DNA of 54,575 nt from Bacillota bacterium (GTDB lineage Bacteria > Bacillota > Bacilli > Lactobacillales > Aerococcaceae), in the NCBI GenBank assembly GCA_023442905.1, contig JAEZWY010000230.1, positions 1 through 54,575 on the forward strand. The letters are read 5' to 3'. The notes below the pieces were generated by a model. It was given only the letters and a program-made list of their open reading frames with translations. It was not told where the DNA came from and did no database searches. Both the position numbers and the translations under genes were made by a program. Numbering within the stretch: the first letter of the stretch is position 1; every line of letters begins with the position of its first letter. Shown here piece by piece: positions 1 to 54,575 of this stretch.

Positions 1-302
1 GAAGGGAGAATACCATGCAGGGAATGAAAAGCACGGGAAAATAAATCGGCCGAAGTATAGCCATATTTGACGGCTACATCAATTATTCTCAAATCCTTAT
101 CTTTTAAATCAGTTGCAGCCAACGACAGTCTTCTTCTCCGAATATATTCTGATAAACTTATACCTGCTAAAAATGAAAACATCCGCTTAAAATGATACTC
201 TGAACAGTAAGCAATTTTAGATACTTCACTATAGTCAATTTCCTCTGTTAAGAGCTCTTCAATATATGCCAATGCATTAATCATACTTCTTAAAGAATCC
301 AT
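1..302 (-). CDS. AraC-family transcriptional regulator (Rob/YdeE-like), 5' part, runs off the window
   Basis: Manual translation from ATG at 302: [16 protein letters not shown]...[31 protein letters not shown]...[36 protein letters not shown] upstream. Confidence 0.88.
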
Positions 303-439
303 TGAACAACCTCCTTTCATCATCAACATTATCAAAGGGTGCGTTTTTCTATCCGACAATCTGTGCACAATATAGTCGAGTCTGTTTCATAGTAGGATAA
401 ATATTTACACTATTGCAGACAGGAAACATATCGACTAAA

Positions 440-1600
440 TCACAAAAATAAATTGATTTTTGGTGCTTGCTCATAAGCCTTACCAGATTTGTCTCTTGCA
501 GCATTCTTTAATCCAAATCCGATACCCATTCCAATTCGCAATGCTTCTGGACCATGGATATTTGCATAATATGTGTAAGCCATCTGTGTTTCTTCATCCC
601 ACGCTTTCCATAATGAAGGGCTAAGTACCATATTCTCAGAATACAAAGGTAAAACCATATTTATATAAAACTTGAGTTTATCTATGGAAGCTGTTTCAAG
701 CTGATCAAACAATTTGTCATAAATATACTTCTCTGATTCAAGACAACTTAACAGCAGCCACGATTGCGTCTTCTCTGGAAAAGTAGTAATTGCAATTCTA
801 TGCATAATTCCTTTTATTGTATGTTTAATTCTTTTACCATTTAAATCGTAGTCAGGAGCAATGTACACATAGCCAGCAAACTTTATTTGTTCTGGAATCC
901 TAATTACACAAGTTGTAATACCTTCGAAAGTATTGCTCATTAATTGCCTATCATAATGCTGCTTCACAGGTTCAAATTCCTTTTTCTTAAGCTGAAACAT
1001 TCTGTACATTCCAATCATTTCTGGAGATTGAAAAGCAGTCGGATTTTCTTTAAAATTATTTTGAAATATATCAAATGCCATCATTTGCTTGTAATATTCA
1101 AAAATAAAAGCTTTATATGCATAAACAAATTTCATTTTTTCACTTGTTTCATCAAGATCAGGAGCCCCTTTTTCTATAACAGAAAATGCTACATTATCAT
1201 GATAATCACAGAAACAAGTTTCCGTAGTTGCGTCATTTGCGCTGACTTTACTCATCTCCACTATAGGTACTACTTCACCATTATCTAAAGGGATAAGGAG
1301 AGGTTGCTTTTTTGTGTTTAACATGTATACATGACGTTCTGAACCTGCTAATAAAGAAATAATTTTGTTATTCTGTAGTGCATGAGCCTCTTTGATTCTA
1401 CCTTTGCATTTTTCTTTATCCGGATGCATACAACTCTTCTTCATCGAAGATCTCATTTTTTCCATTATCAGAACTTCAGCTGGTTTTTTAGAAGGTTTTA
1501 TTATCAATGACTCTTTTCCCTTACAGCATTCTTGAAAACTTTTATTGCTACCACATGGGCATTGTTCACTACCTTTTAATTTAAATTTTGATAAAAACAA
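440..1600 (-). CDS. SEC-C motif protein with possible HNH-like Zn-binding nuclease region; putative defence cargo
   Basis: N-terminal CPCGSNKSFQECC (SEC-C), then C..C..AHALQ and FCDYHDN. Confidence 0.6.
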   Translation of the reverse strand: MFLSKFKLKGSEQCPCGSNKSFQECCKGKESLIIKPSKKPAEVLIMEKMRSSMKKSCMHPDKEKCKGRIKEAHALQNNKIISLLAGSERHVYMLNTKKQPLLIPLDNGEVVPIVEMSKVSANDATTETCFCDYHDNVAFSVIEKGAPDLDETSEKMKFVYAYKAFIFEYYKQMMAFDIFQNNFKENPTAFQSPEMIGMYRMFQLKKKEFEPVKQHYDRQLMSNTFEGITTCVIRIPEQIKFAGYVYIAPDYDLNGKRIKHTIKGIMHRIAITTFPEKTQSWLLLSCLESEKYIYDKLFDQLETASIDKLKFYINMVLPLYSENMVLSPSLWKAWDEETQMAYTYYANIHGPEALRIGMGIGFGLKNAARDKSGKAYEQAPKINLFL

Positions 1601-1627
1601 AACTCCTCCACCTTATCTACAGCAATT

Positions 1628-2050
1628 TTAACTTTCATTTATAATACTGTATAATATTTTAATTATCCTAGGTCCATAATTATCAAAAATAATCTCCCAA
1701 GTTCCATCATCTGCAAACGGAAGAACAATTCCCTCAGAATCTTCTAAACAGAATTGATAGGCATCTCTGTGCATCATTTTATTTCTAATACCTCTCACAC
1801 CGAATTCATTGTTTGAAAGGAATTCATAATCATCTTCAGACAACAAACCATTCTTTTGTAAGTGGGATAAATCCTGCGAAAAATTTTGGATATAATTTTC
1901 TCTTACGGACTTGCAAATAAGCTCCGTTGCATTGTACAAAACTAATGTAGCTGCATAATCTTCTCCCTCATTATGTAATCGGACTGCTGTTGCTAACATG
2001 TCACCGTAGTAATTAGAATATTGCCAAATTCTCTGTATCATCTTATCCAT
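1628..2050 (-). CDS. Hypothetical protein, HEPN-like
   Basis: 140 aa, helical-looking, with RNKMMH (Rx4H). Confidence 0.45.
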   Translation of the reverse strand: MDKMIQRIWQYSNYYGDMLATAVRLHNEGEDYAATLVLYNATELICKSVRENYIQNFSQDLSHLQKNGLLSEDDYEFLSNNEFGVRGIRNKMMHRDAYQFCLEDSEGIVLPFADDGTWEIIFDNYGPRIIKILYSIINES

Positions 2051-2118
2051 ATCTTTAACAACTCACCCTTATATACTTTTTCCCCTGTCAGACCTTAAAA
2101 AAATATCGCACAAAGAAC

Positions 2119-2703
2119 TTACATTCTTCTATGCCTATCCATATCATCCTTATAGACATCTAGTATCCTTTTATATTCTTTGGGATTATCATTCTCACAA
2201 TCTAACTGAACAACCCTATCAGCAAATTCTGCGAAGGCATCTGGATTGTACCAAGGCTCTTTAATAGTTAAATAAATTATTTTTTTAGTTTTTTGACGCT
2301 TTGTCAGTTCTTTAATCATTTGGATTTCATCTTCATTTTTAGTAACACTTTGAATTGGCCATATAATCATAAAATCAAACTCATAATTATCATATTTTCC
2401 ACTATAACTTTTAGTAGTGAGATTATCAAAGTAAAGTGTTAGATTAGATAATTTCATAGCCTCTCCGTATTTTTTTGGCACTTTTACTTTAAATAGCTCT
2501 GCCCACCTGAAAAAGTTTTTCATTCCATCTCTCGCTGTATGGATAAGGAGTATTATACCTTTCAAATTACCATGTTTGTTAAGAGCCTTTAATAACACCT
2601 GATGCTTTTCAGTATCAGCTATACCACGTAACAAAAGTGATTTCTCATTATCATTGCTAATAAATTCAGATATTTGATCATACGCTTTCTTCGCATCCGT
2701 CAT
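2119..2703 (-). CDS. Hypothetical protein (possibly degenerate P-loop-like fold)
   Basis: 194-aa ORF with RBS AAGGGGAG. SLLLRG near the N-terminus but no intact Walker A. Confidence 0.5.
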   Translation of the reverse strand: MTDAKKAYDQISEFISNDNEKSLLLRGIADTEKHQVLLKALNKHGNLKGIILLIHTARDGMKNFFRWAELFKVKVPKKYGEAMKLSNLTLYFDNLTTKSYSGKYDNYEFDFMIIWPIQSVTKNEDEIQMIKELTKRQKTKKIIYLTIKEPWYNPDAFAEFADRVVQLDCENDNPKEYKRILDVYKDDMDRHRRM

Positions 2704-2763
2704 CTGATATCACTCCCCTTTACATTATTGTATATGGGCATGAATCTTCGGTCAATTTAATAT

Positions 2764-2796
2764 AAATAAAAGCCCATGCCTTTTCCGACATGGGCT
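2764..2796 (-). terminator. Intrinsic terminator after recombinase operon
   Basis: AGCCCATG/CATGGGCT stem followed by a T-rich tract on the - strand. Confidence 0.65.
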
Positions 2797-2811
2797 CGTC
2801 GGGTATTCAGA

Positions 2812-4380
2812 TTATACTTCTTTGATAATTTCAATTCCTGACTTAAATTCAATTGTTAATTGTCTTTCATGTATCATTATTTTTTCAATCAATCTCCTTA
2901 CTAATAAGTCGTCATACGCTTCAAGTTGCTGTGGTTGCCCTTTTAAAAACTTTGCCATTTCTTCAATCCGCTGCTTAAGTCCTTCCCTGGCTGCATTTTT
3001 CATCATAACTTCTTGCTTCAGTTCCCGTAATCGGTATATTTCTTCTGCTACATCATCGTAATCTTCTTTTGAATTTGCGAGGCTGAGCAGTTCCATTTGG
3101 AGTTCTTCTAACTTTTCGTCAATATCAGATGTTGGTTTATCCGCATTTTCATTCAAAACTGCTTCAATATTTTCTATTAATATTTTCAAGTATTTATCTT
3201 TGTTGCCCAAGACTTCATTAACGGCTTGTACTATGACTTGGTGTAGTTCATCTTCTCTGATTGTTTCTGCATTGCAAAGATGTGTTTTTCTTTCTAGTCT
3301 ACTTACGCAGCGCCACACAATGGATCTGTATCCGCGGTTATTCCAATGTACCCTTCGGAAAACATCTTCACATTCTTTGCAAAAGACAATGCTCGACAAG
3401 GCATACTTGCTGCTATACACTCGTTTCTTTCCAGTTTTTCCGTTTCGAATATTTGCCCTTCGCATCATTTCTTCTTGAACTTGTAGGTAAATCTCTCTTG
3501 GAATGATTGGTTCGTGGTTATTTTCAACATAATATTGAGGGACATGTCCGTTATTTACAACTCGCTTCTTGGTTAAGAAATCTACAGTATATGTCTTTTG
3601 AAGTAATGCATCCCCGATATACTTTTCGTTTTGGAGAATCTTTTTAATCGACTCTGGCCGCCACTTAGATCGTTTAGCTGCGGTAAGTATTTCATCCGCT
3701 TCAAGTCCACGTGCAATTTGAACCAAGCTGGCCCCTTCTAAATATTCTCGGTAAATTCGTTTAACGATTTTTGCTTGTTCTGGATTGATGACTAATTTGT
3801 TATGTTCATCTTTTGTATAGCCTAGAAAACGATTATGGTTTACCTGCACCTCGCCTTGCTGATATCGGTATTGAATACCAAGTTTGACGTTTTGACTTAG
3901 CGACTGACTTTCCTGTTGTGCAAGTGATGCCATGATGGTGAGCATTATTTCACCTTTGGCATCCATTGTATTAATGTTTTCCTTTTCAAAAAATACAGGT
4001 ATTTCTTTATCTTTCAATTGCCTAATATATTTTAAACAATCCAGCGTGTTTCTCGCAAATCGACTGATGGATTTAGTAATGATCATGTCAATTTTTCCAC
4101 TCATACTATCTTCAATCATTTTATTAAACTTCTCGCGCTTTTTTGTATTTGTTCCAGATATTCCATCATCCGCATAAATACCTGCCAACTCCCATTCAGG
4201 ATTGTTTTGTATATAAGTAGTGTAGTGTTCCACTTGAACTTCATAACTGGTTGCCTGTTCATCACTGTCTGTTGAAACCCGACAATAAGCAGCAACTCTT
4301 AATTTTTTCTTTTCTTCAGTATCATCGTTTCTCATCCTTCTTCTCGCTGGAATGACTGTGACACTTCTTGCTAAGGCCAT
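2812..4380 (-). CDS. Large serine recombinase (resolvase + recombinase + Zn ribbon)
   Basis: AAYCRVST catalytic motif, [13 protein letters not shown]...WRC Zn ribbon, C-terminal coiled coil. Confidence 0.95.
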
Positions 4381-4381
4381 T

Positions 4382-4798
4382 TTAAGTCACCTCTTCTTTG
4401 ATTAAACTATATACATATTCTGCTTGTTTAATTGGATTGTCGTATTTGTTTTCCAATTTTCCGATTGTAAATGCGAATGGTGGTGTAAATGATTCTTCCT
4501 CTTTTGTTCTATTTAATCGACCTAGCTTCTTCGCTCGTTTAAACCTCTCTTCTTTCAACTGTTCAAATTGCTCTTTTGAAATTAATCTAGGAAATATTTC
4601 ATTCCCTAGATACCTTTCATCTGTTAATATTCTAGTAATTCCGCCATGTGACCGATTAATACCAGAATATTTTGCTGCATTAGCTAAAGATTTACCAGAT
4701 AAGTATGACTGAATTAAAAGCTTTAATTGCTCAGCTTCTTTGGCATGAACTTCAATTTTTCCGTTTACTATTGCATATCCAAAAGGTGTATGTGCCAT
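4382..4798 (-). CDS. Small recombinase-domain protein lacking the catalytic domain
   Basis: TPFGY...ILTDERYLG...[10 protein letters not shown] resembles the DNA-binding recombinase domain. Lies between two LSR genes. Confidence 0.75.
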
Positions 4799-6360
4799 CA
4801 GCGCTTAACCCCCTCCCTTAATGTAATGCCACAATTCAAATGAAATCCTATCTCATTTGGTGAATATACGATTATCTTTTTTACAATGTCTTGAAAAGAT
4901 TCTTCATCAAATGCATCTATGAATTTTCCTTGCTTAAAATATATAATGAGCCGCTTCACTTCACTTAGCTGATTTGAACCGTCATTGATTAAATACAGTA
5001 ACTGCTCTCTTTCTTCTTTTAACTTCATGTGTCTTTGGGACAGTTCGATTTTCTGTTCATTAAAAATTGCTAGTTCCAAAAAACCTTTTGCCATTAATTG
5101 AATTAACGTATTAAGTTTGTCTTTTGTAACTTCGAGTTGCTCTTCAATTTCGGTAATTTTTTGATAGTTTTCATCTTGATTTGAAGTTTCTAGTTGTTTG
5201 GATAGTGAGGTTAAAACATAACTATATCCAAACTTTAGTTTATTCATCATCGTTATAAATGCTTGATGAATATGTTCTTCCCTTATAAAAAGCATCGAAC
5301 ATTCATCTTTGTTTTTGATATGTGTTGAACAACACCAGGCGATATATTTTTTATGGGTGGAAGTATGAATTCGCCTTTTAAATGTATCGCCACATTCCGC
5401 ACATTCAATCTTTCCTGAAAAAGGATAGCGGTTTAAATATTTTCTACTTCCGACTGCTACATTCTTTTGACTCGCTTGATATTCCAGCATCTGATTAGCC
5501 GCTTCAAAATCAACATGTGTGATAATCGCTTCATGATGATTTTCGATTAGGTATTGATCAAGCTCACCTTGATTAACCTTTCGATTAAAATGTTCATCAG
5601 TAAAAGTCTTTTGAAGCAAAACATCTCCTGTATATTTTTCATTCTTAACAATTCCACGTATCGTAGAACCTGTCCAATTACCATTTCGCTTTGTTGGAAT
5701 TCTTTCTTCGTTTAGCTGCCTAGCAATGCGTTCAGTTCCCACTCCTTCAAGTACACTATTGAATATTCGCTTGACGACCTGTGCTTGTTCTTCATTTACA
5801 ACAACCTGTTCATCGATATAATCGTAACCGTAAGGCGGATACGATAATTTGTACGTTCCACGTTTGAATCGTTGCCTAATCGACCACTTACTGTTTTCTG
5901 AAAGTGACACTGATTCGTTTTCAGCAAGGCTACTTAAGATTGAAAGCATGAGTTCACTTTCCATCGAATTTGTATTGATGTTTTCTTTTTCAAAATAAAT
6001 GTGCACACCCAAGTCCATCAATTTTCTAACCAGTTCCAGGCAGTCAATCGTGTTTCTCGCAAATCGACTAATTGATTTTGTTAAAATGAGGTCAATCTTT
6101 CGTTTTTCACAATCAGATATTAAGCGAAGTAGTTCAGGTCGTCTGTCTTTTTTCGTTCCTGTGATACCCTCATCACTATAAATATCCACGAGCTGCCATT
6201 CATCATTCTTTTCGATTAAAGTTTTGTAGTGTCGTCTTTGGGCTTCTAAGCTAATCAGCTGTTCCTCGTTTGATGTCGATACACGTATATAGGCAGCGAC
6301 TTTTTGTTTCGGTTTTACTACTGAAGATGTTGTCACATCAAGTGTTGTTATCTTTCTCAT
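4798..6360 (-). CDS. Large serine recombinase
   Basis: [27 protein letters not shown]...WCC. Start placed at MRKITTL (RBS AAGGAGGG); the ORF track extends to 6390. Confidence 0.95.
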   Translation of the reverse strand: MRKITTLDVTTSSVVKPKQKVAAYIRVSTSNEEQLISLEAQRRHYKTLIEKNDEWQLVDIYSDEGITGTKKDRRPELLRLISDCEKRKIDLILTKSISRFARNTIDCLELVRKLMDLGVHIYFEKENINTNSMESELMLSILSSLAENESVSLSENSKWSIRQRFKRGTYKLSYPPYGYDYIDEQVVVNEEQAQVVKRIFNSVLEGVGTERIARQLNEERIPTKRNGNWTGSTIRGIVKNEKYTGDVLLQKTFTDEHFNRKVNQGELDQYLIENHHEAIITHVDFEAANQMLEYQASQKNVAVGSRKYLNRYPFSGKIECAECGDTFKRRIHTSTHKKYIAWCCSTHIKNKDECSMLFIREEHIHQAFITMMNKLKFGYSYVLTSLSKQLETSNQDENYQKITEIEEQLEVTKDKLNTLIQLMAKGFLELAIFNEQKIELSQRHMKLKEEREQLLYLINDGSNQLSEVKRLIIYFKQGKFIDAFDEESFQDIVKKIIVYSPNEIGFHLNCGITLREGVKR

Positions 6361-6413
6361 CCACTGACCCTCCTTTCTTGTACGTGACATATTAGCGTTA
6401 GAACACTGTTATA

Positions 6414-6641
6414 TCAAGGTTTATCGCACATTAAAGGGCCTAATAAAGGGGTGAATTTCTGACGATTTAATTTGTTTATTTGATTGAATTCTTCCTTTGA
6501 AATGAGTTCTTTTTCACGTAGTTTCATGAGCATTTTTTCAGCAAGATGATAATGAAGTTCGTTTTGAAGTTGTCCTTCAGTTGGTTTTGATGGTTTATGA
6601 TTAGGTGTTTGATGCTCAGATGAGAGTTGTGTCATTCGCAT
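6414..6641 (-). CDS. SHOCT-like small protein upstream of the recombinases
   Basis: LREKELISKEEFNQI pattern. RBS AGGAGG. Confidence 0.65.
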   Translation of the reverse strand: MRMTQLSSEHQTPNHKPSKPTEGQLQNELHYHLAEKMLMKLREKELISKEEFNQINKLNRQKFTPLLGPLMCDKP

Positions 6642-6667
6642 ATGGTTTTCCTCCTAAATAGTCTTCT

Positions 6668-6701
6668 ACCTATATGCGAAAAAAAGTGGGAATTCGAACC
6701 C
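6668..6701 (-). promoter_or_regulatory. Bipartite phage promoter motif, copy 1
   Basis: GGGTTCGAA-N12-TTCGCATATAGGT. Same spacing at 40502-40535 and 44720-44753. Confidence 0.7.
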
Positions 6702-6728
6702 TTATTTCTGTAATATGTTGATTAATAG

Positions 6729-6758
6729 TTGATATGTAATTGAAGTTCTAGATATAAT
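6729..6758 (+). promoter_or_regulatory. Sigma-A-like promoter pointing into cassette site A
   Basis: TTGATA-N18-TATAAT. Confidence 0.45.
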
Positions 6759-6770
6759 GAAAGTAGATTA

Positions 6771-6796
6771 TTCAACAAACGGGCCATTTTGCGGGA
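6771..6796 (+). repeat. 26-bp palindromic putative recombination site A
   Basis: TTCAACAAA CGGGCCAT TTTGCGGGA. Confidence 0.75.
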
Positions 6797-6804
6797 TAAA
6801 GACT

Positions 6805-6833
6805 AAGAAAACGCCCATTTTAGAATGGGCGTT
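6805..6833 (-). terminator. Terminator of the PadR-DUF6194 operon
   Basis: AACGCCCATT/AATGGGCGTT stem followed by TTTCTT on the - strand. Confidence 0.7.
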
Positions 6834-6860
6834 GGTAATATGTTCTCATGTAAATCCCGT

Positions 6861-7274
6861 CTAGTTTCGTTTTTTGCGTTGTAACCGTTTGTCTGCAACC
6901 GAATGCGCTTCATTGATCAATTGTTTTGTTTTTTCTACATTATCACCGACAGGATTAAGGATACACACAAAATGCTGCCGTGAATAGTGAGGATGCGGTA
7001 GAAACTCGTTTAGAATTGAATAATCGATGTCTCTTTCCAATTGATCACCCACCAGATTATTGAATGTTTCTTTGCTTACCCCTATATTAAGACGATACAC
7101 ACCTTCTCGATCAAGGTTAGACACATCATCATATTCGTTGTCTGAATCGGCAGTGGTAACAAAGGGTAAGCGATGATCGTTTCCTACAAAGAAGAACGAA
7201 TACCCAAAGGTCTCCTCCCTTTGAACATTTGGTAATCCATTAATAAATGCCTCAAAATCAGTCTGTTTCATCAT
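6861..7274 (-). CDS. DUF6194-like hypothetical protein
   Basis: SNLDREGVYRLNIGVSKETF and LPHPHY...CILNP motifs, recalled as this family. Confidence 0.55.
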   Translation of the reverse strand: MMKQTDFEAFINGLPNVQREETFGYSFFFVGNDHRLPFVTTADSDNEYDDVSNLDREGVYRLNIGVSKETFNNLVGDQLERDIDYSILNEFLPHPHYSRQHFVCILNPVGDNVEKTKQLINEAHSVADKRLQRKKRN

Positions 7275-7836
7275 TTTCCCTCCATTTTTTCGAGTTGAAT
7301 CTATATTTTCCCGCCTGAAGATTTCTCAATATGTTTTCTGTAGTAACAGCTTCATTTTTAACGTAGCCAACCCAAATGCCAACAAGTTCAGGATGTTTTG
7401 AAGGGTCAGGTGGAAACTCCTCTGTAGGCAACCCTTCTAAGAAATTGATAGACTTTTCAAGTTCAGCACGGCGTTGCTGTAAGAGCTCTATTACTTTCTC
7501 TCGGGGTACTGTATCCATGAAAGCAACCCCTACTGAAAATTCTTGAATATCGAAACTTACAAGTGCCGATTCAAGCAAATTTATAAATTCAGATTCTCCT
7601 TGCTGGGTAATAATATACTCTTTACGTGACGGTCCAATTTTCTTACTGTCATCTGATTTAATTGACTTAATCATTTCTAATGATTCAAGCTTATCTACAG
7701 CGTGATAAATAGACCCTGGTTTGACGCTAGTCCAAGAGTCAGCGTGCCAAGATGTGATATCGCTGTATACAGCGTATCCATAACTGACTCCCTTTCGAAA
7801 AATGGAGCCTAATACAAGTAATCTAACCGTGGACAT
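7258..7836 (-). CDS. PadR-family transcriptional regulator
   Basis: SYGY...VKPGSIYHAVDKLE...RKEYIITQQG winged-helix pattern. Confidence 0.88.
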   Translation of the reverse strand: MSTVRLLVLGSIFRKGVSYGYAVYSDITSWHADSWTSVKPGSIYHAVDKLESLEMIKSIKSDDSKKIGPSRKEYIITQQGESEFINLLESALVSFDIQEFSVGVAFMDTVPREKVIELLQQRRAELEKSINFLEGLPTEEFPPDPSKHPELVGIWVGYVKNEAVTTENILRNLQAGKYRFNSKKWRENDETD

Positions 7837-7863
7837 TAAATCCTCCTTTCTTAAGGTTTTCCT

Positions 7864-7937
7864 TATCTATTCAAATTTGTATAGATAGATTATATATTTT
7901 ATTATATGTGCGATAACTAGTCAAATTTGAATAGATA
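7864..7937. promoter_or_regulatory. Two palindromic operators upstream of padR
   Basis: TATCTATTCAAATTTGTATAGATA (7864-7887) and TAACTAGTCAAATTTGAATAGATA (7914-7937). Confidence 0.65.
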
Positions 7938-7950
7938 GTAAAAATGCTTC

Positions 7951-7976
7951 TTCCGCAATCGGGCACGATTGTGGAA
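7951..7976 (+). repeat. 26-bp palindromic putative recombination site B
   Basis: TTCCGCAAT CGGGCACG ATTGTGGAA, same orientation as site A. Confidence 0.75.
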
Positions 7977-7997
7977 GATCAAATAGTCATTTAAGTT

Positions 7998-8033
7998 ACA
8001 ACCGAAGAGTTTAACTACTCTTCGGTTGTTTTT
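7998..8033 (+). terminator. Intrinsic terminator (T-tract on +; may also stop the - strand lysis transcript)
   Basis: Perfect 13-bp stem ACAACCGAAGAGT/ACTCTTCGGTTGT followed by a T-run. Confidence 0.75.
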
Positions 8034-8035
8034 AT

Positions 8036-8743
8036 TTATTCATACTTCACAAACGCATCTTTAAACCCAGCTTTCTTTGCCTTTTCCAGCTGCTTATCAG
8101 CATTCTTTTTAACACTATACGCACCAATCTGTACACGATATAGTTTCTTTCCACCAGTTGATGGTTTAGATGTTGACGTACCTTTCGCTAATTCCTTCTT
8201 CACATCTGCCCTAAACGTATCCATTGACTTACCATGTTTTGAAAACCAATGACGTGGGTCGCCATGATTACTAGCGATTTTTTTCTGGTACCCTTCATAA
8301 TGGCCGATGATATTTTTCTCCGTCAGTTTGTATTGCCTACAAAGATAAGCAGCAAGTTCCACCGCTTCTTTATAAACTTTATTAAAGTAAGTTTTGTCGG
8401 TTAAATTATCTTCACAGATTTCAAAACCAATATGTGTATTGTTCGCATCTCCACCCGCATGCCAACCACGATGATTCCAAGGTAATGTTTGGTAAGTTGC
8501 AATCGATCCATCTTTTAACTTTCCGATAAAAGCATGAACACACACTTGTCTGCCATCTGGACGTGGCTGGTTCCAGTGATTGTTGTATTGATTCTTTCCT
8601 AACAAACCATCGTCTGGGCCAACGTAACGTTTTAAATTCGGATTGTTTGCCCCTGTGCTATGGACCATAATTCCCTTTGGTGTGATTTTCCTTCCAGCTT
8701 TGTAACAATCATTCTTCGTTAAATATAACTTTTTTAAATTCAT
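8036..8743 (-). CDS. Endolysin: N-acetylmuramoyl-L-alanine amidase (Amidase_2) + SPOR domain
   Basis: IMVHSTG, GWHAG, IGFEIC, IIGH, HGDP. C-terminal YRVQIGAYSVKKNA. Confidence 0.92.
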   Translation of the reverse strand: MNLKKLYLTKNDCYKAGRKITPKGIMVHSTGANNPNLKRYVGPDDGLLGKNQYNNHWNQPRPDGRQVCVHAFIGKLKDGSIATYQTLPWNHRGWHAGGDANNTHIGFEICEDNLTDKTYFNKVYKEAVELAAYLCRQYKLTEKNIIGHYEGYQKKIASNHGDPRHWFSKHGKSMDTFRADVKKELAKGTSTSKPSTGGKKLYRVQIGAYSVKKNADKQLEKAKKAGFKDAFVKYE

Positions 8744-9150
8744 GATTCATTTCCTCCTTTATTGTGTAACTGAGCAAGTGCATTTTTCAACTTCTCAGGT
8801 ATTGGTAAACCCAAGCGTGAAGCATTTTCTAGCATGGAAATCCCTTCATTCGAGCAATAAAAAAAGATGACTGCTGTTCTAAGAACGCTGCCATCCCCTA
8901 TTAAATGTGTGTCAATCATATGCCCGACACCTACCAGTATAAAAATTAATACCTTCTTAAATATCCCTCGGTAACCAATCTCACTAGACAGTTCCTTATC
9001 AACAATTGCACACATAATTCCAGTGATATAATCAGCAACAACCAATATGATCAAGGCATACAAAAAGCCATCTAACCCTCCTAAAAACCAACCAATAAAT
9101 CCGCCTAGTGCTGTCACGATAATCTGTATCCAGTTCCATATATCCTTCAT
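8740..9150 (-). CDS. Phage holin (holin_4_1 / toxin secretion family)
   Basis: DYITG...SSEIGYRGIFKK...NEGISMLEN...LGLPIP, TM segments, next to the lysin. Confidence 0.92.
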   Translation of the reverse strand: MKDIWNWIQIIVTALGGFIGWFLGGLDGFLYALIILVVADYITGIMCAIVDKELSSEIGYRGIFKKVLIFILVGVGHMIDTHLIGDGSVLRTAVIFFYCSNEGISMLENASRLGLPIPEKLKNALAQLHNKGGNES

Positions 9151-9227
9151 TGAAAATTTCCCCCTTCAATTTTAAAAAACATCTATATTAAATAGGTATC
9201 CACATTTAGTAGACACCCTTGAATTGT

Positions 9228-11699
9228 TTATATTTGTTTTGGTAAGGCTTCCCATACTCGCATATCTTCCTGACCTAATGACCAAATAGCAATGCCTCGT
9301 AACTTCCATTTGTAAGCTGCCTCGTTTGCCCAATAAACCAAGCTATCAACATCTTGATAATAAAGAATTGAAAAACCATCCGCATCTCCTAGAAATAATC
9401 GTGATATCCAAAGATTAATATCCTTTGGTTTTATTTTGACGGTATAATCATTTCCAGCAATTAGTGGTAATTCTTGTGAGTGGAAGAAATCATAGTCCAT
9501 TGATATATCATCACTTCTTGTGCTTATCTCTTCCACATCATTATTTACTTTAAAGACTTGAAACTCGTTATTCCAAGTAACATCTGTTCTTGGTATTCTT
9601 CCAAATTCTACTGTGTTTCCATTTGGAAAAGTTATATCTACACTTTCATATGGTTCGTATGTCCATGCATCTCCTAAACGGAGTAAGTCAGATATCATGC
9701 GGTTATCTGAGCGAATTCCTGCATAGCCTCCACTGAAATCGTTTATATCCACTTTAAATCTGAATGTGTTTGCTGCCCCGGAATACACCCTAACAGAATT
9801 ATTTCGTATTCGCATTTCAATCGTATAAAGATTAGGTGCGGTTCGTAAGTTAGCATTTGGGGTGCGTTCTATTTGAACATTATAACTTCCTAGTAATGAA
9901 CTACCTTTATACAATTCCAAACGCTGGGTACTATAGTTTAAACAACAAAATAAATCTCCACAGAATACTCCCGCTCGCCCATTCCCATTTTGCAGAAAAC
10001 CTATTCTCGCCCTAATGTGTATATCTTTAAAATCGGAATACCTCCATGTCAATTCACCTTTTCCATCAAGCTGTGCATAAGGACGTGGATTGTTAAAATC
10101 ATCTTTTTTCCATACTTCCCATTCACCGCTTAGGGTTGTCCAATAATTGCTAGGTAGCGGATTTTCATCCCTGAAGTCCTCGTACCAGATAAGGGCTGAG
10201 TCTGGCTTTCTTCTCAATACTTCAGTCGTTAATTTAAATGCCCGATCCGGTTCCACCATTTGACCATTTACCCCTTTAAATTTTCTTGGAGCAAGTAAGA
10301 ACTCCGCTTCACCCGCGCTAGATGATTGTTGAAAGTCTGAGCAAACTCTAAAACCATAAAACTGTACACCAGGTATTCCTGCTTTAACTTTGATGGTATG
10401 TGCACCTGCTGTTAAGGATATATTCTTCTTTAACGTTAACCAGCAAGTCGTTCTCCAATAAGGCCACCATAGCCTACCTTCTTTAAAGGTTGTTTCATCA
10501 TTATTAATTGATATTTTAATCGTATTTTTATCCCAAAAAGGAAAACCAATCCTTACTGCAATGTCATAAGTTCCACTAGATTGCAATGTGAAATTGTATG
10601 TTGTTTCACCGTTTTCCCCAAGAGTAACCATCTGAGAAGAATCAGATACAATTCCCGCATGACTATCATAATTACTGCCTTGACGGTCAATATATATATT
10701 TCCAAACTCCGTCTTTTGTTGTTTACTATATGCTGTTAAAAAGCTTCTTCGGTTATAATCTTCTGCAATTAATGGATTTGTTCGTGTGATTGCATCTGGA
10801 CCCTCCATGTAATCATAGACATGTGGCAAAGCCCATGGGACTTTATCATAATCATCCCAATAAGCAATGATAGGGATCATTGGTTGAGGTGGTGCATCAT
10901 CTGTAAAATTGTACCCTCCTGTCATCCAAAGCTGTGCAGCATAATATGTGTTGGACGTACCACGATAAACCCTATTTAAATTCTGAGGAGTATCATCAAT
11001 TCGCCAGTTCCAACCATAACCTGGAAGGCCTAAGAATATCTTCTTTGGAGACATAACACTTGTTGCATAATTATATATACCTTCCAGCCAATCTCGAGGA
11101 GAAACGGGCCCTGGAGCGGAGCCTGCCCAAGCCATCCCATAACTCATAATCGCAGCTGTATCACAATAAGAATCTAAATCTTCATATACACACCAGTTTT
11201 CTCCACCCACTGAACCTTGAACCCCTGTCATTCCAGGTAAGCAAATATTGACAAGCTTTGATGAGTCATGTTGTTTGACAGTTTGATAAATATCTTTAAA
11301 TAAAAGGTTTGCGGCATCTTTATTTTCATAACCACCACCACGTTCCAAATCAATATCAACACCATCACACCATGGATACTTATTCATGATTCGAACGATT
11401 TCAGATAAAAACTTATCCTTTGCACCATTTGTGTTATTTCTGATTGCTGTAAATATTGATGCCGTTCCATGATTCATGATTGTTAGCAACCATTTTATAT
11501 GCGGCCATTTATTGATATATAGCATCATGCTCGATATACTTGTCCCTGTTTCTTTAATAGTACCTGTAATATCTACCTCAAATGTAAATATACCGACCGT
11601 ATCAAGCCTATCCCCGTATTTGTTTAAAGCCTCATACATTCTTGCGTTTCCCATGAAACTCCACACCATTGTCTTTTTGCCTTCTAGATATTGACTCAT
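9228..11699 (-). CDS. GH18 glycoside hydrolase with inserted beta-sandwich domains (tail-associated)
   Basis: DGVDIDLE (DxxDxDxE), IMSYG, PGPVSPRDW, C-terminal LRGIAIWSLGQED. Confidence 0.85.
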   Translation of the reverse strand: MSQYLEGKKTMVWSFMGNARMYEALNKYGDRLDTVGIFTFEVDITGTIKETGTSISSMMLYINKWPHIKWLLTIMNHGTASIFTAIRNNTNGAKDKFLSEIVRIMNKYPWCDGVDIDLERGGGYENKDAANLLFKDIYQTVKQHDSSKLVNICLPGMTGVQGSVGGENWCVYEDLDSYCDTAAIMSYGMAWAGSAPGPVSPRDWLEGIYNYATSVMSPKKIFLGLPGYGWNWRIDDTPQNLNRVYRGTSNTYYAAQLWMTGGYNFTDDAPPQPMIPIIAYWDDYDKVPWALPHVYDYMEGPDAITRTNPLIAEDYNRRSFLTAYSKQQKTEFGNIYIDRQGSNYDSHAGIVSDSSQMVTLGENGETTYNFTLQSSGTYDIAVRIGFPFWDKNTIKISINNDETTFKEGRLWWPYWRTTCWLTLKKNISLTAGAHTIKVKAGIPGVQFYGFRVCSDFQQSSSAGEAEFLLAPRKFKGVNGQMVEPDRAFKLTTEVLRRKPDSALIWYEDFRDENPLPSNYWTTLSGEWEVWKKDDFNNPRPYAQLDGKGELTWRYSDFKDIHIRARIGFLQNGNGRAGVFCGDLFCCLNYSTQRLELYKGSSLLGSYNVQIERTPNANLRTAPNLYTIEMRIRNNSVRVYSGAANTFRFKVDINDFSGGYAGIRSDNRMISDLLRLGDAWTYEPYESVDITFPNGNTVEFGRIPRTDVTWNNEFQVFKVNNDVEEISTRSDDISMDYDFFHSQELPLIAGNDYTVKIKPKDINLWISRLFLGDADGFSILYYQDVDSLVYWANEAAYKWKLRGIAIWSLGQEDMRVWEALPKQI

Positions 11700-12286
11700 A
11701 GCTTGTCACTTCCTTCTTGCATTTCCTGGAATTCAAATAAAACTCGTGCTGCTTTTCCTTCTTCGAGTTCTACAATATGTTTACTATCAGATGCTGCGGT
11801 ATATTGATAGAACCCTTCTTTTTCTGTTTTGGTTTGATTTCGCAACGCTTGTCTACTTGAAGCCAATAATGAAAATGTATCATCTGGATTTGCTACAGCT
11901 TTAAATTTCATATGGTGGGATCCATATCCTTGCGAAAGTTTAATACTTCCTGCTTTCATTGATTGAAGGGGTGTGATATGACAATCCAGTCCTGCAGATG
12001 TTGTTCCCAGATTAAATATGACAATCGTTTCTTTACTTCTAACCACTCCTTTATAGAAACGAACTGGGAGAACCCCGCTTTCTTCTCTATATTTTTCAAG
12101 TGAGGTTTCTGTGTTTAAGACATATCCCGTTAGCTTATCGCCTTCTTGAAGTTGTATATCTGTATAATAAATCGTCCCCGTACAGTCTGTAACGAACAAT
12201 TTCAAAGTTACATTTACGACTCTTTTATCTTCTTTCACACGTATCGTTTCACTAAATCGAGTAAATTGTATCGCCATTCGAATCAC
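11696..12286 (-). CDS. Tail-tip accessory protein
   Basis: N-terminal DCTGTIYYTDIQLQEG is paralogous to the adjacent 67-aa ORF. Confidence 0.6.
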   Translation of the reverse strand: MIRMAIQFTRFSETIRVKEDKRVVNVTLKLFVTDCTGTIYYTDIQLQEGDKLTGYVLNTETSLEKYREESGVLPVRFYKGVVRSKETIVIFNLGTTSAGLDCHITPLQSMKAGSIKLSQGYGSHHMKFKAVANPDDTFSLLASSRQALRNQTKTEKEGFYQYTAASDSKHIVELEEGKAARVLFEFQEMQEGSDKL

Positions 12287-12490
12287 CTAACCATCAAGAG
12301 TCCACTTTATTTCTGATACATGCCCAACCCATCCAGTAGCGATTGAGCCACCTTGCAAAAGAATATCTGTAAAATACACTGTCCCAGTGCAATCTTTTAC
12401 AAATAATTGAATTGTTAATTTCTTAATTTCCCCAGATCCTTTTGGAGTAATTACATGTGCAGTTTGAGTTAAAAAAACCATTTCAAACAC
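12287..12490 (-). CDS. Small tail-tip protein (half beta-sandwich)
   Basis: DCTGTVYFTDILLQGGSIATGW. GAGGTG RBS suggests a start at ATG ~12481. Confidence 0.6.
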   Translation of the reverse strand: MFEMVFLTQTAHVITPKGSGEIKKLTIQLFVKDCTGTVYFTDILLQGGSIATGWVGHVSEIKWTLDG

Positions 12491-12492
12491 CT

Positions 12493-15012
12493 CTAATATA
12501 AATCAATAATTCTCTTTTCAATCGTTCCATCTTCGTATTCAATTTCCACTTCAATCCCTACTTGCCCATTTGGTCCTTTCTCTAAATTTTCAGAACCAAT
12601 TTGTGCGGATATAGTATAATTCTTTCGATTTGCTGGATATACGGTTTGATACATAGATTTCGTCCTTCCCAAAACACCTTCAGCTTTAAAGGATGCATCT
12701 CCGCTTGCACCATTGTTAGGGGCAACTGTAAAACCAGAATTCACCCAATACGTAAATCCATCATCTGCCCTTGAATTTCTCAAATGATTAAACGGTACTA
12801 AATCCTTTATTTCCTGCCGATCAAGCACATCTGTATCATGTAGCATATCTGCAGCCTTATCCCACTGGGCTGATGAATCACCTAATTCTTTTAATTTCGT
12901 TGACAGTTCAATCACTGTTTTCCATGGTTCTTGCAAATTGTACTGCCTGCGTACGATACGAGTCTTAACTTGTAAGTTTAATTCTTTATCGTTCACCGTA
13001 ACAATATCTCCTAGATCCCACTCTTCGTGTTCATAACCCGTTAGTACAGACAAGTCCATTGCTGTTAAAACATACGACACTCTCGGTTTTGCATATTGTC
13101 CTAATCTCATATTTGCAAACTCCAACATTTGATAAGGATTGCTAAAGGATGAGGCATCAAGTGTTGCTATCCGTGCCTCTGATGTAAAGCTATAATCTTC
13201 TACATATGCTTTGTTATTATTGATAGATGAAAATGTCATGCCATCTTTACCGTATGCGTATAATCTTGTCACTAAACTTCTTGTATCCACTGTTCTTTGA
13301 ATACTTTTCATATTCTTTCTATAGCTAAATAACGCACCACTATCTTTACCGCCAAATGTCAGTAAATGAACTAAACGATTCGCACTATCAAAAATTAAAT
13401 CTCCACCATGGATATTTTGCACTTCTCGTAATATAGATAATGCATTTTTCTCCTCTGATTCCCACGTCCGCTTTGTAGTTACATTCACATTTCCAACAGA
13501 CCACTCCGTTCCTTCTAACGCATATTTCATCGGGACATCAGCAGTATCTGCATTAAATTCAATAGGCTGTTTGTCCGTACTAAAAGCTAAGTCATAAAAA
13601 TCTGCTTCTGCATATACGTGAGTGATGATATTACCTTCTTGGCTTTTTTCATCCGTTATCGTTCGTATGCGATACACATCGTCTACGATTTGAATTTGTT
13701 TTTCGTTTTCAATACTTTCCCTTTTTAAATCATGAAAAGGAATCTTAAACTCTAAGATGTCAGCACCATTAATTTCACTTGTAACAATGACATCAAACGC
13801 ATTTTCTAAAACTGCATCCCATGCTCCATTACTATCCAAAACGACAGGCCTAGCAAATCCAAGTTTTTCATAGGCAGGTTTTGGGATATCATGCAATATA
13901 ACTTCTATTAGTTTCGGTGTTTTCGTTTCATCTTCTGTCGTTAAAGTAATGCGATAGCGGATATAGGCTCTATTAGGTGAAATTAATTCACCTGTTGGTC
14001 CAATTGTTTGCCACGAAGTCCAATCCTCAAGGTCATCTGATGTGGATGTTTCAACTAAACTAATCGCAGTGGTCCCAGCAATATATTCACTAGTTACTGA
14101 AACTCTACCATTGCCACCTAAACTACACTTTTTAGGTATTGTATAGAGCACACCACTACCTGGATACTTGTTATCTTCTTGCTTTAAAATAACAGCACCT
14201 GGTTCCGTTAATGCATCTACTTGGGATGCACTATCTGCACCATTTGCTTGAATAGAAGATTTAAAATGTAAGTGTATATCTTCCATTGTTAACTTTGAAT
14301 CTTTCTCAAAAAACCAATCATCAAAACCACCAGCATAGTAATACGTATCTTGTAACATACCCACGACAATGTCAGCGGTACATTCTTCATTCAATACACC
14401 TGTATAATTTCTTACAGATGATTGCCAAGTTGCCCCGTTCGACCTGTCACCGATAAAGTTTTGAATTGTTTTATCAGTCCTATTAATAATTGTTGTGATA
14501 AAATACCAACCATTATTTACAAAGCTAATACTTGGTGTCTCGGATGTATCATAAATTAATGTCCCAGCATTGTTATAAAGCATTAATCGTAGTCTTCCTT
14601 GATATAACGAAATATACAGGATTGGTTGTCCTGGTCCATTTCTTGTACTAAATATAGGAATAAATGTTTGACCGATTGAATAGGTTGTTGGATTTATCCA
14701 GCCACCGACAACAATTTTCTCCCCTAAATCAGTAAAAAAGCTACCATCATTGGTAGCGGTAAGATATGTCTTTTCACTTGTTGGATTGACAATATTCTGC
14801 CTGAAAAATCGTCCAAATTTCCCTGCCACTAAACTTGCAGATGTTCCAGACCAATTTGATATAGTAAAATGATGATTATTTGTGCCACTATCTATCAGCT
14901 TACTTTCATTTGGTTGTGATTCATTAAAACGCCATAATGCAACTGTTTCATCATGAATCGGAAACTCACCAGTAAAATCTGTTTGAGATGTTACAACCGA
15001 TTGAATCGCCAT
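12493..15012 (-). CDS. Tail spike / Tal-like protein (LamG-like N-terminus + prophage tail endopeptidase domain)
   Basis: ALWRFNE...GGWINP...GGFDDW, then NMKSIQRTVDTRSLVTRLYAYGKDG...LGDIVTV. Follows Dit. Confidence 0.8.
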   Translation of the reverse strand: MAIQSVVTSQTDFTGEFPIHDETVALWRFNESQPNESKLIDSGTNNHHFTISNWSGTSASLVAGKFGRFFRQNIVNPTSEKTYLTATNDGSFFTDLGEKIVVGGWINPTTYSIGQTFIPIFSTRNGPGQPILYISLYQGRLRLMLYNNAGTLIYDTSETPSISFVNNGWYFITTIINRTDKTIQNFIGDRSNGATWQSSVRNYTGVLNEECTADIVVGMLQDTYYYAGGFDDWFFEKDSKLTMEDIHLHFKSSIQANGADSASQVDALTEPGAVILKQEDNKYPGSGVLYTIPKKCSLGGNGRVSVTSEYIAGTTAISLVETSTSDDLEDWTSWQTIGPTGELISPNRAYIRYRITLTTEDETKTPKLIEVILHDIPKPAYEKLGFARPVVLDSNGAWDAVLENAFDVIVTSEINGADILEFKIPFHDLKRESIENEKQIQIVDDVYRIRTITDEKSQEGNIITHVYAEADFYDLAFSTDKQPIEFNADTADVPMKYALEGTEWSVGNVNVTTKRTWESEEKNALSILREVQNIHGGDLIFDSANRLVHLLTFGGKDSGALFSYRKNMKSIQRTVDTRSLVTRLYAYGKDGMTFSSINNNKAYVEDYSFTSEARIATLDASSFSNPYQMLEFANMRLGQYAKPRVSYVLTAMDLSVLTGYEHEEWDLGDIVTVNDKELNLQVKTRIVRRQYNLQEPWKTVIELSTKLKELGDSSAQWDKAADMLHDTDVLDRQEIKDLVPFNHLRNSRADDGFTYWVNSGFTVAPNNGASGDASFKAEGVLGRTKSMYQTVYPANRKNYTISAQIGSENLEKGPNGQVGIEVEIEYEDGTIEKRIIDLY

Positions 15013-15019
15013 GTTAATA

Positions 15020-15793
15020 TCACCTCCATCTACTTTGACTTAATACGTGAAGTTCCGTAAATGTTGCTCCTGTACTACTTACTTCTATTTCATTACTGCC
15101 AGGATATAAAACTGGAAAGTTTAACTCGTCTAAAACAGACAACCCATTTCGGATTGTATTACCACTTGAATCTGTTATTTTTGCCGTTAGCAATCCACTA
15201 TCAACGATTAATATTTCATTTGATGATAATGGTCCATTAACTTTTAAACTTTCGCCATTTGTGGTAACCGTTAAAAATGTTGAACTTGAACTACTGATAT
15301 TTCCTTTCATTCGATATATCGGGAAAGATTCTATATTGCCTAACTCTCTTTCAACTACATGGCTACCAGTAGAATTAATCGTAAATTGCTCATCTGTAAT
15401 CGCATAACCATAAGGGTCTGGACAAACAAATGTAAGTTCAAAGGAACCTGCACTTCTTAATATTCGTTCACAATCCACTTCCTCTACTAAACGTGCTAAA
15501 AAATATCTGTTTGGAATATCGTCTAGCACTAATTGTTTTAATCCTAAATTAGGGTTCAACCATTCAGCTACATCATCCAATAGATGAATTACTTCGGTAA
15601 ATGAATGCTGCGGAAAAATATTACAAATGACTTTGATATATTTTTCTGATGTATCTGAACCTAGATCGGCAATTCCCATTCGACCAGGTATAACTTCAAA
15701 TGCATTTCTAGGAGCGGGAGAAACTTGCCAACTAACAATTCTTGCAGTGATTTTCATGTTTTTCGAATGAACGCCATCAAATGTAAACCCCAT
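15020..15793 (-). CDS. Distal tail protein (Dit)
   Basis: MGFTFDGVHS...IPGRMG...FVCPDPYGY...PGSNEI, directly after the TMP. Confidence 0.85.
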   Translation of the reverse strand: MGFTFDGVHSKNMKITARIVSWQVSPAPRNAFEVIPGRMGIADLGSDTSEKYIKVICNIFPQHSFTEVIHLLDDVAEWLNPNLGLKQLVLDDIPNRYFLARLVEEVDCERILRSAGSFELTFVCPDPYGYAITDEQFTINSTGSHVVERELGNIESFPIYRMKGNISSSSSTFLTVTTNGESLKVNGPLSSNEILIVDSGLLTAKITDSSGNTIRNGLSVLDELNFPVLYPGSNEIEVSSTGATFTELHVLSQSRWR

Positions 15794-15808
15794 TCATCCC
15801 ACTCCTTT

Positions 15809-18430
15809 CTAACTTGGCACGAACCTCCCTTGTGCTCGAGACCCTGTTTGAATTAAGTTATATAATTCTTGTGAAACTTTTCTAATATCATCTTCACTTC
15901 TGACAATCATTTGTTGGATCGTAATTAATGATCCATATCCATCTTGACTTGTTGTAATACCGTTTGCCCCTACATTCACGTTTGATTGAATGTCGAAATC
16001 TGTCGGAACTGCATCTTGTATATCCTCAGAAACTTGACTCATTGCCTTATCAAAACCAACCCCTAAACCTTGAGCCATATCATCACCAATACCAGCAAAT
16101 ACAGTTGATGGAGATTTAATACCAAGTAAACCTTTTACTCCACTTACAATTCCACCTACAAAATTACTGATTTTATCTTTGATCCAAGTAACCATGGAGG
16201 CAATTCCATCCCAAAGACCACGTACAATATTTCGACCGATTTCGACAATTGCAATTGCTGCTTTTCCTATTCCCGTAATTAATGCCATCACAATTTGTGG
16301 TAAAGCAGCGACCAGGGAAGGGATAGCTTTAATTATGCCTACTACTAATTGCAAAATGATACGGATCCCCATATCGATAATCATCGGTAAGTTTGAGGTA
16401 ATAAAGTTAATAATGGAATTTAAAATTTGTGGTAAGGCTGCAATCAATCTGGGTAATGCCGCAACAATACCTTCAGCTAATGCCATGATAATTCGTAGAG
16501 CGGCATTTAATATTTGCCCTAAATTATTGATTAACGTATCTACTATTAAAATGATTGCATCGATGACTGCTGGAATTAGCTGTGGTAAGGCATCTGCTAT
16601 TCCGTTCGCTAATGCGACAACAATTTGGATAGCCGCATTAATTAAAATAGGTAAATTTTCAATGATAAACTCTGCAACAGTTGTTACTAAATATACGACC
16701 ATCTCAACTAACGGCTCGATATTCCCTACAATCGCTTCAATAATTCCTGTTAATAAAGCAATTGCACCTTCTAATAAAGGTGGCAGTAAAGTAGGCAAAA
16801 GTTCTACCAATACATTCACCAGTTCTGTTAGCATCGTGGCTATCATATTAATGGCATCTGGGATATACTCTGTAATTCGATTAATTCCTTGTATTAAAAA
16901 AGATGATATTCTCTCGCCTATAGCGGTAATATCACCTTCTTGAACTCCATCATTTAATATTTCAGTTATATCTCGAACTAATTCTGTTACATCACCAACT
17001 GCCCCTTGGGCCATTTCTGCAAACTGTTCTCCAATAACGATTTGTAATCCCTCATATGCTGACTTTAAACTTCGAACCGAACCTGCAAGACCGCTCTCCA
17101 TCGTATCCGACATTTGCTGTGCGGCACCATCGGCATTTTCAAGTTCCTTATATAGATTATTCATCTCATCGCCAGTTCCAGATAATAAAGCATTCACACC
17201 CGCTAGGTCTTGTTTATTGAAAATATTGCTTAATGCGTTCATTTTATCCGCTTCTGACAATCCATCGAGTTCCTTATTTAAATCGGTAAATATATCGTTC
17301 ATATCTCGAATATTCCCAGATGAATCAGTAACGCTTATGCCTAGACTTTCTAATTCTTTTGCAGCAGCTGAAGTGGGAGATGTTAAAGACATAATGATGT
17401 TTCTAAGTTTCGTTCCACCTTCTGCGCCTTTTATCCCGCGGTTTGCTAGGACTCCCAACATCACATTCAAAGTATCCAAATCTTGGCCAGCATTTTTCAT
17501 TGTTGCTCCTGCAACAAGAATACCTTCACCTAATTGCTGTACATCTGTGTTGGACTTTTGTGATGTCTTTGCCATTTTGTCCATATACAGATCCATATCA
17601 GCGATTTCAAGACCTAAGGCAGCCATGGAATCTGTCACCAAGTCAGATGCCCTTGCTAAATCCATATCACCCGCAGCTGCAAGGGTAAGCACACCAGGTA
17701 ATGCACCAATCGCCTGTTCTGTATCATATCCCGCTAAAGCTAGATAATTTAATGCTTCGGCTGATTCTGATGCCGAGAAACGTGTAGTTGCTCCCGCATC
17801 TTTTGCTGCTTGAGATAATTTACTAAAGGCTTCTTCCCCTTCTTCGCCTGTAAGTCCCATTGTTGCTTGAACTTGCTTCATGGCATCTTCATATTCGCCA
17901 TAAACATTTAAAGAGTCCTTTATAAACTTACCTGATGCGACTGCCCCAGTTCCAATTGCGGCCATTGCCGCAGCCGCTGCTTTTAAACCGGCTACTAATA
18001 CTTTACCTGCAATATCACCCGCTGTTTTTAAACCATTCACAAGTTTTTCTACTTTTTCTCGATTAAGATTCTTTACTTCTTCTTGTGAGTCCTTCAGTTC
18101 ACGTTCTAAGTTATTTAACTCAGCATTCGCATTATTTAACTGGGTTTGCCAAGAAAGTGTTCTTCTATCATTTTCTCCAAAGGATTCAGCAGCATTGGCA
18201 AGAGCCTTTTCTAGTGTTGATACTTTTTCCTTTTGTGAATCAATTTCTTTATTCAATACTGCATTTCTTGCGGTTATTGCTTTAATAGATTTATCATTTC
18301 TATCGAATTCTGATGTCACTAATTTCATTTCTGAGCCTAACACTCTGAAGCTTTGATTTATCTCACGTAACGACTTCTTAAATTCACGTTCTCCTTCAAC
18401 ACCAATTTTAAGTCCAAAATTGTCTGCCAT
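15809..18430 (-). CDS. Tape measure protein (TP901-type core)
   Basis: FSASESAEALNYLALAG, GIKGAEGGTKLRN, amphipathic repeats, GIKSPSTVF. Start at MADNF (RBS AGGAGGT). Confidence 0.92.
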   Translation of the reverse strand: MADNFGLKIGVEGEREFKKSLREINQSFRVLGSEMKLVTSEFDRNDKSIKAITARNAVLNKEIDSQKEKVSTLEKALANAAESFGENDRRTLSWQTQLNNANAELNNLERELKDSQEEVKNLNREKVEKLVNGLKTAGDIAGKVLVAGLKAAAAAMAAIGTGAVASGKFIKDSLNVYGEYEDAMKQVQATMGLTGEEGEEAFSKLSQAAKDAGATTRFSASESAEALNYLALAGYDTEQAIGALPGVLTLAAAGDMDLARASDLVTDSMAALGLEIADMDLYMDKMAKTSQKSNTDVQQLGEGILVAGATMKNAGQDLDTLNVMLGVLANRGIKGAEGGTKLRNIIMSLTSPTSAAAKELESLGISVTDSSGNIRDMNDIFTDLNKELDGLSEADKMNALSNIFNKQDLAGVNALLSGTGDEMNNLYKELENADGAAQQMSDTMESGLAGSVRSLKSAYEGLQIVIGEQFAEMAQGAVGDVTELVRDITEILNDGVQEGDITAIGERISSFLIQGINRITEYIPDAINMIATMLTELVNVLVELLPTLLPPLLEGAIALLTGIIEAIVGNIEPLVEMVVYLVTTVAEFIIENLPILINAAIQIVVALANGIADALPQLIPAVIDAIILIVDTLINNLGQILNAALRIIMALAEGIVAALPRLIAALPQILNSIINFITSNLPMIIDMGIRIILQLVVGIIKAIPSLVAALPQIVMALITGIGKAAIAIVEIGRNIVRGLWDGIASMVTWIKDKISNFVGGIVSGVKGLLGIKSPSTVFAGIGDDMAQGLGVGFDKAMSQVSEDIQDAVPTDFDIQSNVNVGANGITTSQDGYGSLITIQQMIVRSEDDIRKVSQELYNLIQTGSRAQGRFVPS

Positions 18431-18501
18431 ACTGCCACCTCCTAACCATAACAAGTAAAAAAGCACCTCTTTGATTTGAGGTACTAGTAGAAACTTTATA
18501 T

Positions 18502-18678
18502 TTAAATACCATATGGAATAACTTCATCAATTGAAAGTTCATTTTTAGGTTTTGTGAGACCTGTGAATTGTTTGTGGATTTCCCATTGATCAAGTAAATG
18601 GCCAATAGGCATTAACCACACTTCTTCTTCAGTCCTTTTTAGCTGCGTGACTCCATAATAAATAAGTCGAGCAAACAT
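18502..18678 (-). CDS. Tail assembly chaperone C-terminal extension (gpT-like), probably reached by -1 frameshift
   Basis: MFARLIYYGVTQLKRTEEEVWLMPIGHLLDQWEIHKQ...PYGI in the -1 frame after slippery A AAA AAC (18711-18705). Confidence 0.7.
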   Translation of the reverse strand: MFARLIYYGVTQLKRTEEEVWLMPIGHLLDQWEIHKQFTGLTKPKNELSIDEVIPYGI

Positions 18679-18689
18679 TTCTTCATCGT

Positions 18690-19073
18690 TTACTCGACCA
18701 CTTCGTTTTTTGTATCGGTTTCCTCCGACTCAATATATCGTTTTGTCCCTTTAAACATTGCTTCCATAATTGCATCTTTAAAAGTTGCCATCTCAGCAGG
18801 AGATGTTAACAGTTCCACATCATCTTCCGTTAACAATTCTTTCTTTTCTTCGTTCAATCGATTATGGATATAAATACTTTGATTGGCAAGTAAGGTAATT
18901 AACCAGACAATTTCATCTAAAGCCATCTCAAAGTTTTCAGCTTTCATTAACTTTTCACCTAAATCTTCTAAGCCCCCATACCTTTTTGCAATTTCCTTTG
19001 TCGCTTTAGTTGTTAAGATTAATTCATAGTCCAAACCACCAATTGATATCTTTGCACTTCTTTCACTCGTCAT
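18690..19073 (-). CDS. Tail assembly chaperone (gpG-like)
   Basis: Between the major tail and TMP genes; acidic helical protein ending TKNEVVE. Confidence 0.75.
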   Translation of the reverse strand: MTSERSAKISIGGLDYELILTTKATKEIAKRYGGLEDLGEKLMKAENFEMALDEIVWLITLLANQSIYIHNRLNEEKKELLTEDDVELLTSPAEMATFKDAIMEAMFKGTKRYIESEETDTKNEVVE

Positions 19074-19088
19074 AATTGTTCGCTCCTT

Positions 19089-19685
19089 TTATCCTTCAGT
19101 TCCAGCAGCAAATACTGGTTCATACACTTCGCTATACCAACCGGTGATAATTTCTTGGTTTACCCCATCATCACCTTCGCTCACTTCAGCTTTCCATGGA
19201 TGCTTTCCTTGCCCATCAAGTTTGTTTCTCCGTAAAACCGTACCTTCAATTGTTGGTGTAGAGAAAGTAATACTATCTCCTTTTGTCGCAAGGTTTGTTG
19301 CTGGAATACCAAATTTCACTCGGTATAGCCAAAAATATCGGTGTTTTCCATTTGCCTTTTTCGCCCTAAAACCAATTGCAACTGGATCCCCGCCATCTTC
19401 ACTTGTGGAAATTAAGACATGGTTATCGTCAATTGTTGCCCCAGTTAAATCACTAGCTGCGGCCACACCGATATCATCAATACCAAGCGATAATGTTCCA
19501 CTTTGAAATTCTTTAATCACTTCAGCCGCACCATCGTCTGCATATAAAGTTGCTTCAGCTAACTCAACAGATAATTCAGCACTAATCGCCTTTGCTAAAG
19601 GAGTAGGAGTTTCATAGGTTTCATCACCATTTTCTCCTTCTGTTATTTTTGCATAATAAAGCCTATCCAATCCGATAGTTGCCAT
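19089..19685 (-). CDS. Major tail protein (phi13-family-like)
   Basis: IGLDRLYYA...LYADD...AIGFRAKKANG...WLYRVKF. Confidence 0.88.
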   Translation of the reverse strand: MATIGLDRLYYAKITEGENGDETYETPTPLAKAISAELSVELAEATLYADDGAAEVIKEFQSGTLSLGIDDIGVAAASDLTGATIDDNHVLISTSEDGGDPVAIGFRAKKANGKHRYFWLYRVKFGIPATNLATKGDSITFSTPTIEGTVLRRNKLDGQGKHPWKAEVSEGDDGVNQEIITGWYSEVYEPVFAAGTEG

Positions 19686-19688
19686 GAA

Positions 19689-20036
19689 TCATTCCTCCAT
19701 TTCAAATTCATAATATTTTGCTACATCAATTGCTAAATGGTGATAACCAGTATCATCTTCATGCCCGATATATCTCCTATCTGTAATAACAAAGTCCGCA
19801 CCCAAAAGAGTACGGACTAAACTATTTTTAATTGATGTATAATTCTTTTTTGAAAACAACGAAACTCTAACCTCTTGAACATCGTACTTCGGGAAATTAT
19901 CCGCATGTAATTCAAACATCTCTACAATCGGTGTTATGACAATATATAAATCAGGGGCAGTATCAGAAAAGATACCTGTTTCAACTGGAATACCACATTG
20001 TTCTGCAATTTGAGTCACTTCGGCTAGTACACTCAT
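19689..20036 (-). CDS. Tail completion / terminator protein
   Basis: Position, and ADN...EDDTGYHH motifs. Confidence 0.65.
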   Translation of the reverse strand: MSVLAEVTQIAEQCGIPVETGIFSDTAPDLYIVITPIVEMFELHADNFPKYDVQEVRVSLFSKKNYTSIKNSLVRTLLGADFVITDRRYIGHEDDTGYHHLAIDVAKYYEFEMEE

Positions 20037-20464
20037 ATATTTTCCACTTCTTCTTCCAATTTTTTAATCATGACTTCCATACAAGGCTGTCTTGATGTTC
20101 TTCTTGCAGGTTTTAAAAATGGCTTTGCAGGTTGTCCAGATTTTCCATATTCGATGATGTTTGCTAATTTAGCATTGCTCACTCCGTCTTTACGCGGTTC
20201 ATTAAACCCTACTTTAACATTATGGTTTCCCCTTCGATCAACTAAGGCAGGTGATACTCCTAATGCAGATACCAACTCACCAGTTGATCTACTTGGCAGT
20301 TTTGTATCTTTTCCAATTACCGAACTTAAATTGGACTTCATTTTTTCTAATACAACTTCTCCGCCTGCTTCAAGGACTCTCGGAACGATTTCATCTGTCT
20401 TACTTCCCAATCTAGATATCTTCATCAAGAATTCTTCTGGCATTTTAATATTCACTTTAGCCAT
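20033..20464 (-). CDS. HK97 gp10-like neck protein
   Basis: RSTGEL...IEYGKSGQPAKPFLKPA. Confidence 0.85.
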   Translation of the reverse strand: MAKVNIKMPEEFLMKISRLGSKTDEIVPRVLEAGGEVVLEKMKSNLSSVIGKDTKLPSRSTGELVSALGVSPALVDRRGNHNVKVGFNEPRKDGVSNAKLANIIEYGKSGQPAKPFLKPARRTSRQPCMEVMIKKLEEEVENI

Positions 20465-20792
20465 CTGCTGCCACCACCTTTTTAGTTAAAACTTCGATAT
20501 ACATATTTCTATTTTTCACATTATCAACACTTATTATCTCGTACCGTCCGTCATCACATACAATAAACATTTTTGGTTTAATGGGTAAATCGGGAATGTT
20601 TCTAAAACGAAATAACGCATTCGCTTCAGAAAAGGCGGCTCTATTTGCCCAGGTTTTACTTCCAAATCGTTCTTCTTTATAAGCTGTTACAGAAGCTAAT
20701 ATTTTATCGGTTTCTTCACTGAAAGACTCTTCATCTTTTACAATTTCACGTGTGATAATGTCGATAAGTGTGCGCATTTTTCCAAAACTCAT
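20457..20792 (-). CDS. Head closure (head-tail adaptor) protein
   Basis: MSFGKM...FRFR...RYEIISV; position. Confidence 0.8.
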   Translation of the reverse strand: MSFGKMRTLIDIITREIVKDEESFSEETDKILASVTAYKEERFGSKTWANRAAFSEANALFRFRNIPDLPIKPKMFIVCDDGRYEIISVDNVKNRNMYIEVLTKKVVAADG

Positions 20793-20795
20793 ACA

Positions 20796-21116
20796 CTACA
20801 CCTTCCAATCTCTATCTAACCGTAGTAATAAGTTTACTGTTTTCCACACCTGTTCTCCAGCAAGTGCGCTATCTGCAAAAAAGCCACCTGTACTACCATC
20901 TCGACTTTCATAAAAGTGAGAAGCCAACATGATAATCGCTTGCTCTGTTGTAGCAGGCATATTTTCATTTTTATATGTGCCTTCTTTAATATGTTGATAA
21001 CTTTCTGCATAAGATATGGCTGCAGTGATGTACATTTCTATTAAAGCATCATCTTTATCATGTTGGAGTATTAAATTAGCTTTTACTTTTTCTAGTAATG
21101 TCATCACTAACACCAC
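20796..21116 (-). CDS. Head-tail connector (gp6-like)
   Basis: LEKVKANL...DDALIEMYITAA...QAIIMLASHFYESRD. Confidence 0.85.
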   Translation of the reverse strand: MVLVMTLLEKVKANLILQHDKDDALIEMYITAAISYAESYQHIKEGTYKNENMPATTEQAIIMLASHFYESRDGSTGGFFADSALAGEQVWKTVNLLLRLDRDWKV

Positions 21117-21118
21117 CT

Positions 21119-21346
21119 TTAATTATCTGACATATAATCAGATGTTTTTAATTTTGATAGTAATGCATTGAAATCGGCAACTAAATCTTCTACTGTTTCC
21201 GCAGTACTATCCGATTGATTTACCATTTTTTCATTTGAAGAAGAAGGAAGGCCAGTGACCTTCGCCCCTTCTTCAATAACAAGTTCCCCACCAATAACCG
21301 TTTTCTCTCCGCCTTGTTCTGTATAATTTTTAGTGTTATACCCCAT
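21119..21346 (-). CDS. Small head-associated (head fibre-like) protein
   Basis: Ends DFNALLSKLK; lies after the capsid gene. Confidence 0.55.
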   Translation of the reverse strand: MGYNTKNYTEQGGEKTVIGGELVIEEGAKVTGLPSSSNEKMVNQSDSTAETVEDLVADFNALLSKLKTSDYMSDN

Positions 21347-21363
21347 CGCACTCTACCCCTTTA

Positions 21364-22560
21364 TTATTTTTGTTGTAAGACTTTGATTGCTTCTGGCAAG
21401 ATCAACTTTCCATCGACACGTTGACTGGCTAAGAAACCAACTTGACCTGTCGTTGCAAATAATTCGTTTAATCGTTTGAATGAACGACCTTGACGATCCG
21501 CAATCCAGTAGTAACCAAAGTCACCGAAAGCAATCGACTTCACTCCACTCGCTATTGTAGGTGCATAAGCTGATGTATAGATTGGACGATTCAATAAAGT
21601 ATCTGGCGTACCCGCTGTTAATGATGGTTGCCATAAATATTGTCCTTGGCCATCCTTTAATTTTCTAATTGCTTTTACTGTTGCATCATTCATAATGAAT
21701 ACTGCATTTTTACGATAAGGCGCCTTCAAAGAAAACACTAAATCAATAATCTCATCTGCAGTAATAGCTGTGGTAGATGCTGCTGTTACTCCAAGTTCAG
21801 CACCGCCAGTATCATTAAAGATTCCCGTTGGTTTTCCTTCGCCATTACCTACAAGAAATGCCTCTTCCTCTTTAGCACCAATTCTTCGAGCAAACTCAGT
21901 TGAAATATAGTTCTCTAAATTAAACACACTATCATTTAACAATTCATCTGAAACCTTTAACATTGTACCAAGCTTGTATGCGCCGATGGATGTTTGTCCA
22001 AATGCTGAGTCACTTTCTTCAAATTCTTCACCCTCATCAAGCCATGCAGCAGACCCTTTCGTTGTTACAACTGGAATCTTACGGTCACCACTCGATGTCT
22101 TAACTACTTTTGCTAATTGACGGAATACATTTTCTTCTTCTAGCGTTTGAACAAGTGTACGCTCAAATTCATCTGGAACTAAAAAACCACCTTCCGAGTC
22201 AGTTCCTACGGAAAGTGAGTTCATAACTTCTTGTGTTGGTGCTTTACTTCTCATTGCATTCCAAAATGCATTTTTATATTCGTCTGACGCTCGACCTTCT
22301 TTTGATTCCATGCCTGGCACAGAAGGTTTACCAATGATAGGTGTATTTATTGGTCGATTTAACTCTGCATCTAATGCTTCTTGCCTTTCTAATCGTTGGA
22401 TTTCTTTACCTAAATTCATAATATCTTCTTCCATACGATCGTACATCTGCGCATCTTCAGCTGATACTAAACCATCACTTCCTCGTTTTGTATCTAAAAA
22501 TGCCTTAGCTGCCTCCCATGCTTTTGCTCTTTTCTCTCGTAATTCTAAAATTTTATTCAT
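21364..22560 (-). CDS. Major capsid protein, HK97 family
   Basis: N-terminal coiled-coil delta domain, GGFLVP, GNGEGKPTGI, LKDGQGQYLWQ, FGDF, RVDG. Confidence 0.95.
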   Translation of the reverse strand: MNKILELREKRAKAWEAAKAFLDTKRGSDGLVSAEDAQMYDRMEEDIMNLGKEIQRLERQEALDAELNRPINTPIIGKPSVPGMESKEGRASDEYKNAFWNAMRSKAPTQEVMNSLSVGTDSEGGFLVPDEFERTLVQTLEEENVFRQLAKVVKTSSGDRKIPVVTTKGSAAWLDEGEEFEESDSAFGQTSIGAYKLGTMLKVSDELLNDSVFNLENYISTEFARRIGAKEEEAFLVGNGEGKPTGIFNDTGGAELGVTAASTTAITADEIIDLVFSLKAPYRKNAVFIMNDATVKAIRKLKDGQGQYLWQPSLTAGTPDTLLNRPIYTSAYAPTIASGVKSIAFGDFGYYWIADRQGRSFKRLNELFATTGQVGFLASQRVDGKLILPEAIKVLQQK

Positions 22561-22572
22561 ATTGATTTCCTC

Positions 22573-23259
22573 CTAATATTTCAATAGATTAAGCCGCTCA
22601 TAAAGCGGATCAACTGATTGTTTTACTTGTGGTTTTTGTATTTTGTTTAACAGTGAATTTGTAACTGCTCGCCTACTAAAAACGAAACTATTTTCAGGTT
22701 GGTTTTCATCTTTACCATTTGCGAACATAATGGCATCCGCAAATCCTAGTTCAATTGCTTTATGTGCATTAAGCCACGTTTCAGCATCCATTAATTCCGA
22801 TAGTTTATTTCTTGATAAACTTGTTTTAATTTCATAAGCGTTAATAATGCTTTCTTTTACTTCATCAAGCATATGCACCGTCTTTTTCATTTCTTCACTA
22901 TCACCAATTGCAACAGTAAACGGATTATGAACCATCATTAGGGACGTTGGTGACATTTGAATTTCAGTGCCTGCCATCGCAATCACAGATGCTGCCGATG
23001 CGGCAATGCCATCAATTTTCACAATGACATCGCCAGGATATTCCATCAGCATGTTGTAAATTTGTGCAGCTGCAATACAATCACCCCCTGGCGAATTAAT
23101 CCAAACTTCAATATCGCCTATGCCTTGCACGAGTTCTTCCCTAAAGGCAGATGGTGTGACTTCATCATCAAACCAACTCTCCTCTGCTATTGCCCCATAT
23201 AAATGAAGGGTTCGCTTGTCGGTTTCATTTTCTTTTGTCCAATTCCAAAACTTCTTCAT
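22573..23259 (-). CDS. Head maturation protease, ClpP-like
   Basis: INSPGGD, IDGIAASAASVIAMAG, MMVHNP, ETWLNA. Start at MKKFWNW. Confidence 0.92.
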   Translation of the reverse strand: MKKFWNWTKENETDKRTLHLYGAIAEESWFDDEVTPSAFREELVQGIGDIEVWINSPGGDCIAAAQIYNMLMEYPGDVIVKIDGIAASAASVIAMAGTEIQMSPTSLMMVHNPFTVAIGDSEEMKKTVHMLDEVKESIINAYEIKTSLSRNKLSELMDAETWLNAHKAIELGFADAIMFANGKDENQPENSFVFSRRAVTNSLLNKIQKPQVKQSVDPLYERLNLLKY

Positions 23260-24511
23260 CTTCGGTTTCCTCCTTTTCATATTTCTTTGCAAACACACCT
23301 GCGTCTTGGAGTTTCGTCATATTCCCATTGATTAAATATAAATCTCCACCAAGTTCATCCGGTATCCTGTCTAAGTTCTCAAGTTCACGAATATCATTAG
23401 CACTCATCCAGCCATTTTGTCTTGCTGTTGCGTAGCCACTCATTCGTGAAGCATAATCACCCCTAAGCAATCCATCCACATTAAATTTCACAAAGTAAGC
23501 TTTCTTTTCGCTATTAGTAAACAATGAACGACTAATTGCTTGCTCCCACCGAATAACCCATGGATCAAGTGTGTATTTAACGAATTCTAATGATTGTTGC
23601 TCTATATTAGAAAAGCTCGATTTCTCCAAATCACCGACCATATGAGGTGGTACTCGGAAAATTCGAGCGATCTCGTTAATCTGAAATTTTCTTGTTTCTA
23701 AAAATTGAGCTTGATCAGGTGCAATTGCGATTTGTTGATACTTCATACCTTCTTCTAATACAGCAACTCGATGCGCATTACTTGAACCTTGATAAGCTTT
23801 ATTCCAGCTATCTTTTACCCTTTGTGGATCTTTAATAGTTCCTGGATGTTCTAAGACTCCCCCCGGTGCTGCTCCATTGGCAAAAAACTTTGCACCATAT
23901 TCTTCAGTAGCCATTGCCAGACCGACTGCATTTTTCGCCATAGCAATTGGTGAATAGCCAACTAAACCATCAAAACCAAGTCCAGGTATGTGCAGAACAT
24001 CTTCAGCTTTTAATGCAACAGTTGTCTTCTCTGAACCACTCATTTCATCAAATGTTTTGGTGTATAAATAATATAAATTACCTCTAGCATCTCTTTCGAC
24101 TGACATTTTATTTGGCATGAGTGGATAAAGCGCAATGACTTCACCTTTTCCATTTCGAATAATTTGTGCATACGCATTTCCCCATAATAAAAGATGAGTC
24201 ATTAATGTTTCTCTAAACACAAATGAACTCATCTCAGGATTTGGTTCGTCATGAAGTAAAAAATATAAGGTATGGGATACCGCTTTTTCTTTTCCACCTG
24301 TATCTGTATATTTATATAAGTGCAGTGGTAAACCTGCTACCGCTTCAGCTAATATTCGTACACATGAATATACTGCGGTCATTTGCATCGCTGTAAATTC
24401 ATTGACTGCTTTTCCACTACTAGAGTTTCCAAAGAAAAAACTATAGTTACTTCCAAATGAATAGTTTTGTGGTTTATCTCTCGCTTTGAAAAAATTTGTA
24501 AACCACCGCAT
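23225..24511 (-). CDS. Portal protein, HK97 family
   Basis: LLWGNAY, VLHIPG, GYSPI, IARIFRVPPHMVG, SNIEQQ. Confidence 0.95.
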   Translation of the reverse strand: MRWFTNFFKARDKPQNYSFGSNYSFFFGNSSSGKAVNEFTAMQMTAVYSCVRILAEAVAGLPLHLYKYTDTGGKEKAVSHTLYFLLHDEPNPEMSSFVFRETLMTHLLLWGNAYAQIIRNGKGEVIALYPLMPNKMSVERDARGNLYYLYTKTFDEMSGSEKTTVALKAEDVLHIPGLGFDGLVGYSPIAMAKNAVGLAMATEEYGAKFFANGAAPGGVLEHPGTIKDPQRVKDSWNKAYQGSSNAHRVAVLEEGMKYQQIAIAPDQAQFLETRKFQINEIARIFRVPPHMVGDLEKSSFSNIEQQSLEFVKYTLDPWVIRWEQAISRSLFTNSEKKAYFVKFNVDGLLRGDYASRMSGYATARQNGWMSANDIRELENLDRIPDELGGDLYLINGNMTKLQDAGVFAKKYEKEETEDEEVLELDKRK

Positions 24512-24532
24512 ATGAACATCACCTCCTCAACA

Positions 24533-26140
24533 TTAAAACACAATCAATCCTCTACCATCATAAACAGAATCACTTGTTCCGCTTCTTCTTATCGCTCGGT
24601 CAAGTGCCATAATTGTTGCCACCGCACCATCGATTTTTTCTGTTGATTTTTCTTTATCTGGTTTAATGTTTCCGGCTGGATCTGTTCGAACATGAATGTT
24701 ATCCATCATCCAACGTAAAACTGGATGCCCACCATGCGCAAGTTTTTCTTCTAATGTTAATTTCATTAGCTCCTTTGATGAAGGACTCATATCTTTAAAC
24801 CCCTGTCCAAATGGAACGACTGTAAAACCTAATTCTTCGAGGTTTTGCGTCATCTGAACAGCACCCCATCTATCAAATGCAATTTCCTTTATGTTATATT
24901 TCTTACCTAATTCTTCGATAAACTTTTCAATATAAGCATAATGAACAACGTTTCCTTCTGTTGTTTGCATATGTCCTTGTTGTTCCCATACATCATAGGG
25001 CACTCTGTCTCGATCCACACGTTGCCTAATGTTTTCTTCTGGTATCCAAAAGTATGGCAATATCACATATTTATCATCTTCATATTCTGGTGGAAAGATT
25101 AAAACAAATGCTGTGATGTCTGTTGTTGATGATAAGTCTAAACCCGCATAGCACTCTCTACCAATTAAACTTTCAGGGTCAACTGGTAAACCACATCTAT
25201 CCCACTTTTCCATTGGCATCCATCTGACAGATTGTTTTACCCATTGATTCAAGCGTAATTGCCTAAACAAGTTTTCCTCAGCTGGGTTTTGTTTCGCACT
25301 TTCACATGCTTGTTCAACCTTCTCAATATCGACTGTAATTCCTAGCGATGGATTTGCCTTCTTCCAAATCTCAGGATCTGTCCAATCATCATCTTCTTCT
25401 GCTCCATAAATGACAGGATAAAAAGTGGGATCAATTTTCCTTCCCTCAAGTACATCTTTTGCTTTTTGATGTACTTCGTAACAAATCGAGTGTTGGTCAT
25501 TTCCTGCTGTTGTAATTAAGAAGTACAGTGGTTGTTTCCTTGCATCTCCCGAACCATGGGTCATAACATCATATAGCCTTCGATTCGGCTGAGCGTGAAG
25601 TTCATCAAACACGACCCCATGAACGTTCAATCCATGTTTTGTATAAGCTTCCGCAGATAGCACTTGATAAAAGCTACCTAATGGTTTATAAATCAATCGC
25701 TTTTGTGAAAGAACTGGTTTAAATCGTGCCTTAAGTGCGGGTGATTGTTCCACCATGTCGACAGCAACGTCAAATACAATCGATGCTTGTTGCCTATCCG
25801 CAGCACATCCATACACTTCTCCGCCATGTTCAAAATCACCACATGTTAATAGTAATGCAACCGCAGCAGCAAGTTCTGACTTTCCTTGTTTCTTAGCTAT
25901 CTCAATATAGGCAGTATTAAACTGGCGATAGCCATTCGGCTTCATCGTCCCAAATACATCTCGAATAATCTGCTCCTGCCAATCTATCAAGTCAAAGTTC
26001 TTTCCGAACCATTCACCCTTTGTATGCTTTAAACAGTTAATAAAATTAACTGCCATATCGGCAGCATCTTTGTCATAGTATGATTGATCCGCTTTAAAGA
26101 TTGTCGGTTTATAATTTCCTAGTTTTCTAATTACCACCAC
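24533..26140 (-). CDS. terL: Terminase large subunit
   Basis: KKQGKS Walker A, VVFDELH Walker B, GLDLS nuclease motif, KIDG. Confidence 0.95.
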   Translation of the reverse strand: MVVIRKLGNYKPTIFKADQSYYDKDAADMAVNFINCLKHTKGEWFGKNFDLIDWQEQIIRDVFGTMKPNGYRQFNTAYIEIAKKQGKSELAAAVALLLTCGDFEHGGEVYGCAADRQQASIVFDVAVDMVEQSPALKARFKPVLSQKRLIYKPLGSFYQVLSAEAYTKHGLNVHGVVFDELHAQPNRRLYDVMTHGSGDARKQPLYFLITTAGNDQHSICYEVHQKAKDVLEGRKIDPTFYPVIYGAEEDDDWTDPEIWKKANPSLGITVDIEKVEQACESAKQNPAEENLFRQLRLNQWVKQSVRWMPMEKWDRCGLPVDPESLIGRECYAGLDLSSTTDITAFVLIFPPEYEDDKYVILPYFWIPEENIRQRVDRDRVPYDVWEQQGHMQTTEGNVVHYAYIEKFIEELGKKYNIKEIAFDRWGAVQMTQNLEELGFTVVPFGQGFKDMSPSSKELMKLTLEEKLAHGGHPVLRWMMDNIHVRTDPAGNIKPDKEKSTEKIDGAVATIMALDRAIRRSGTSDSVYDGRGLIVF

Positions 26141-26193
26141 CCCCTATCAAACAATCTTAAAAACTTAAATGAATTTATAAAATTTTGCACGAC

Positions 26194-26221
26194 AAAAAAG
26201 CCCAGACTAATATCTGAGCTT
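26194..26221 (-). terminator. Intrinsic terminator downstream of aadD and site C
   Basis: AAGCTCAGA/TCTGGGCTT stem followed by a T-run on the - strand. Confidence 0.7.
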
Positions 26222-26239
26222 AAGGCATCTATTTAATAG

Positions 26240-26265
26240 TTCCACAATCGCACCCGTTTGTTCAA
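26240..26265 (-). repeat. 26-bp palindromic putative recombination site C
   Basis: - strand TTGAACAAA CGGGTGCG ATTGTGGAA. Confidence 0.75.
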
Positions 26266-26367
26266 TAAGAAAAAGGCTTCTCAATGACAGTCGTGATGAT
26301 TTGTAAATATTAGGAGAAGTTAATCAATACGTAACCAACATGATTAGCAATTATTAGTGTTCATCGT

Positions 26368-27138
26368 TCAAAATGGTATGCGTTTTGACACATCCACTAT
26401 ATATCCGTGTCGTTCGGTCCACTCCTGAATCCCATTCCAGAAATTCTCTAGCGATTCCAAAAGTTTTTCGGAGTCGGAAAGCTGACCAGACATTACTAAC
26501 TGGCACAGAAGGTCATAACCTGAAGGAAGATCTGATTGCATAACGGCTTCAGTTAAAACCGAAGCGCTCGTCGTATAACAGATGCGATGATGCAGACCAA
26601 TCAACATGGCACCTGCCATAGCCACCTTTACAGTCAAGGATGGTAGAAATGTTGTCGGTCCTTGCACACGAATATTACGCCACTTTCCTGCATATTCAAA
26701 CAGTTCTTCTACGATAAGGGCACAAATCGCATCGTGAAACGCTTGGGCTTCTACCGATTTTGCAGTTTGATATACCTTCTCTAAGTATCCACCTGAATCA
26801 TAAATCGGCAAAATAGAGAAAAATTGACCATGTGTAAGTGGCCAATCTGATTCCACCTGTGATGCATAATCTAGTAGAATCTCTTCACTATCAAAATTCA
26901 CTTCCACCTTCCACTCACCAGTTGTCCATTCATGGCTGAACTCTGCTTCCTCTGTGGACAGGACACACATCATCTCAATATCCGAATAGGGCCCATCAGC
27001 CTGACGACCAAGAGAGCCATAAACACCAATAGCCTTAACGACATCCCCATAATTATCCAATATTCGTTCCTTAATTTCATGAACAATCTTCATTCTATCT
27101 TCTCTAGTCATTTTTATTGGTCCATTCACTATTCTCAT
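26368..27138 (-). CDS. aadD: Aminoglycoside 4'-O-nucleotidyltransferase ANT(4')-I (kanamycin nucleotidyltransferase)
   Basis: Nearly identical to the pUB110 KNTase as recalled (GVYGSLGR.DGPYSDIE...VSKRIPF), with about ten substitutions. Confidence 0.96.
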   Translation of the reverse strand: MRIVNGPIKMTREDRMKIVHEIKERILDNYGDVVKAIGVYGSLGRQADGPYSDIEMMCVLSTEEAEFSHEWTTGEWKVEVNFDSEEILLDYASQVESDWPLTHGQFFSILPIYDSGGYLEKVYQTAKSVEAQAFHDAICALIVEELFEYAGKWRNIRVQGPTTFLPSLTVKVAMAGAMLIGLHHRICYTTSASVLTEAVMQSDLPSGYDLLCQLVMSGQLSDSEKLLESLENFWNGIQEWTERHGYIVDVSKRIPF

Positions 27139-27252
27139 TCCTTCTTCAAATAATTTTAGATGTGCTTATCTAAATAAGAATATTTGGAGAGCACTATTCT
27201 TATTCAGCTATAAATACTCGTCTTCCTAAGCTCCTTCAATCTTTTAATAATA

Positions 27253-27261
27253 ATTATAGCA
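27253..27261 (-). promoter_or_regulatory. Extended -10 promoter for aadD, inside the cassette
   Basis: TGCTATAAT just downstream of site D on the - strand. Confidence 0.55.
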
Positions 27262-27268
27262 TCTAATC

Positions 27269-27294
27269 TTCAACTATTCTCCCCGTCTGTTGAA
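27269..27294 (-). repeat. 26-bp palindromic putative recombination site D
   Basis: - strand TTCAACAGA CGGGGAGA ATAGTTGAA, same orientation as site C. Confidence 0.72.
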
Positions 27295-27344
27295 CATTCA
27301 ATTTTGTTTATATCCTATCATAATTATTCGTACTTCTCTATTTC

Positions 27345-27818
27345 TTACTGACTAGATTCGTCTTCTAAGGCCTCGTCATCTTTTTCATATGAATCTTCAA
27401 CAGCCTTACGTAAATATTCAACATCAAACCCTGCACTATTATAACCCTCTAAAATAGTTGAATAATAGTAACAACTCGGTTGTTCAAGTGGTTTGCCTTC
27501 ATTCATAATATAGACCGTTGCATTGACGGTTTTTTTGTCGACTTTAACTTTCATCATTTCTTTTCTATACAGATGTGGCCATCCTTCATAACGGTCAAGT
27601 GCTTTTTCGTCATTGGGCGTAATCTGCCACACAAGGACCGGAACGCTTTCTCCCTTGCATGGTTCAACCGTTGCAACAGCATGCGCGTGTGGCCCCCTAA
27701 AAACGAGTTTGTGGTCCTTTATTTCACTTGTTCCTACTACTTTTGCGGTTGGACATCTGTTTGACATTTGTTCTAGATTTAAATTCGATCCGTAGGCAAT
27801 ATATAATTTCTCCATCAT
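27345..27818 (-). CDS. Gamma-glutamylcyclotransferase (AIG2-like)
   Basis: YIAYGSNLN...QM..RCP...LDRYEG.P..Y. Confidence 0.88.
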   Translation of the reverse strand: MMEKLYIAYGSNLNLEQMSNRCPTAKVVGTSEIKDHKLVFRGPHAHAVATVEPCKGESVPVLVWQITPNDEKALDRYEGWPHLYRKEMMKVKVDKKTVNATVYIMNEGKPLEQPSCYYYSTILEGYNSAGFDVEYLRKAVEDSYEKDDEALEDESSQ

Positions 27819-27864
27819 TCATTTCAATCCTTTCACAATTTAATCTTGAATAATTCCGGGTGGC

Positions 27865-28764
27865 TTATCCAACTCGGAACCTCCATGCTGCTGATCCCGA
27901 TAAAGGTTTAGTTAAGTGTAATCTACAGTTTGCGAATTCCTCTCCAATCAATCCGATTCGGTTGAGATATGTTCGCATGGCGAATTTTTCATTTTCAACT
28001 TGGGGCTTTTTCGATGATGCACTTTTCTGTGTTAATGCTTGGTTGTTGATTGCTAAGGATAAAACGATAAAGCTTCTAATCTTACCAGCGTGAAGAACGC
28101 TGTTAAAGCCACGTAATTCAACTGTTCGATTCCTTCTAAAAAAGCTATGTAGATTTAAGAAATGGTATCGGCTATTATGGTAGTGTCTACTTCTGCTTTC
28201 GCTGTATCCTTCATACCAAATGTTTTCAATTTCTCGCATTGTCTTTGGCTTTTTCCGATTCATCTTTTCTACTAAAATGTCATCCATCCGTTTGCAATAA
28301 CGCATTCTCTCATTCTTGATTTCTAGTGCTTTGTAAAATAAGTCGTTTCTACTTGCGATGATGTTTACAAAGTTTCGTATGCTTCTTGGTGTATGTGTGC
28401 TCCCGTCCAAATGAATATGAATGCCGCAAGATGAATTTGTAAAGGCTCCGGCTTTTCGTATCCTTCGAACAAGCTCCTGTAAAGTGTCAATGTCTTTTCT
28501 GTAGGTTAAAATTGGGCTTACAATTTCAACGCTGTAATCTCTGTTTGCATTAACCCTTCTGCCGCTTCGACTAACTTGCGTTCGAATACTTCCGTCATAA
28601 GCAAATTCCCATATACGTCCGTCTGGAGCCTTCACTTTCTTCACATCGTAATATGTTCCGCCTTCGATGTATTCGCCTTCAAGAAACTTTGCCGCTACTT
28701 TCGCTGCTTTTTCTCTTGTAATTCCTGTAAATTCAATTTCAATTCCAAACTTTGCGTTTAACAT
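27865..28764 (-). CDS. Putative amidoligase (Amidoligase_2, COOH-NH2 ligase)
   Basis: FGIEIEF, DGSI, EIVSPIL, SCGIHIH, RYHFLNL, TVELRGF. Confidence 0.88.
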   Translation of the reverse strand: MLNAKFGIEIEFTGITREKAAKVAAKFLEGEYIEGGTYYDVKKVKAPDGRIWEFAYDGSIRTQVSRSGRRVNANRDYSVEIVSPILTYRKDIDTLQELVRRIRKAGAFTNSSCGIHIHLDGSTHTPRSIRNFVNIIASRNDLFYKALEIKNERMRYCKRMDDILVEKMNRKKPKTMREIENIWYEGYSESRSRHYHNSRYHFLNLHSFFRRNRTVELRGFNSVLHAGKIRSFIVLSLAINNQALTQKSASSKKPQVENEKFAMRTYLNRIGLIGEEFANCRLHLTKPLSGSAAWRFRVG

Positions 28765-28801
28765 TTTATCATCCCCTTTTAGAGTGTATGTGTGTTTTCG
28801 T

Positions 28802-28841
28802 TACATACATATATCACTATAAAAGCCTTATATAGCAAGTG
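28802..28841 (-). promoter_or_regulatory. 40-bp repeated promoter-like element, copy upstream of the amidoligase
   Basis: 34/40 identical to 29768-29807; - strand CTTGCTA...AGTGATATATGTATGTA. Confidence 0.65.
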
Positions 28842-28867
28842 TTATCTACACTTATTCGGATGTATTT

Positions 28868-29095
28868 TTATTGTTCGATGATTAGACACTTATCGACTCC
28901 AAACACAATCCCGAGTGAACTTCCTTTATCCCATTTTATGTGTATGGTTCCAATATCATCAACGAAGGAAACTGTTCCTTCATCTCCTGGAATTAAATTT
29001 GAATATGGATCATCCATTTCAATCAAACGTACCCTTGTTCCAGTCTGATATTGTTTTTTTAACTTGTTCAGCGATTCTTTCGTTATATTGTTCAT
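28868..29095 (-). CDS. DUF4314-like protein
   Basis: GTRVRLIEMDDPY...GTV..VDDIGTIHIKWD.GSSL. Confidence 0.8.
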   Translation of the reverse strand: MNNITKESLNKLKKQYQTGTRVRLIEMDDPYSNLIPGDEGTVSFVDDIGTIHIKWDKGSSLGIVFGVDKCLIIEQ

Positions 29096-29742
29096 GAAGC
29101 TTCCTCCATCTTTTTCGTTCTTTTAAATGAAGAATCACCTGACAGTTTTGACATCAAGAGCTTTCTGTCGGCTTTATATTCATCGCCTATAAAATTCAGT
29201 TTTAACAGGAAGCATCGAAATGCATATTTTTCGTTTTCGACTTGTTTTTCAACTGCTGTCACTCGTTTTTGCTTCAGAGCTGTTTCGCATAATGCGACAA
29301 TGAATTTTGTGTATGTTTCTAGTTCCTCGGATGTCAATTCTCTCTCAAACCAAGGAAACTTTATTCGGTCATCTTCTAATTCAATCCTAGTTGATTCAAT
29401 AGCTAGCGCCTGTTTAATTAAAGTGTTCTTACTTTGGATTAGCTTTTCTAAATTCTCGATTGTTTGTCCATCGAAAGGGTCCCGCGGGTATTCAATGGAA
29501 AGTGTATAAGTTTCCGCTTGCTCATCCCGCTCTGCTTCAAAGCTATATTTACTTTCTAATGTTTGGATTAACGCGTCATTAGCCGGTCCTTCCAGCGTTC
29601 CAACCCTATCAACTACATATTCTCCAATTTCGTAGGCAAAGCTTGGTGTTCCTTTGTAATCAAAAGGAATATTCAAATGTTCGCTTATTGCTTCCACTAA
29701 CTTTTTCCGTTCTTTTCCCTTCATATTAAACTTTACAATCAT
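29092..29742 (-). CDS. Phage 'virulence-related' protein; non-catalytic paralogue of the amidoligase C-terminus
   Basis: ENEKYAFRCFLLKLNFIGDEY...LSGDSSF aligns with amidoligase ENEKFAMRTYLNRIGLIGEEF...LSGSAAW. Confidence 0.65.
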   Translation of the reverse strand: MIVKFNMKGKERKKLVEAISEHLNIPFDYKGTPSFAYEIGEYVVDRVGTLEGPANDALIQTLESKYSFEAERDEQAETYTLSIEYPRDPFDGQTIENLEKLIQSKNTLIKQALAIESTRIELEDDRIKFPWFERELTSEELETYTKFIVALCETALKQKRVTAVEKQVENEKYAFRCFLLKLNFIGDEYKADRKLLMSKLSGDSSFKRTKKMEEAS

Positions 29743-29767
29743 TTTTTATTCCACCTTTCAATTTTGG

Positions 29768-29807
29768 TACATACATATATCACTCTAAAAGGTGTTTATA
29801 TCAAGTG
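29768..29807 (-). promoter_or_regulatory. 40-bp repeated promoter-like element, copy upstream of ORF 29742
   Basis: - strand CTTGATATAAACACCTTTTAGAGTGATATATGTATGTA. Confidence 0.65.
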
Positions 29808-29832
29808 TTTTGAACAGATTCCATCTGACTTT

Positions 29833-31338
29833 CTAATCTTTATTTAATTGTATGGAAATTCCAGTCAAAACATATATAACACAAGGAAGTGCGACTCCGT
29901 TCCCCCACATTTTATATTCAGCTGTATCGGAATGTGGCTGGCTTAACCATTTAATGATTTGTTTCCTGGTTTTAGGTCGTTTATTTTTACTGATTAACTG
30001 TCGGTGTGTTTCCCATACTTTCTCCCAAAAGTTAATCTCTTCATCCGATGGGTTATCTTCTCCCAAATTGTCGCACCATCCATCTGGGAAACCTTGCAAT
30101 CTTCCACATTCGGTAGGAGTAAGCCTTCTCACAATTAAATCTTCTATGTTTACTAATGGGGGATCCTTATAATCGGTAGCAACAAGCGTACTAGCAAGTT
30201 CTTTTTCTGCACTTGTAAAATGTGAGTTTTTACTAGATGAATAGGTTGATTGTTTTCCTTTACTTACATCATCTTTATTACTAACAATTGCAATCCCGCC
30301 TTGATTACTGTTTGGTGAGTTACCTGATGTATCTATTGTTCTTGATACATCACTTTCATAAATGTTTGCTCGAACGTTAACCGTTCCTTCAGATGTCAAA
30401 CGAATATCAAAGGTTTTCGGTTTCTCTAAAACAAATGGCTGATTGTTTCCACCAGTTCCATATAACGACACAACGGTCTGGGCAACATCAACTGGTCCTT
30501 TAATTCTTGCATCCCTTCCATGGTTATCAAGAACAAGTGGGGGATGATTTGATTTTGCTCGTAAAGTTGCTGTTACCTCTTTGGTTACATCCATTCGGCT
30601 ACCACCTTGGTCATTTAAGCAGATATTGCTTGTTTCTCTAGAACTTTTTGAAGTATCTCTGGTAGTTCCTTGCCCCGCTTTTTTGCTCTGCGTAAAATGC
30701 CCTCGCAAGCTCTCTGACTCAAATAATATTTCGGATGCACTTCTTCCATTAAAATCTGCGACAAGAAAGATTCGTTTTCTTCGCTGGGGTACTCCCCAAT
30801 ATTGCGCATCAAGGACTCTCCAGGAAATTGAGTAGTTATCTCCCAACACTTCACCTGCGTTTTCCCATTTGTCTGGTTTAGGGATATCAACTTTCTCGGT
30901 CTTGACCTTACAGAATTCCTCGATGACACTTTTGAAGTCTTCTCCTTTATTTGAGGAGAAGGCTCCACAGACATTTTCCCACACTGCATATCTTGGATAT
31001 TCACCATTTGTTTTACACCTCATTTCCTTTATAATTCGCATCGCTTCATAAAATAAAGAGGACTGACTTCCGTCTAGTCCTGCACGTTTTCCTGCAATTG
31101 ATAGATCAGTACATGGTGAACCAAAAGTGATAATATCAACTGGTTCAACCTCTGCACCATTAATTGAACTAATGTCCCCTAAATGTTTCATCTGAGGAAT
31201 TCGTTTTGATGTAACCCGAATAGGAAATGGTTCAACTTCAGATGCCCACTTTGGTTCAATCCCACTAATGATACCTGCAAGCGGAAACCCCCCAGAACCA
31301 TCAAAAAGCGAACCTAAAGTAAGTCTACGCACTTTCAC
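29833..31338 (-). CDS. Phage C5 cytosine DNA methyltransferase with long variable region
   Basis: FDGSGG (I), GSPC (IV), ENV (VI), QRRKR (VIII), RRLTPTECGRLQGFP (IX), GNGV (X). Confidence 0.92.
   Translation of the reverse strand: MKVRRLTLGSLFDGSGGFPLAGIISGIEPKWASEVEPFPIRVTSKRIPQMKHLGDISSINGAEVEPVDIITFGSPCTDLSIAGKRAGLDGSQSSLFYEAMRIIKEMRCKTNGEYPRYAVWENVCGAFSSNKGEDFKSVIEEFCKVKTEKVDIPKPDKWENAGEVLGDNYSISWRVLDAQYWGVPQRRKRIFLVADFNGRSASEILFESESLRGHFTQSKKAGQGTTRDTSKSSRETSNICLNDQGGSRMDVTKEVTATLRAKSNHPPLVLDNHGRDARIKGPVDVAQTVVSLYGTGGNNQPFVLEKPKTFDIRLTSEGTVNVRANIYESDVSRTIDTSGNSPNSNQGGIAIVSNKDDVSKGKQSTYSSSKNSHFTSAEKELASTLVATDYKDPPLVNIEDLIVRRLTPTECGRLQGFPDGWCDNLGEDNPSDEEINFWEKVWETHRQLISKNKRPKTRKQIIKWLSQPHSDTAEYKMWGNGVALPCVIYVLTGISIQLNKD
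30615..31007 (-). CDS. Alternative-frame gene nested in the C5 MTase (M.EcoHK31I beta-subunit-like)
   Basis: GAGGTG RBS 8 nt before the ATG. C-terminus LSQIL...KYYLSQRACEGILRRAKKRGKELP. Confidence 0.7.
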   Translation of the reverse strand: MVNIQDMQCGKMSVEPSPQIKEKTSKVSSRNSVRSRPRKLISLNQTNGKTQVKCWEITTQFPGESLMRNIGEYPSEENESFLSQILMEEVHPKYYLSQRACEGILRRAKKRGKELPEILQKVLEKQAISA

Positions 31339-32563
31339 TCACCTCAAGTTCGCTATAAGCAATCTTTTTATTATTTCGAATAACATACACATCTTCATCT
31401 GTACCAACTTGTTCAATGTATCTCTTCGCAATCACATCACAGAACTTTTCGTCTAATTCAATCATGTAACATATTCGGTCGGTTTGTTCAGATGCGATCA
31501 AAGTTGAACCAGATCCACCAAACGGGTCAAGTACAATACTGTTTGTTAAACTTGAATTCATGATTGGATAAGCAATTAAGGCAATTGGTTTCATCGTTGG
31601 ATGATCGGCATTTCGTTTTGGTTTATCAAATTCCCAAATGGTCGATTGTTTCCTATCTGAATACCAACGGTGCCTACCCTTCTTTTTCCAACCAAATAAT
31701 ATCGGTTCGTGTTTCCACTGATAAGGTGAGCGACCAAGTACAAGCGATTGTTTCTTCCAAATACAAGTTCCAGATAAATAAAAACCAGCTTCTTCAAATG
31801 CTCTACGGAAATTAAGTCCTTCTGTATCCGCATGAAACACATAAATGCTGCCATCTTTCGCAAGTGCATCTTCTGTGTTCGTAAAAGCATCCAATAGAAA
31901 CTGGTAAAATGTATCGTTATTCATATTGTCATTTTTAATTTTCCCCGCACTGCCTTCATAATCAACATTATAAGGTGGATCAGTGACAACCAAGTTTGCT
32001 TTTTTATTCTCCATTAACTTATCAAAAGTTTCTTTTTTCGTACTATCTCCACATACAAGTCGATGTCTACCTAAAACCCAAACATCACCTTGCATTGTTA
32101 TTGGTGGGTTTTGAAGTTCTTCATCGACATCAAAGTCATCATCTTCTACTCCATCTCGAAGTGTATCTTTAAACAAATCATCAATTTCAGCTGCATCAAA
32201 ACCTGTGAGTGAAACATCAAAATCTGCTGCATCTAAATCCGTCATAAGTACAGCTAGTTTTTCTTTATCCCAATCACCGCTAATTTTATTTAAAGCAACG
32301 TTTAATGCTTTCTCTTTTTCTTCATTTAATTCGACCACGACACATTCGACTTCAGTTCGTCCCATGCTTGCCAAAACTTTTAAACGTTGATGCCCCCCAA
32401 CCACTCTTCCAGTTGTCTTGTTCCAAATGACTGGATCAACATATCCAAATTCTTCAAGTGACCGTTTAATTTTTTCATATTCGCTGTCACCAGGTTGTAA
32501 ATCTTTTCTCGGATTATAATCAGCGGGAATAAGTTGTTCAACTTTAATCTTCTCTATTATCAT
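31325..32563 (-). CDS. ParB-like N-terminal domain + N6/N4 DNA methyltransferase
   Basis: YNPR, VVGGHQR (ParB-like); TDPPY, HPTMKP, DPFGGSGST. Confidence 0.92.
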   Translation of the reverse strand: MIIEKIKVEQLIPADYNPRKDLQPGDSEYEKIKRSLEEFGYVDPVIWNKTTGRVVGGHQRLKVLASMGRTEVECVVVELNEEKEKALNVALNKISGDWDKEKLAVLMTDLDAADFDVSLTGFDAAEIDDLFKDTLRDGVEDDDFDVDEELQNPPITMQGDVWVLGRHRLVCGDSTKKETFDKLMENKKANLVVTDPPYNVDYEGSAGKIKNDNMNNDTFYQFLLDAFTNTEDALAKDGSIYVFHADTEGLNFRRAFEEAGFYLSGTCIWKKQSLVLGRSPYQWKHEPILFGWKKKGRHRWYSDRKQSTIWEFDKPKRNADHPTMKPIALIAYPIMNSSLTNSIVLDPFGGSGSTLIASEQTDRICYMIELDEKFCDVIAKRYIEQVGTDEDVYVIRNNKKIAYSELEVSESA

Positions 32564-33722
32564 ATTTACTCACCGCCTGATTAAATTCTTTATACCTTTT
32601 CACATCTTCCCAGGGATATAACCAGCTATCAAAATGTCCATAGATCGCCGTGTCTGCGTAATCAACATCTCGTAATTGTAGATACTCGATAATTGCTGCT
32701 GGTTTCAAGTTAAATACATCAAGTGCTGCTTGTTCAAGTATTGAATCAGAAACATTTCCCGTGCCAAATGTATTTATTGAAAATGCAACAGGATTTGCCT
32801 TTCCTATGGCATATGAAATACTTACTTCACATTTCTCGGCATAGTCACACCACACGATATGCTTGGCAATATGCCTTGCCATATAAGCACCACTTCTATC
32901 GACTTTGGTAGGATCCTTTCCTGAAAATGCCCCACCACCATGTGCGGTAAAGCCACCATACGTATCAACCATTAACTTTCGTCCCGTTAATCCTGTATCA
33001 GCTGTTGGTCCTCCAACAACAAATCGACCTGATGGATTGATTAAAATTTCTGTATCTTCATCAAACGGGAAGTCTTCAAAAACCTGCCATAAAACATTTT
33101 CAATAATATCCTGTTCAATTTCTGCTTGTCTTTTATAAGGCTCGTGCTGTATAGATACTACGATTGTTTTCACTCTAACTGGTTGATTATTTTTATATTC
33201 AATCGTGACCTGTGCTTTTCCATCTGGAAAATAACCTTTAATAATTTTTCCTTTTCGGACTTCATCTAATCGTTTTACAATTTTATGTGAAAGCACTAAT
33301 GGTAATGGCAGCATTTCCTTTGTTTCATTTGTCGCATAACCATACATTGTTCCTTGGTCACCTGCTCCAATTGTTCCGTAAGGCTCTTTGATTCTCTGAC
33401 GAGCTTCAAGTGTTGTATCTACCGCTTGTGCAATATCTGTACTTTGTTTCTGTACATATACAGATAATTTAAAATCTGTAGGTTTGTAACCCACATCAAC
33501 TAATACACTTTTTACAACATCTTTAAGATTAAGTTTTTCGCTACAGGAGATTTCGCCCGCCACGATGATTCTTCCTTTTGTCGCAAGCACTTCACACGCC
33601 ACACGTGAAGCTTTGTCTTTTGTTAAACAAGCATCCAAAATACTATCTGATATTAAATCACAAAGTTTATCCGGATGACCCGCACATACACTTTCAGCTG
33701 TTAAATATTTAATCGTCATCAC
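32544..33722 (-). CDS. metK: S-adenosylmethionine synthetase (phage-borne)
   Basis: ESVCAGHPDK, GAGDQG, GGGAFSGKDPTKVDRS. Confidence 0.95.
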   Translation of the reverse strand: MMTIKYLTAESVCAGHPDKLCDLISDSILDACLTKDKASRVACEVLATKGRIIVAGEISCSEKLNLKDVVKSVLVDVGYKPTDFKLSVYVQKQSTDIAQAVDTTLEARQRIKEPYGTIGAGDQGTMYGYATNETKEMLPLPLVLSHKIVKRLDEVRKGKIIKGYFPDGKAQVTIEYKNNQPVRVKTIVVSIQHEPYKRQAEIEQDIIENVLWQVFEDFPFDEDTEILINPSGRFVVGGPTADTGLTGRKLMVDTYGGFTAHGGGAFSGKDPTKVDRSGAYMARHIAKHIVWCDYAEKCEVSISYAIGKANPVAFSINTFGTGNVSDSILEQAALDVFNLKPAAIIEYLQLRDVDYADTAIYGHFDSWLYPWEDVKRYKEFNQAVSKYDNRED

Positions 33723-33737
33723 ATTACCTCGTTTCAG

Positions 33738-34289
33738 TTATTTGCCTTTATGCATCGTTAATAAGCGCTCCATCATATCATCTTGTGGATTCGCACCAAT
33801 GAATTCTGTTGCACTGTTTTCTCTTATAATTTGATAAATTTCAAGCCAGAGTCGATTGGTTTGTGTCATAAAGTTTTGACTCATAGCAACATACGGGCTT
33901 TGCATAGCATTTCCCGTTGTTGGATGTTTTGCTAAAAAGCCAAACTCTGTCACAGCTGCCTCGCACTGCATCCATCTTGCTGCACTCATTGCGTACCTCT
34001 CCAAAAGTTGCGGCATGATTAAATGAGCACAGTCCCTTTCATTTAACCAATTCCACGTTTCTTCATAAATTTCCGCCGCTTCAAGAGTGGAACCATCCTT
34101 TTCTGTGGCAGATAGCATCTCCCTTGGCGGTGGCATTTCTTGTCCTTGAAGATCTGGCGCATGTGTAAATTCAAGCACTTCTAATTTTCGTCTACCTGGA
34201 TTTCCATCTTCTAACTTCTCATATAATGGCTTTCTTTTTCGTCCAGAGCCAACCCGAGCACCGCCCCTATTCGTTCCATCCTTGGCCAT
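33738..34289 (-). CDS. terS: Terminase small subunit (P27-family-like)
   Basis: RGGARVGSGRK...GNPGRRKL...SPY; follows HNH. Confidence 0.8.
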   Translation of the reverse strand: MAKDGTNRGGARVGSGRKRKPLYEKLEDGNPGRRKLEVLEFTHAPDLQGQEMPPPREMLSATEKDGSTLEAAEIYEETWNWLNERDCAHLIMPQLLERYAMSAARWMQCEAAVTEFGFLAKHPTTGNAMQSPYVAMSQNFMTQTNRLWLEIYQIIRENSATEFIGANPQDDMMERLLTMHKGK

Positions 34290-34334
34290 TTCAACACCTC
34301 ATTTCTGCTCGCCCCCTATATACCCTCTTTGAAA

Positions 34335-34375
34335 TCGCGACTTTTTGCGTGACGTTCCCCGCCCGTTGTCCACAT
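34335..34375 (-). other. Candidate cos region
   Basis: GC-rich AACGGGCGGGGAACGTCACGC between HNH and terS, the usual cos position in HK97-like phages. Confidence 0.4.
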
Positions 34376-34394
34376 CATAAGTTGTAGAGATTGA

Positions 34395-34760
34395 TTACCC
34401 CCTACCCCTTCGCCAACGATCACCATCTCGTGCGGTAATCGATGAGTGACAAGGTGTGCAAACAGACATCAGATTGCTTTCGTCATGCGTTCCACCTCTT
34501 GACAGCGGTAGGATGTGATGTACTTCTTGCACTGGGGTCAGCTTCCCGTTTCGCTTACATTCCTCGCAGAGCGGGTTCTTTGCAACGTAACGGTCACGTA
34601 TCCTTTTCCATGCACGTCCGTATCGCTTTGCGGTGTTTGGATCACGTTGATACCTTTCATATCTTCTTGCCTCTGCCTTCCGGTGTACATCACAAAAGCG
34701 TTCATCCGTTAACTCAGGACATCCTGGCTGTGAACAAGGGCGCTTTGGTTTCCTTGGCAT
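34395..34760 (-). CDS. HNH endonuclease (packaging-associated)
   Basis: PLCEEC...EVHHILPLSRGG...NLMSVCTPCH. Start at MPRKP. Confidence 0.92.
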   Translation of the reverse strand: MPRKPKRPCSQPGCPELTDERFCDVHRKAEARRYERYQRDPNTAKRYGRAWKRIRDRYVAKNPLCEECKRNGKLTPVQEVHHILPLSRGGTHDESNLMSVCTPCHSSITARDGDRWRRGRG

Positions 34761-34852
34761 AACTTTCACCTCCAAACAAAAAAGCCCCCGCAGGATTTCT
34801 CCCACGAAGGCTCGCAATATTTTGTCTATATTAATACCATAACATGCTCAAA

Positions 34853-34980
34853 GTCAAAAAGCGTCCGCAATATTACTCACTTGAATATTCAAAGGTCCAT
34901 TTTGTTTCTCTTTGATACTTTTTCCATACTACCACTATAACCTGCGTAATGTCTAAATGCATCCGCGATTTTACTCACTT
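34853..34980 (-). promoter_or_regulatory. Two 30-bp direct repeats (putative late promoters / activator sites)
   Basis: 34853-34882 and 34951-34980, 25/30 identical, 98 bp apart. Confidence 0.6.
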
Positions 34981-35433
34981 GCCATAAAGCAGTAGTGTCA
35001 ACCTATCCAATGCTCTATTCTTTTTGTTGTAGGCAGATGACCTCTCAATCTTAAAGTAATCACAAATTGTATGCACAGCTTCGGTTCGTCTTTGGTCTTC
35101 CACCATATAAAATTCATACAGAACAAACTGTTCATCTTCGGTTAACTCATCCCAAGCAGGCTGGAACCAATTCATATATTCGATGGCTTGTCTTAACCTT
35201 TCTTTCAGCACATCAATTTTATCGATGCTATAAGCAATACGATTTTCATTGGCTTTAGGATTGTGTACGGAAGGCATGCCATCATTTACTGGTGCACTTG
35301 GGGACATCATTCCATCATGAAGGATTGCAATATCGTCATCGGTATTATCTATAATGTGTTTCATACTATTATAATCTTTTATCACATCAATCGTTGCTGC
35401 TCGTTTATCTAGGTAGTGCCATACAATATTCAT
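34975..35433 (-). CDS. Late transcriptional regulator (RinA/ArpU-like)
   Basis: C-terminal sigma4-like HTH (LTEDEQFVL...IERSSAYNKKNRAL); immediately before the packaging genes. Confidence 0.7.
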   Translation of the reverse strand: MNIVWHYLDKRAATIDVIKDYNSMKHIIDNTDDDIAILHDGMMSPSAPVNDGMPSVHNPKANENRIAYSIDKIDVLKERLRQAIEYMNWFQPAWDELTEDEQFVLYEFYMVEDQRRTEAVHTICDYFKIERSSAYNKKNRALDRLTLLLYGK

Positions 35434-36788
35434 ACAGGAATTCCCCCTTTTAACGTTGCTTTCACCGCATCAATGAGTGCTGACTGCGTATTATTCTTTT
35501 TATTTAAAGCATCCATCACTCGTTCGTCCATCGTATCTTTTGCGATTAAATGATGGATAATCACTGTGTCTGTTTGTCCTTGCCTGTACAGCCTTGCATT
35601 TGTTTGTTGATAAAGTTCTAAGCTCCAAGTGAGTCCAAACCATACGAGTGTTGAACCACCCGCTTGTAAATTTAAACCATGTCCTGCGGATGCGGGATGA
35701 ATGGCTGCAATTTGAATTTTTCCCTCGTTCCATTTTTTAATGGAATCACTACTTGTTAAAACTTCTACCTTAAATCGGTTTTGTATTCGGAGCAGGTCGT
35801 GTTTAAACCAATAAGCAATTAATACTGGTTTACCATTGGCCGCTTCAATGATATCTTCTAGCTTTTCGAGTTTTCGGTCATGTATTTGAGTGACAGAACC
35901 GTTATCATCGTAAACTGCACCATTTGCCATTTGAAGAAGTTTATTTGATAAAGCCGCTGCATTTGAAGCGGTTATGTCCTCCCCTTTTATCGTTGTAATC
36001 AAATCACGTTTCATGACATCAAGCGTTTCTTTTTCTTTCTGATTTAACGAAACAGGCATTTCATTCATGACTAAATCGGGTAGTTTTAAATAGTCCGTCC
36101 CTTTCATGCTGATAGTGATATCGCTTATTTTTTCATATATCGCTTCTTCCGCCCCTGGTTTTGGTTTATATGAAAAAATCATATGTTGATTTCTTTTGTC
36201 AGGATCAAAGTATGATTCTCTGAAACGTCCGATGAATTTTCCTAGTCTTTCACCCATATCAAGTAATCGGTACTCCGCCCATAAGTCCATTAAGCCATTC
36301 GATGAAGGTGTTCCTGTTAAACCAACTATTCTTTTAATATTAGGTCTCACTTTCATCAAACTTTTAAATCGTTTTGATTGATGAGATTTAAACGATGATA
36401 ATTCATCAATAACGACCATATCAAAATTAAAATCGATACCGCTTCTAGCAATCAACCATTCTACATTTTCACGATTAATGATATAAATGTGGGCATCTGA
36501 ATATAGTGCTTCTAAGCGCTCTTTTTCTGTCCCAACAGCAACTGCATAAGTTAATCCTTTCAAGTGAATCCATTTTTCAATTTCTTCTGGCCACGTATTT
36601 CTAGCAACCCTGAGTGGTGCGATTACTAAAACCCTATCAACTTCAAATCGTTCTAACATCAATTCATAAATAGCAGTCAGTGTAATCACACTTTTACCGA
36701 GACCCATTTCAAGAAATATTGCCGATATAGGATTTTCTATAATAAAGTTTGTTGCAAACTCCTGATATTTATGTGGCTTGAATTTCAT
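35430..36788 (-). CDS. SNF2-family helicase
   Basis: EMGLGKS, IDELS, LTGTP, GHGLNLQ, QTNARLYRQGQ. Confidence 0.92.
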   Translation of the reverse strand: MKFKPHKYQEFATNFIIENPISAIFLEMGLGKSVITLTAIYELMLERFEVDRVLVIAPLRVARNTWPEEIEKWIHLKGLTYAVAVGTEKERLEALYSDAHIYIINRENVEWLIARSGIDFNFDMVVIDELSSFKSHQSKRFKSLMKVRPNIKRIVGLTGTPSSNGLMDLWAEYRLLDMGERLGKFIGRFRESYFDPDKRNQHMIFSYKPKPGAEEAIYEKISDITISMKGTDYLKLPDLVMNEMPVSLNQKEKETLDVMKRDLITTIKGEDITASNAAALSNKLLQMANGAVYDDNGSVTQIHDRKLEKLEDIIEAANGKPVLIAYWFKHDLLRIQNRFKVEVLTSSDSIKKWNEGKIQIAAIHPASAGHGLNLQAGGSTLVWFGLTWSLELYQQTNARLYRQGQTDTVIIHHLIAKDTMDERVMDALNKKNNTQSALIDAVKATLKGGIPV

Positions 36789-37050
36789 CCAACATCCCTC
36801 CAATACTTTCAGGATCATCTAGACAAAAGACGATAAAACCTAGTGATTCTAACTGCTGTTTTCTTTTCTGCTGAAGCGGTCTGAGTTTCTTGCCAGAGGC
36901 TTTCACTTCAACAAAGCCGATTTTTCCGTTTGGCAGTAACACTAACCGATCGGGCAATCCATCAAAACCTGGTGATGTAAGTTTAATAGATAAACCCTTC
37001 ATATTTTTGACCGCTTCGCTTAATTTTAACTCGATAGATTTTTCTCGCAT
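36769..37050 (-). CDS. VRR-NUC domain nuclease
   Basis: GLPDRLV...FVEVK...RPLQ. Confidence 0.88.
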   Translation of the reverse strand: MREKSIELKLSEAVKNMKGLSIKLTSPGFDGLPDRLVLLPNGKIGFVEVKASGKKLRPLQQKRKQQLESLGFIVFCLDDPESIGGMLDEIQAT

Positions 37051-37062
37051 TCCAAACTCTCC

Positions 37063-37309
37063 TGTTCCAAACATTTTTAAACTTTCTTACGCGCGTATAT
37101 GCGTATTTGCGTGATTTCATTCTATATTCTTATATTTTCCTAATATCATATTTTTCTTGGAACATTGGAACAGGTTTTTTACAAACCCTTATATGACATA
37201 GGTTGATTGCTGTTCCTAACTATGTGACGAACTTCTTTTATTTTGTTCCAGGAACATAATATTCTGTTCCAATGTGATGTTTTTGTTCCAAACTCGATTT
37301 TTTGGAACG
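37063..37309. repeat. Putative replication origin with TGTTCC iterons
   Basis: 8 exact TGTTCC/GGAACA copies in both orientations plus 1 near copy, an AT-rich segment and the TACGCGCGTA palindrome. Confidence 0.65.
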
Positions 37310-39670
37310 TCACTTTTTTAATTCATACACCCACTGCGTTCCGTAAATGGGAAGTCTCTTTTTCTTTGATAAACCTGTCCAGCCACCAATGCTGGCCATA
37401 ATGGTAGATATTTCGTTACCATCTATCCGTCTTAAATTGGAACGTTCCTTTTGGAAACATTCGCACCAAATCTCCATATTAGAAACATGCTCCCGTTTCC
37501 AAACACCTTGTTTTGGACTATCACCAAATTCAGTTCCATTGATAAATGCTCTACGTTCAAATAAGTCCATCTCATCCCAATCTTCAGGTAGCAAGGTTTC
37601 AAGATATTCACGAACCAAACCTTCTCGCTCGTCCGATTCCATCGCCATTCGTTGTTCTTCTTTCGCTAGTTGGTCAATATCATGCTCGAGATATAGCTTT
37701 TCACCTTGCTTCACGTATTCGAGTGTTTCTGCCCATATTTGCAGCACTTCCTCTTCAGTAACTTCCCACGATTTCTTTACTCCATCGCCTGGAGTTTTCA
37801 CAGGCCAAAATCGTCTGTTACCTGTCGTATCTCTTAAATAACCTTTTTCAGCATTAGTTGTTCCAAAGAATACACACTGTCTTAAATGTGGTGTAACTCT
37901 TTTCGCAAAACTTGCTCGATAAATGTCGTTTTGTCGTGAAAGGAAACTTCTCAGTGTTTCTACTTCTGCTTTTTTAAGTCCAGCGAGTTCTCCGATTTCA
38001 ATGATCCAGTAACCTTGTAATTTCTCAGCAGCTGTCTTATCTTTTGTATCTGATAAACTTAAACTATCGGAAAACCACTCGCCACCAAGTCTAGCAATTA
38101 AAGTACTTTTACCGACTCCTTGCGGTCCGTTTAAAACGAGCATTGAATCAAATTTAATGCCAGGTGTGAGAACTCTAGAAATTGCCGCACATAATGTTTT
38201 TCTTGTTACAGCACGAACATATGGATTATCATCCGCTCCTAAATAATCAATTAATAACGTATCGACTCGCGGCACTTTATCCCACTCGGGCAATTCATCA
38301 AGGTAATCTCGAATCGGATGATATGACCTATCATCAGCAACTTTCGCAATGGCGATATCATAATTTCTAGCTGAAAACGTTCCATAGTGCGTATCGATAT
38401 AACTAACTAACTGAGCATCATCCGCATCCCGCCAATATTTAGATGGATGCGACCAAGGAACAGGACTAACAATCTCCAAGTTGTCTGATAGCTCATTAAA
38501 AACAATCCCTTGAAGGTTTTCATCATGTTCCAAAATTAAAGTAAGGTTTCTAAGTGTATTTTTAACTGCACCTGTTTTATCAAGCTCAAGTTGTCTTTCC
38601 CAGTCATCTTCTGTAAACTCAATTTCCGCTTGTTCTTTACGTTCTTCTGCGAACTGCACTTTCACTAGCTCATCCTTTAAAGCAAACTCAGTCATAGCCT
38701 TAAAGGATGGGAGTTTTGTTACTGCAGTTGAATATGATGTTTTATCATCTAAATCTTGAAACAAATGCAATCGAACTAGGTCAAACGCATTGAGTAAGTT
38801 CCCTGAAGCAGGATCTGTTGCATGATGGCTATAAGCAAACTTTCCGTTATATACAACGACCCCAGCAGACGAATCAGCTGGTATATAATCAAATCTTCCT
38901 TCCATCAAACTTGGTTCATACACATGCGATAAAAAACTATCAATGGCTTCCTCGATAGAATAAGCCCTACAAAAGGCACCAATAATACCATCCTTCTCTA
39001 ATGGGTCAGCTTGTTTTTTTATGTTTCGTTGTACAACTTCGGATTGTCTTGATGAAACAGGCCATGTTGTCGTATCTCGCCAATCGTCATATTTCGACAA
39101 ATAGAAATCAGGATCTAATAACTCACCATCTTTTTGTTCAAAAAAGAACTCACCGTTTGAAGGTGTCGATGGCCAGTACATTAATCTTGAGGGTTCATAT
39201 GTTGTATCATCAAAATAATCAATACCGATTTCTTTTGCGACCATTCTTGCAACTGCTGGATATTCATCTTCCGAAACATCACGTTTAAGCGGAATAATTA
39301 AACGTAACCTTGGTTTTTCAGGAGTGTGTTTATGTGTTGAATATACGCAGCACTTAAAATCATAAAGAAGTTCAATTTGATCCCAAATACCAGGTACTGC
39401 ATAGTCCATATCAAGAGTAAGAAGTGAACGAGACAAAACATGTCCGTTCCTTCTTTTCCCCTGCTTTAAAGCACCGCCAACAAAGCCGCCAACATCCTTT
39501 GTTGCATCTTGTTTTGCACGATTCATTTTTCTATATTCATCTACCGTTTCAGTTGTACGGATTGTCTGATTTACAAGATTAATAAACTCGTCCCACGTTA
39601 CATCTTTGTTCTTCCACTTTCTGTCCATTCGACTATTTCCGACAGCTATTTTCATATCGATTACCTCCAA
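37310..39670 (-). CDS. Primase-helicase (VirE / virulence-associated E family)
   Basis: N-terminal LDMD...STHKH...PRLRLIIP (primase-like); GPQGVGKS Walker A; GNRRFWPV. Confidence 0.88.
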   Translation of the reverse strand: MEVIDMKIAVGNSRMDRKWKNKDVTWDEFINLVNQTIRTTETVDEYRKMNRAKQDATKDVGGFVGGALKQGKRRNGHVLSRSLLTLDMDYAVPGIWDQIELLYDFKCCVYSTHKHTPEKPRLRLIIPLKRDVSEDEYPAVARMVAKEIGIDYFDDTTYEPSRLMYWPSTPSNGEFFFEQKDGELLDPDFYLSKYDDWRDTTTWPVSSRQSEVVQRNIKKQADPLEKDGIIGAFCRAYSIEEAIDSFLSHVYEPSLMEGRFDYIPADSSAGVVVYNGKFAYSHHATDPASGNLLNAFDLVRLHLFQDLDDKTSYSTAVTKLPSFKAMTEFALKDELVKVQFAEERKEQAEIEFTEDDWERQLELDKTGAVKNTLRNLTLILEHDENLQGIVFNELSDNLEIVSPVPWSHPSKYWRDADDAQLVSYIDTHYGTFSARNYDIAIAKVADDRSYHPIRDYLDELPEWDKVPRVDTLLIDYLGADDNPYVRAVTRKTLCAAISRVLTPGIKFDSMLVLNGPQGVGKSTLIARLGGEWFSDSLSLSDTKDKTAAEKLQGYWIIEIGELAGLKKAEVETLRSFLSRQNDIYRASFAKRVTPHLRQCVFFGTTNAEKGYLRDTTGNRRFWPVKTPGDGVKKSWEVTEEEVLQIWAETLEYVKQGEKLYLEHDIDQLAKEEQRMAMESDEREGLVREYLETLLPEDWDEMDLFERRAFINGTEFGDSPKQGVWKREHVSNMEIWCECFQKERSNLRRIDGNEISTIMASIGGWTGLSKKKRLPIYGTQWVYELKK

Positions 39671-39673
39671 TGC

Positions 39674-40453
39674 TTAACTGTCCATTTCAATTTTGGGTAA
39701 GATTCCTTTTGCTTTTAGTAAGTCATAAATAAATAATCGACCTTTTTGCGTCCAGTACGTATGAACTTTTGAACGATCATATCCATTACTATCTTTAAAC
39801 GTATGTGTTTTAGTTGTCGTATAACCGAACTCCGCATGGTTTTGATAGAGCAACCAAATCTTCCCTTGTTTATATTGAACACCTTGCTCGTGTAAATACT
39901 TATTTAACCAGCGAGCAGACTTACCATAATCTTTTGCAATCACTGAAATCGCAACTGCATCTTTACAATTTAAAACAATGTCGTAATAACTCGCTTTTGG
40001 CTTCATTTCAACAATTTGCTGTTCCTGGACTTTCACTGTTTCTGATAATTGATTATTTTTTAATCGCTCTGCTTTTAATTCTTCTAACGCTTTAATCAAA
40101 ATATCTGGATTAGCTAATACTTCATCCACTGCGTACAATCCATGTTTTCGAATTGACGGAAGGACGTCATGTGTAATCCATCTTCTGAATTTTTTAGCAT
40201 TTGGCTTTCTTGAAAGAAAAACAATATTATAAAGTCCGCTTTCATTTACAATTGACAATTTCTGTTTTCCGCCAAGGGTGTCGAACAGACCGACACCTTT
40301 TTCATCTCCTTCTAAACGTGCAACAACATCCCTATTATTCTTGATTTCTAATGCATCACACACATCTTTTGCAACCCACCAAACACTGCCATCTTTCACA
40401 ATAGTTCTTACTTCGTTCCCTTCGAAGTTAAAAGTTTTAATATTGTTCATCAT
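39674..40453 (-). CDS. Phage antirepressor (BRO-N + KilAC)
   Basis: WWVAKDVC...NESGLY...FRRWITHDVLPSIRKHG; IAKDYG...WTQKGR. Confidence 0.9.
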   Translation of the reverse strand: MMNNIKTFNFEGNEVRTIVKDGSVWWVAKDVCDALEIKNNRDVVARLEGDEKGVGLFDTLGGKQKLSIVNESGLYNIVFLSRKPNAKKFRRWITHDVLPSIRKHGLYAVDEVLANPDILIKALEELKAERLKNNQLSETVKVQEQQIVEMKPKASYYDIVLNCKDAVAISVIAKDYGKSARWLNKYLHEQGVQYKQGKIWLLYQNHAEFGYTTTKTHTFKDSNGYDRSKVHTYWTQKGRLFIYDLLKAKGILPKIEMDS

Positions 40454-40501
40454 ATAAATGAACCTCCCACAAATAGTTGTAGAGTAAATAAATTTACCCT
40501 C

Positions 40502-40535
40502 ACCTATATGCGAAGAAAAAGGGGGATTCGAACCC
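40502..40535 (-). promoter_or_regulatory. Bipartite phage promoter motif, copy 2
   Basis: GGGTTCGAA-N12-TTCGCATATAGGT upstream of the antirepressor. Confidence 0.7.
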
Positions 40536-40542
40536 CCTAAAA

Positions 40543-42477
40543 TTAATCTTTTTTATAAAAACTTGTATCAAACCCATCCGCACGTAATTCTAGCGTTTCT
40601 GCCCAAGGTGGAGATAGACTCATTAAATCACTGATATATTCGACCGTTACATCGTTTGGTGCTTCAATGACAATTTCATCATGTATGTGCATGACAATTC
40701 GAAAACCTTCATCATGAACACGTTGCAAAGCAAAACATAATAAATCCCTTGATATTGCTTGCACAATATTCTCGACAAACTTCGGACCATAGCTGAATAT
40801 TCGTTCCCACTTCTTTGTCGCACCAATCCCTTCATACGAAACAGACTCATTACCAAAGCTATTTATCCCAATTCGTGGTTTTACATAAGAGAGCCATCTA
40901 CCGGAAGGCAAACCAATCAGCAACATGCCACTTTGATATTCAAACTTAATGCCATGGATCATATGTGCTTTTCGTTGTCTCACAGTTTCTTTTGCTGCAC
41001 GATCAACATCCCACCAAAATTTCACTATTTTTGAATTTGACTGCCGCCACACATCGACAAGTGATTTTAATTCATATTCTTCAAGTCCCATACTAAGAGC
41101 ACCCATTGATTTCAACGCACCAACAGAACCTCCATAACCAAGCGCAAGTTCTGCAATTTTTCCTTTTTGTCTTAATGGACTGTCTTTTGAAATTTCATCC
41201 AAGGGAACTTTAAACATCTGCGCAGCCGATGCTTCATAGATTTTCCCGTGTGATGCAAACACTTCATTCCGCCATTTTTCACCTGCAATCCAGGCAATCA
41301 CACGTGCTTCAATTGCACTAAAGTCAACGATTATGAAGCGATTGTTCCGAATAGGAACAAATGCGGTCCTTATAAGCTGAGAAAGTACACTCGGAACTGA
41401 TTCATATAAAATTTGTAAGGCTTCAAAATTACCTTGTTTCAATAAAGCACGTGCTTCATCTAAATCAGAAATATGGTTTTGTGGTAGGTTTTGAACTTGA
41501 ATTAACCTTCCTGCAAATCTCCCCGTACGATTTGCACCGTAAAACTGAATCAATCCCCTCGCTCGTCCATCACGACAAACAACATTTTCCATAGCCGCAT
41601 ATTTTTTCACGCTGGATTTTGCGAGTTGTTTTCTCAATTGAAGCACTTCCTTAATTTCACCTTCATTAGTTTCAATTAAATGTGTCACTGCAGCCTTATT
41701 TAAACTATCTGTTTCTACCCCTTTTGTTTGTAACCATCCCCGCATTTGCTTTACAGAGTTCGGGTTTTCTAGCTTAGTAATTTCCTTCATACGACTAATT
41801 AACTCGCCACGAATTAGGTCATCACACTTAATGGCCTGAGTAACTAACTCCAAATCTAGCTTTATTCCCCTATCATTTATTAACTGATCAAGAAGATAGT
41901 TATCCCACTCTGCTTCGGGCATTGGAAATTTAGATAGTTTATCTTGTATCGCAATTTCAGTTTCTACATCACGTTTGTTGTATGCTTTAAAACTGTCCCA
42001 TCGATTAGGGTCATGTTCTTTTAGATTTCTTGTTCGGCCGCCATTTGTTTTTGTTGGTCTACAAGGAATAGAGAAAAAACGAATTAAATCTTTTCCTTCC
42101 GACATCTTTTGTTTATCTGCTCCCGTTACCATTGCAACTCCTTCTAAAGATAACGGTAAGCCTAAATAAGCAGACCACACCATTGTGCATCGCCAATCAA
42201 CAGGTGATAAATCTCGCTTAAAATGTTTACTTAAACAAATCCGTTCAAACTGAGCATTAAAGGCCCATTTCGTTATATTTTCATTAAATATCGCTTGTTC
42301 AATTTCAGACGGGATAGACTCACCGTTTGCCAAATCGATGACATGAACAGGTCCACTATCTACGCTGTAAGCAAATAGCATTACTTCAAAATCATCTGCC
42401 TCCACATAGCGATAGACCCCGCTTTTAGCGAGGTCCACACTACTATACGTTTCAACATCGATATGCATTGTTTTCAT
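40543..42477 (-). CDS. Phage DNA polymerase, family A
   Basis: IDVET exonuclease motif, DFSAIEAR (A), RQKGKIAELALGYGG (B), HIHDE (C). Confidence 0.93.
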   Translation of the reverse strand: MKTMHIDVETYSSVDLAKSGVYRYVEADDFEVMLFAYSVDSGPVHVIDLANGESIPSEIEQAIFNENITKWAFNAQFERICLSKHFKRDLSPVDWRCTMVWSAYLGLPLSLEGVAMVTGADKQKMSEGKDLIRFFSIPCRPTKTNGGRTRNLKEHDPNRWDSFKAYNKRDVETEIAIQDKLSKFPMPEAEWDNYLLDQLINDRGIKLDLELVTQAIKCDDLIRGELISRMKEITKLENPNSVKQMRGWLQTKGVETDSLNKAAVTHLIETNEGEIKEVLQLRKQLAKSSVKKYAAMENVVCRDGRARGLIQFYGANRTGRFAGRLIQVQNLPQNHISDLDEARALLKQGNFEALQILYESVPSVLSQLIRTAFVPIRNNRFIIVDFSAIEARVIAWIAGEKWRNEVFASHGKIYEASAAQMFKVPLDEISKDSPLRQKGKIAELALGYGGSVGALKSMGALSMGLEEYELKSLVDVWRQSNSKIVKFWWDVDRAAKETVRQRKAHMIHGIKFEYQSGMLLIGLPSGRWLSYVKPRIGINSFGNESVSYEGIGATKKWERIFSYGPKFVENIVQAISRDLLCFALQRVHDEGFRIVMHIHDEIVIEAPNDVTVEYISDLMSLSPPWAETLELRADGFDTSFYKKD

Positions 42478-43028
42478 GATAAGAAGTCATCATCCACATC
42501 AGTAGCAAAATCTACCGATGCATCCGTACGACCACCTAATGGCTCTCCATCACGAATCTTTTGAATGTTACCAAGACCACAGGCAATCCCTCGGTTACCA
42601 TTTGAATTAAATGCATAAAAGTTAATACTTACACGAGCATATACACCTGAATAAACTTCTGAACGCTCTAAAATTGGATTAATGTCAGCATCTACAATCT
42701 GTGGTGGTGTAATGCTGTTTGCATTAACAAAGAAACTATCTGCATACGCTTCATCATCTGAACGGTCAATATCTCCATCACGAAGCGGTAATTTTAACGA
42801 CTGCTTGTTTGGAATTTTCCCACCAAACTTTCCGCGTCCTTCTTCAATTGCAGCATCGACTGCTTTTTCAATTGCCTCTAAAGTTTTCGTATCACTTTTT
42901 GGAATAATAACACTCACACTATACTTTTCTTTTCCACCATTGATTGACTTTGGCTCCCACACGTTGGCATAAGATAATCGCACTACCCCTGTAATTACTT
43001 TTGTTGGATTTTTTACTGTTTTCGACAT
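42474..43028 (-). CDS. DUF2815 family (ssDNA-binding-like)
   Basis: RLSYANVWEP...PLRDGD...YSGVY...GLGNIQKIRDGEPLGG, acidic tail. Confidence 0.88.
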   Translation of the reverse strand: MSKTVKNPTKVITGVVRLSYANVWEPKSINGGKEKYSVSVIIPKSDTKTLEAIEKAVDAAIEEGRGKFGGKIPNKQSLKLPLRDGDIDRSDDEAYADSFFVNANSITPPQIVDADINPILERSEVYSGVYARVSINFYAFNSNGNRGIACGLGNIQKIRDGEPLGGRTDASVDFATDVDDDFLS

Positions 43029-43030
43029 AA

Positions 43031-44161
43031 TTATTTCTCCTCCATAAATTCATTTTTTGCTGTTGATATATTTATTTCTGGACGCTTATCCGTTATTGGA
43101 ACAAGCGTTGGTTTCCCTCTTGGCTTAGTAATGAAATCACCAAGTAGTTCATTAAACTTCTTTTTACCCATCAGTTTTTCCATATTGGTTATCGTTAGCA
43201 GACTTTGCTTGTAAATATCTTCATAGCCTGCCTTCTTTGCAGCTTCAGCTACCGCTTCTTCATCTGTATATTTACGATTAGACCGACCTTCTACAACCTT
43301 AAAACCTTTCCACTGTTTTCCTTGTTGAACAGCGGCATTCGTTGCATAAGCAAATATTTCATTTGCCCATTTAGTAAGGTCATTCACATGAAGCAAGATT
43401 TCTGCAATTTCATCATCTGTTAATAAAGGCGGATTTTTAAATTCAAATTTTGCTACCTTAAAATTTTCTTCCGCCCTTGCTTTGCACTCCACAGATGCCC
43501 TACAAAACCTACACCAATCACCAGGCTTATATTCGCCATCACCTTTGAACGCTAATTCTGCTTTTGGTTTAAGTGTATTTTCCGCCCAATCTATAAGATT
43601 CGTTTTGGGTATTTCAAAGGTTGAGATGTTTTCACGTCTCGGTTGATAAATGGTCATTTTTACTACATTGATATCATAAATTGCATCAAATAGATTAAGC
43701 GCCCCTAATGCATATAGCATCATTTGCGGATTATTTTCTGCTTCAACTAAAACACCTTGTCCATATTTAAAATCAATAACATGAGCTACATCGTCTGCAA
43801 CAATCACACAGTCCCCTGTTCCAAACCCTTCTGGTACATAATTTGAAAAGTCCAATCGCTGTTCAATCAGAAGAAGTGGATCTTTCGTTATTTGTTTTAC
43901 TGCCGCTAGTTCTTCCAAGATAAACTGGACATACTCATCGGTATAACGTTCCATCTCTTCAGAATCATAAATGGATGTTGGTTTCTTCGTTGGAATCTTT
44001 AACGCTTCTCTAAGCTTATGTTCCCCCAGTTCATGAGCGGCTGTTCCTTCCTTAGCCGCTTCACCACTAGAATCATCAAACTCTAATTCAAGACGTGCCG
44101 ATGGAGTACAATTCATCCATCGATGTGCTCCTGACGCAGATAAAATGGCATGTTTCGTCAT
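43031..44161 (-). CDS. DUF2800 family (Cas4-like PD-(D/E)XK nuclease)
   Basis: HAILSAS..RW..C, GTAAH, FGTGD, IDFKYG, QMMLYA, CRFC...C. Confidence 0.85.
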   Translation of the reverse strand: MTKHAILSASGAHRWMNCTPSARLELEFDDSSGEAAKEGTAAHELGEHKLREALKIPTKKPTSIYDSEEMERYTDEYVQFILEELAAVKQITKDPLLLIEQRLDFSNYVPEGFGTGDCVIVADDVAHVIDFKYGQGVLVEAENNPQMMLYALGALNLFDAIYDINVVKMTIYQPRRENISTFEIPKTNLIDWAENTLKPKAELAFKGDGEYKPGDWCRFCRASVECKARAEENFKVAKFEFKNPPLLTDDEIAEILLHVNDLTKWANEIFAYATNAAVQQGKQWKGFKVVEGRSNRKYTDEEAVAEAAKKAGYEDIYKQSLLTITNMEKLMGKKKFNELLGDFITKPRGKPTLVPITDKRPEINISTAKNEFMEEK

Positions 44162-44475
44162 TTCAATTCCTCCGCATCTTTCATCAATGCTTCATAGTCT
44201 TTTTCTTCAATTTCGCTTAACTTAGTTGCACCATATTTTTCAAGTAACTTTTTAATATCAGATGTAAAACCCGCTTGGCTCTTTTGTGCAAGTAGTGTAC
44301 GAACTTCTTCAAGTGATATTTTTTGCTTTTCCGGCTTCGCTTTTTTAACTGGTGCTTTTTCTTCCGTTCGTGGTGATTCTTCATTACTCGCCAACACTCC
44401 AGCAATCGTCTGAAGTGAGCCAGCTAAATTTTGCAAATCAGTGACTACATCAAGAAGTAATTTTGTTCTGCTCAT
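44158..44475 (-). CDS. Conserved phage hypothetical protein
   Basis: LEEVRTLLA...LLEKYGATKLSEI, the usual neighbour of DUF2800 genes. Confidence 0.65.
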   Translation of the reverse strand: MSRTKLLLDVVTDLQNLAGSLQTIAGVLASNEESPRTEEKAPVKKAKPEKQKISLEEVRTLLAQKSQAGFTSDIKKLLEKYGATKLSEIEEKDYEALMKDAEELK

Positions 44476-44476
44476 A

Positions 44477-44680
44477 TTAAGCCTCACCGCCTTTCCGAGT
44501 TTCTTTTATTTCCACTGTTTCTACTGAGTCACCAGGTGTGATAACAAGCAGATTTACTTTTTTACCAAACAATAAATCTAGCATTCGGCTACGTACAGTT
44601 TTACGTTTACCTTCAACTACTCTTGTTTTCTCACCATTTTCATCTTTAACATTGATGATTACCTTGTGTTTTAGACTCAT
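44477..44680 (-). CDS. Hypothetical protein
   Basis: RBS AAAGGAG; first gene after promoter motif copy 3. Confidence 0.65.
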   Translation of the reverse strand: MSLKHKVIINVKDENGEKTRVVEGKRKTVRSRMLDLLFGKKVNLLVITPGDSVETVEIKETRKGGEA

Positions 44681-44719
44681 CTGGAAACACTCCTTTCTAA
44701 GGGTTTTATTTCGTCCCTT

Positions 44720-44753
44720 ACTAGTAAGCGAAAAATCATGCCCTTTCGAACCC
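44720..44753 (-). promoter_or_regulatory. Bipartite phage promoter motif, copy 3
   Basis: GGGTTCGAA-N12-TTCGCTTACTAGT. Confidence 0.65.
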
Positions 44754-44783
44754 CTTTTTTAAAATAAAATTTAAAAGGCTCAA

Positions 44784-45287
44784 TTAAGAGCCCTTTCTTA
44801 TCAGTTTTTCTAATCTTCTGTATATTTTATTTAAACGATTTCTGATAGCCGCTTCGGTCACACCCTCTTCGGCAGCAATCTCAACATTTGTTTTTTGGTC
44901 GTAAAACTTCTTTTGTATCGTTCTAAATTGTTTATCTGTTAACTGATCCATTGCTTTATGCAATTGTTCGATTAACTTTTGTTTCTCTTCATAGTTCTCC
45001 ATTTCCAAAATTTCATTAAACGGATCTGCATCCCAATCTGCTAAATGTTTGTTATGTTCAGCTTTTGAATCTCCGTTTTCATCTACATAAGATTCTAAAT
45101 TACAAGCAATTCGGTAATCATAGCGGCGACCTTCGTCCACTTCCTGATCATCTTCAGAATGTAAATATTCAATATCAACCTCTGTTACACCATTTTCTCC
45201 TGGTACGATGGTTGCTATCTTTTTACCTCCTGAATAGTAAATATAAGATTCTCTGTTCTTTTGGCTTGTTTTGTACTTTTTTGTCAT
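44784..45287 (-). CDS. Sigma-70 region 4-like phage factor
   Basis: LTDKQ...KTNVEIAAEEGVTEAAIRNRLNKI. Start placed at MTKKY (RBS GGAGAGG). Confidence 0.8.
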   Translation of the reverse strand: MTKKYKTSQKNRESYIYYSGGKKIATIVPGENGVTEVDIEYLHSEDDQEVDEGRRYDYRIACNLESYVDENGDSKAEHNKHLADWDADPFNEILEMENYEEKQKLIEQLHKAMDQLTDKQFRTIQKKFYDQKTNVEIAAEEGVTEAAIRNRLNKIYRRLEKLIRKGS

Positions 45288-45467
45288 TGTTTGGCATCCT
45301 CTCCGCCAATTTGCGGAGGGCAAAGGATGCAAACAATGAAGAGCTTGTCCTTTAGTAACCTGACCTTTACTTAAAAAAGTGCGCAACAAGGTAAGGGTAC
45401 TAATATTGAGACACTACAATCCTGGTATGGATTGCGTACTTCAATATGTATCCTTTGCCCTTATTGC
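45285..45467 (-). ncRNA. Structured 5' leader (candidate cis-regulatory RNA switch)
   Basis: Hairpin 45383-45467, RBS-sequestering hairpin 45285-45338, and alternative perfect 12-bp pairing 45450-45461/45317-45328. Confidence 0.55.
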
Positions 45468-45530
45468 AAATCAGGCATTTGATATTTTTTTAATCTATCT
45501 AAAGTGTATAATGAAATTCTGCATTGCGGT

Positions 45531-45650
45531 CGGACATGGTTATGCCCGTTTTGAGCATAAAAAATAGGCTAATACTACTTCATTTATAAAAATGAAGTAG
45601 TATTAGCCCGCATAAAATCAACAAAACAAAAACGGACATGAGCATGTCCG
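45531..45650. promoter_or_regulatory. Two 18-bp palindromic operators
   Basis: CGGACATGGTTATGCCCG (45531-45548) and CGGACATGAGCATGTCCG (45633-45650). Confidence 0.65.
45559..45608 (-). terminator. Strong hairpin terminator after the ImmA-like gene
   Basis: Perfect 19-bp stem 45567-45585/45590-45608, then TATTTTTT on the - strand. Confidence 0.75.
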
Positions 45651-45655
45651 CTTTT

Positions 45656-47572
45656 TCATAAAGTTACATCATATTTTTTTAAAAAATCTCTTGTTTCATC
45701 TACTGATTTCCCTTGAAAATACATTAAAACATATCGATACCATTGATGACTAGTTACTCTTGTTGATAATCGATGTGCGGATTGATCTATAATGTGAAAA
45801 CTAATTTCAGGTGGTAAGTATAAAGCTATACATATCGCCACTAAAGTTTCCAAGCTACCATTAGATTCACCATTGAAAATCCTTCGTACTTGACGATCAT
45901 CCATAGGGATTTTTGCTGCTATTTCTTTATAGGTTAACCCGCGCCAATCTTTAACTTTAGCTAAGCAATCACAAAAATCATTACTCATCTTTCCGTACAT
46001 TTCCATATTCTCCATGATAACTTTTTCCAAAAATAATTCTTGTTTTTCTGGTGTTGAATTTTCGTAGCCTTGATGAAAACTAATATCAAATTCAAATGGG
46101 GAGTTCTCATCTCGATTCAGCACACATTCACTATGATAATTTGCACCTATTCTGTCACTCGAGCGTACTGTAATTGTAAAAACCAAACAACATTCATTCA
46201 TGTTGTGCCTTGCATAATTTGTTAATGTTAAATTACCAAATAAATCTTTTTCAACATATTTAGGAGTGTTTAATACAAAATGCGAATCTATATAAACATA
46301 GCGACCGCTAGATGTAAGCTTTGCAAAATCAGCATCAGTGAATGATAATATTCCCGCATCGACTGCTCCAATTGAAAAAGTTTGATTTCTTTCTAATGTT
46401 CCTTTTTTAAAACTATGTGTAGGTATATACCTACCATCGATGAAGTTAAATGCACCAATAGCTTCCTCATAACCCACATCAATCATTCTGATTTTCGCAG
46501 CCAATCGAGAAACACCAAAAAACTCAGCTAATTTATCGATAGTCTCTTCTATTATAACTAACAAATCATTGGTGCCTTTTTCTTTCATTAAATCCTGAAT
46601 TATAGAATATGCTTCTTGTTTAAACATATTCAGTGGCATCAATATCTTAGGAGCTAAGCTATTAGCCTGCCATTCCATCCAATCAATATATTCCTTTTTA
46701 TTACCTTTAACTCCACCTGATACCTTACAATTAATTTTTGTTATATCTTCATCAAACAAATTTTTAAGCATAAATGCTTTTTTATGTAAATGCCAGTGAA
46801 CACATTCATGAACAATAGTATTATTATATGAACCTAAGTTTCTAAGAAAAAAACAATTAGGGTCTACAAAAATGCTACCTTTTTCAACCTTTTTCTCTAT
46901 TGTTTTATCATGCGTTTCATCGTAAAATGTACTTACAGTATCCTTAAAATAAATTTGCCCAAAGATACTATTATCTTTTGAAATTCTAGTCATATGAACA
47001 GTTAAACCCATCTGTCTTGCTAATAATTCTGGATCTATTTTGATTGGAGTAATTAAAGCTTCTGGATAATGTTCTTTTAAAAAATTAGTTGCCACATTAT
47101 CTAAATCTTCCTTGTAAATAATGGGTACAAAATATTCAGATAATCCATTTTTGATTTTTTTTCGATTTTTTCTCTGGTTATATATATCGATGTGTTTAAT
47201 AACAAAATTTTTAAAATGGGTATCCAAATTAATAGTACATTCATAGTGAAACCATTGATAACATATTTCTTGTTCATCAACTAACCGTTTATTTATATCA
47301 CTAACCTCAATGTGAGCTTCTAATAAAATATCGAAATCGATTTTTGTTCCAGGTAAATCTTCTATGTAAATTTGTTTTATTTCTATATCTGATAAGTTTA
47401 CTTCATCAATTTCTTCAACAACATTTAGGCGTAGTTCTAAATTTTCTACTTGGTCTGTTATGAAGTCCTGAAGGGCTTCAAACAACTCATTATAATATTT
47501 CTCTTTCACATAATTAGTAAATGAATGTTCTAGCCCCATACGCAAGACTCCCTTTCTATTTATATTTACCAA
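45656..47572 (-). CDS. ImmA/IrrE-family metallopeptidase fused to a C-terminal HTH
   Basis: TIVHECVH (HExxH), EWQAN, C-terminal LTYKEIAAKIPMDDRQVRRIFNG. True start may be MGLEHS (47539). Confidence 0.82.
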   Translation of the reverse strand: MVNINRKGVLRMGLEHSFTNYVKEKYYNELFEALQDFITDQVENLELRLNVVEEIDEVNLSDIEIKQIYIEDLPGTKIDFDILLEAHIEVSDINKRLVDEQEICYQWFHYECTINLDTHFKNFVIKHIDIYNQRKNRKKIKNGLSEYFVPIIYKEDLDNVATNFLKEHYPEALITPIKIDPELLARQMGLTVHMTRISKDNSIFGQIYFKDTVSTFYDETHDKTIEKKVEKGSIFVDPNCFFLRNLGSYNNTIVHECVHWHLHKKAFMLKNLFDEDITKINCKVSGGVKGNKKEYIDWMEWQANSLAPKILMPLNMFKQEAYSIIQDLMKEKGTNDLLVIIEETIDKLAEFFGVSRLAAKIRMIDVGYEEAIGAFNFIDGRYIPTHSFKKGTLERNQTFSIGAVDAGILSFTDADFAKLTSSGRYVYIDSHFVLNTPKYVEKDLFGNLTLTNYARHNMNECCLVFTITVRSSDRIGANYHSECVLNRDENSPFEFDISFHQGYENSTPEKQELFLEKVIMENMEMYGKMSNDFCDCLAKVKDWRGLTYKEIAAKIPMDDRQVRRIFNGESNGSLETLVAICIALYLPPEISFHIIDQSAHRLSTRVTSHQWYRYVLMYFQGKSVDETRDFLKKYDVTL

Positions 47573-48362
47573 TATGCATTTTATACGTGTCCCAGGTAAA
47601 GTGTACGATAGTTAATGATGCGTTCATTGCTAATTTAGCGTATCGCACAGGTAATTCTGTATAATTCTTTCCTTTACCATGCCCATCACCTTTATCATTT
47701 CTAAGAGAATTTAAACCATCAACTACCTGAATGAAACTACTTAGTATTTTCTTAACATCATTATTATTTTTAGCTGAGACATTTTCTTTCGGATCTAGAT
47801 TTAATTTTAAAAACACTTGTTTTCTTAATTGTACTACAGTGGATGATGGAGAATATTCCTCGTCAAATTCATCTAAAATGTGTTTGAAACAGGACTCTAA
47901 TAGTTCTTTAGATTTCCCTATCACATCCGAAGGTGATTCTTCAACTAATGACATCATTATGCTGAGTTGACTAGCTATATAGACATCATTAAACTTTTCT
48001 TTGACATCAGTAACCAATGTACTGCTAAATGTTTGATTAGTTGAAAACTTTGACATAAGCGCTTTCAATTTCGGATAAAGATTTCTCTTTTCAACCGTAA
48101 GTAAATCTTCAATGTTTTGATATTCTATATATTCAATTAAATCAGTAACTAATTTTATAATTTCACCATCGTCAGCTTGATTTATAAACTCAACAAAGGA
48201 TTTTCCTTTTGATAACTTATATTGCGTTTGGAGTGGTATTCCAACAGAATTCAGCGTAAAATCATCAAATTCTGAATTACTAAAATTCAAAACATACCCA
48301 CCATCATTAAAAAAAGTACTAATGAAATTTTTATCATTAAAGCTAAGCAAACCCTTACACAC
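47556..48362 (-). CDS. Abortive-infection family protein (AbiJ-like NTD + Abi_C)
   Basis: GGYVLNFSN..F..F...SKGK; IGKSKELLESCFK; LRNDKGDGHG. Confidence 0.78.
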   Translation of the reverse strand: MCKGLLSFNDKNFISTFFNDGGYVLNFSNSEFDDFTLNSVGIPLQTQYKLSKGKSFVEFINQADDGEIIKLVTDLIEYIEYQNIEDLLTVEKRNLYPKLKALMSKFSTNQTFSSTLVTDVKEKFNDVYIASQLSIMMSLVEESPSDVIGKSKELLESCFKHILDEFDEEYSPSSTVVQLRKQVFLKLNLDPKENVSAKNNNDVKKILSSFIQVVDGLNSLRNDKGDGHGKGKNYTELPVRYAKLAMNASLTIVHFTWDTYKMHIGKYK

Positions 48363-48397
48363 CTCGCAGTCTTACTACATGTTTTAAGGATAACATC

Positions 48398-48433
48398 GAC
48401 TCTTTATGCATCAAACGATATGCATAAAGAGTC
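48398..48433. repeat. Perfect 14-bp inverted repeat between mcrC-like and abi
   Basis: GACTCTTTATGCAT-N8-ATGCATAAAGAGTC. Confidence 0.7.
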
Positions 48434-48448
48434 ATAACACTATAATTA

Positions 48449-49705
48449 CTAATCAATCTTTATATCTAGTAATGTCTTTTCAACTGTATCCACAAATAGA
48501 TTAATAGATTTCAGGAAATCTTTTCCTGATTTATCAGCAATATTTATAAAACAAGCCGTTATTACATAAGGATTAAATATATCTGAATTTAAAGTGAGCG
48601 TCTCCGGTCTTTTGTTTAAAAAAGAAGGATACAGTAGAATTACTTTTTTACTATTTAATAATCTTGCATATGTAACAATTTGATAAATATCGCTATTATT
48701 AAAGACATTATAAGCTTTATTTTTAACATCTAAAACTCCATAAGCAGAAGGTAAATAGTCATAACTTTCATCTTCTACAAGATAACGATAAACGATATCC
48801 GGTTGATATTCTCTACTATCATAACAATTATCACTTTTTAGAATATCTGCAAATTTCTTGGAATTTTCCCATGTGAAAAACTCCCTTTTATCTGGAGTTT
48901 CTTTTAATATTTTAATAACAAAATCCTCAAATAACCTATCGAAATTTATAATAAAACTTTCTGTTCCAATTGTGTTTCCCACATCTTCATAATCTAATTG
49001 ATCTATTATCATTGATGCGTAAATCAATGTATTTCGATACCTTGAAGTATTGGAATTAAAATTTATATTCTTTAATAATTCGCTACCATTTTTAACATTT
49101 GGAGATACATTTTCAAAATACATTAAAAGTTTTGTAGCAGTTGAAGTATATTTCTTTACATTTTTTAGTTTCATTAAAGCAGTAGCAATAAGTCTATTAA
49201 TATCATTATTTAATGAGAGTCTTGATACCTTTGTGTCGACATATTTCTTTTTGTTTAAAAGATAATTCTTGTAGGTGCTGGGATAATGGACATTACCTTT
49301 AATAGTTCCAAGCTTTTCATTCGATATTCGATAGGACTGTATAATACCCAACTGAATATTTTTTTGAAGGTTTTCCAAAAAAAGCTCCGCAACATCTACC
49401 TCATTTTGGGCTTCTGAGATATCTAATACAGACGAACTATCAGAAGTCCTATACCCATAAACATATAAGTACATTCGAAAAATATGCTCGAATCCTATTT
49501 CATTATACTTTGGTTCCAAATTTATTTTGCGAACAGGTGTTACAAGATACCCAACATAGGATTGGCTTATAGTTAAAATAGAGTTGTTCTTTTCTTCTCT
49601 CGCCCATCTTATATTGTTCTTATGTACAAATTGTTCAAAATAACTAAATTCTTCATCCAATACATTTATAATTGTTTGTCCAGCAGTCTCAATTTTATTA
49701 AACAT
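48449..49705 (-). CDS. McrC-like PD-(D/E)XK restriction nuclease subunit
   Basis: LEPK, LFEDFV, QPDIV...LDVKNK...DIYQIVTY. Confidence 0.85.
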   Translation of the reverse strand: MFNKIETAGQTIINVLDEEFSYFEQFVHKNNIRWAREEKNNSILTISQSYVGYLVTPVRKINLEPKYNEIGFEHIFRMYLYVYGYRTSDSSSVLDISEAQNEVDVAELFLENLQKNIQLGIIQSYRISNEKLGTIKGNVHYPSTYKNYLLNKKKYVDTKVSRLSLNNDINRLIATALMKLKNVKKYTSTATKLLMYFENVSPNVKNGSELLKNINFNSNTSRYRNTLIYASMIIDQLDYEDVGNTIGTESFIINFDRLFEDFVIKILKETPDKREFFTWENSKKFADILKSDNCYDSREYQPDIVYRYLVEDESYDYLPSAYGVLDVKNKAYNVFNNSDIYQIVTYARLLNSKKVILLYPSFLNKRPETLTLNSDIFNPYVITACFINIADKSGKDFLKSINLFVDTVEKTLLDIKID

Positions 49706-49713
49706 TCACTCAC

Positions 49714-51345
49714 CTACACTTGAAACTCTGCTTGAAAAGCTATTTTAAATTCATCTATATCTTGAATACCATCTGCAAGGTTTTCACCAACTATAGTATT
49801 TATTGCATTAATATCATTAAAACTATATTCCACCAAAGTTGGTAATAGCACAAAATTAAATTGATTTTTAAACTCTTCAAAGTTCCAAATAAAGTCATCA
49901 CCTGTTTTGTTTGGAATGAAATAAGATTGCCCTAAAATCAATTCGGAATCACCTAACGTTTCTAAAATTCTTTGATTTATAATTTTTAATATGTTACCTA
50001 GGTCAAAATCTTCAAGAATGACCTTTTCTGATAAAAAGTCGTAATTTGGTAATAAATTTATAAAAGCAAAACGCCTTCTGATTGCTAAATCTAAAAATGC
50101 TATGTTTCTATCACTAGTATTCATCGTTCCTACAATATATAAATTATCGGGAATGTTTAATTCTTTAATTCCTTTAATTGGACGTGAAAGTTTTACCGAA
50201 TATCCTCTATCTAAAGTAAGGATTGTCTCACCAAATATTTCTGCAATATTACCTCGATTTAATTCATCGATTACAAATAGGTATTTATTATTTTTATCCT
50301 GCTTTGCTTTTTCTACAAAGTCTAAAAACAAGCCTTTTTGAGTTGAAACAATCGTTGCATTTTGGTCATTTACCGTCAACGTCTCAGATCCTATAAAATC
50401 TTCATAAGAATAGTTAGCGTGAAATTGAACCATTTCTGTTTCTGCAAACTCTCCACTATTTTTTAATAGATTGGTGTATCTAGATTTCCCAACTCCAGGA
50501 ACCCCCGTCAATACAATTTGCTTTTTATAAAGTAGCGTATCTAGTATTTCCTTATCTGAGGGATTATCACCACTTAAAGCTAAATATTGTGTCGTTTCTT
50601 CTTTGGTCAATAGATTTTGTTGGTACTCCTCTGAAGTACTGATTGATTCAACCTCAGGTTGTTTTTTAGTATCAAACTCAAACTTATCTCTTATTTCCGA
50701 ACCTTTGATAATAGTTTTAGAAGGTGCAATTCTATTAAAAGATATATCATCATCAAAAAGCCATAAAAAATCCTTTTTATTTATTTTAAATAACTTTTTA
50801 ATCACTTTTTCTAATACACGTGTAAATTCTTTTTCATTCGGTTCATGTTCAAATTCAAATCTTGTAAAACGAAGCACCCATGCAGTAAAATGCGATAATG
50901 ATATCCTATTCCCTTTAAGATAATATTCTTCTAATATTTCTTGATAGTTATGTTTTAATGTTAAATTTGAATTATTATCCTCATAGATAGGGATATTGAA
51001 ATTTTTCTTTTCTATTGTGTCCTTAATTCTACCAATAATTCTAGTAAATTCTGTAGCTGGTTGATATAACTCAAGTTTTCTAAAACCGTTCGGGAACATC
51101 AACACTTTACTTTTAGGTTTCTCAGTTGAATCAAATAATCCACCTAACATCCACAATGACTTTAAGTAATCAGTTTTTTGCTCTTCAGAAAGACTTCCAC
51201 TTTTGTATGTTACCGGAAACGAGTGGGAAATCCCAATTCTTTTAGACAATAGAAAAAGAAACAATGAAGAGTCAGGATCCACTTGAAGATTTTCAAAATA
51301 ATCTATTGAGTTTAAAACATTTTCTTTTGAAATATAATAATTCAA
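49714..51345 (-). CDS. McrB-like AAA+ GTPase restriction subunit
   Basis: GVPGVGKS, QFHANYSYEDFI, IDELNRGN, GTMNTSD, AIRRRF. Confidence 0.9.
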   Translation of the reverse strand: MNYYISKENVLNSIDYFENLQVDPDSSLFLFLLSKRIGISHSFPVTYKSGSLSEEQKTDYLKSLWMLGGLFDSTEKPKSKVLMFPNGFRKLELYQPATEFTRIIGRIKDTIEKKNFNIPIYEDNNSNLTLKHNYQEILEEYYLKGNRISLSHFTAWVLRFTRFEFEHEPNEKEFTRVLEKVIKKLFKINKKDFLWLFDDDISFNRIAPSKTIIKGSEIRDKFEFDTKKQPEVESISTSEEYQQNLLTKEETTQYLALSGDNPSDKEILDTLLYKKQIVLTGVPGVGKSRYTNLLKNSGEFAETEMVQFHANYSYEDFIGSETLTVNDQNATIVSTQKGLFLDFVEKAKQDKNNKYLFVIDELNRGNIAEIFGETILTLDRGYSVKLSRPIKGIKELNIPDNLYIVGTMNTSDRNIAFLDLAIRRRFAFINLLPNYDFLSEKVILEDFDLGNILKIINQRILETLGDSELILGQSYFIPNKTGDDFIWNFEEFKNQFNFVLLPTLVEYSFNDINAINTIVGENLADGIQDIDEFKIAFQAEFQV

Positions 51346-51369
51346 TTTATCTCACTCCATATAATAAAT

Positions 51370-52608
51370 TTAATATCCCGCTTCAATTAGCTGCTGTACT
51401 ATAGATTTACCAATAATCTCTCCTAATTTGGGTGGAACAGCATTTCCTATAATTGTATATTTAGCTGATACTGAATCTCCGACAAAAATGTAATTATCGG
51501 GAAATGATTGAATTCTAGCAATCTCCCTGACAGAATATCTTCTATCCTCCAAAGGATGTAAAATCCCACTATTTTCAGGGGTACTAGCAGCTGTGATTGT
51601 TCCATTAATCTCATTTCTAGCAAACCTTCTATAGAAATTAGGAGAACGATATTTTTTCATATTATCCCTAATCTTTTTTAATCTCTCAGGTAAATGTTCG
51701 TATGGGATGTCTTTCCATGAACCTCCCTCAGGAATGAATGGGACTAGTTTCTTGCTCTGAGGAGACAACTCCCACACCTCATTTTGATTAGGTAATCCTT
51801 CAACACCTTTTAATACATATCCTACAGTTAACTTTTCAGGATCATAATCAATTGGTTCTGGAAATTCATAATCAATGTTTATATCGCTTCTAATGCCGAT
51901 AATTATAACTCGAAATCTATTTTGTGGCACTCCATAGTTGCTAGCTTTTAAAAGTTTATATTTAACTTTATAACCAGGCTCTGTGTTTTCTAATAGAGTA
52001 ACAATAGAATCCATTAATTTGGAGCCATCTTTATTTTTCATAGATAATAAGCCACGAACATTTTCCATGATAACAACTTTTGGCTTTTTGGCATTTATAA
52101 CCTTTAATACTTCCAAATATAAATTTCCTCTGTCATCTTTTGTACCTAATCTGTTACCTGCACTTGAAAATGGTTGACAGGGAAAACCAGCTACAACTAC
52201 ATCAGCATTCGGCATATCGTTAGCATTAATTTTTGTGATATCTTCTTCAGTTATCTCTCCGATATTAGCACGATAATTTTCAATTGCTGGTTTTAGAATA
52301 TCATTAGCAAACACTATGTTAAATCCAGAATTAATTAAACCTAGATCTAACCCTCCTGCTCCACTAAATAATGAAATAGTATCTAGTGACATTGATAAAT
52401 CTTTTTTTTCATTTACATACTCAACAATATCTTCTAATCTACAATCTAATGTTTTACAAATACGACCTAATATTTCCATACTTACATTTTGATTTTTACT
52501 TAGACGTGATAGTGTTTGATTAGTTATTTTTGCTCTATCTCTCAATTGAGTTTTATTAATATTTTTCTCTAATATTAACTTCCATAATGGTTTATAAGAA
52601 AATGCCAA
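51370..52608 (-). CDS. C5 cytosine DNA methyltransferase with N-terminal Cro/C1-type HTH
   Basis: SYKPLWK...ICKTLDCRLEDIVEY HTH, then FSGAGG, GFPCQPFS, ENV, QNRFR, REIARIQSFP, GNAVPP. Start placed at TTG 52608. Confidence 0.9.
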   Translation of the reverse strand: MAFSYKPLWKLILEKNINKTQLRDRAKITNQTLSRLSKNQNVSMEILGRICKTLDCRLEDIVEYVNEKKDLSMSLDTISLFSGAGGLDLGLINSGFNIVFANDILKPAIENYRANIGEITEEDITKINANDMPNADVVVAGFPCQPFSSAGNRLGTKDDRGNLYLEVLKVINAKKPKVVIMENVRGLLSMKNKDGSKLMDSIVTLLENTEPGYKVKYKLLKASNYGVPQNRFRVIIIGIRSDINIDYEFPEPIDYDPEKLTVGYVLKGVEGLPNQNEVWELSPQSKKLVPFIPEGGSWKDIPYEHLPERLKKIRDNMKKYRSPNFYRRFARNEINGTITAASTPENSGILHPLEDRRYSVREIARIQSFPDNYIFVGDSVSAKYTIIGNAVPPKLGEIIGKSIVQQLIEAGY

Positions 52609-52846
52609 TTCACTCACTCTTTCTAGAATAAAATTCTCTATTAATAGAATATCACATTTGGATATCAATTCAAAATGAAAACATCTGTTCTGTCAACTCC
52701 CCCCACCCAAAAGTCATCCTATCAACTCAACCCTACCTTTACTGAAAACTACTCTTCCTTTTCAGCAAAATAAAAATAAGATTCCCCAGCTTGGACATTC
52801 TCCAAAACCACTGGAAAACCTTATTCTATCAACACTTCAACTCTTC

Positions 52847-54241
52847 TTATTCATCCACCCTAGACATCAATGCTACCAACTCCACATGCATGGTCATAGG
52901 GAACATATCAACTGGTCTTATATACTTTGGCTTATAGCCTGCTTCTGCTAGTAGTTGGCAGTCTCTTGCTTGGGTAGACGGATTACAGGAGATATAAACT
53001 ATTTTAGGTATATCCATTTCTATTAGTGTATCGATAAATGTTTTATCTAGGCCTTTTCTAGGTGGGTCTACAAAAACAAGTTCAAAATTTATCCCGTCTT
53101 TCTTTAGTTTTGGCAGGATTTCTTCAGATTTGCCGACAATAAATTCTGTGTTATCTATCTTATTTAAGTCAGCATTTTCCCTTGCCATTCTAATTGCCTC
53201 GTCTACTATTTCTATACCGTAGACTTTTTTAGCTTTTTTTGCTAAATTCAAGGTTATTGTTCCAATACCACAGTAGGCATCTAGGACTGTTTCAGCGCCA
53301 GTAAGTTCTGCTATATTAATTCCTTCTTCATAGATTTTTTCTGCCTGGGGTGTATTTACCTGGTAGAAAGACTTGGCTGAAATTTTAAAGTCTAAGCCTA
53401 GCATTTTATCAGTGTAGTAGTCTTTTCCAAAAAGCACCTTTGACTTATTTCCTAGGATAACATTGGTATCCTTGTCTTGGATATTTTGGATTATACTAAC
53501 AATATTAGAATCTAGGGCAATTATTTCCTCTACTATTTCTTTTTCACTAGCTAATGTTTTTTCGTTTGTTACTAAAACAACCATTACTTCTTTTGAGTAG
53601 TGGCCTCTTTTTACAACTATGTGCCTGATATTTCCCTTGTGCTTATCCTCATTGTAGGCTACTATTTCGTATTTATTTAGTATTTCTCTGATTTCAGAAA
53701 CTAGTCTGTCAATTTCCTTATTGTTTATATATAGGTTATCTGTTGGTATTATGTCGTGGCTTCTTCTCCTAAAAACTCCTGTTACAAGTTTTCCGTCCTC
53801 ATACCCAACTGGAACCTGGGCCTTATTCCTATAATTTAAGGGCTCTTTCATTCCTAGAGTTTCTTTTACAAGTATGTCTTCAAATTTTCCTATTCTCGTA
53901 AATTTATCTGCAACCTGCTTTTGTTTAATTTCTAACTGTCTTGGATATGCAATATGAACTATTGGCATTATCTCTTGGATTAATTTTTGATTTTTTTCAA
54001 AGCTAATCCTATCTTCTGATTCTTGGTGGATCTCCATTAATTTCCCATAACCGAATTTTTTTCCTTTAGCTTTTTCAAACCACTCAGTAGGAACTGTCTT
54101 ACCAACAGTTAACCCTACACTTAATTCATTTTCTATTGCTTCTTTATACTCTTCACTTGTCAATGGAACCGTATAGGGATTTCCTTTTTTCCTTGAAACA
54201 TTGTTCCATCTATTCTGATTAAACTTTACGTATTTTCCCAT
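52847..54241 (-). CDS. rlmD: 23S rRNA (uracil-5)-methyltransferase RlmD/RumA with a non-native N-terminus; prophage integration target
   Basis: YRNKAQ, SFYQVN, LDAYCGIG, VDPPRKG, YISCNPST, VDMFP..HVE. Confidence 0.88.
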   Translation of the reverse strand: MGKYVKFNQNRWNNVSRKKGNPYTVPLTSEEYKEAIENELSVGLTVGKTVPTEWFEKAKGKKFGYGKLMEIHQESEDRISFEKNQKLIQEIMPIVHIAYPRQLEIKQKQVADKFTRIGKFEDILVKETLGMKEPLNYRNKAQVPVGYEDGKLVTGVFRRRSHDIIPTDNLYINNKEIDRLVSEIREILNKYEIVAYNEDKHKGNIRHIVVKRGHYSKEVMVVLVTNEKTLASEKEIVEEIIALDSNIVSIIQNIQDKDTNVILGNKSKVLFGKDYYTDKMLGLDFKISAKSFYQVNTPQAEKIYEEGINIAELTGAETVLDAYCGIGTITLNLAKKAKKVYGIEIVDEAIRMARENADLNKIDNTEFIVGKSEEILPKLKKDGINFELVFVDPPRKGLDKTFIDTLIEMDIPKIVYISCNPSTQARDCQLLAEAGYKPKYIRPVDMFPMTMHVELVALMSRVDE

Positions 54242-54245
54242 TTTA

Positions 54246-54506
54246 TTAACCTACTTTTTCAATTTTATTTTTTTGTAGAGACGCGAAAATCCTGTATTCA
54301 TCGTTACTATCTGCCCTTGTCATAATTATGACACAAAACCCGCAACCGGCATCTAAAACAACCAAATCATCTTTCTCAAAGACATCAGGTTTTAGCTTCT
54401 TACACCTCTTTATAAGCATGTAAGCTATATCACTATACATTCTTATGTTCCACTCCGGCTGACACTCTCGATCGAAGTCAGTATATCCCATCTTCTCACC
54501 TATCAC
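54246..54506 (-). pseudogene. Truncated class I SAM-dependent methyltransferase fragment
   Basis: VVLDAGCG motif I followed by only ~30 residues. Confidence 0.5.
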
Positions 54507-54575
54507 TTTTGAATTTTATTACATCATTATAAATGATATCTTTGTTAGTATTTATTTTCTATTATACTACAGTAT

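Follow-up and report, generated by a model that had tools for sequence, protein, structure and literature searches.

Four sites around two cargo units

The stretch of DNA analysed here, called the window throughout, comprises 54,575 nucleotides of contig JAEZWY010000230.1 from a member of the Aerococcaceae and carries, at two prophage loci, two cargo units that are each enclosed by a pair of short sites. Cargo unit 1 (6797..7950, minus strand) consists, according to Pfam, of a DUF6194 gene (6861-7274, minus strand) and a gene for a PadR-family regulator (7258-7836, minus strand), and lies between its opening joint, site A (6771-6796, plus strand), and its closing joint, site B (7951-7976, plus strand). 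Cargo unit 2 (26266..27268, minus strand) holds aadD / ANT(4')-Ia (26368-27138, minus strand; Pfam KNTase_C, protein cluster name ANT(4')-Ia) together with its upstream region, and is opened by site D (27269-27294, minus strand) and closed by site C (26240-26265, minus strand). As read from the sequence, the core is of type P in A, type Q in B and type R in D, and is Q-type in C. The original prediction of four 26-bp sites with a 9-8-9 layout and a core starting with CGGG was matched letter for letter at these positions. Both sites of a pair are in direct orientation, as had been claimed, and the gene positions agree with A and B flanking padR-DUF6194 and with C and D flanking aadD. The two 'empty' sites that the prediction had derived indeed differ from each other at 3 of 26 positions when computed from the site sequences (23/26 identical).

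The padR-DUF6194 unit is transcribed against the direction of its sites, has its own terminator and found no match in the plasmid collection. The window's aadD is 91.9-93.9% identical to the aadD genes of Bacillus thuringiensis plasmids and of pUB110, and the stretch of the prophage lineage around the aadD locus occurs in sequencing runs of 14 studies (poultry gut, dust, sludge, compost, sediment). Two large serine recombinases are encoded at 2812-4380 and 4798-6390. The window contains no tyrosine recombinase, as originally stated, all 6 PF00589 matches of the genome being located on other contigs.

With a leave-out matrix built from 24 sites of other sources and none from the window, sites A, B, C and D scored 32.2, 34.8, 33.6 and 11.4, respectively, while no score above 20.4 arose when the window was block-shuffled 200 times, the average shuffle yielding 0.025 hits at ≥18 and 0.23 at ≥12. 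Sites A, B and C are far beyond chance. Site D alone is not significant with this matrix, which holds no D-type core, and two chance matches scoring 10-11 are found elsewhere in the window. The case for site D rests on where it lies, on the homology breaks that adjoin it and on its resemblance to two sites of plasmid pKKS627, those ahead of dfrK and mazG, which have the same core type R. A second sequence model (R1), whose building set included the window's own sites, returned only four matches in the window (22.2, 22.1, 20.2 and 13.2 bits, among them 20.2 for A, 22.1 for B and 13.2 for D), the next best reaching 6.1 bits, and gave no further match of ≥15 bits in the rest of the 2.1-Mb genome. 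The left half-site by itself, with up to 3 mismatches, was not enriched (23 matches vs 16.8 expected).

Alternative cargo, homology breaks and related sites

Different cargo at the two loci had been named as support for gene exchange, and it was found at both of them, in related prophages and in metagenome contigs. At locus 1, the padR-DUF6194 unit of the window is replaced by tet(L) in phage locus L085 and by cadC-cadA in L178, with homology breaking at window positions 6799 and 7961. The left arm and core of site A are identical in these two relatives and its right arm varies with the cargo; at site B the relatives share most of the core together with the right arm, and the left arm varies with the cargo. 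The phage flank is identical beside both shared parts, that is, next to the left arm/core and next to the core tail/right arm. In a further relative (L084) this locus contains other cargo but no sites, and the homology breaks 55 nt beyond A and B.

At locus 2, relative L004 carries an erm(T)-like gene in place of aadD, with homology stopping at 26260 within site C and restarting at 27297 beside site D. Contigs assembled from two public runs, the form in which these runs were examined and in which no circle or excision product was seen, have 1522 and 1183 other letters instead of the aadD unit (joints 26256/27291 and 26249/27379). Metagenome contigs diverge from the window at 26249, 26256 and 26262, all within site C, and in contig X2 the homology to the window resumes at 27291, in site D. 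The B. thuringiensis plasmid pBMB232 matches the aadD unit from 26246 (site C) to 27280 (site D), and the homology of pUB110 to the unit ends at 27295, beside site D. Both site D and the sites of pBMB232 are eroded. Homology breaks inside the sites, a further point of the original prediction, were thus found, the cleanest case being a boundary just before GGG. Empty-site alleles, which it had also anticipated and whose absence it had listed as a refutation, were seen at neither locus among 160 related phage loci scanned, and relatives of the prophage that are free of cargo have no site whatever.

The same sites occur on plasmids. In pUB110, a site named in the original prediction is present directly after the rep stop codon and before aadD; two full sites surround aadD plus bleO, and a third, degenerate one separates both genes. 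Plasmids of this type encode only Rep and Mob. In pKKS627, nine co-oriented joints bound tet(L), dfrK and mazG; in pSU1, tet(L) lies between two joints; and in another genome (G019) an APH gene has a P joint on one side and a Q joint on the other. The tet(L) unit of the phage locus L085 (4771-6449) is 99.9% identical to pKKS627 and similar plasmids from joint interior to joint interior, and has nothing in common with them beyond the joints, where the identity between plasmid and phage spans 13-17 nt. The geometry of two inverted arms and an invariant GGG extends from Staphylococcus to Peribacillus. Outside such cargo the sites are rare: 1213 kb of related phage loci contained 2 joints, and of 150 genomes each from the window's order and its class, 4 and 17, respectively, had matches to the site model.

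Tandem site-gene-site arrays, likewise predicted, exist in pKKS627, in a phage contig (L171) with 4 small genes among 9 joints, and above all in Peribacillus frigoritolerans F-D2, where arrays of 49, 20 and 13 joints each keep to one strand. Spaced control DNA (400 kb) of the array-bearing genome held 0 joints. The open reading frames of four scanned stretches lie mostly on the array strand (12/16, 16/17, 28/30 and 17/23), and the cargo is rich in NUDIX (8/81) and GNAT (at least 6/81) proteins. The head of the 49-joint array adjoins conjugation genes. Joints range from 26 nt to composite joints of about 70 nt.

Inside the P. frigoritolerans arrays lies a gene for a tyrosine recombinase of 280 aa (P0001), so that a co-occurring enzyme, which the original prediction had called for, was found; for the window it would act in trans, if it is active at all. 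The protein matches PF00589 with 139 bits (cut-off 27.1), its best model is of XerA type (218.3 bits, cut-off 220), and it scores far lower on integron-integrase models (TIGR02249 105 bits, cut-off 265; NF011946 71, cut-off 435). Its nearest solved structures are an XerC-like protein and XerD, and by reading alone Arg, Lys, His-x-x-Arg, His and Tyr can be recognised in the expected order in the translation.

Across many genera of Bacillaceae, 70 of 79 loci of the P0001 family have at least one joint within 10 kb and 9 have none. Together, these loci contain 381 joints in 1383 kb, 374 of them co-oriented with the recombinase gene, and in 20 of 47 loci analysed a closing joint lies 176-186 nt upstream of that gene. 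Segments shared between these loci end at most 15 nt from a joint centre in 359 of 1784 cases, compared with 1.2% for random positions. With the recombinase unit excluded, 20 of 124 ends fall at joints (1.3% at random), and in only 1 of 39 shared non-recombinase segments are all four ends at joints. When flanks of only 1.5 kb were considered, sites appeared at 3 of 12 recombinase loci, and in one locus (L392) the right end of the recombinase unit has no recognisable joint. In the class sample, 3 of 7 genomes with a close relative of P0001 were model-positive, as were 14 genomes without one. No relative was found in the window's genome (87% complete) at E 1e-40 or, above 37% identity, in phage records, and the two best Xer-like genes of P. 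frigoritolerans had no site in the surrounding 40 kb.

The most precise view of a joint comes from B. mycoides plasmids, in which three different genes precede the recombinase unit and the junction always falls right behind the left arm and one further base, directly before GGG. The left arm follows the upstream gene and everything from GGG on is constant; these plasmids and the half-joint sharing among the window, L085 and L178 both place the crossover at a fixed position with hybrid joints. All arms conform to one common consensus. Within sites, 78.2% of arm positions pair, versus 76.0% in shuffles, and 54 of 500 shuffles were as high, so that there is no covariation. This pattern fits the binding of a protein to duplex arms, together with reshuffled hybrid joints, better than it fits a selected hairpin. 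Opening joints have core type P or R and closing joints type Q, and the three share only the start of the core, its GGG end. Because the cores differ, simple excision between A and B has no obvious reaction. It also speaks against a reaction at these sites that the classical two-strand exchange of tyrosine recombinases does not tolerate core tails that differ in this way.

A probable site-specific cassette system and its rivals

In our view, Bacillota probably possess a site-specific gene-cassette system, with sites A-D among its crossover joints and a recombinase of the P0001 type as the likeliest enzyme. The movement of cassettes by site-specific recombination, the core of the original prediction, is supported in so far as cargo swaps, breaks, arrays and a recombinase are concerned; its empty site found no support, the two sites of a pair proved to have unlike cores, and the likeness to integrons does not extend to membership. 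Counting against a cassette system are the missing empty joints, the site-free cargo of L084, the lack of a P0001 relative in the window's genome and of a close one in phage records, the loci and genomes in which recombinase and sites do not occur together, the right end of the recombinase unit in L392, the single shared non-recombinase segment with all four ends at joints, the unlike core tails, the overlap of closing joints with terminators and the eroded sites. A literature search found no description of such a joint system.

From the sequences we infer enzymatic recombination along the following lines. A joint would consist of two inverted 9-nt arms and a core of 8-9 nt that opens with C or A and then GGG, and a cassette would span from the GGG of the opening joint to the left arm plus one base of the closing joint. 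Each genomic joint would accordingly be a hybrid, with the left arm from the upstream DNA and the core tail and right arm from the downstream DNA. The 280-aa Xer-like recombinase is itself one unit of the arrays found on chromosomes, conjugative elements and large plasmids of Bacillaceae. It would exchange a single pair of strands where the core begins with its conserved GGG, and the reaction would be completed by replication or by a second exchange, this time between cores of the same type. Since the window encodes no such enzyme, its aadD and padR-DUF6194 units would have been acquired either through an enzyme acting in trans in another host or by exchange with joint-bearing plasmids or phages.

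The strongest competing explanation, which we consider unlikely, is exchange at short homologies without a dedicated enzyme. The joints would then be expression frames (leader, terminator), and RecA, phage annealing proteins or copy-choice would act at identities of 13-26 nt, a process that would be helped by the single-stranded phase through which rolling-circle plasmids and conjugative elements pass. Many closing joints also provide the first arm of a terminator hairpin with a run of T behind it, and part of their conservation may hence serve transcription; a conserved module of 50-70 nt follows opening joints in three carriers, namely an S. aureus plasmid, a phage contig and a Peribacillus chromosome. 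The short identity between plasmid and phage at the tet(L) joints, carriers that lack an enzyme in cis and the kilobases of flank shared by related phages, which make homologous exchange easy, all point in the same direction. Such a process would, however, hardly be expected to break B. mycoides DNA at one exact position in three independent contexts, to keep the geometry of a protein site from Staphylococcus to Peribacillus, or to link a recombinase gene tightly and co-directionally to the joints; moreover, the padR-DUF6194 genes run opposite to their sites, which can thus be neither their promoter nor their terminator.

Less probable still are transposon-like non-autonomous units with a P or R left end and a Q right end, moved whole and in trans by an HUH transposase or by P0001 as a transposase, so that the 'backbone' halves of the joints would be conserved element ends. 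One could argue for them that P always opens and Q always closes, that the 79 recombinase loci contain 59 close pairs whose 12 commonest combinations (42 pairs) are Q then P, that array joints all lie on one strand, in rolling-circle and conjugative elements too, and that cargo-free relatives are without a site. In addition, P's left arm and Q's right arm match the family consensus everywhere and are therefore not assignable to the backbone. On the other hand, the left arm in B. mycoides varies with the upstream gene, which makes the joint a hybrid with no intact end, a target duplication is absent from both window loci, and no HUH gene recurs near the sites.

That the sites are operators or terminators only, and coincide with cargo boundaries because intergenic signals mark gene ends, seems very improbable to us. 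It is true that the sites are intergenic and palindromic, that some of them coincide in part with terminator stems and that PadR, a DNA-binding regulator, is encoded between A and B. Yet the motif flanks genes of unrelated kinds in several families that have no regulator in common, on plasmids, phages and chromosomes alike, PadR homologues at three loci of other genomes are not accompanied by such a site, four Rfam searches gave no family match, and the breakpoints fall within the 26 nt rather than merely between genes. We give least credence of all to the idea that the pair of large serine recombinases acts on the sites, even if their genes are close to site A (at distances of 380 nt and 2.4 kb) and a 12-2-12 reading of our own resembles the crossover sites of small serine recombinases in outline: paired genes of this kind normally serve as the integrases of the prophage whose end they occupy, the sites also occur where both genes are missing, as in pUB110, pKKS627, L171 and the Bacillaceae arrays, the 12-2-12 reading gives unlike central dinucleotides in C and D, and the mapped break is the arm/core boundary and not the centre.

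If a cassette system of this kind is confirmed, it would provide a mechanism for the presence of the same resistance genes in unrelated small Gram-positive plasmids without an adjoining IS or transposase, and such genes could enter phage genomes at defined joints. Soil Bacillaceae would then represent a reservoir with long arrays of exchangeable genes. The site model and the recombinase family would allow cassettes to be delimited and traced in genomes and metagenomes, and the compact pair of recombinase and site is a candidate genetic tool.

Comparison with known systems

Several known arrangements resemble the joints in part. Like the morons and boundary sequences of lambdoid phages, the window's units are accessory genes between late genes, after lysis or before terminase genes, with boundaries that recur in relatives; unlike those boundaries, the motif recurs in other families, on plasmids as well as chromosomes, and has a recombinase linked to it. 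REP/REPIN sequences and their RAYTs also tie a palindrome family to one enzyme gene that is flanked by palindromes, but RAYTs are HUH enzymes and REPs are chromosome-wide, whereas the joints are confined to accessory arrays and mobile cargo. In the integration of the CTX phage by XerC alone and in the attC x attI reaction of integrons, the partners are homologous on one side of the core only, as they are here; both of these reactions use folded single strands, which nothing in the present joints requires.

In cassette exchange with heterospecific lox or FRT sites, a cassette is flanked by the same arms with different spacers. A comparable swapping between carriers without excision would explain why alternative cargo is seen and yet no empty site. 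Those pairs are an engineered use of Cre and Flp, in contrast to what would here be a natural arrangement with a candidate enzyme; moreover, the GGG that all cores share at one end suggests that a reaction between unlike joints is possible too.

The pdif/dif modules of Acinetobacter, which are served by the host XerC/XerD, are closer: resistance and accessory genes on plasmids are bounded by short Xer-type sites with no dedicated enzyme in cis, and one module recurs in different backbones. Dif-like sites have an 11-6-11 layout, and the sites flanking a module are mutually inverted. Judged against the dif consensus, the joints do not look like 11-6-11 sites of the host Xer system. They differ from dif modules in their 9-8-9 geometry, in flanking sites that are direct instead of inverted, in having two different core types and in the dedicated recombinase family to which they are linked.

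The most extensive parallel is with integrons. In both cases, arrays of small, mostly co-oriented accessory genes are bounded by imperfect palindromes whose outer inverted repeats are conserved around a centre of variable sequence and length, acetyltransferases are frequent in the cargo, which includes resistance genes as single-gene units, and a tyrosine recombinase is linked to the arrays, with the crossover at one edge of a conserved core. By membership, the system is not an integron. Its recombinase is Xer-like and not an IntI, with model scores below the IntI cut-offs and a length of 280 aa as against 320 residues for IntI4 (PDB entry), and it is a unit inside the array instead of standing at its head beside attI and a promoter, a platform that is missing here. 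The sites are not attC sites: they measure 26-27 nt in a 9-8-9 or 9-9-9 layout and show no hairpin covariation per site, whereas attC has 57-141 nt, two core-site pairs and a folded strand with unpaired bases, and the composite joints of about 70 nt are like attC in outline only. What the two do have in common are co-oriented arrays of single-gene units. Surveys are not known to report integrons in Bacillota. As a tentative proposal, of which we are less confident than of the crossover joints themselves, Bacillota might own a counterpart of the integron, in which an Xer-like, cassette-borne recombinase would shuffle units of one gene each at joints of 26 nt, and the long arrays on chromosomes, conjugative elements and megaplasmids of Bacillaceae would be its pool. 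The classic resistance genes of small Gram-positive plasmids (aadD, bleO, tet(L), dfrK, the APH gene and cadCA) would then be cassettes that left this pool for prophages, transposon contexts and rolling-circle plasmids of Staphylococcus, Enterococcus and the host of the window.

The prophage and its four sites

The genome from which contig C63, here in its full length, derives comprises 2.1 Mb in 236 contigs and is 87% complete. Every gene of the prophage lies on the minus strand, and the element is bounded by an AraC-type gene (3–368) on one side and by a rumA-type methyltransferase gene (52847–54241) on the other. One prophage end carries two genes for large serine recombinases of 522 and 530 aa (2812–4380 and 4798–6390, minus strand), which are separated by a 138-aa ORF, lie 380 nt from site A and probably represent the integrase pair of the prophage. 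The remaining landmarks, all on the minus strand, are holin and endolysin (8036–9150), the tail, head and portal genes, TerL (24533–26140), TerS (33738–34289), the replication genes and a defence cluster at 47.5–52.7 kb. The latter, at the opposite prophage end (47556–52668), is defence-like in content, with Abi_C, McrBC, an AAA_5 ATPase and an HTH-fused C5 methyltransferase. The 7.6 kb between terS and terL (26141–33737) are occupied by accessory genes, namely a SAM synthetase, N6/N4 and C5 DNA methyltransferases, DUF4314, an amidoligase, a GGACT-family gene and the aadD unit.

The four sites of the original prediction, each with a 9-nt arm, an 8-nt core that begins with CGGG and a second 9-nt arm, are present letter for letter. 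Sites A (6771–6796) and B (7951–7976), both on the plus strand, adjoin the lysis genes on their downstream side. The two genes between them, for DUF6194 and a PadR regulator, are transcribed against the direction of the sites. Sites D (27269–27294) and C (26240–26265), both on the minus strand, lie directly upstream of terL and enclose aadD. With a matrix built from 24 sites from elsewhere, A, B and C scored 32–35 but D only 11.4, the top score among 200 shuffles of the window being 20.4; site D is therefore supported by its context and not by statistics. A search with the sequence model of the site (R1) returned these four alone in the window and nothing comparable in the remaining genome. 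The left half-site, with three mismatches allowed, was not enriched in the window.

Alternative cargo in phages, plasmids and arrays

If small gene cassettes move between such joints, as had been proposed, cargo homology should break at the joints and different cargo should occupy the same loci. Cargo matches at both loci indeed stop in or at the joints. The match of the aadD unit to Bacillus thuringiensis plasmids spans 26246–27280 and that to pUB110-type plasmids 26284–27295, both ending in or at C and D. Likewise, the A/B locus holds tet(L) in comparison locus L085 and cadC-cadA in L178, and the aadD locus holds an erm(T)-like gene in L004. The window, L085 and L178 share an identical phage flank, left arm and core at A and an identical core tail, right arm and flank at B, while the inner arms vary with the cargo. 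Over the stretch from one joint to the other, the tet(L) unit of L085 matches plasmids such as pKKS627 at 99.9% identity, with no identity outside. For the padR cargo no match was found among plasmids, and the three loci with PadR homologues obtained from 400 searched genomes of the class had no sites.

L004 is the closest phage relative at the aadD locus (TerL 98% identical); it is collinear with the window up to position 26260 and again from 27297, with the erm(T)-like gene in between. This gene (L004 2850–3599) shows only about 82% DNA identity to erm(T), has a leader region and may be an undescribed erm variant. Public contigs contain two further alleles of the locus, in which the aadD unit is replaced by 1522 nt joined at 26256 and 27291, or by 1183 nt joined at 26249 and 27379, and loose contig ends start at 26249 and 26262. 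In the public run X19, backbone contigs covering 24600–29000 reach a depth of 55–62 as opposed to 1–4 for the aadD unit, and they stop at 26249 and 27379, which suggests, at the level of contigs, that most phage copies carry other content at this locus.

The site given for pUB110 in the original prediction is present directly after rep; in the same plasmid, a half-degenerate site separates aadD from bleO, and a third site follows bleO. Two sites surround tet(L) in pSU1, and nine co-oriented sites bound tet(L), dfrK and a mazG gene in pKKS627. One genome of the window's order (L237, G019:C5, 658–2565) has a cassette with an APH-family phosphotransferase gene, flanked by an opening joint and a closing joint and adjoining a small resolvase and a Tn3-type transposase fragment.

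Tandem site-gene-site arrays, also anticipated, were found in pKKS627, in the phage contig L171, where nine joints and four small genes separate the late regulator from the terminase genes, and in Peribacillus frigoritolerans. Strain F-D2 of the latter carries three arrays. One lies downstream of conjugation genes on a 160-kb contig, its 49 joints all on the same strand, and the other two, with 20 and 13 joints, are chromosomal; twenty 20-kb regions spaced over this genome had no joint. The majority of ORFs share the strand of the array, their median lengths being 147–184 aa, and NUDIX and GNAT genes are frequent. Overall, the model was positive in 4 of 150 genomes from the order of the window and in 17 of 150 from its class, where the matches fell mostly in larger genomes. 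Plasmid pBMB232 was discarded as an array, as its gene content is array-like but only two eroded sites occur in 45 kb.

Joint types and a linked recombinase

By core type, joints fall into three classes: P, as in site A, and R, as in site D, open a unit, and Q, as in sites B and C, closes it. Within arrays, P joints come no more than about 40 nt after Q joints. In long arrays such a pair is merged into one composite element some 70 nt long, with the outer arms of a simple site and a terminator-like hairpin at its centre; closing joints also resemble terminators. Selection for a hairpin was rejected, as the arms show no covariation within a site. Rfam searches of pKKS627, pUB110, L171, the window and one Peribacillus array gave no relevant match, the sole matches being sub-threshold ones to sRNAs in the rep-upstream region of the plasmids, away from the sites. 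A conserved module, about 50 nt long and made up of a short conserved word, a site-D-type hairpin and a stop triplet, precedes genes in a Staphylococcus aureus plasmid (L164 2780–2870), a phage contig (L171 3130–3205) and a Peribacillus array (L276 1300–1440), and could be either a leader element or a second type of joint.

A candidate enzyme is P0001, a 280-aa tyrosine recombinase encoded inside two of the P. frigoritolerans arrays. It scores best on a XerA-type model, slightly below the cut-off, and far below it on integron-integrase models, and the family protein is named just 'tyrosine-type recombinase/integrase'. Relatives with 53–100% identity were found at 79 loci from many genera of the Bacillaceae, and also on large plasmids; phage records contained no close relative. 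The co-occurrence of joints and a recombinase that had been predicted holds for 70 of these 79 loci with flanks of 10 kb, and is visible at this width only (flanks of ±1.5 kb contain sites in 3 of 12 loci). Nearly all joints at the 79 loci (374 of 381) are co-directional with the recombinase gene, the commonest close pairs are again Q then P, a closing joint lies 176–186 nt upstream of the gene in 20 of 47 analysed loci, and homology between loci tends to stop at joints. A subgroup of recombinase loci (L319, L321, L358, L315 and L340) shares 1.4–2.7 kb around the gene, has no joint recognised by the matrix and may use a diverged site.

The crossover point guessed in the original prediction could be mapped in four B. 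mycoides plasmids, in which three different genes precede one recombinase unit: the common sequence begins at one exact position, a single base past the left arm and before GGG.

A putative cassette mechanism and its standing

A cassette would extend from the GGG of the opening joint through the base that follows the left arm of the closing joint. Insertion of its circle into a joint with consensus arms would leave the consensus left arm in the opening joint and the consensus right arm in the closing one, and this arrangement is seen at both loci of the window and in plasmids. Since P, Q and R joints are alike only at the core start, a single exchange at this point is favoured, which replication or a further exchange between two like joints would complete; the enzymatic steps are inferred.

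Exchange by short homology instead of a dedicated enzyme is a serious rival. The single empty joint that had been expected was found at neither locus: among 160 scanned loci around TerL and endolysin relatives, sites occurred in L085 only, with no solo site, and more distant relatives have about 290 nt without a site from GGACT to terL. No cassette circle was seen in the data, which consist of contigs, where circles or deletion joints are not to be expected, nor was any activity. The P0001 recombinase is absent from the host of the window and from small plasmids, joints are missing from some recombinase loci, and in many genomes with joints there is no close relative of the recombinase; together with the terminator-like closing joints, this keeps short-homology exchange in contention. 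An enzyme encoded in cis on site-bearing phage contigs was rejected, PF00589 being found in two of five records and not in a 94%-complete provirus. So was a recurrent recombinase beside the sites, which did not appear among 69 ORFs at 25 Bacillales loci, where the tally was Rce1-like 4, MarR 2 and IS110-type 2. The large serine recombinases were set aside as the enzyme acting on the sites.

In the searchable literature, which leaves subscription journals and supplements outside its scope, we found no description of the motif, the Bacillaceae cassette arrays or the role of the recombinase; an older account, such as one in the pUB110/pBC16 literature of the 1980s, is possible. The 13-nt left half occurs in three papers that by their titles concern B. 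subtilis engineering. Passages of PMC5737381 and PMC8138268 hold nothing on the motif or on Bacillaceae arrays, and those of a review of small LA-MRSA plasmids and of the qacC paper describe no such site, the latter proposing transfer between replication origins.

Taken together, the four sites are confirmed, and the reading as gene cassettes holds up for the most part and has gained arrays, a candidate enzyme and a mapped crossover; the system is not an integron by membership, and its cassette mechanism is putative. Relatives of the IS110 family target integron attC sites. Transposase genes of this family lie near the present joints as well (2 of the 69 ORFs at the 25 Bacillales loci and 1 of 81 in the P. 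frigoritolerans arrays), and by analogy IS110-family elements may target these palindromes too.
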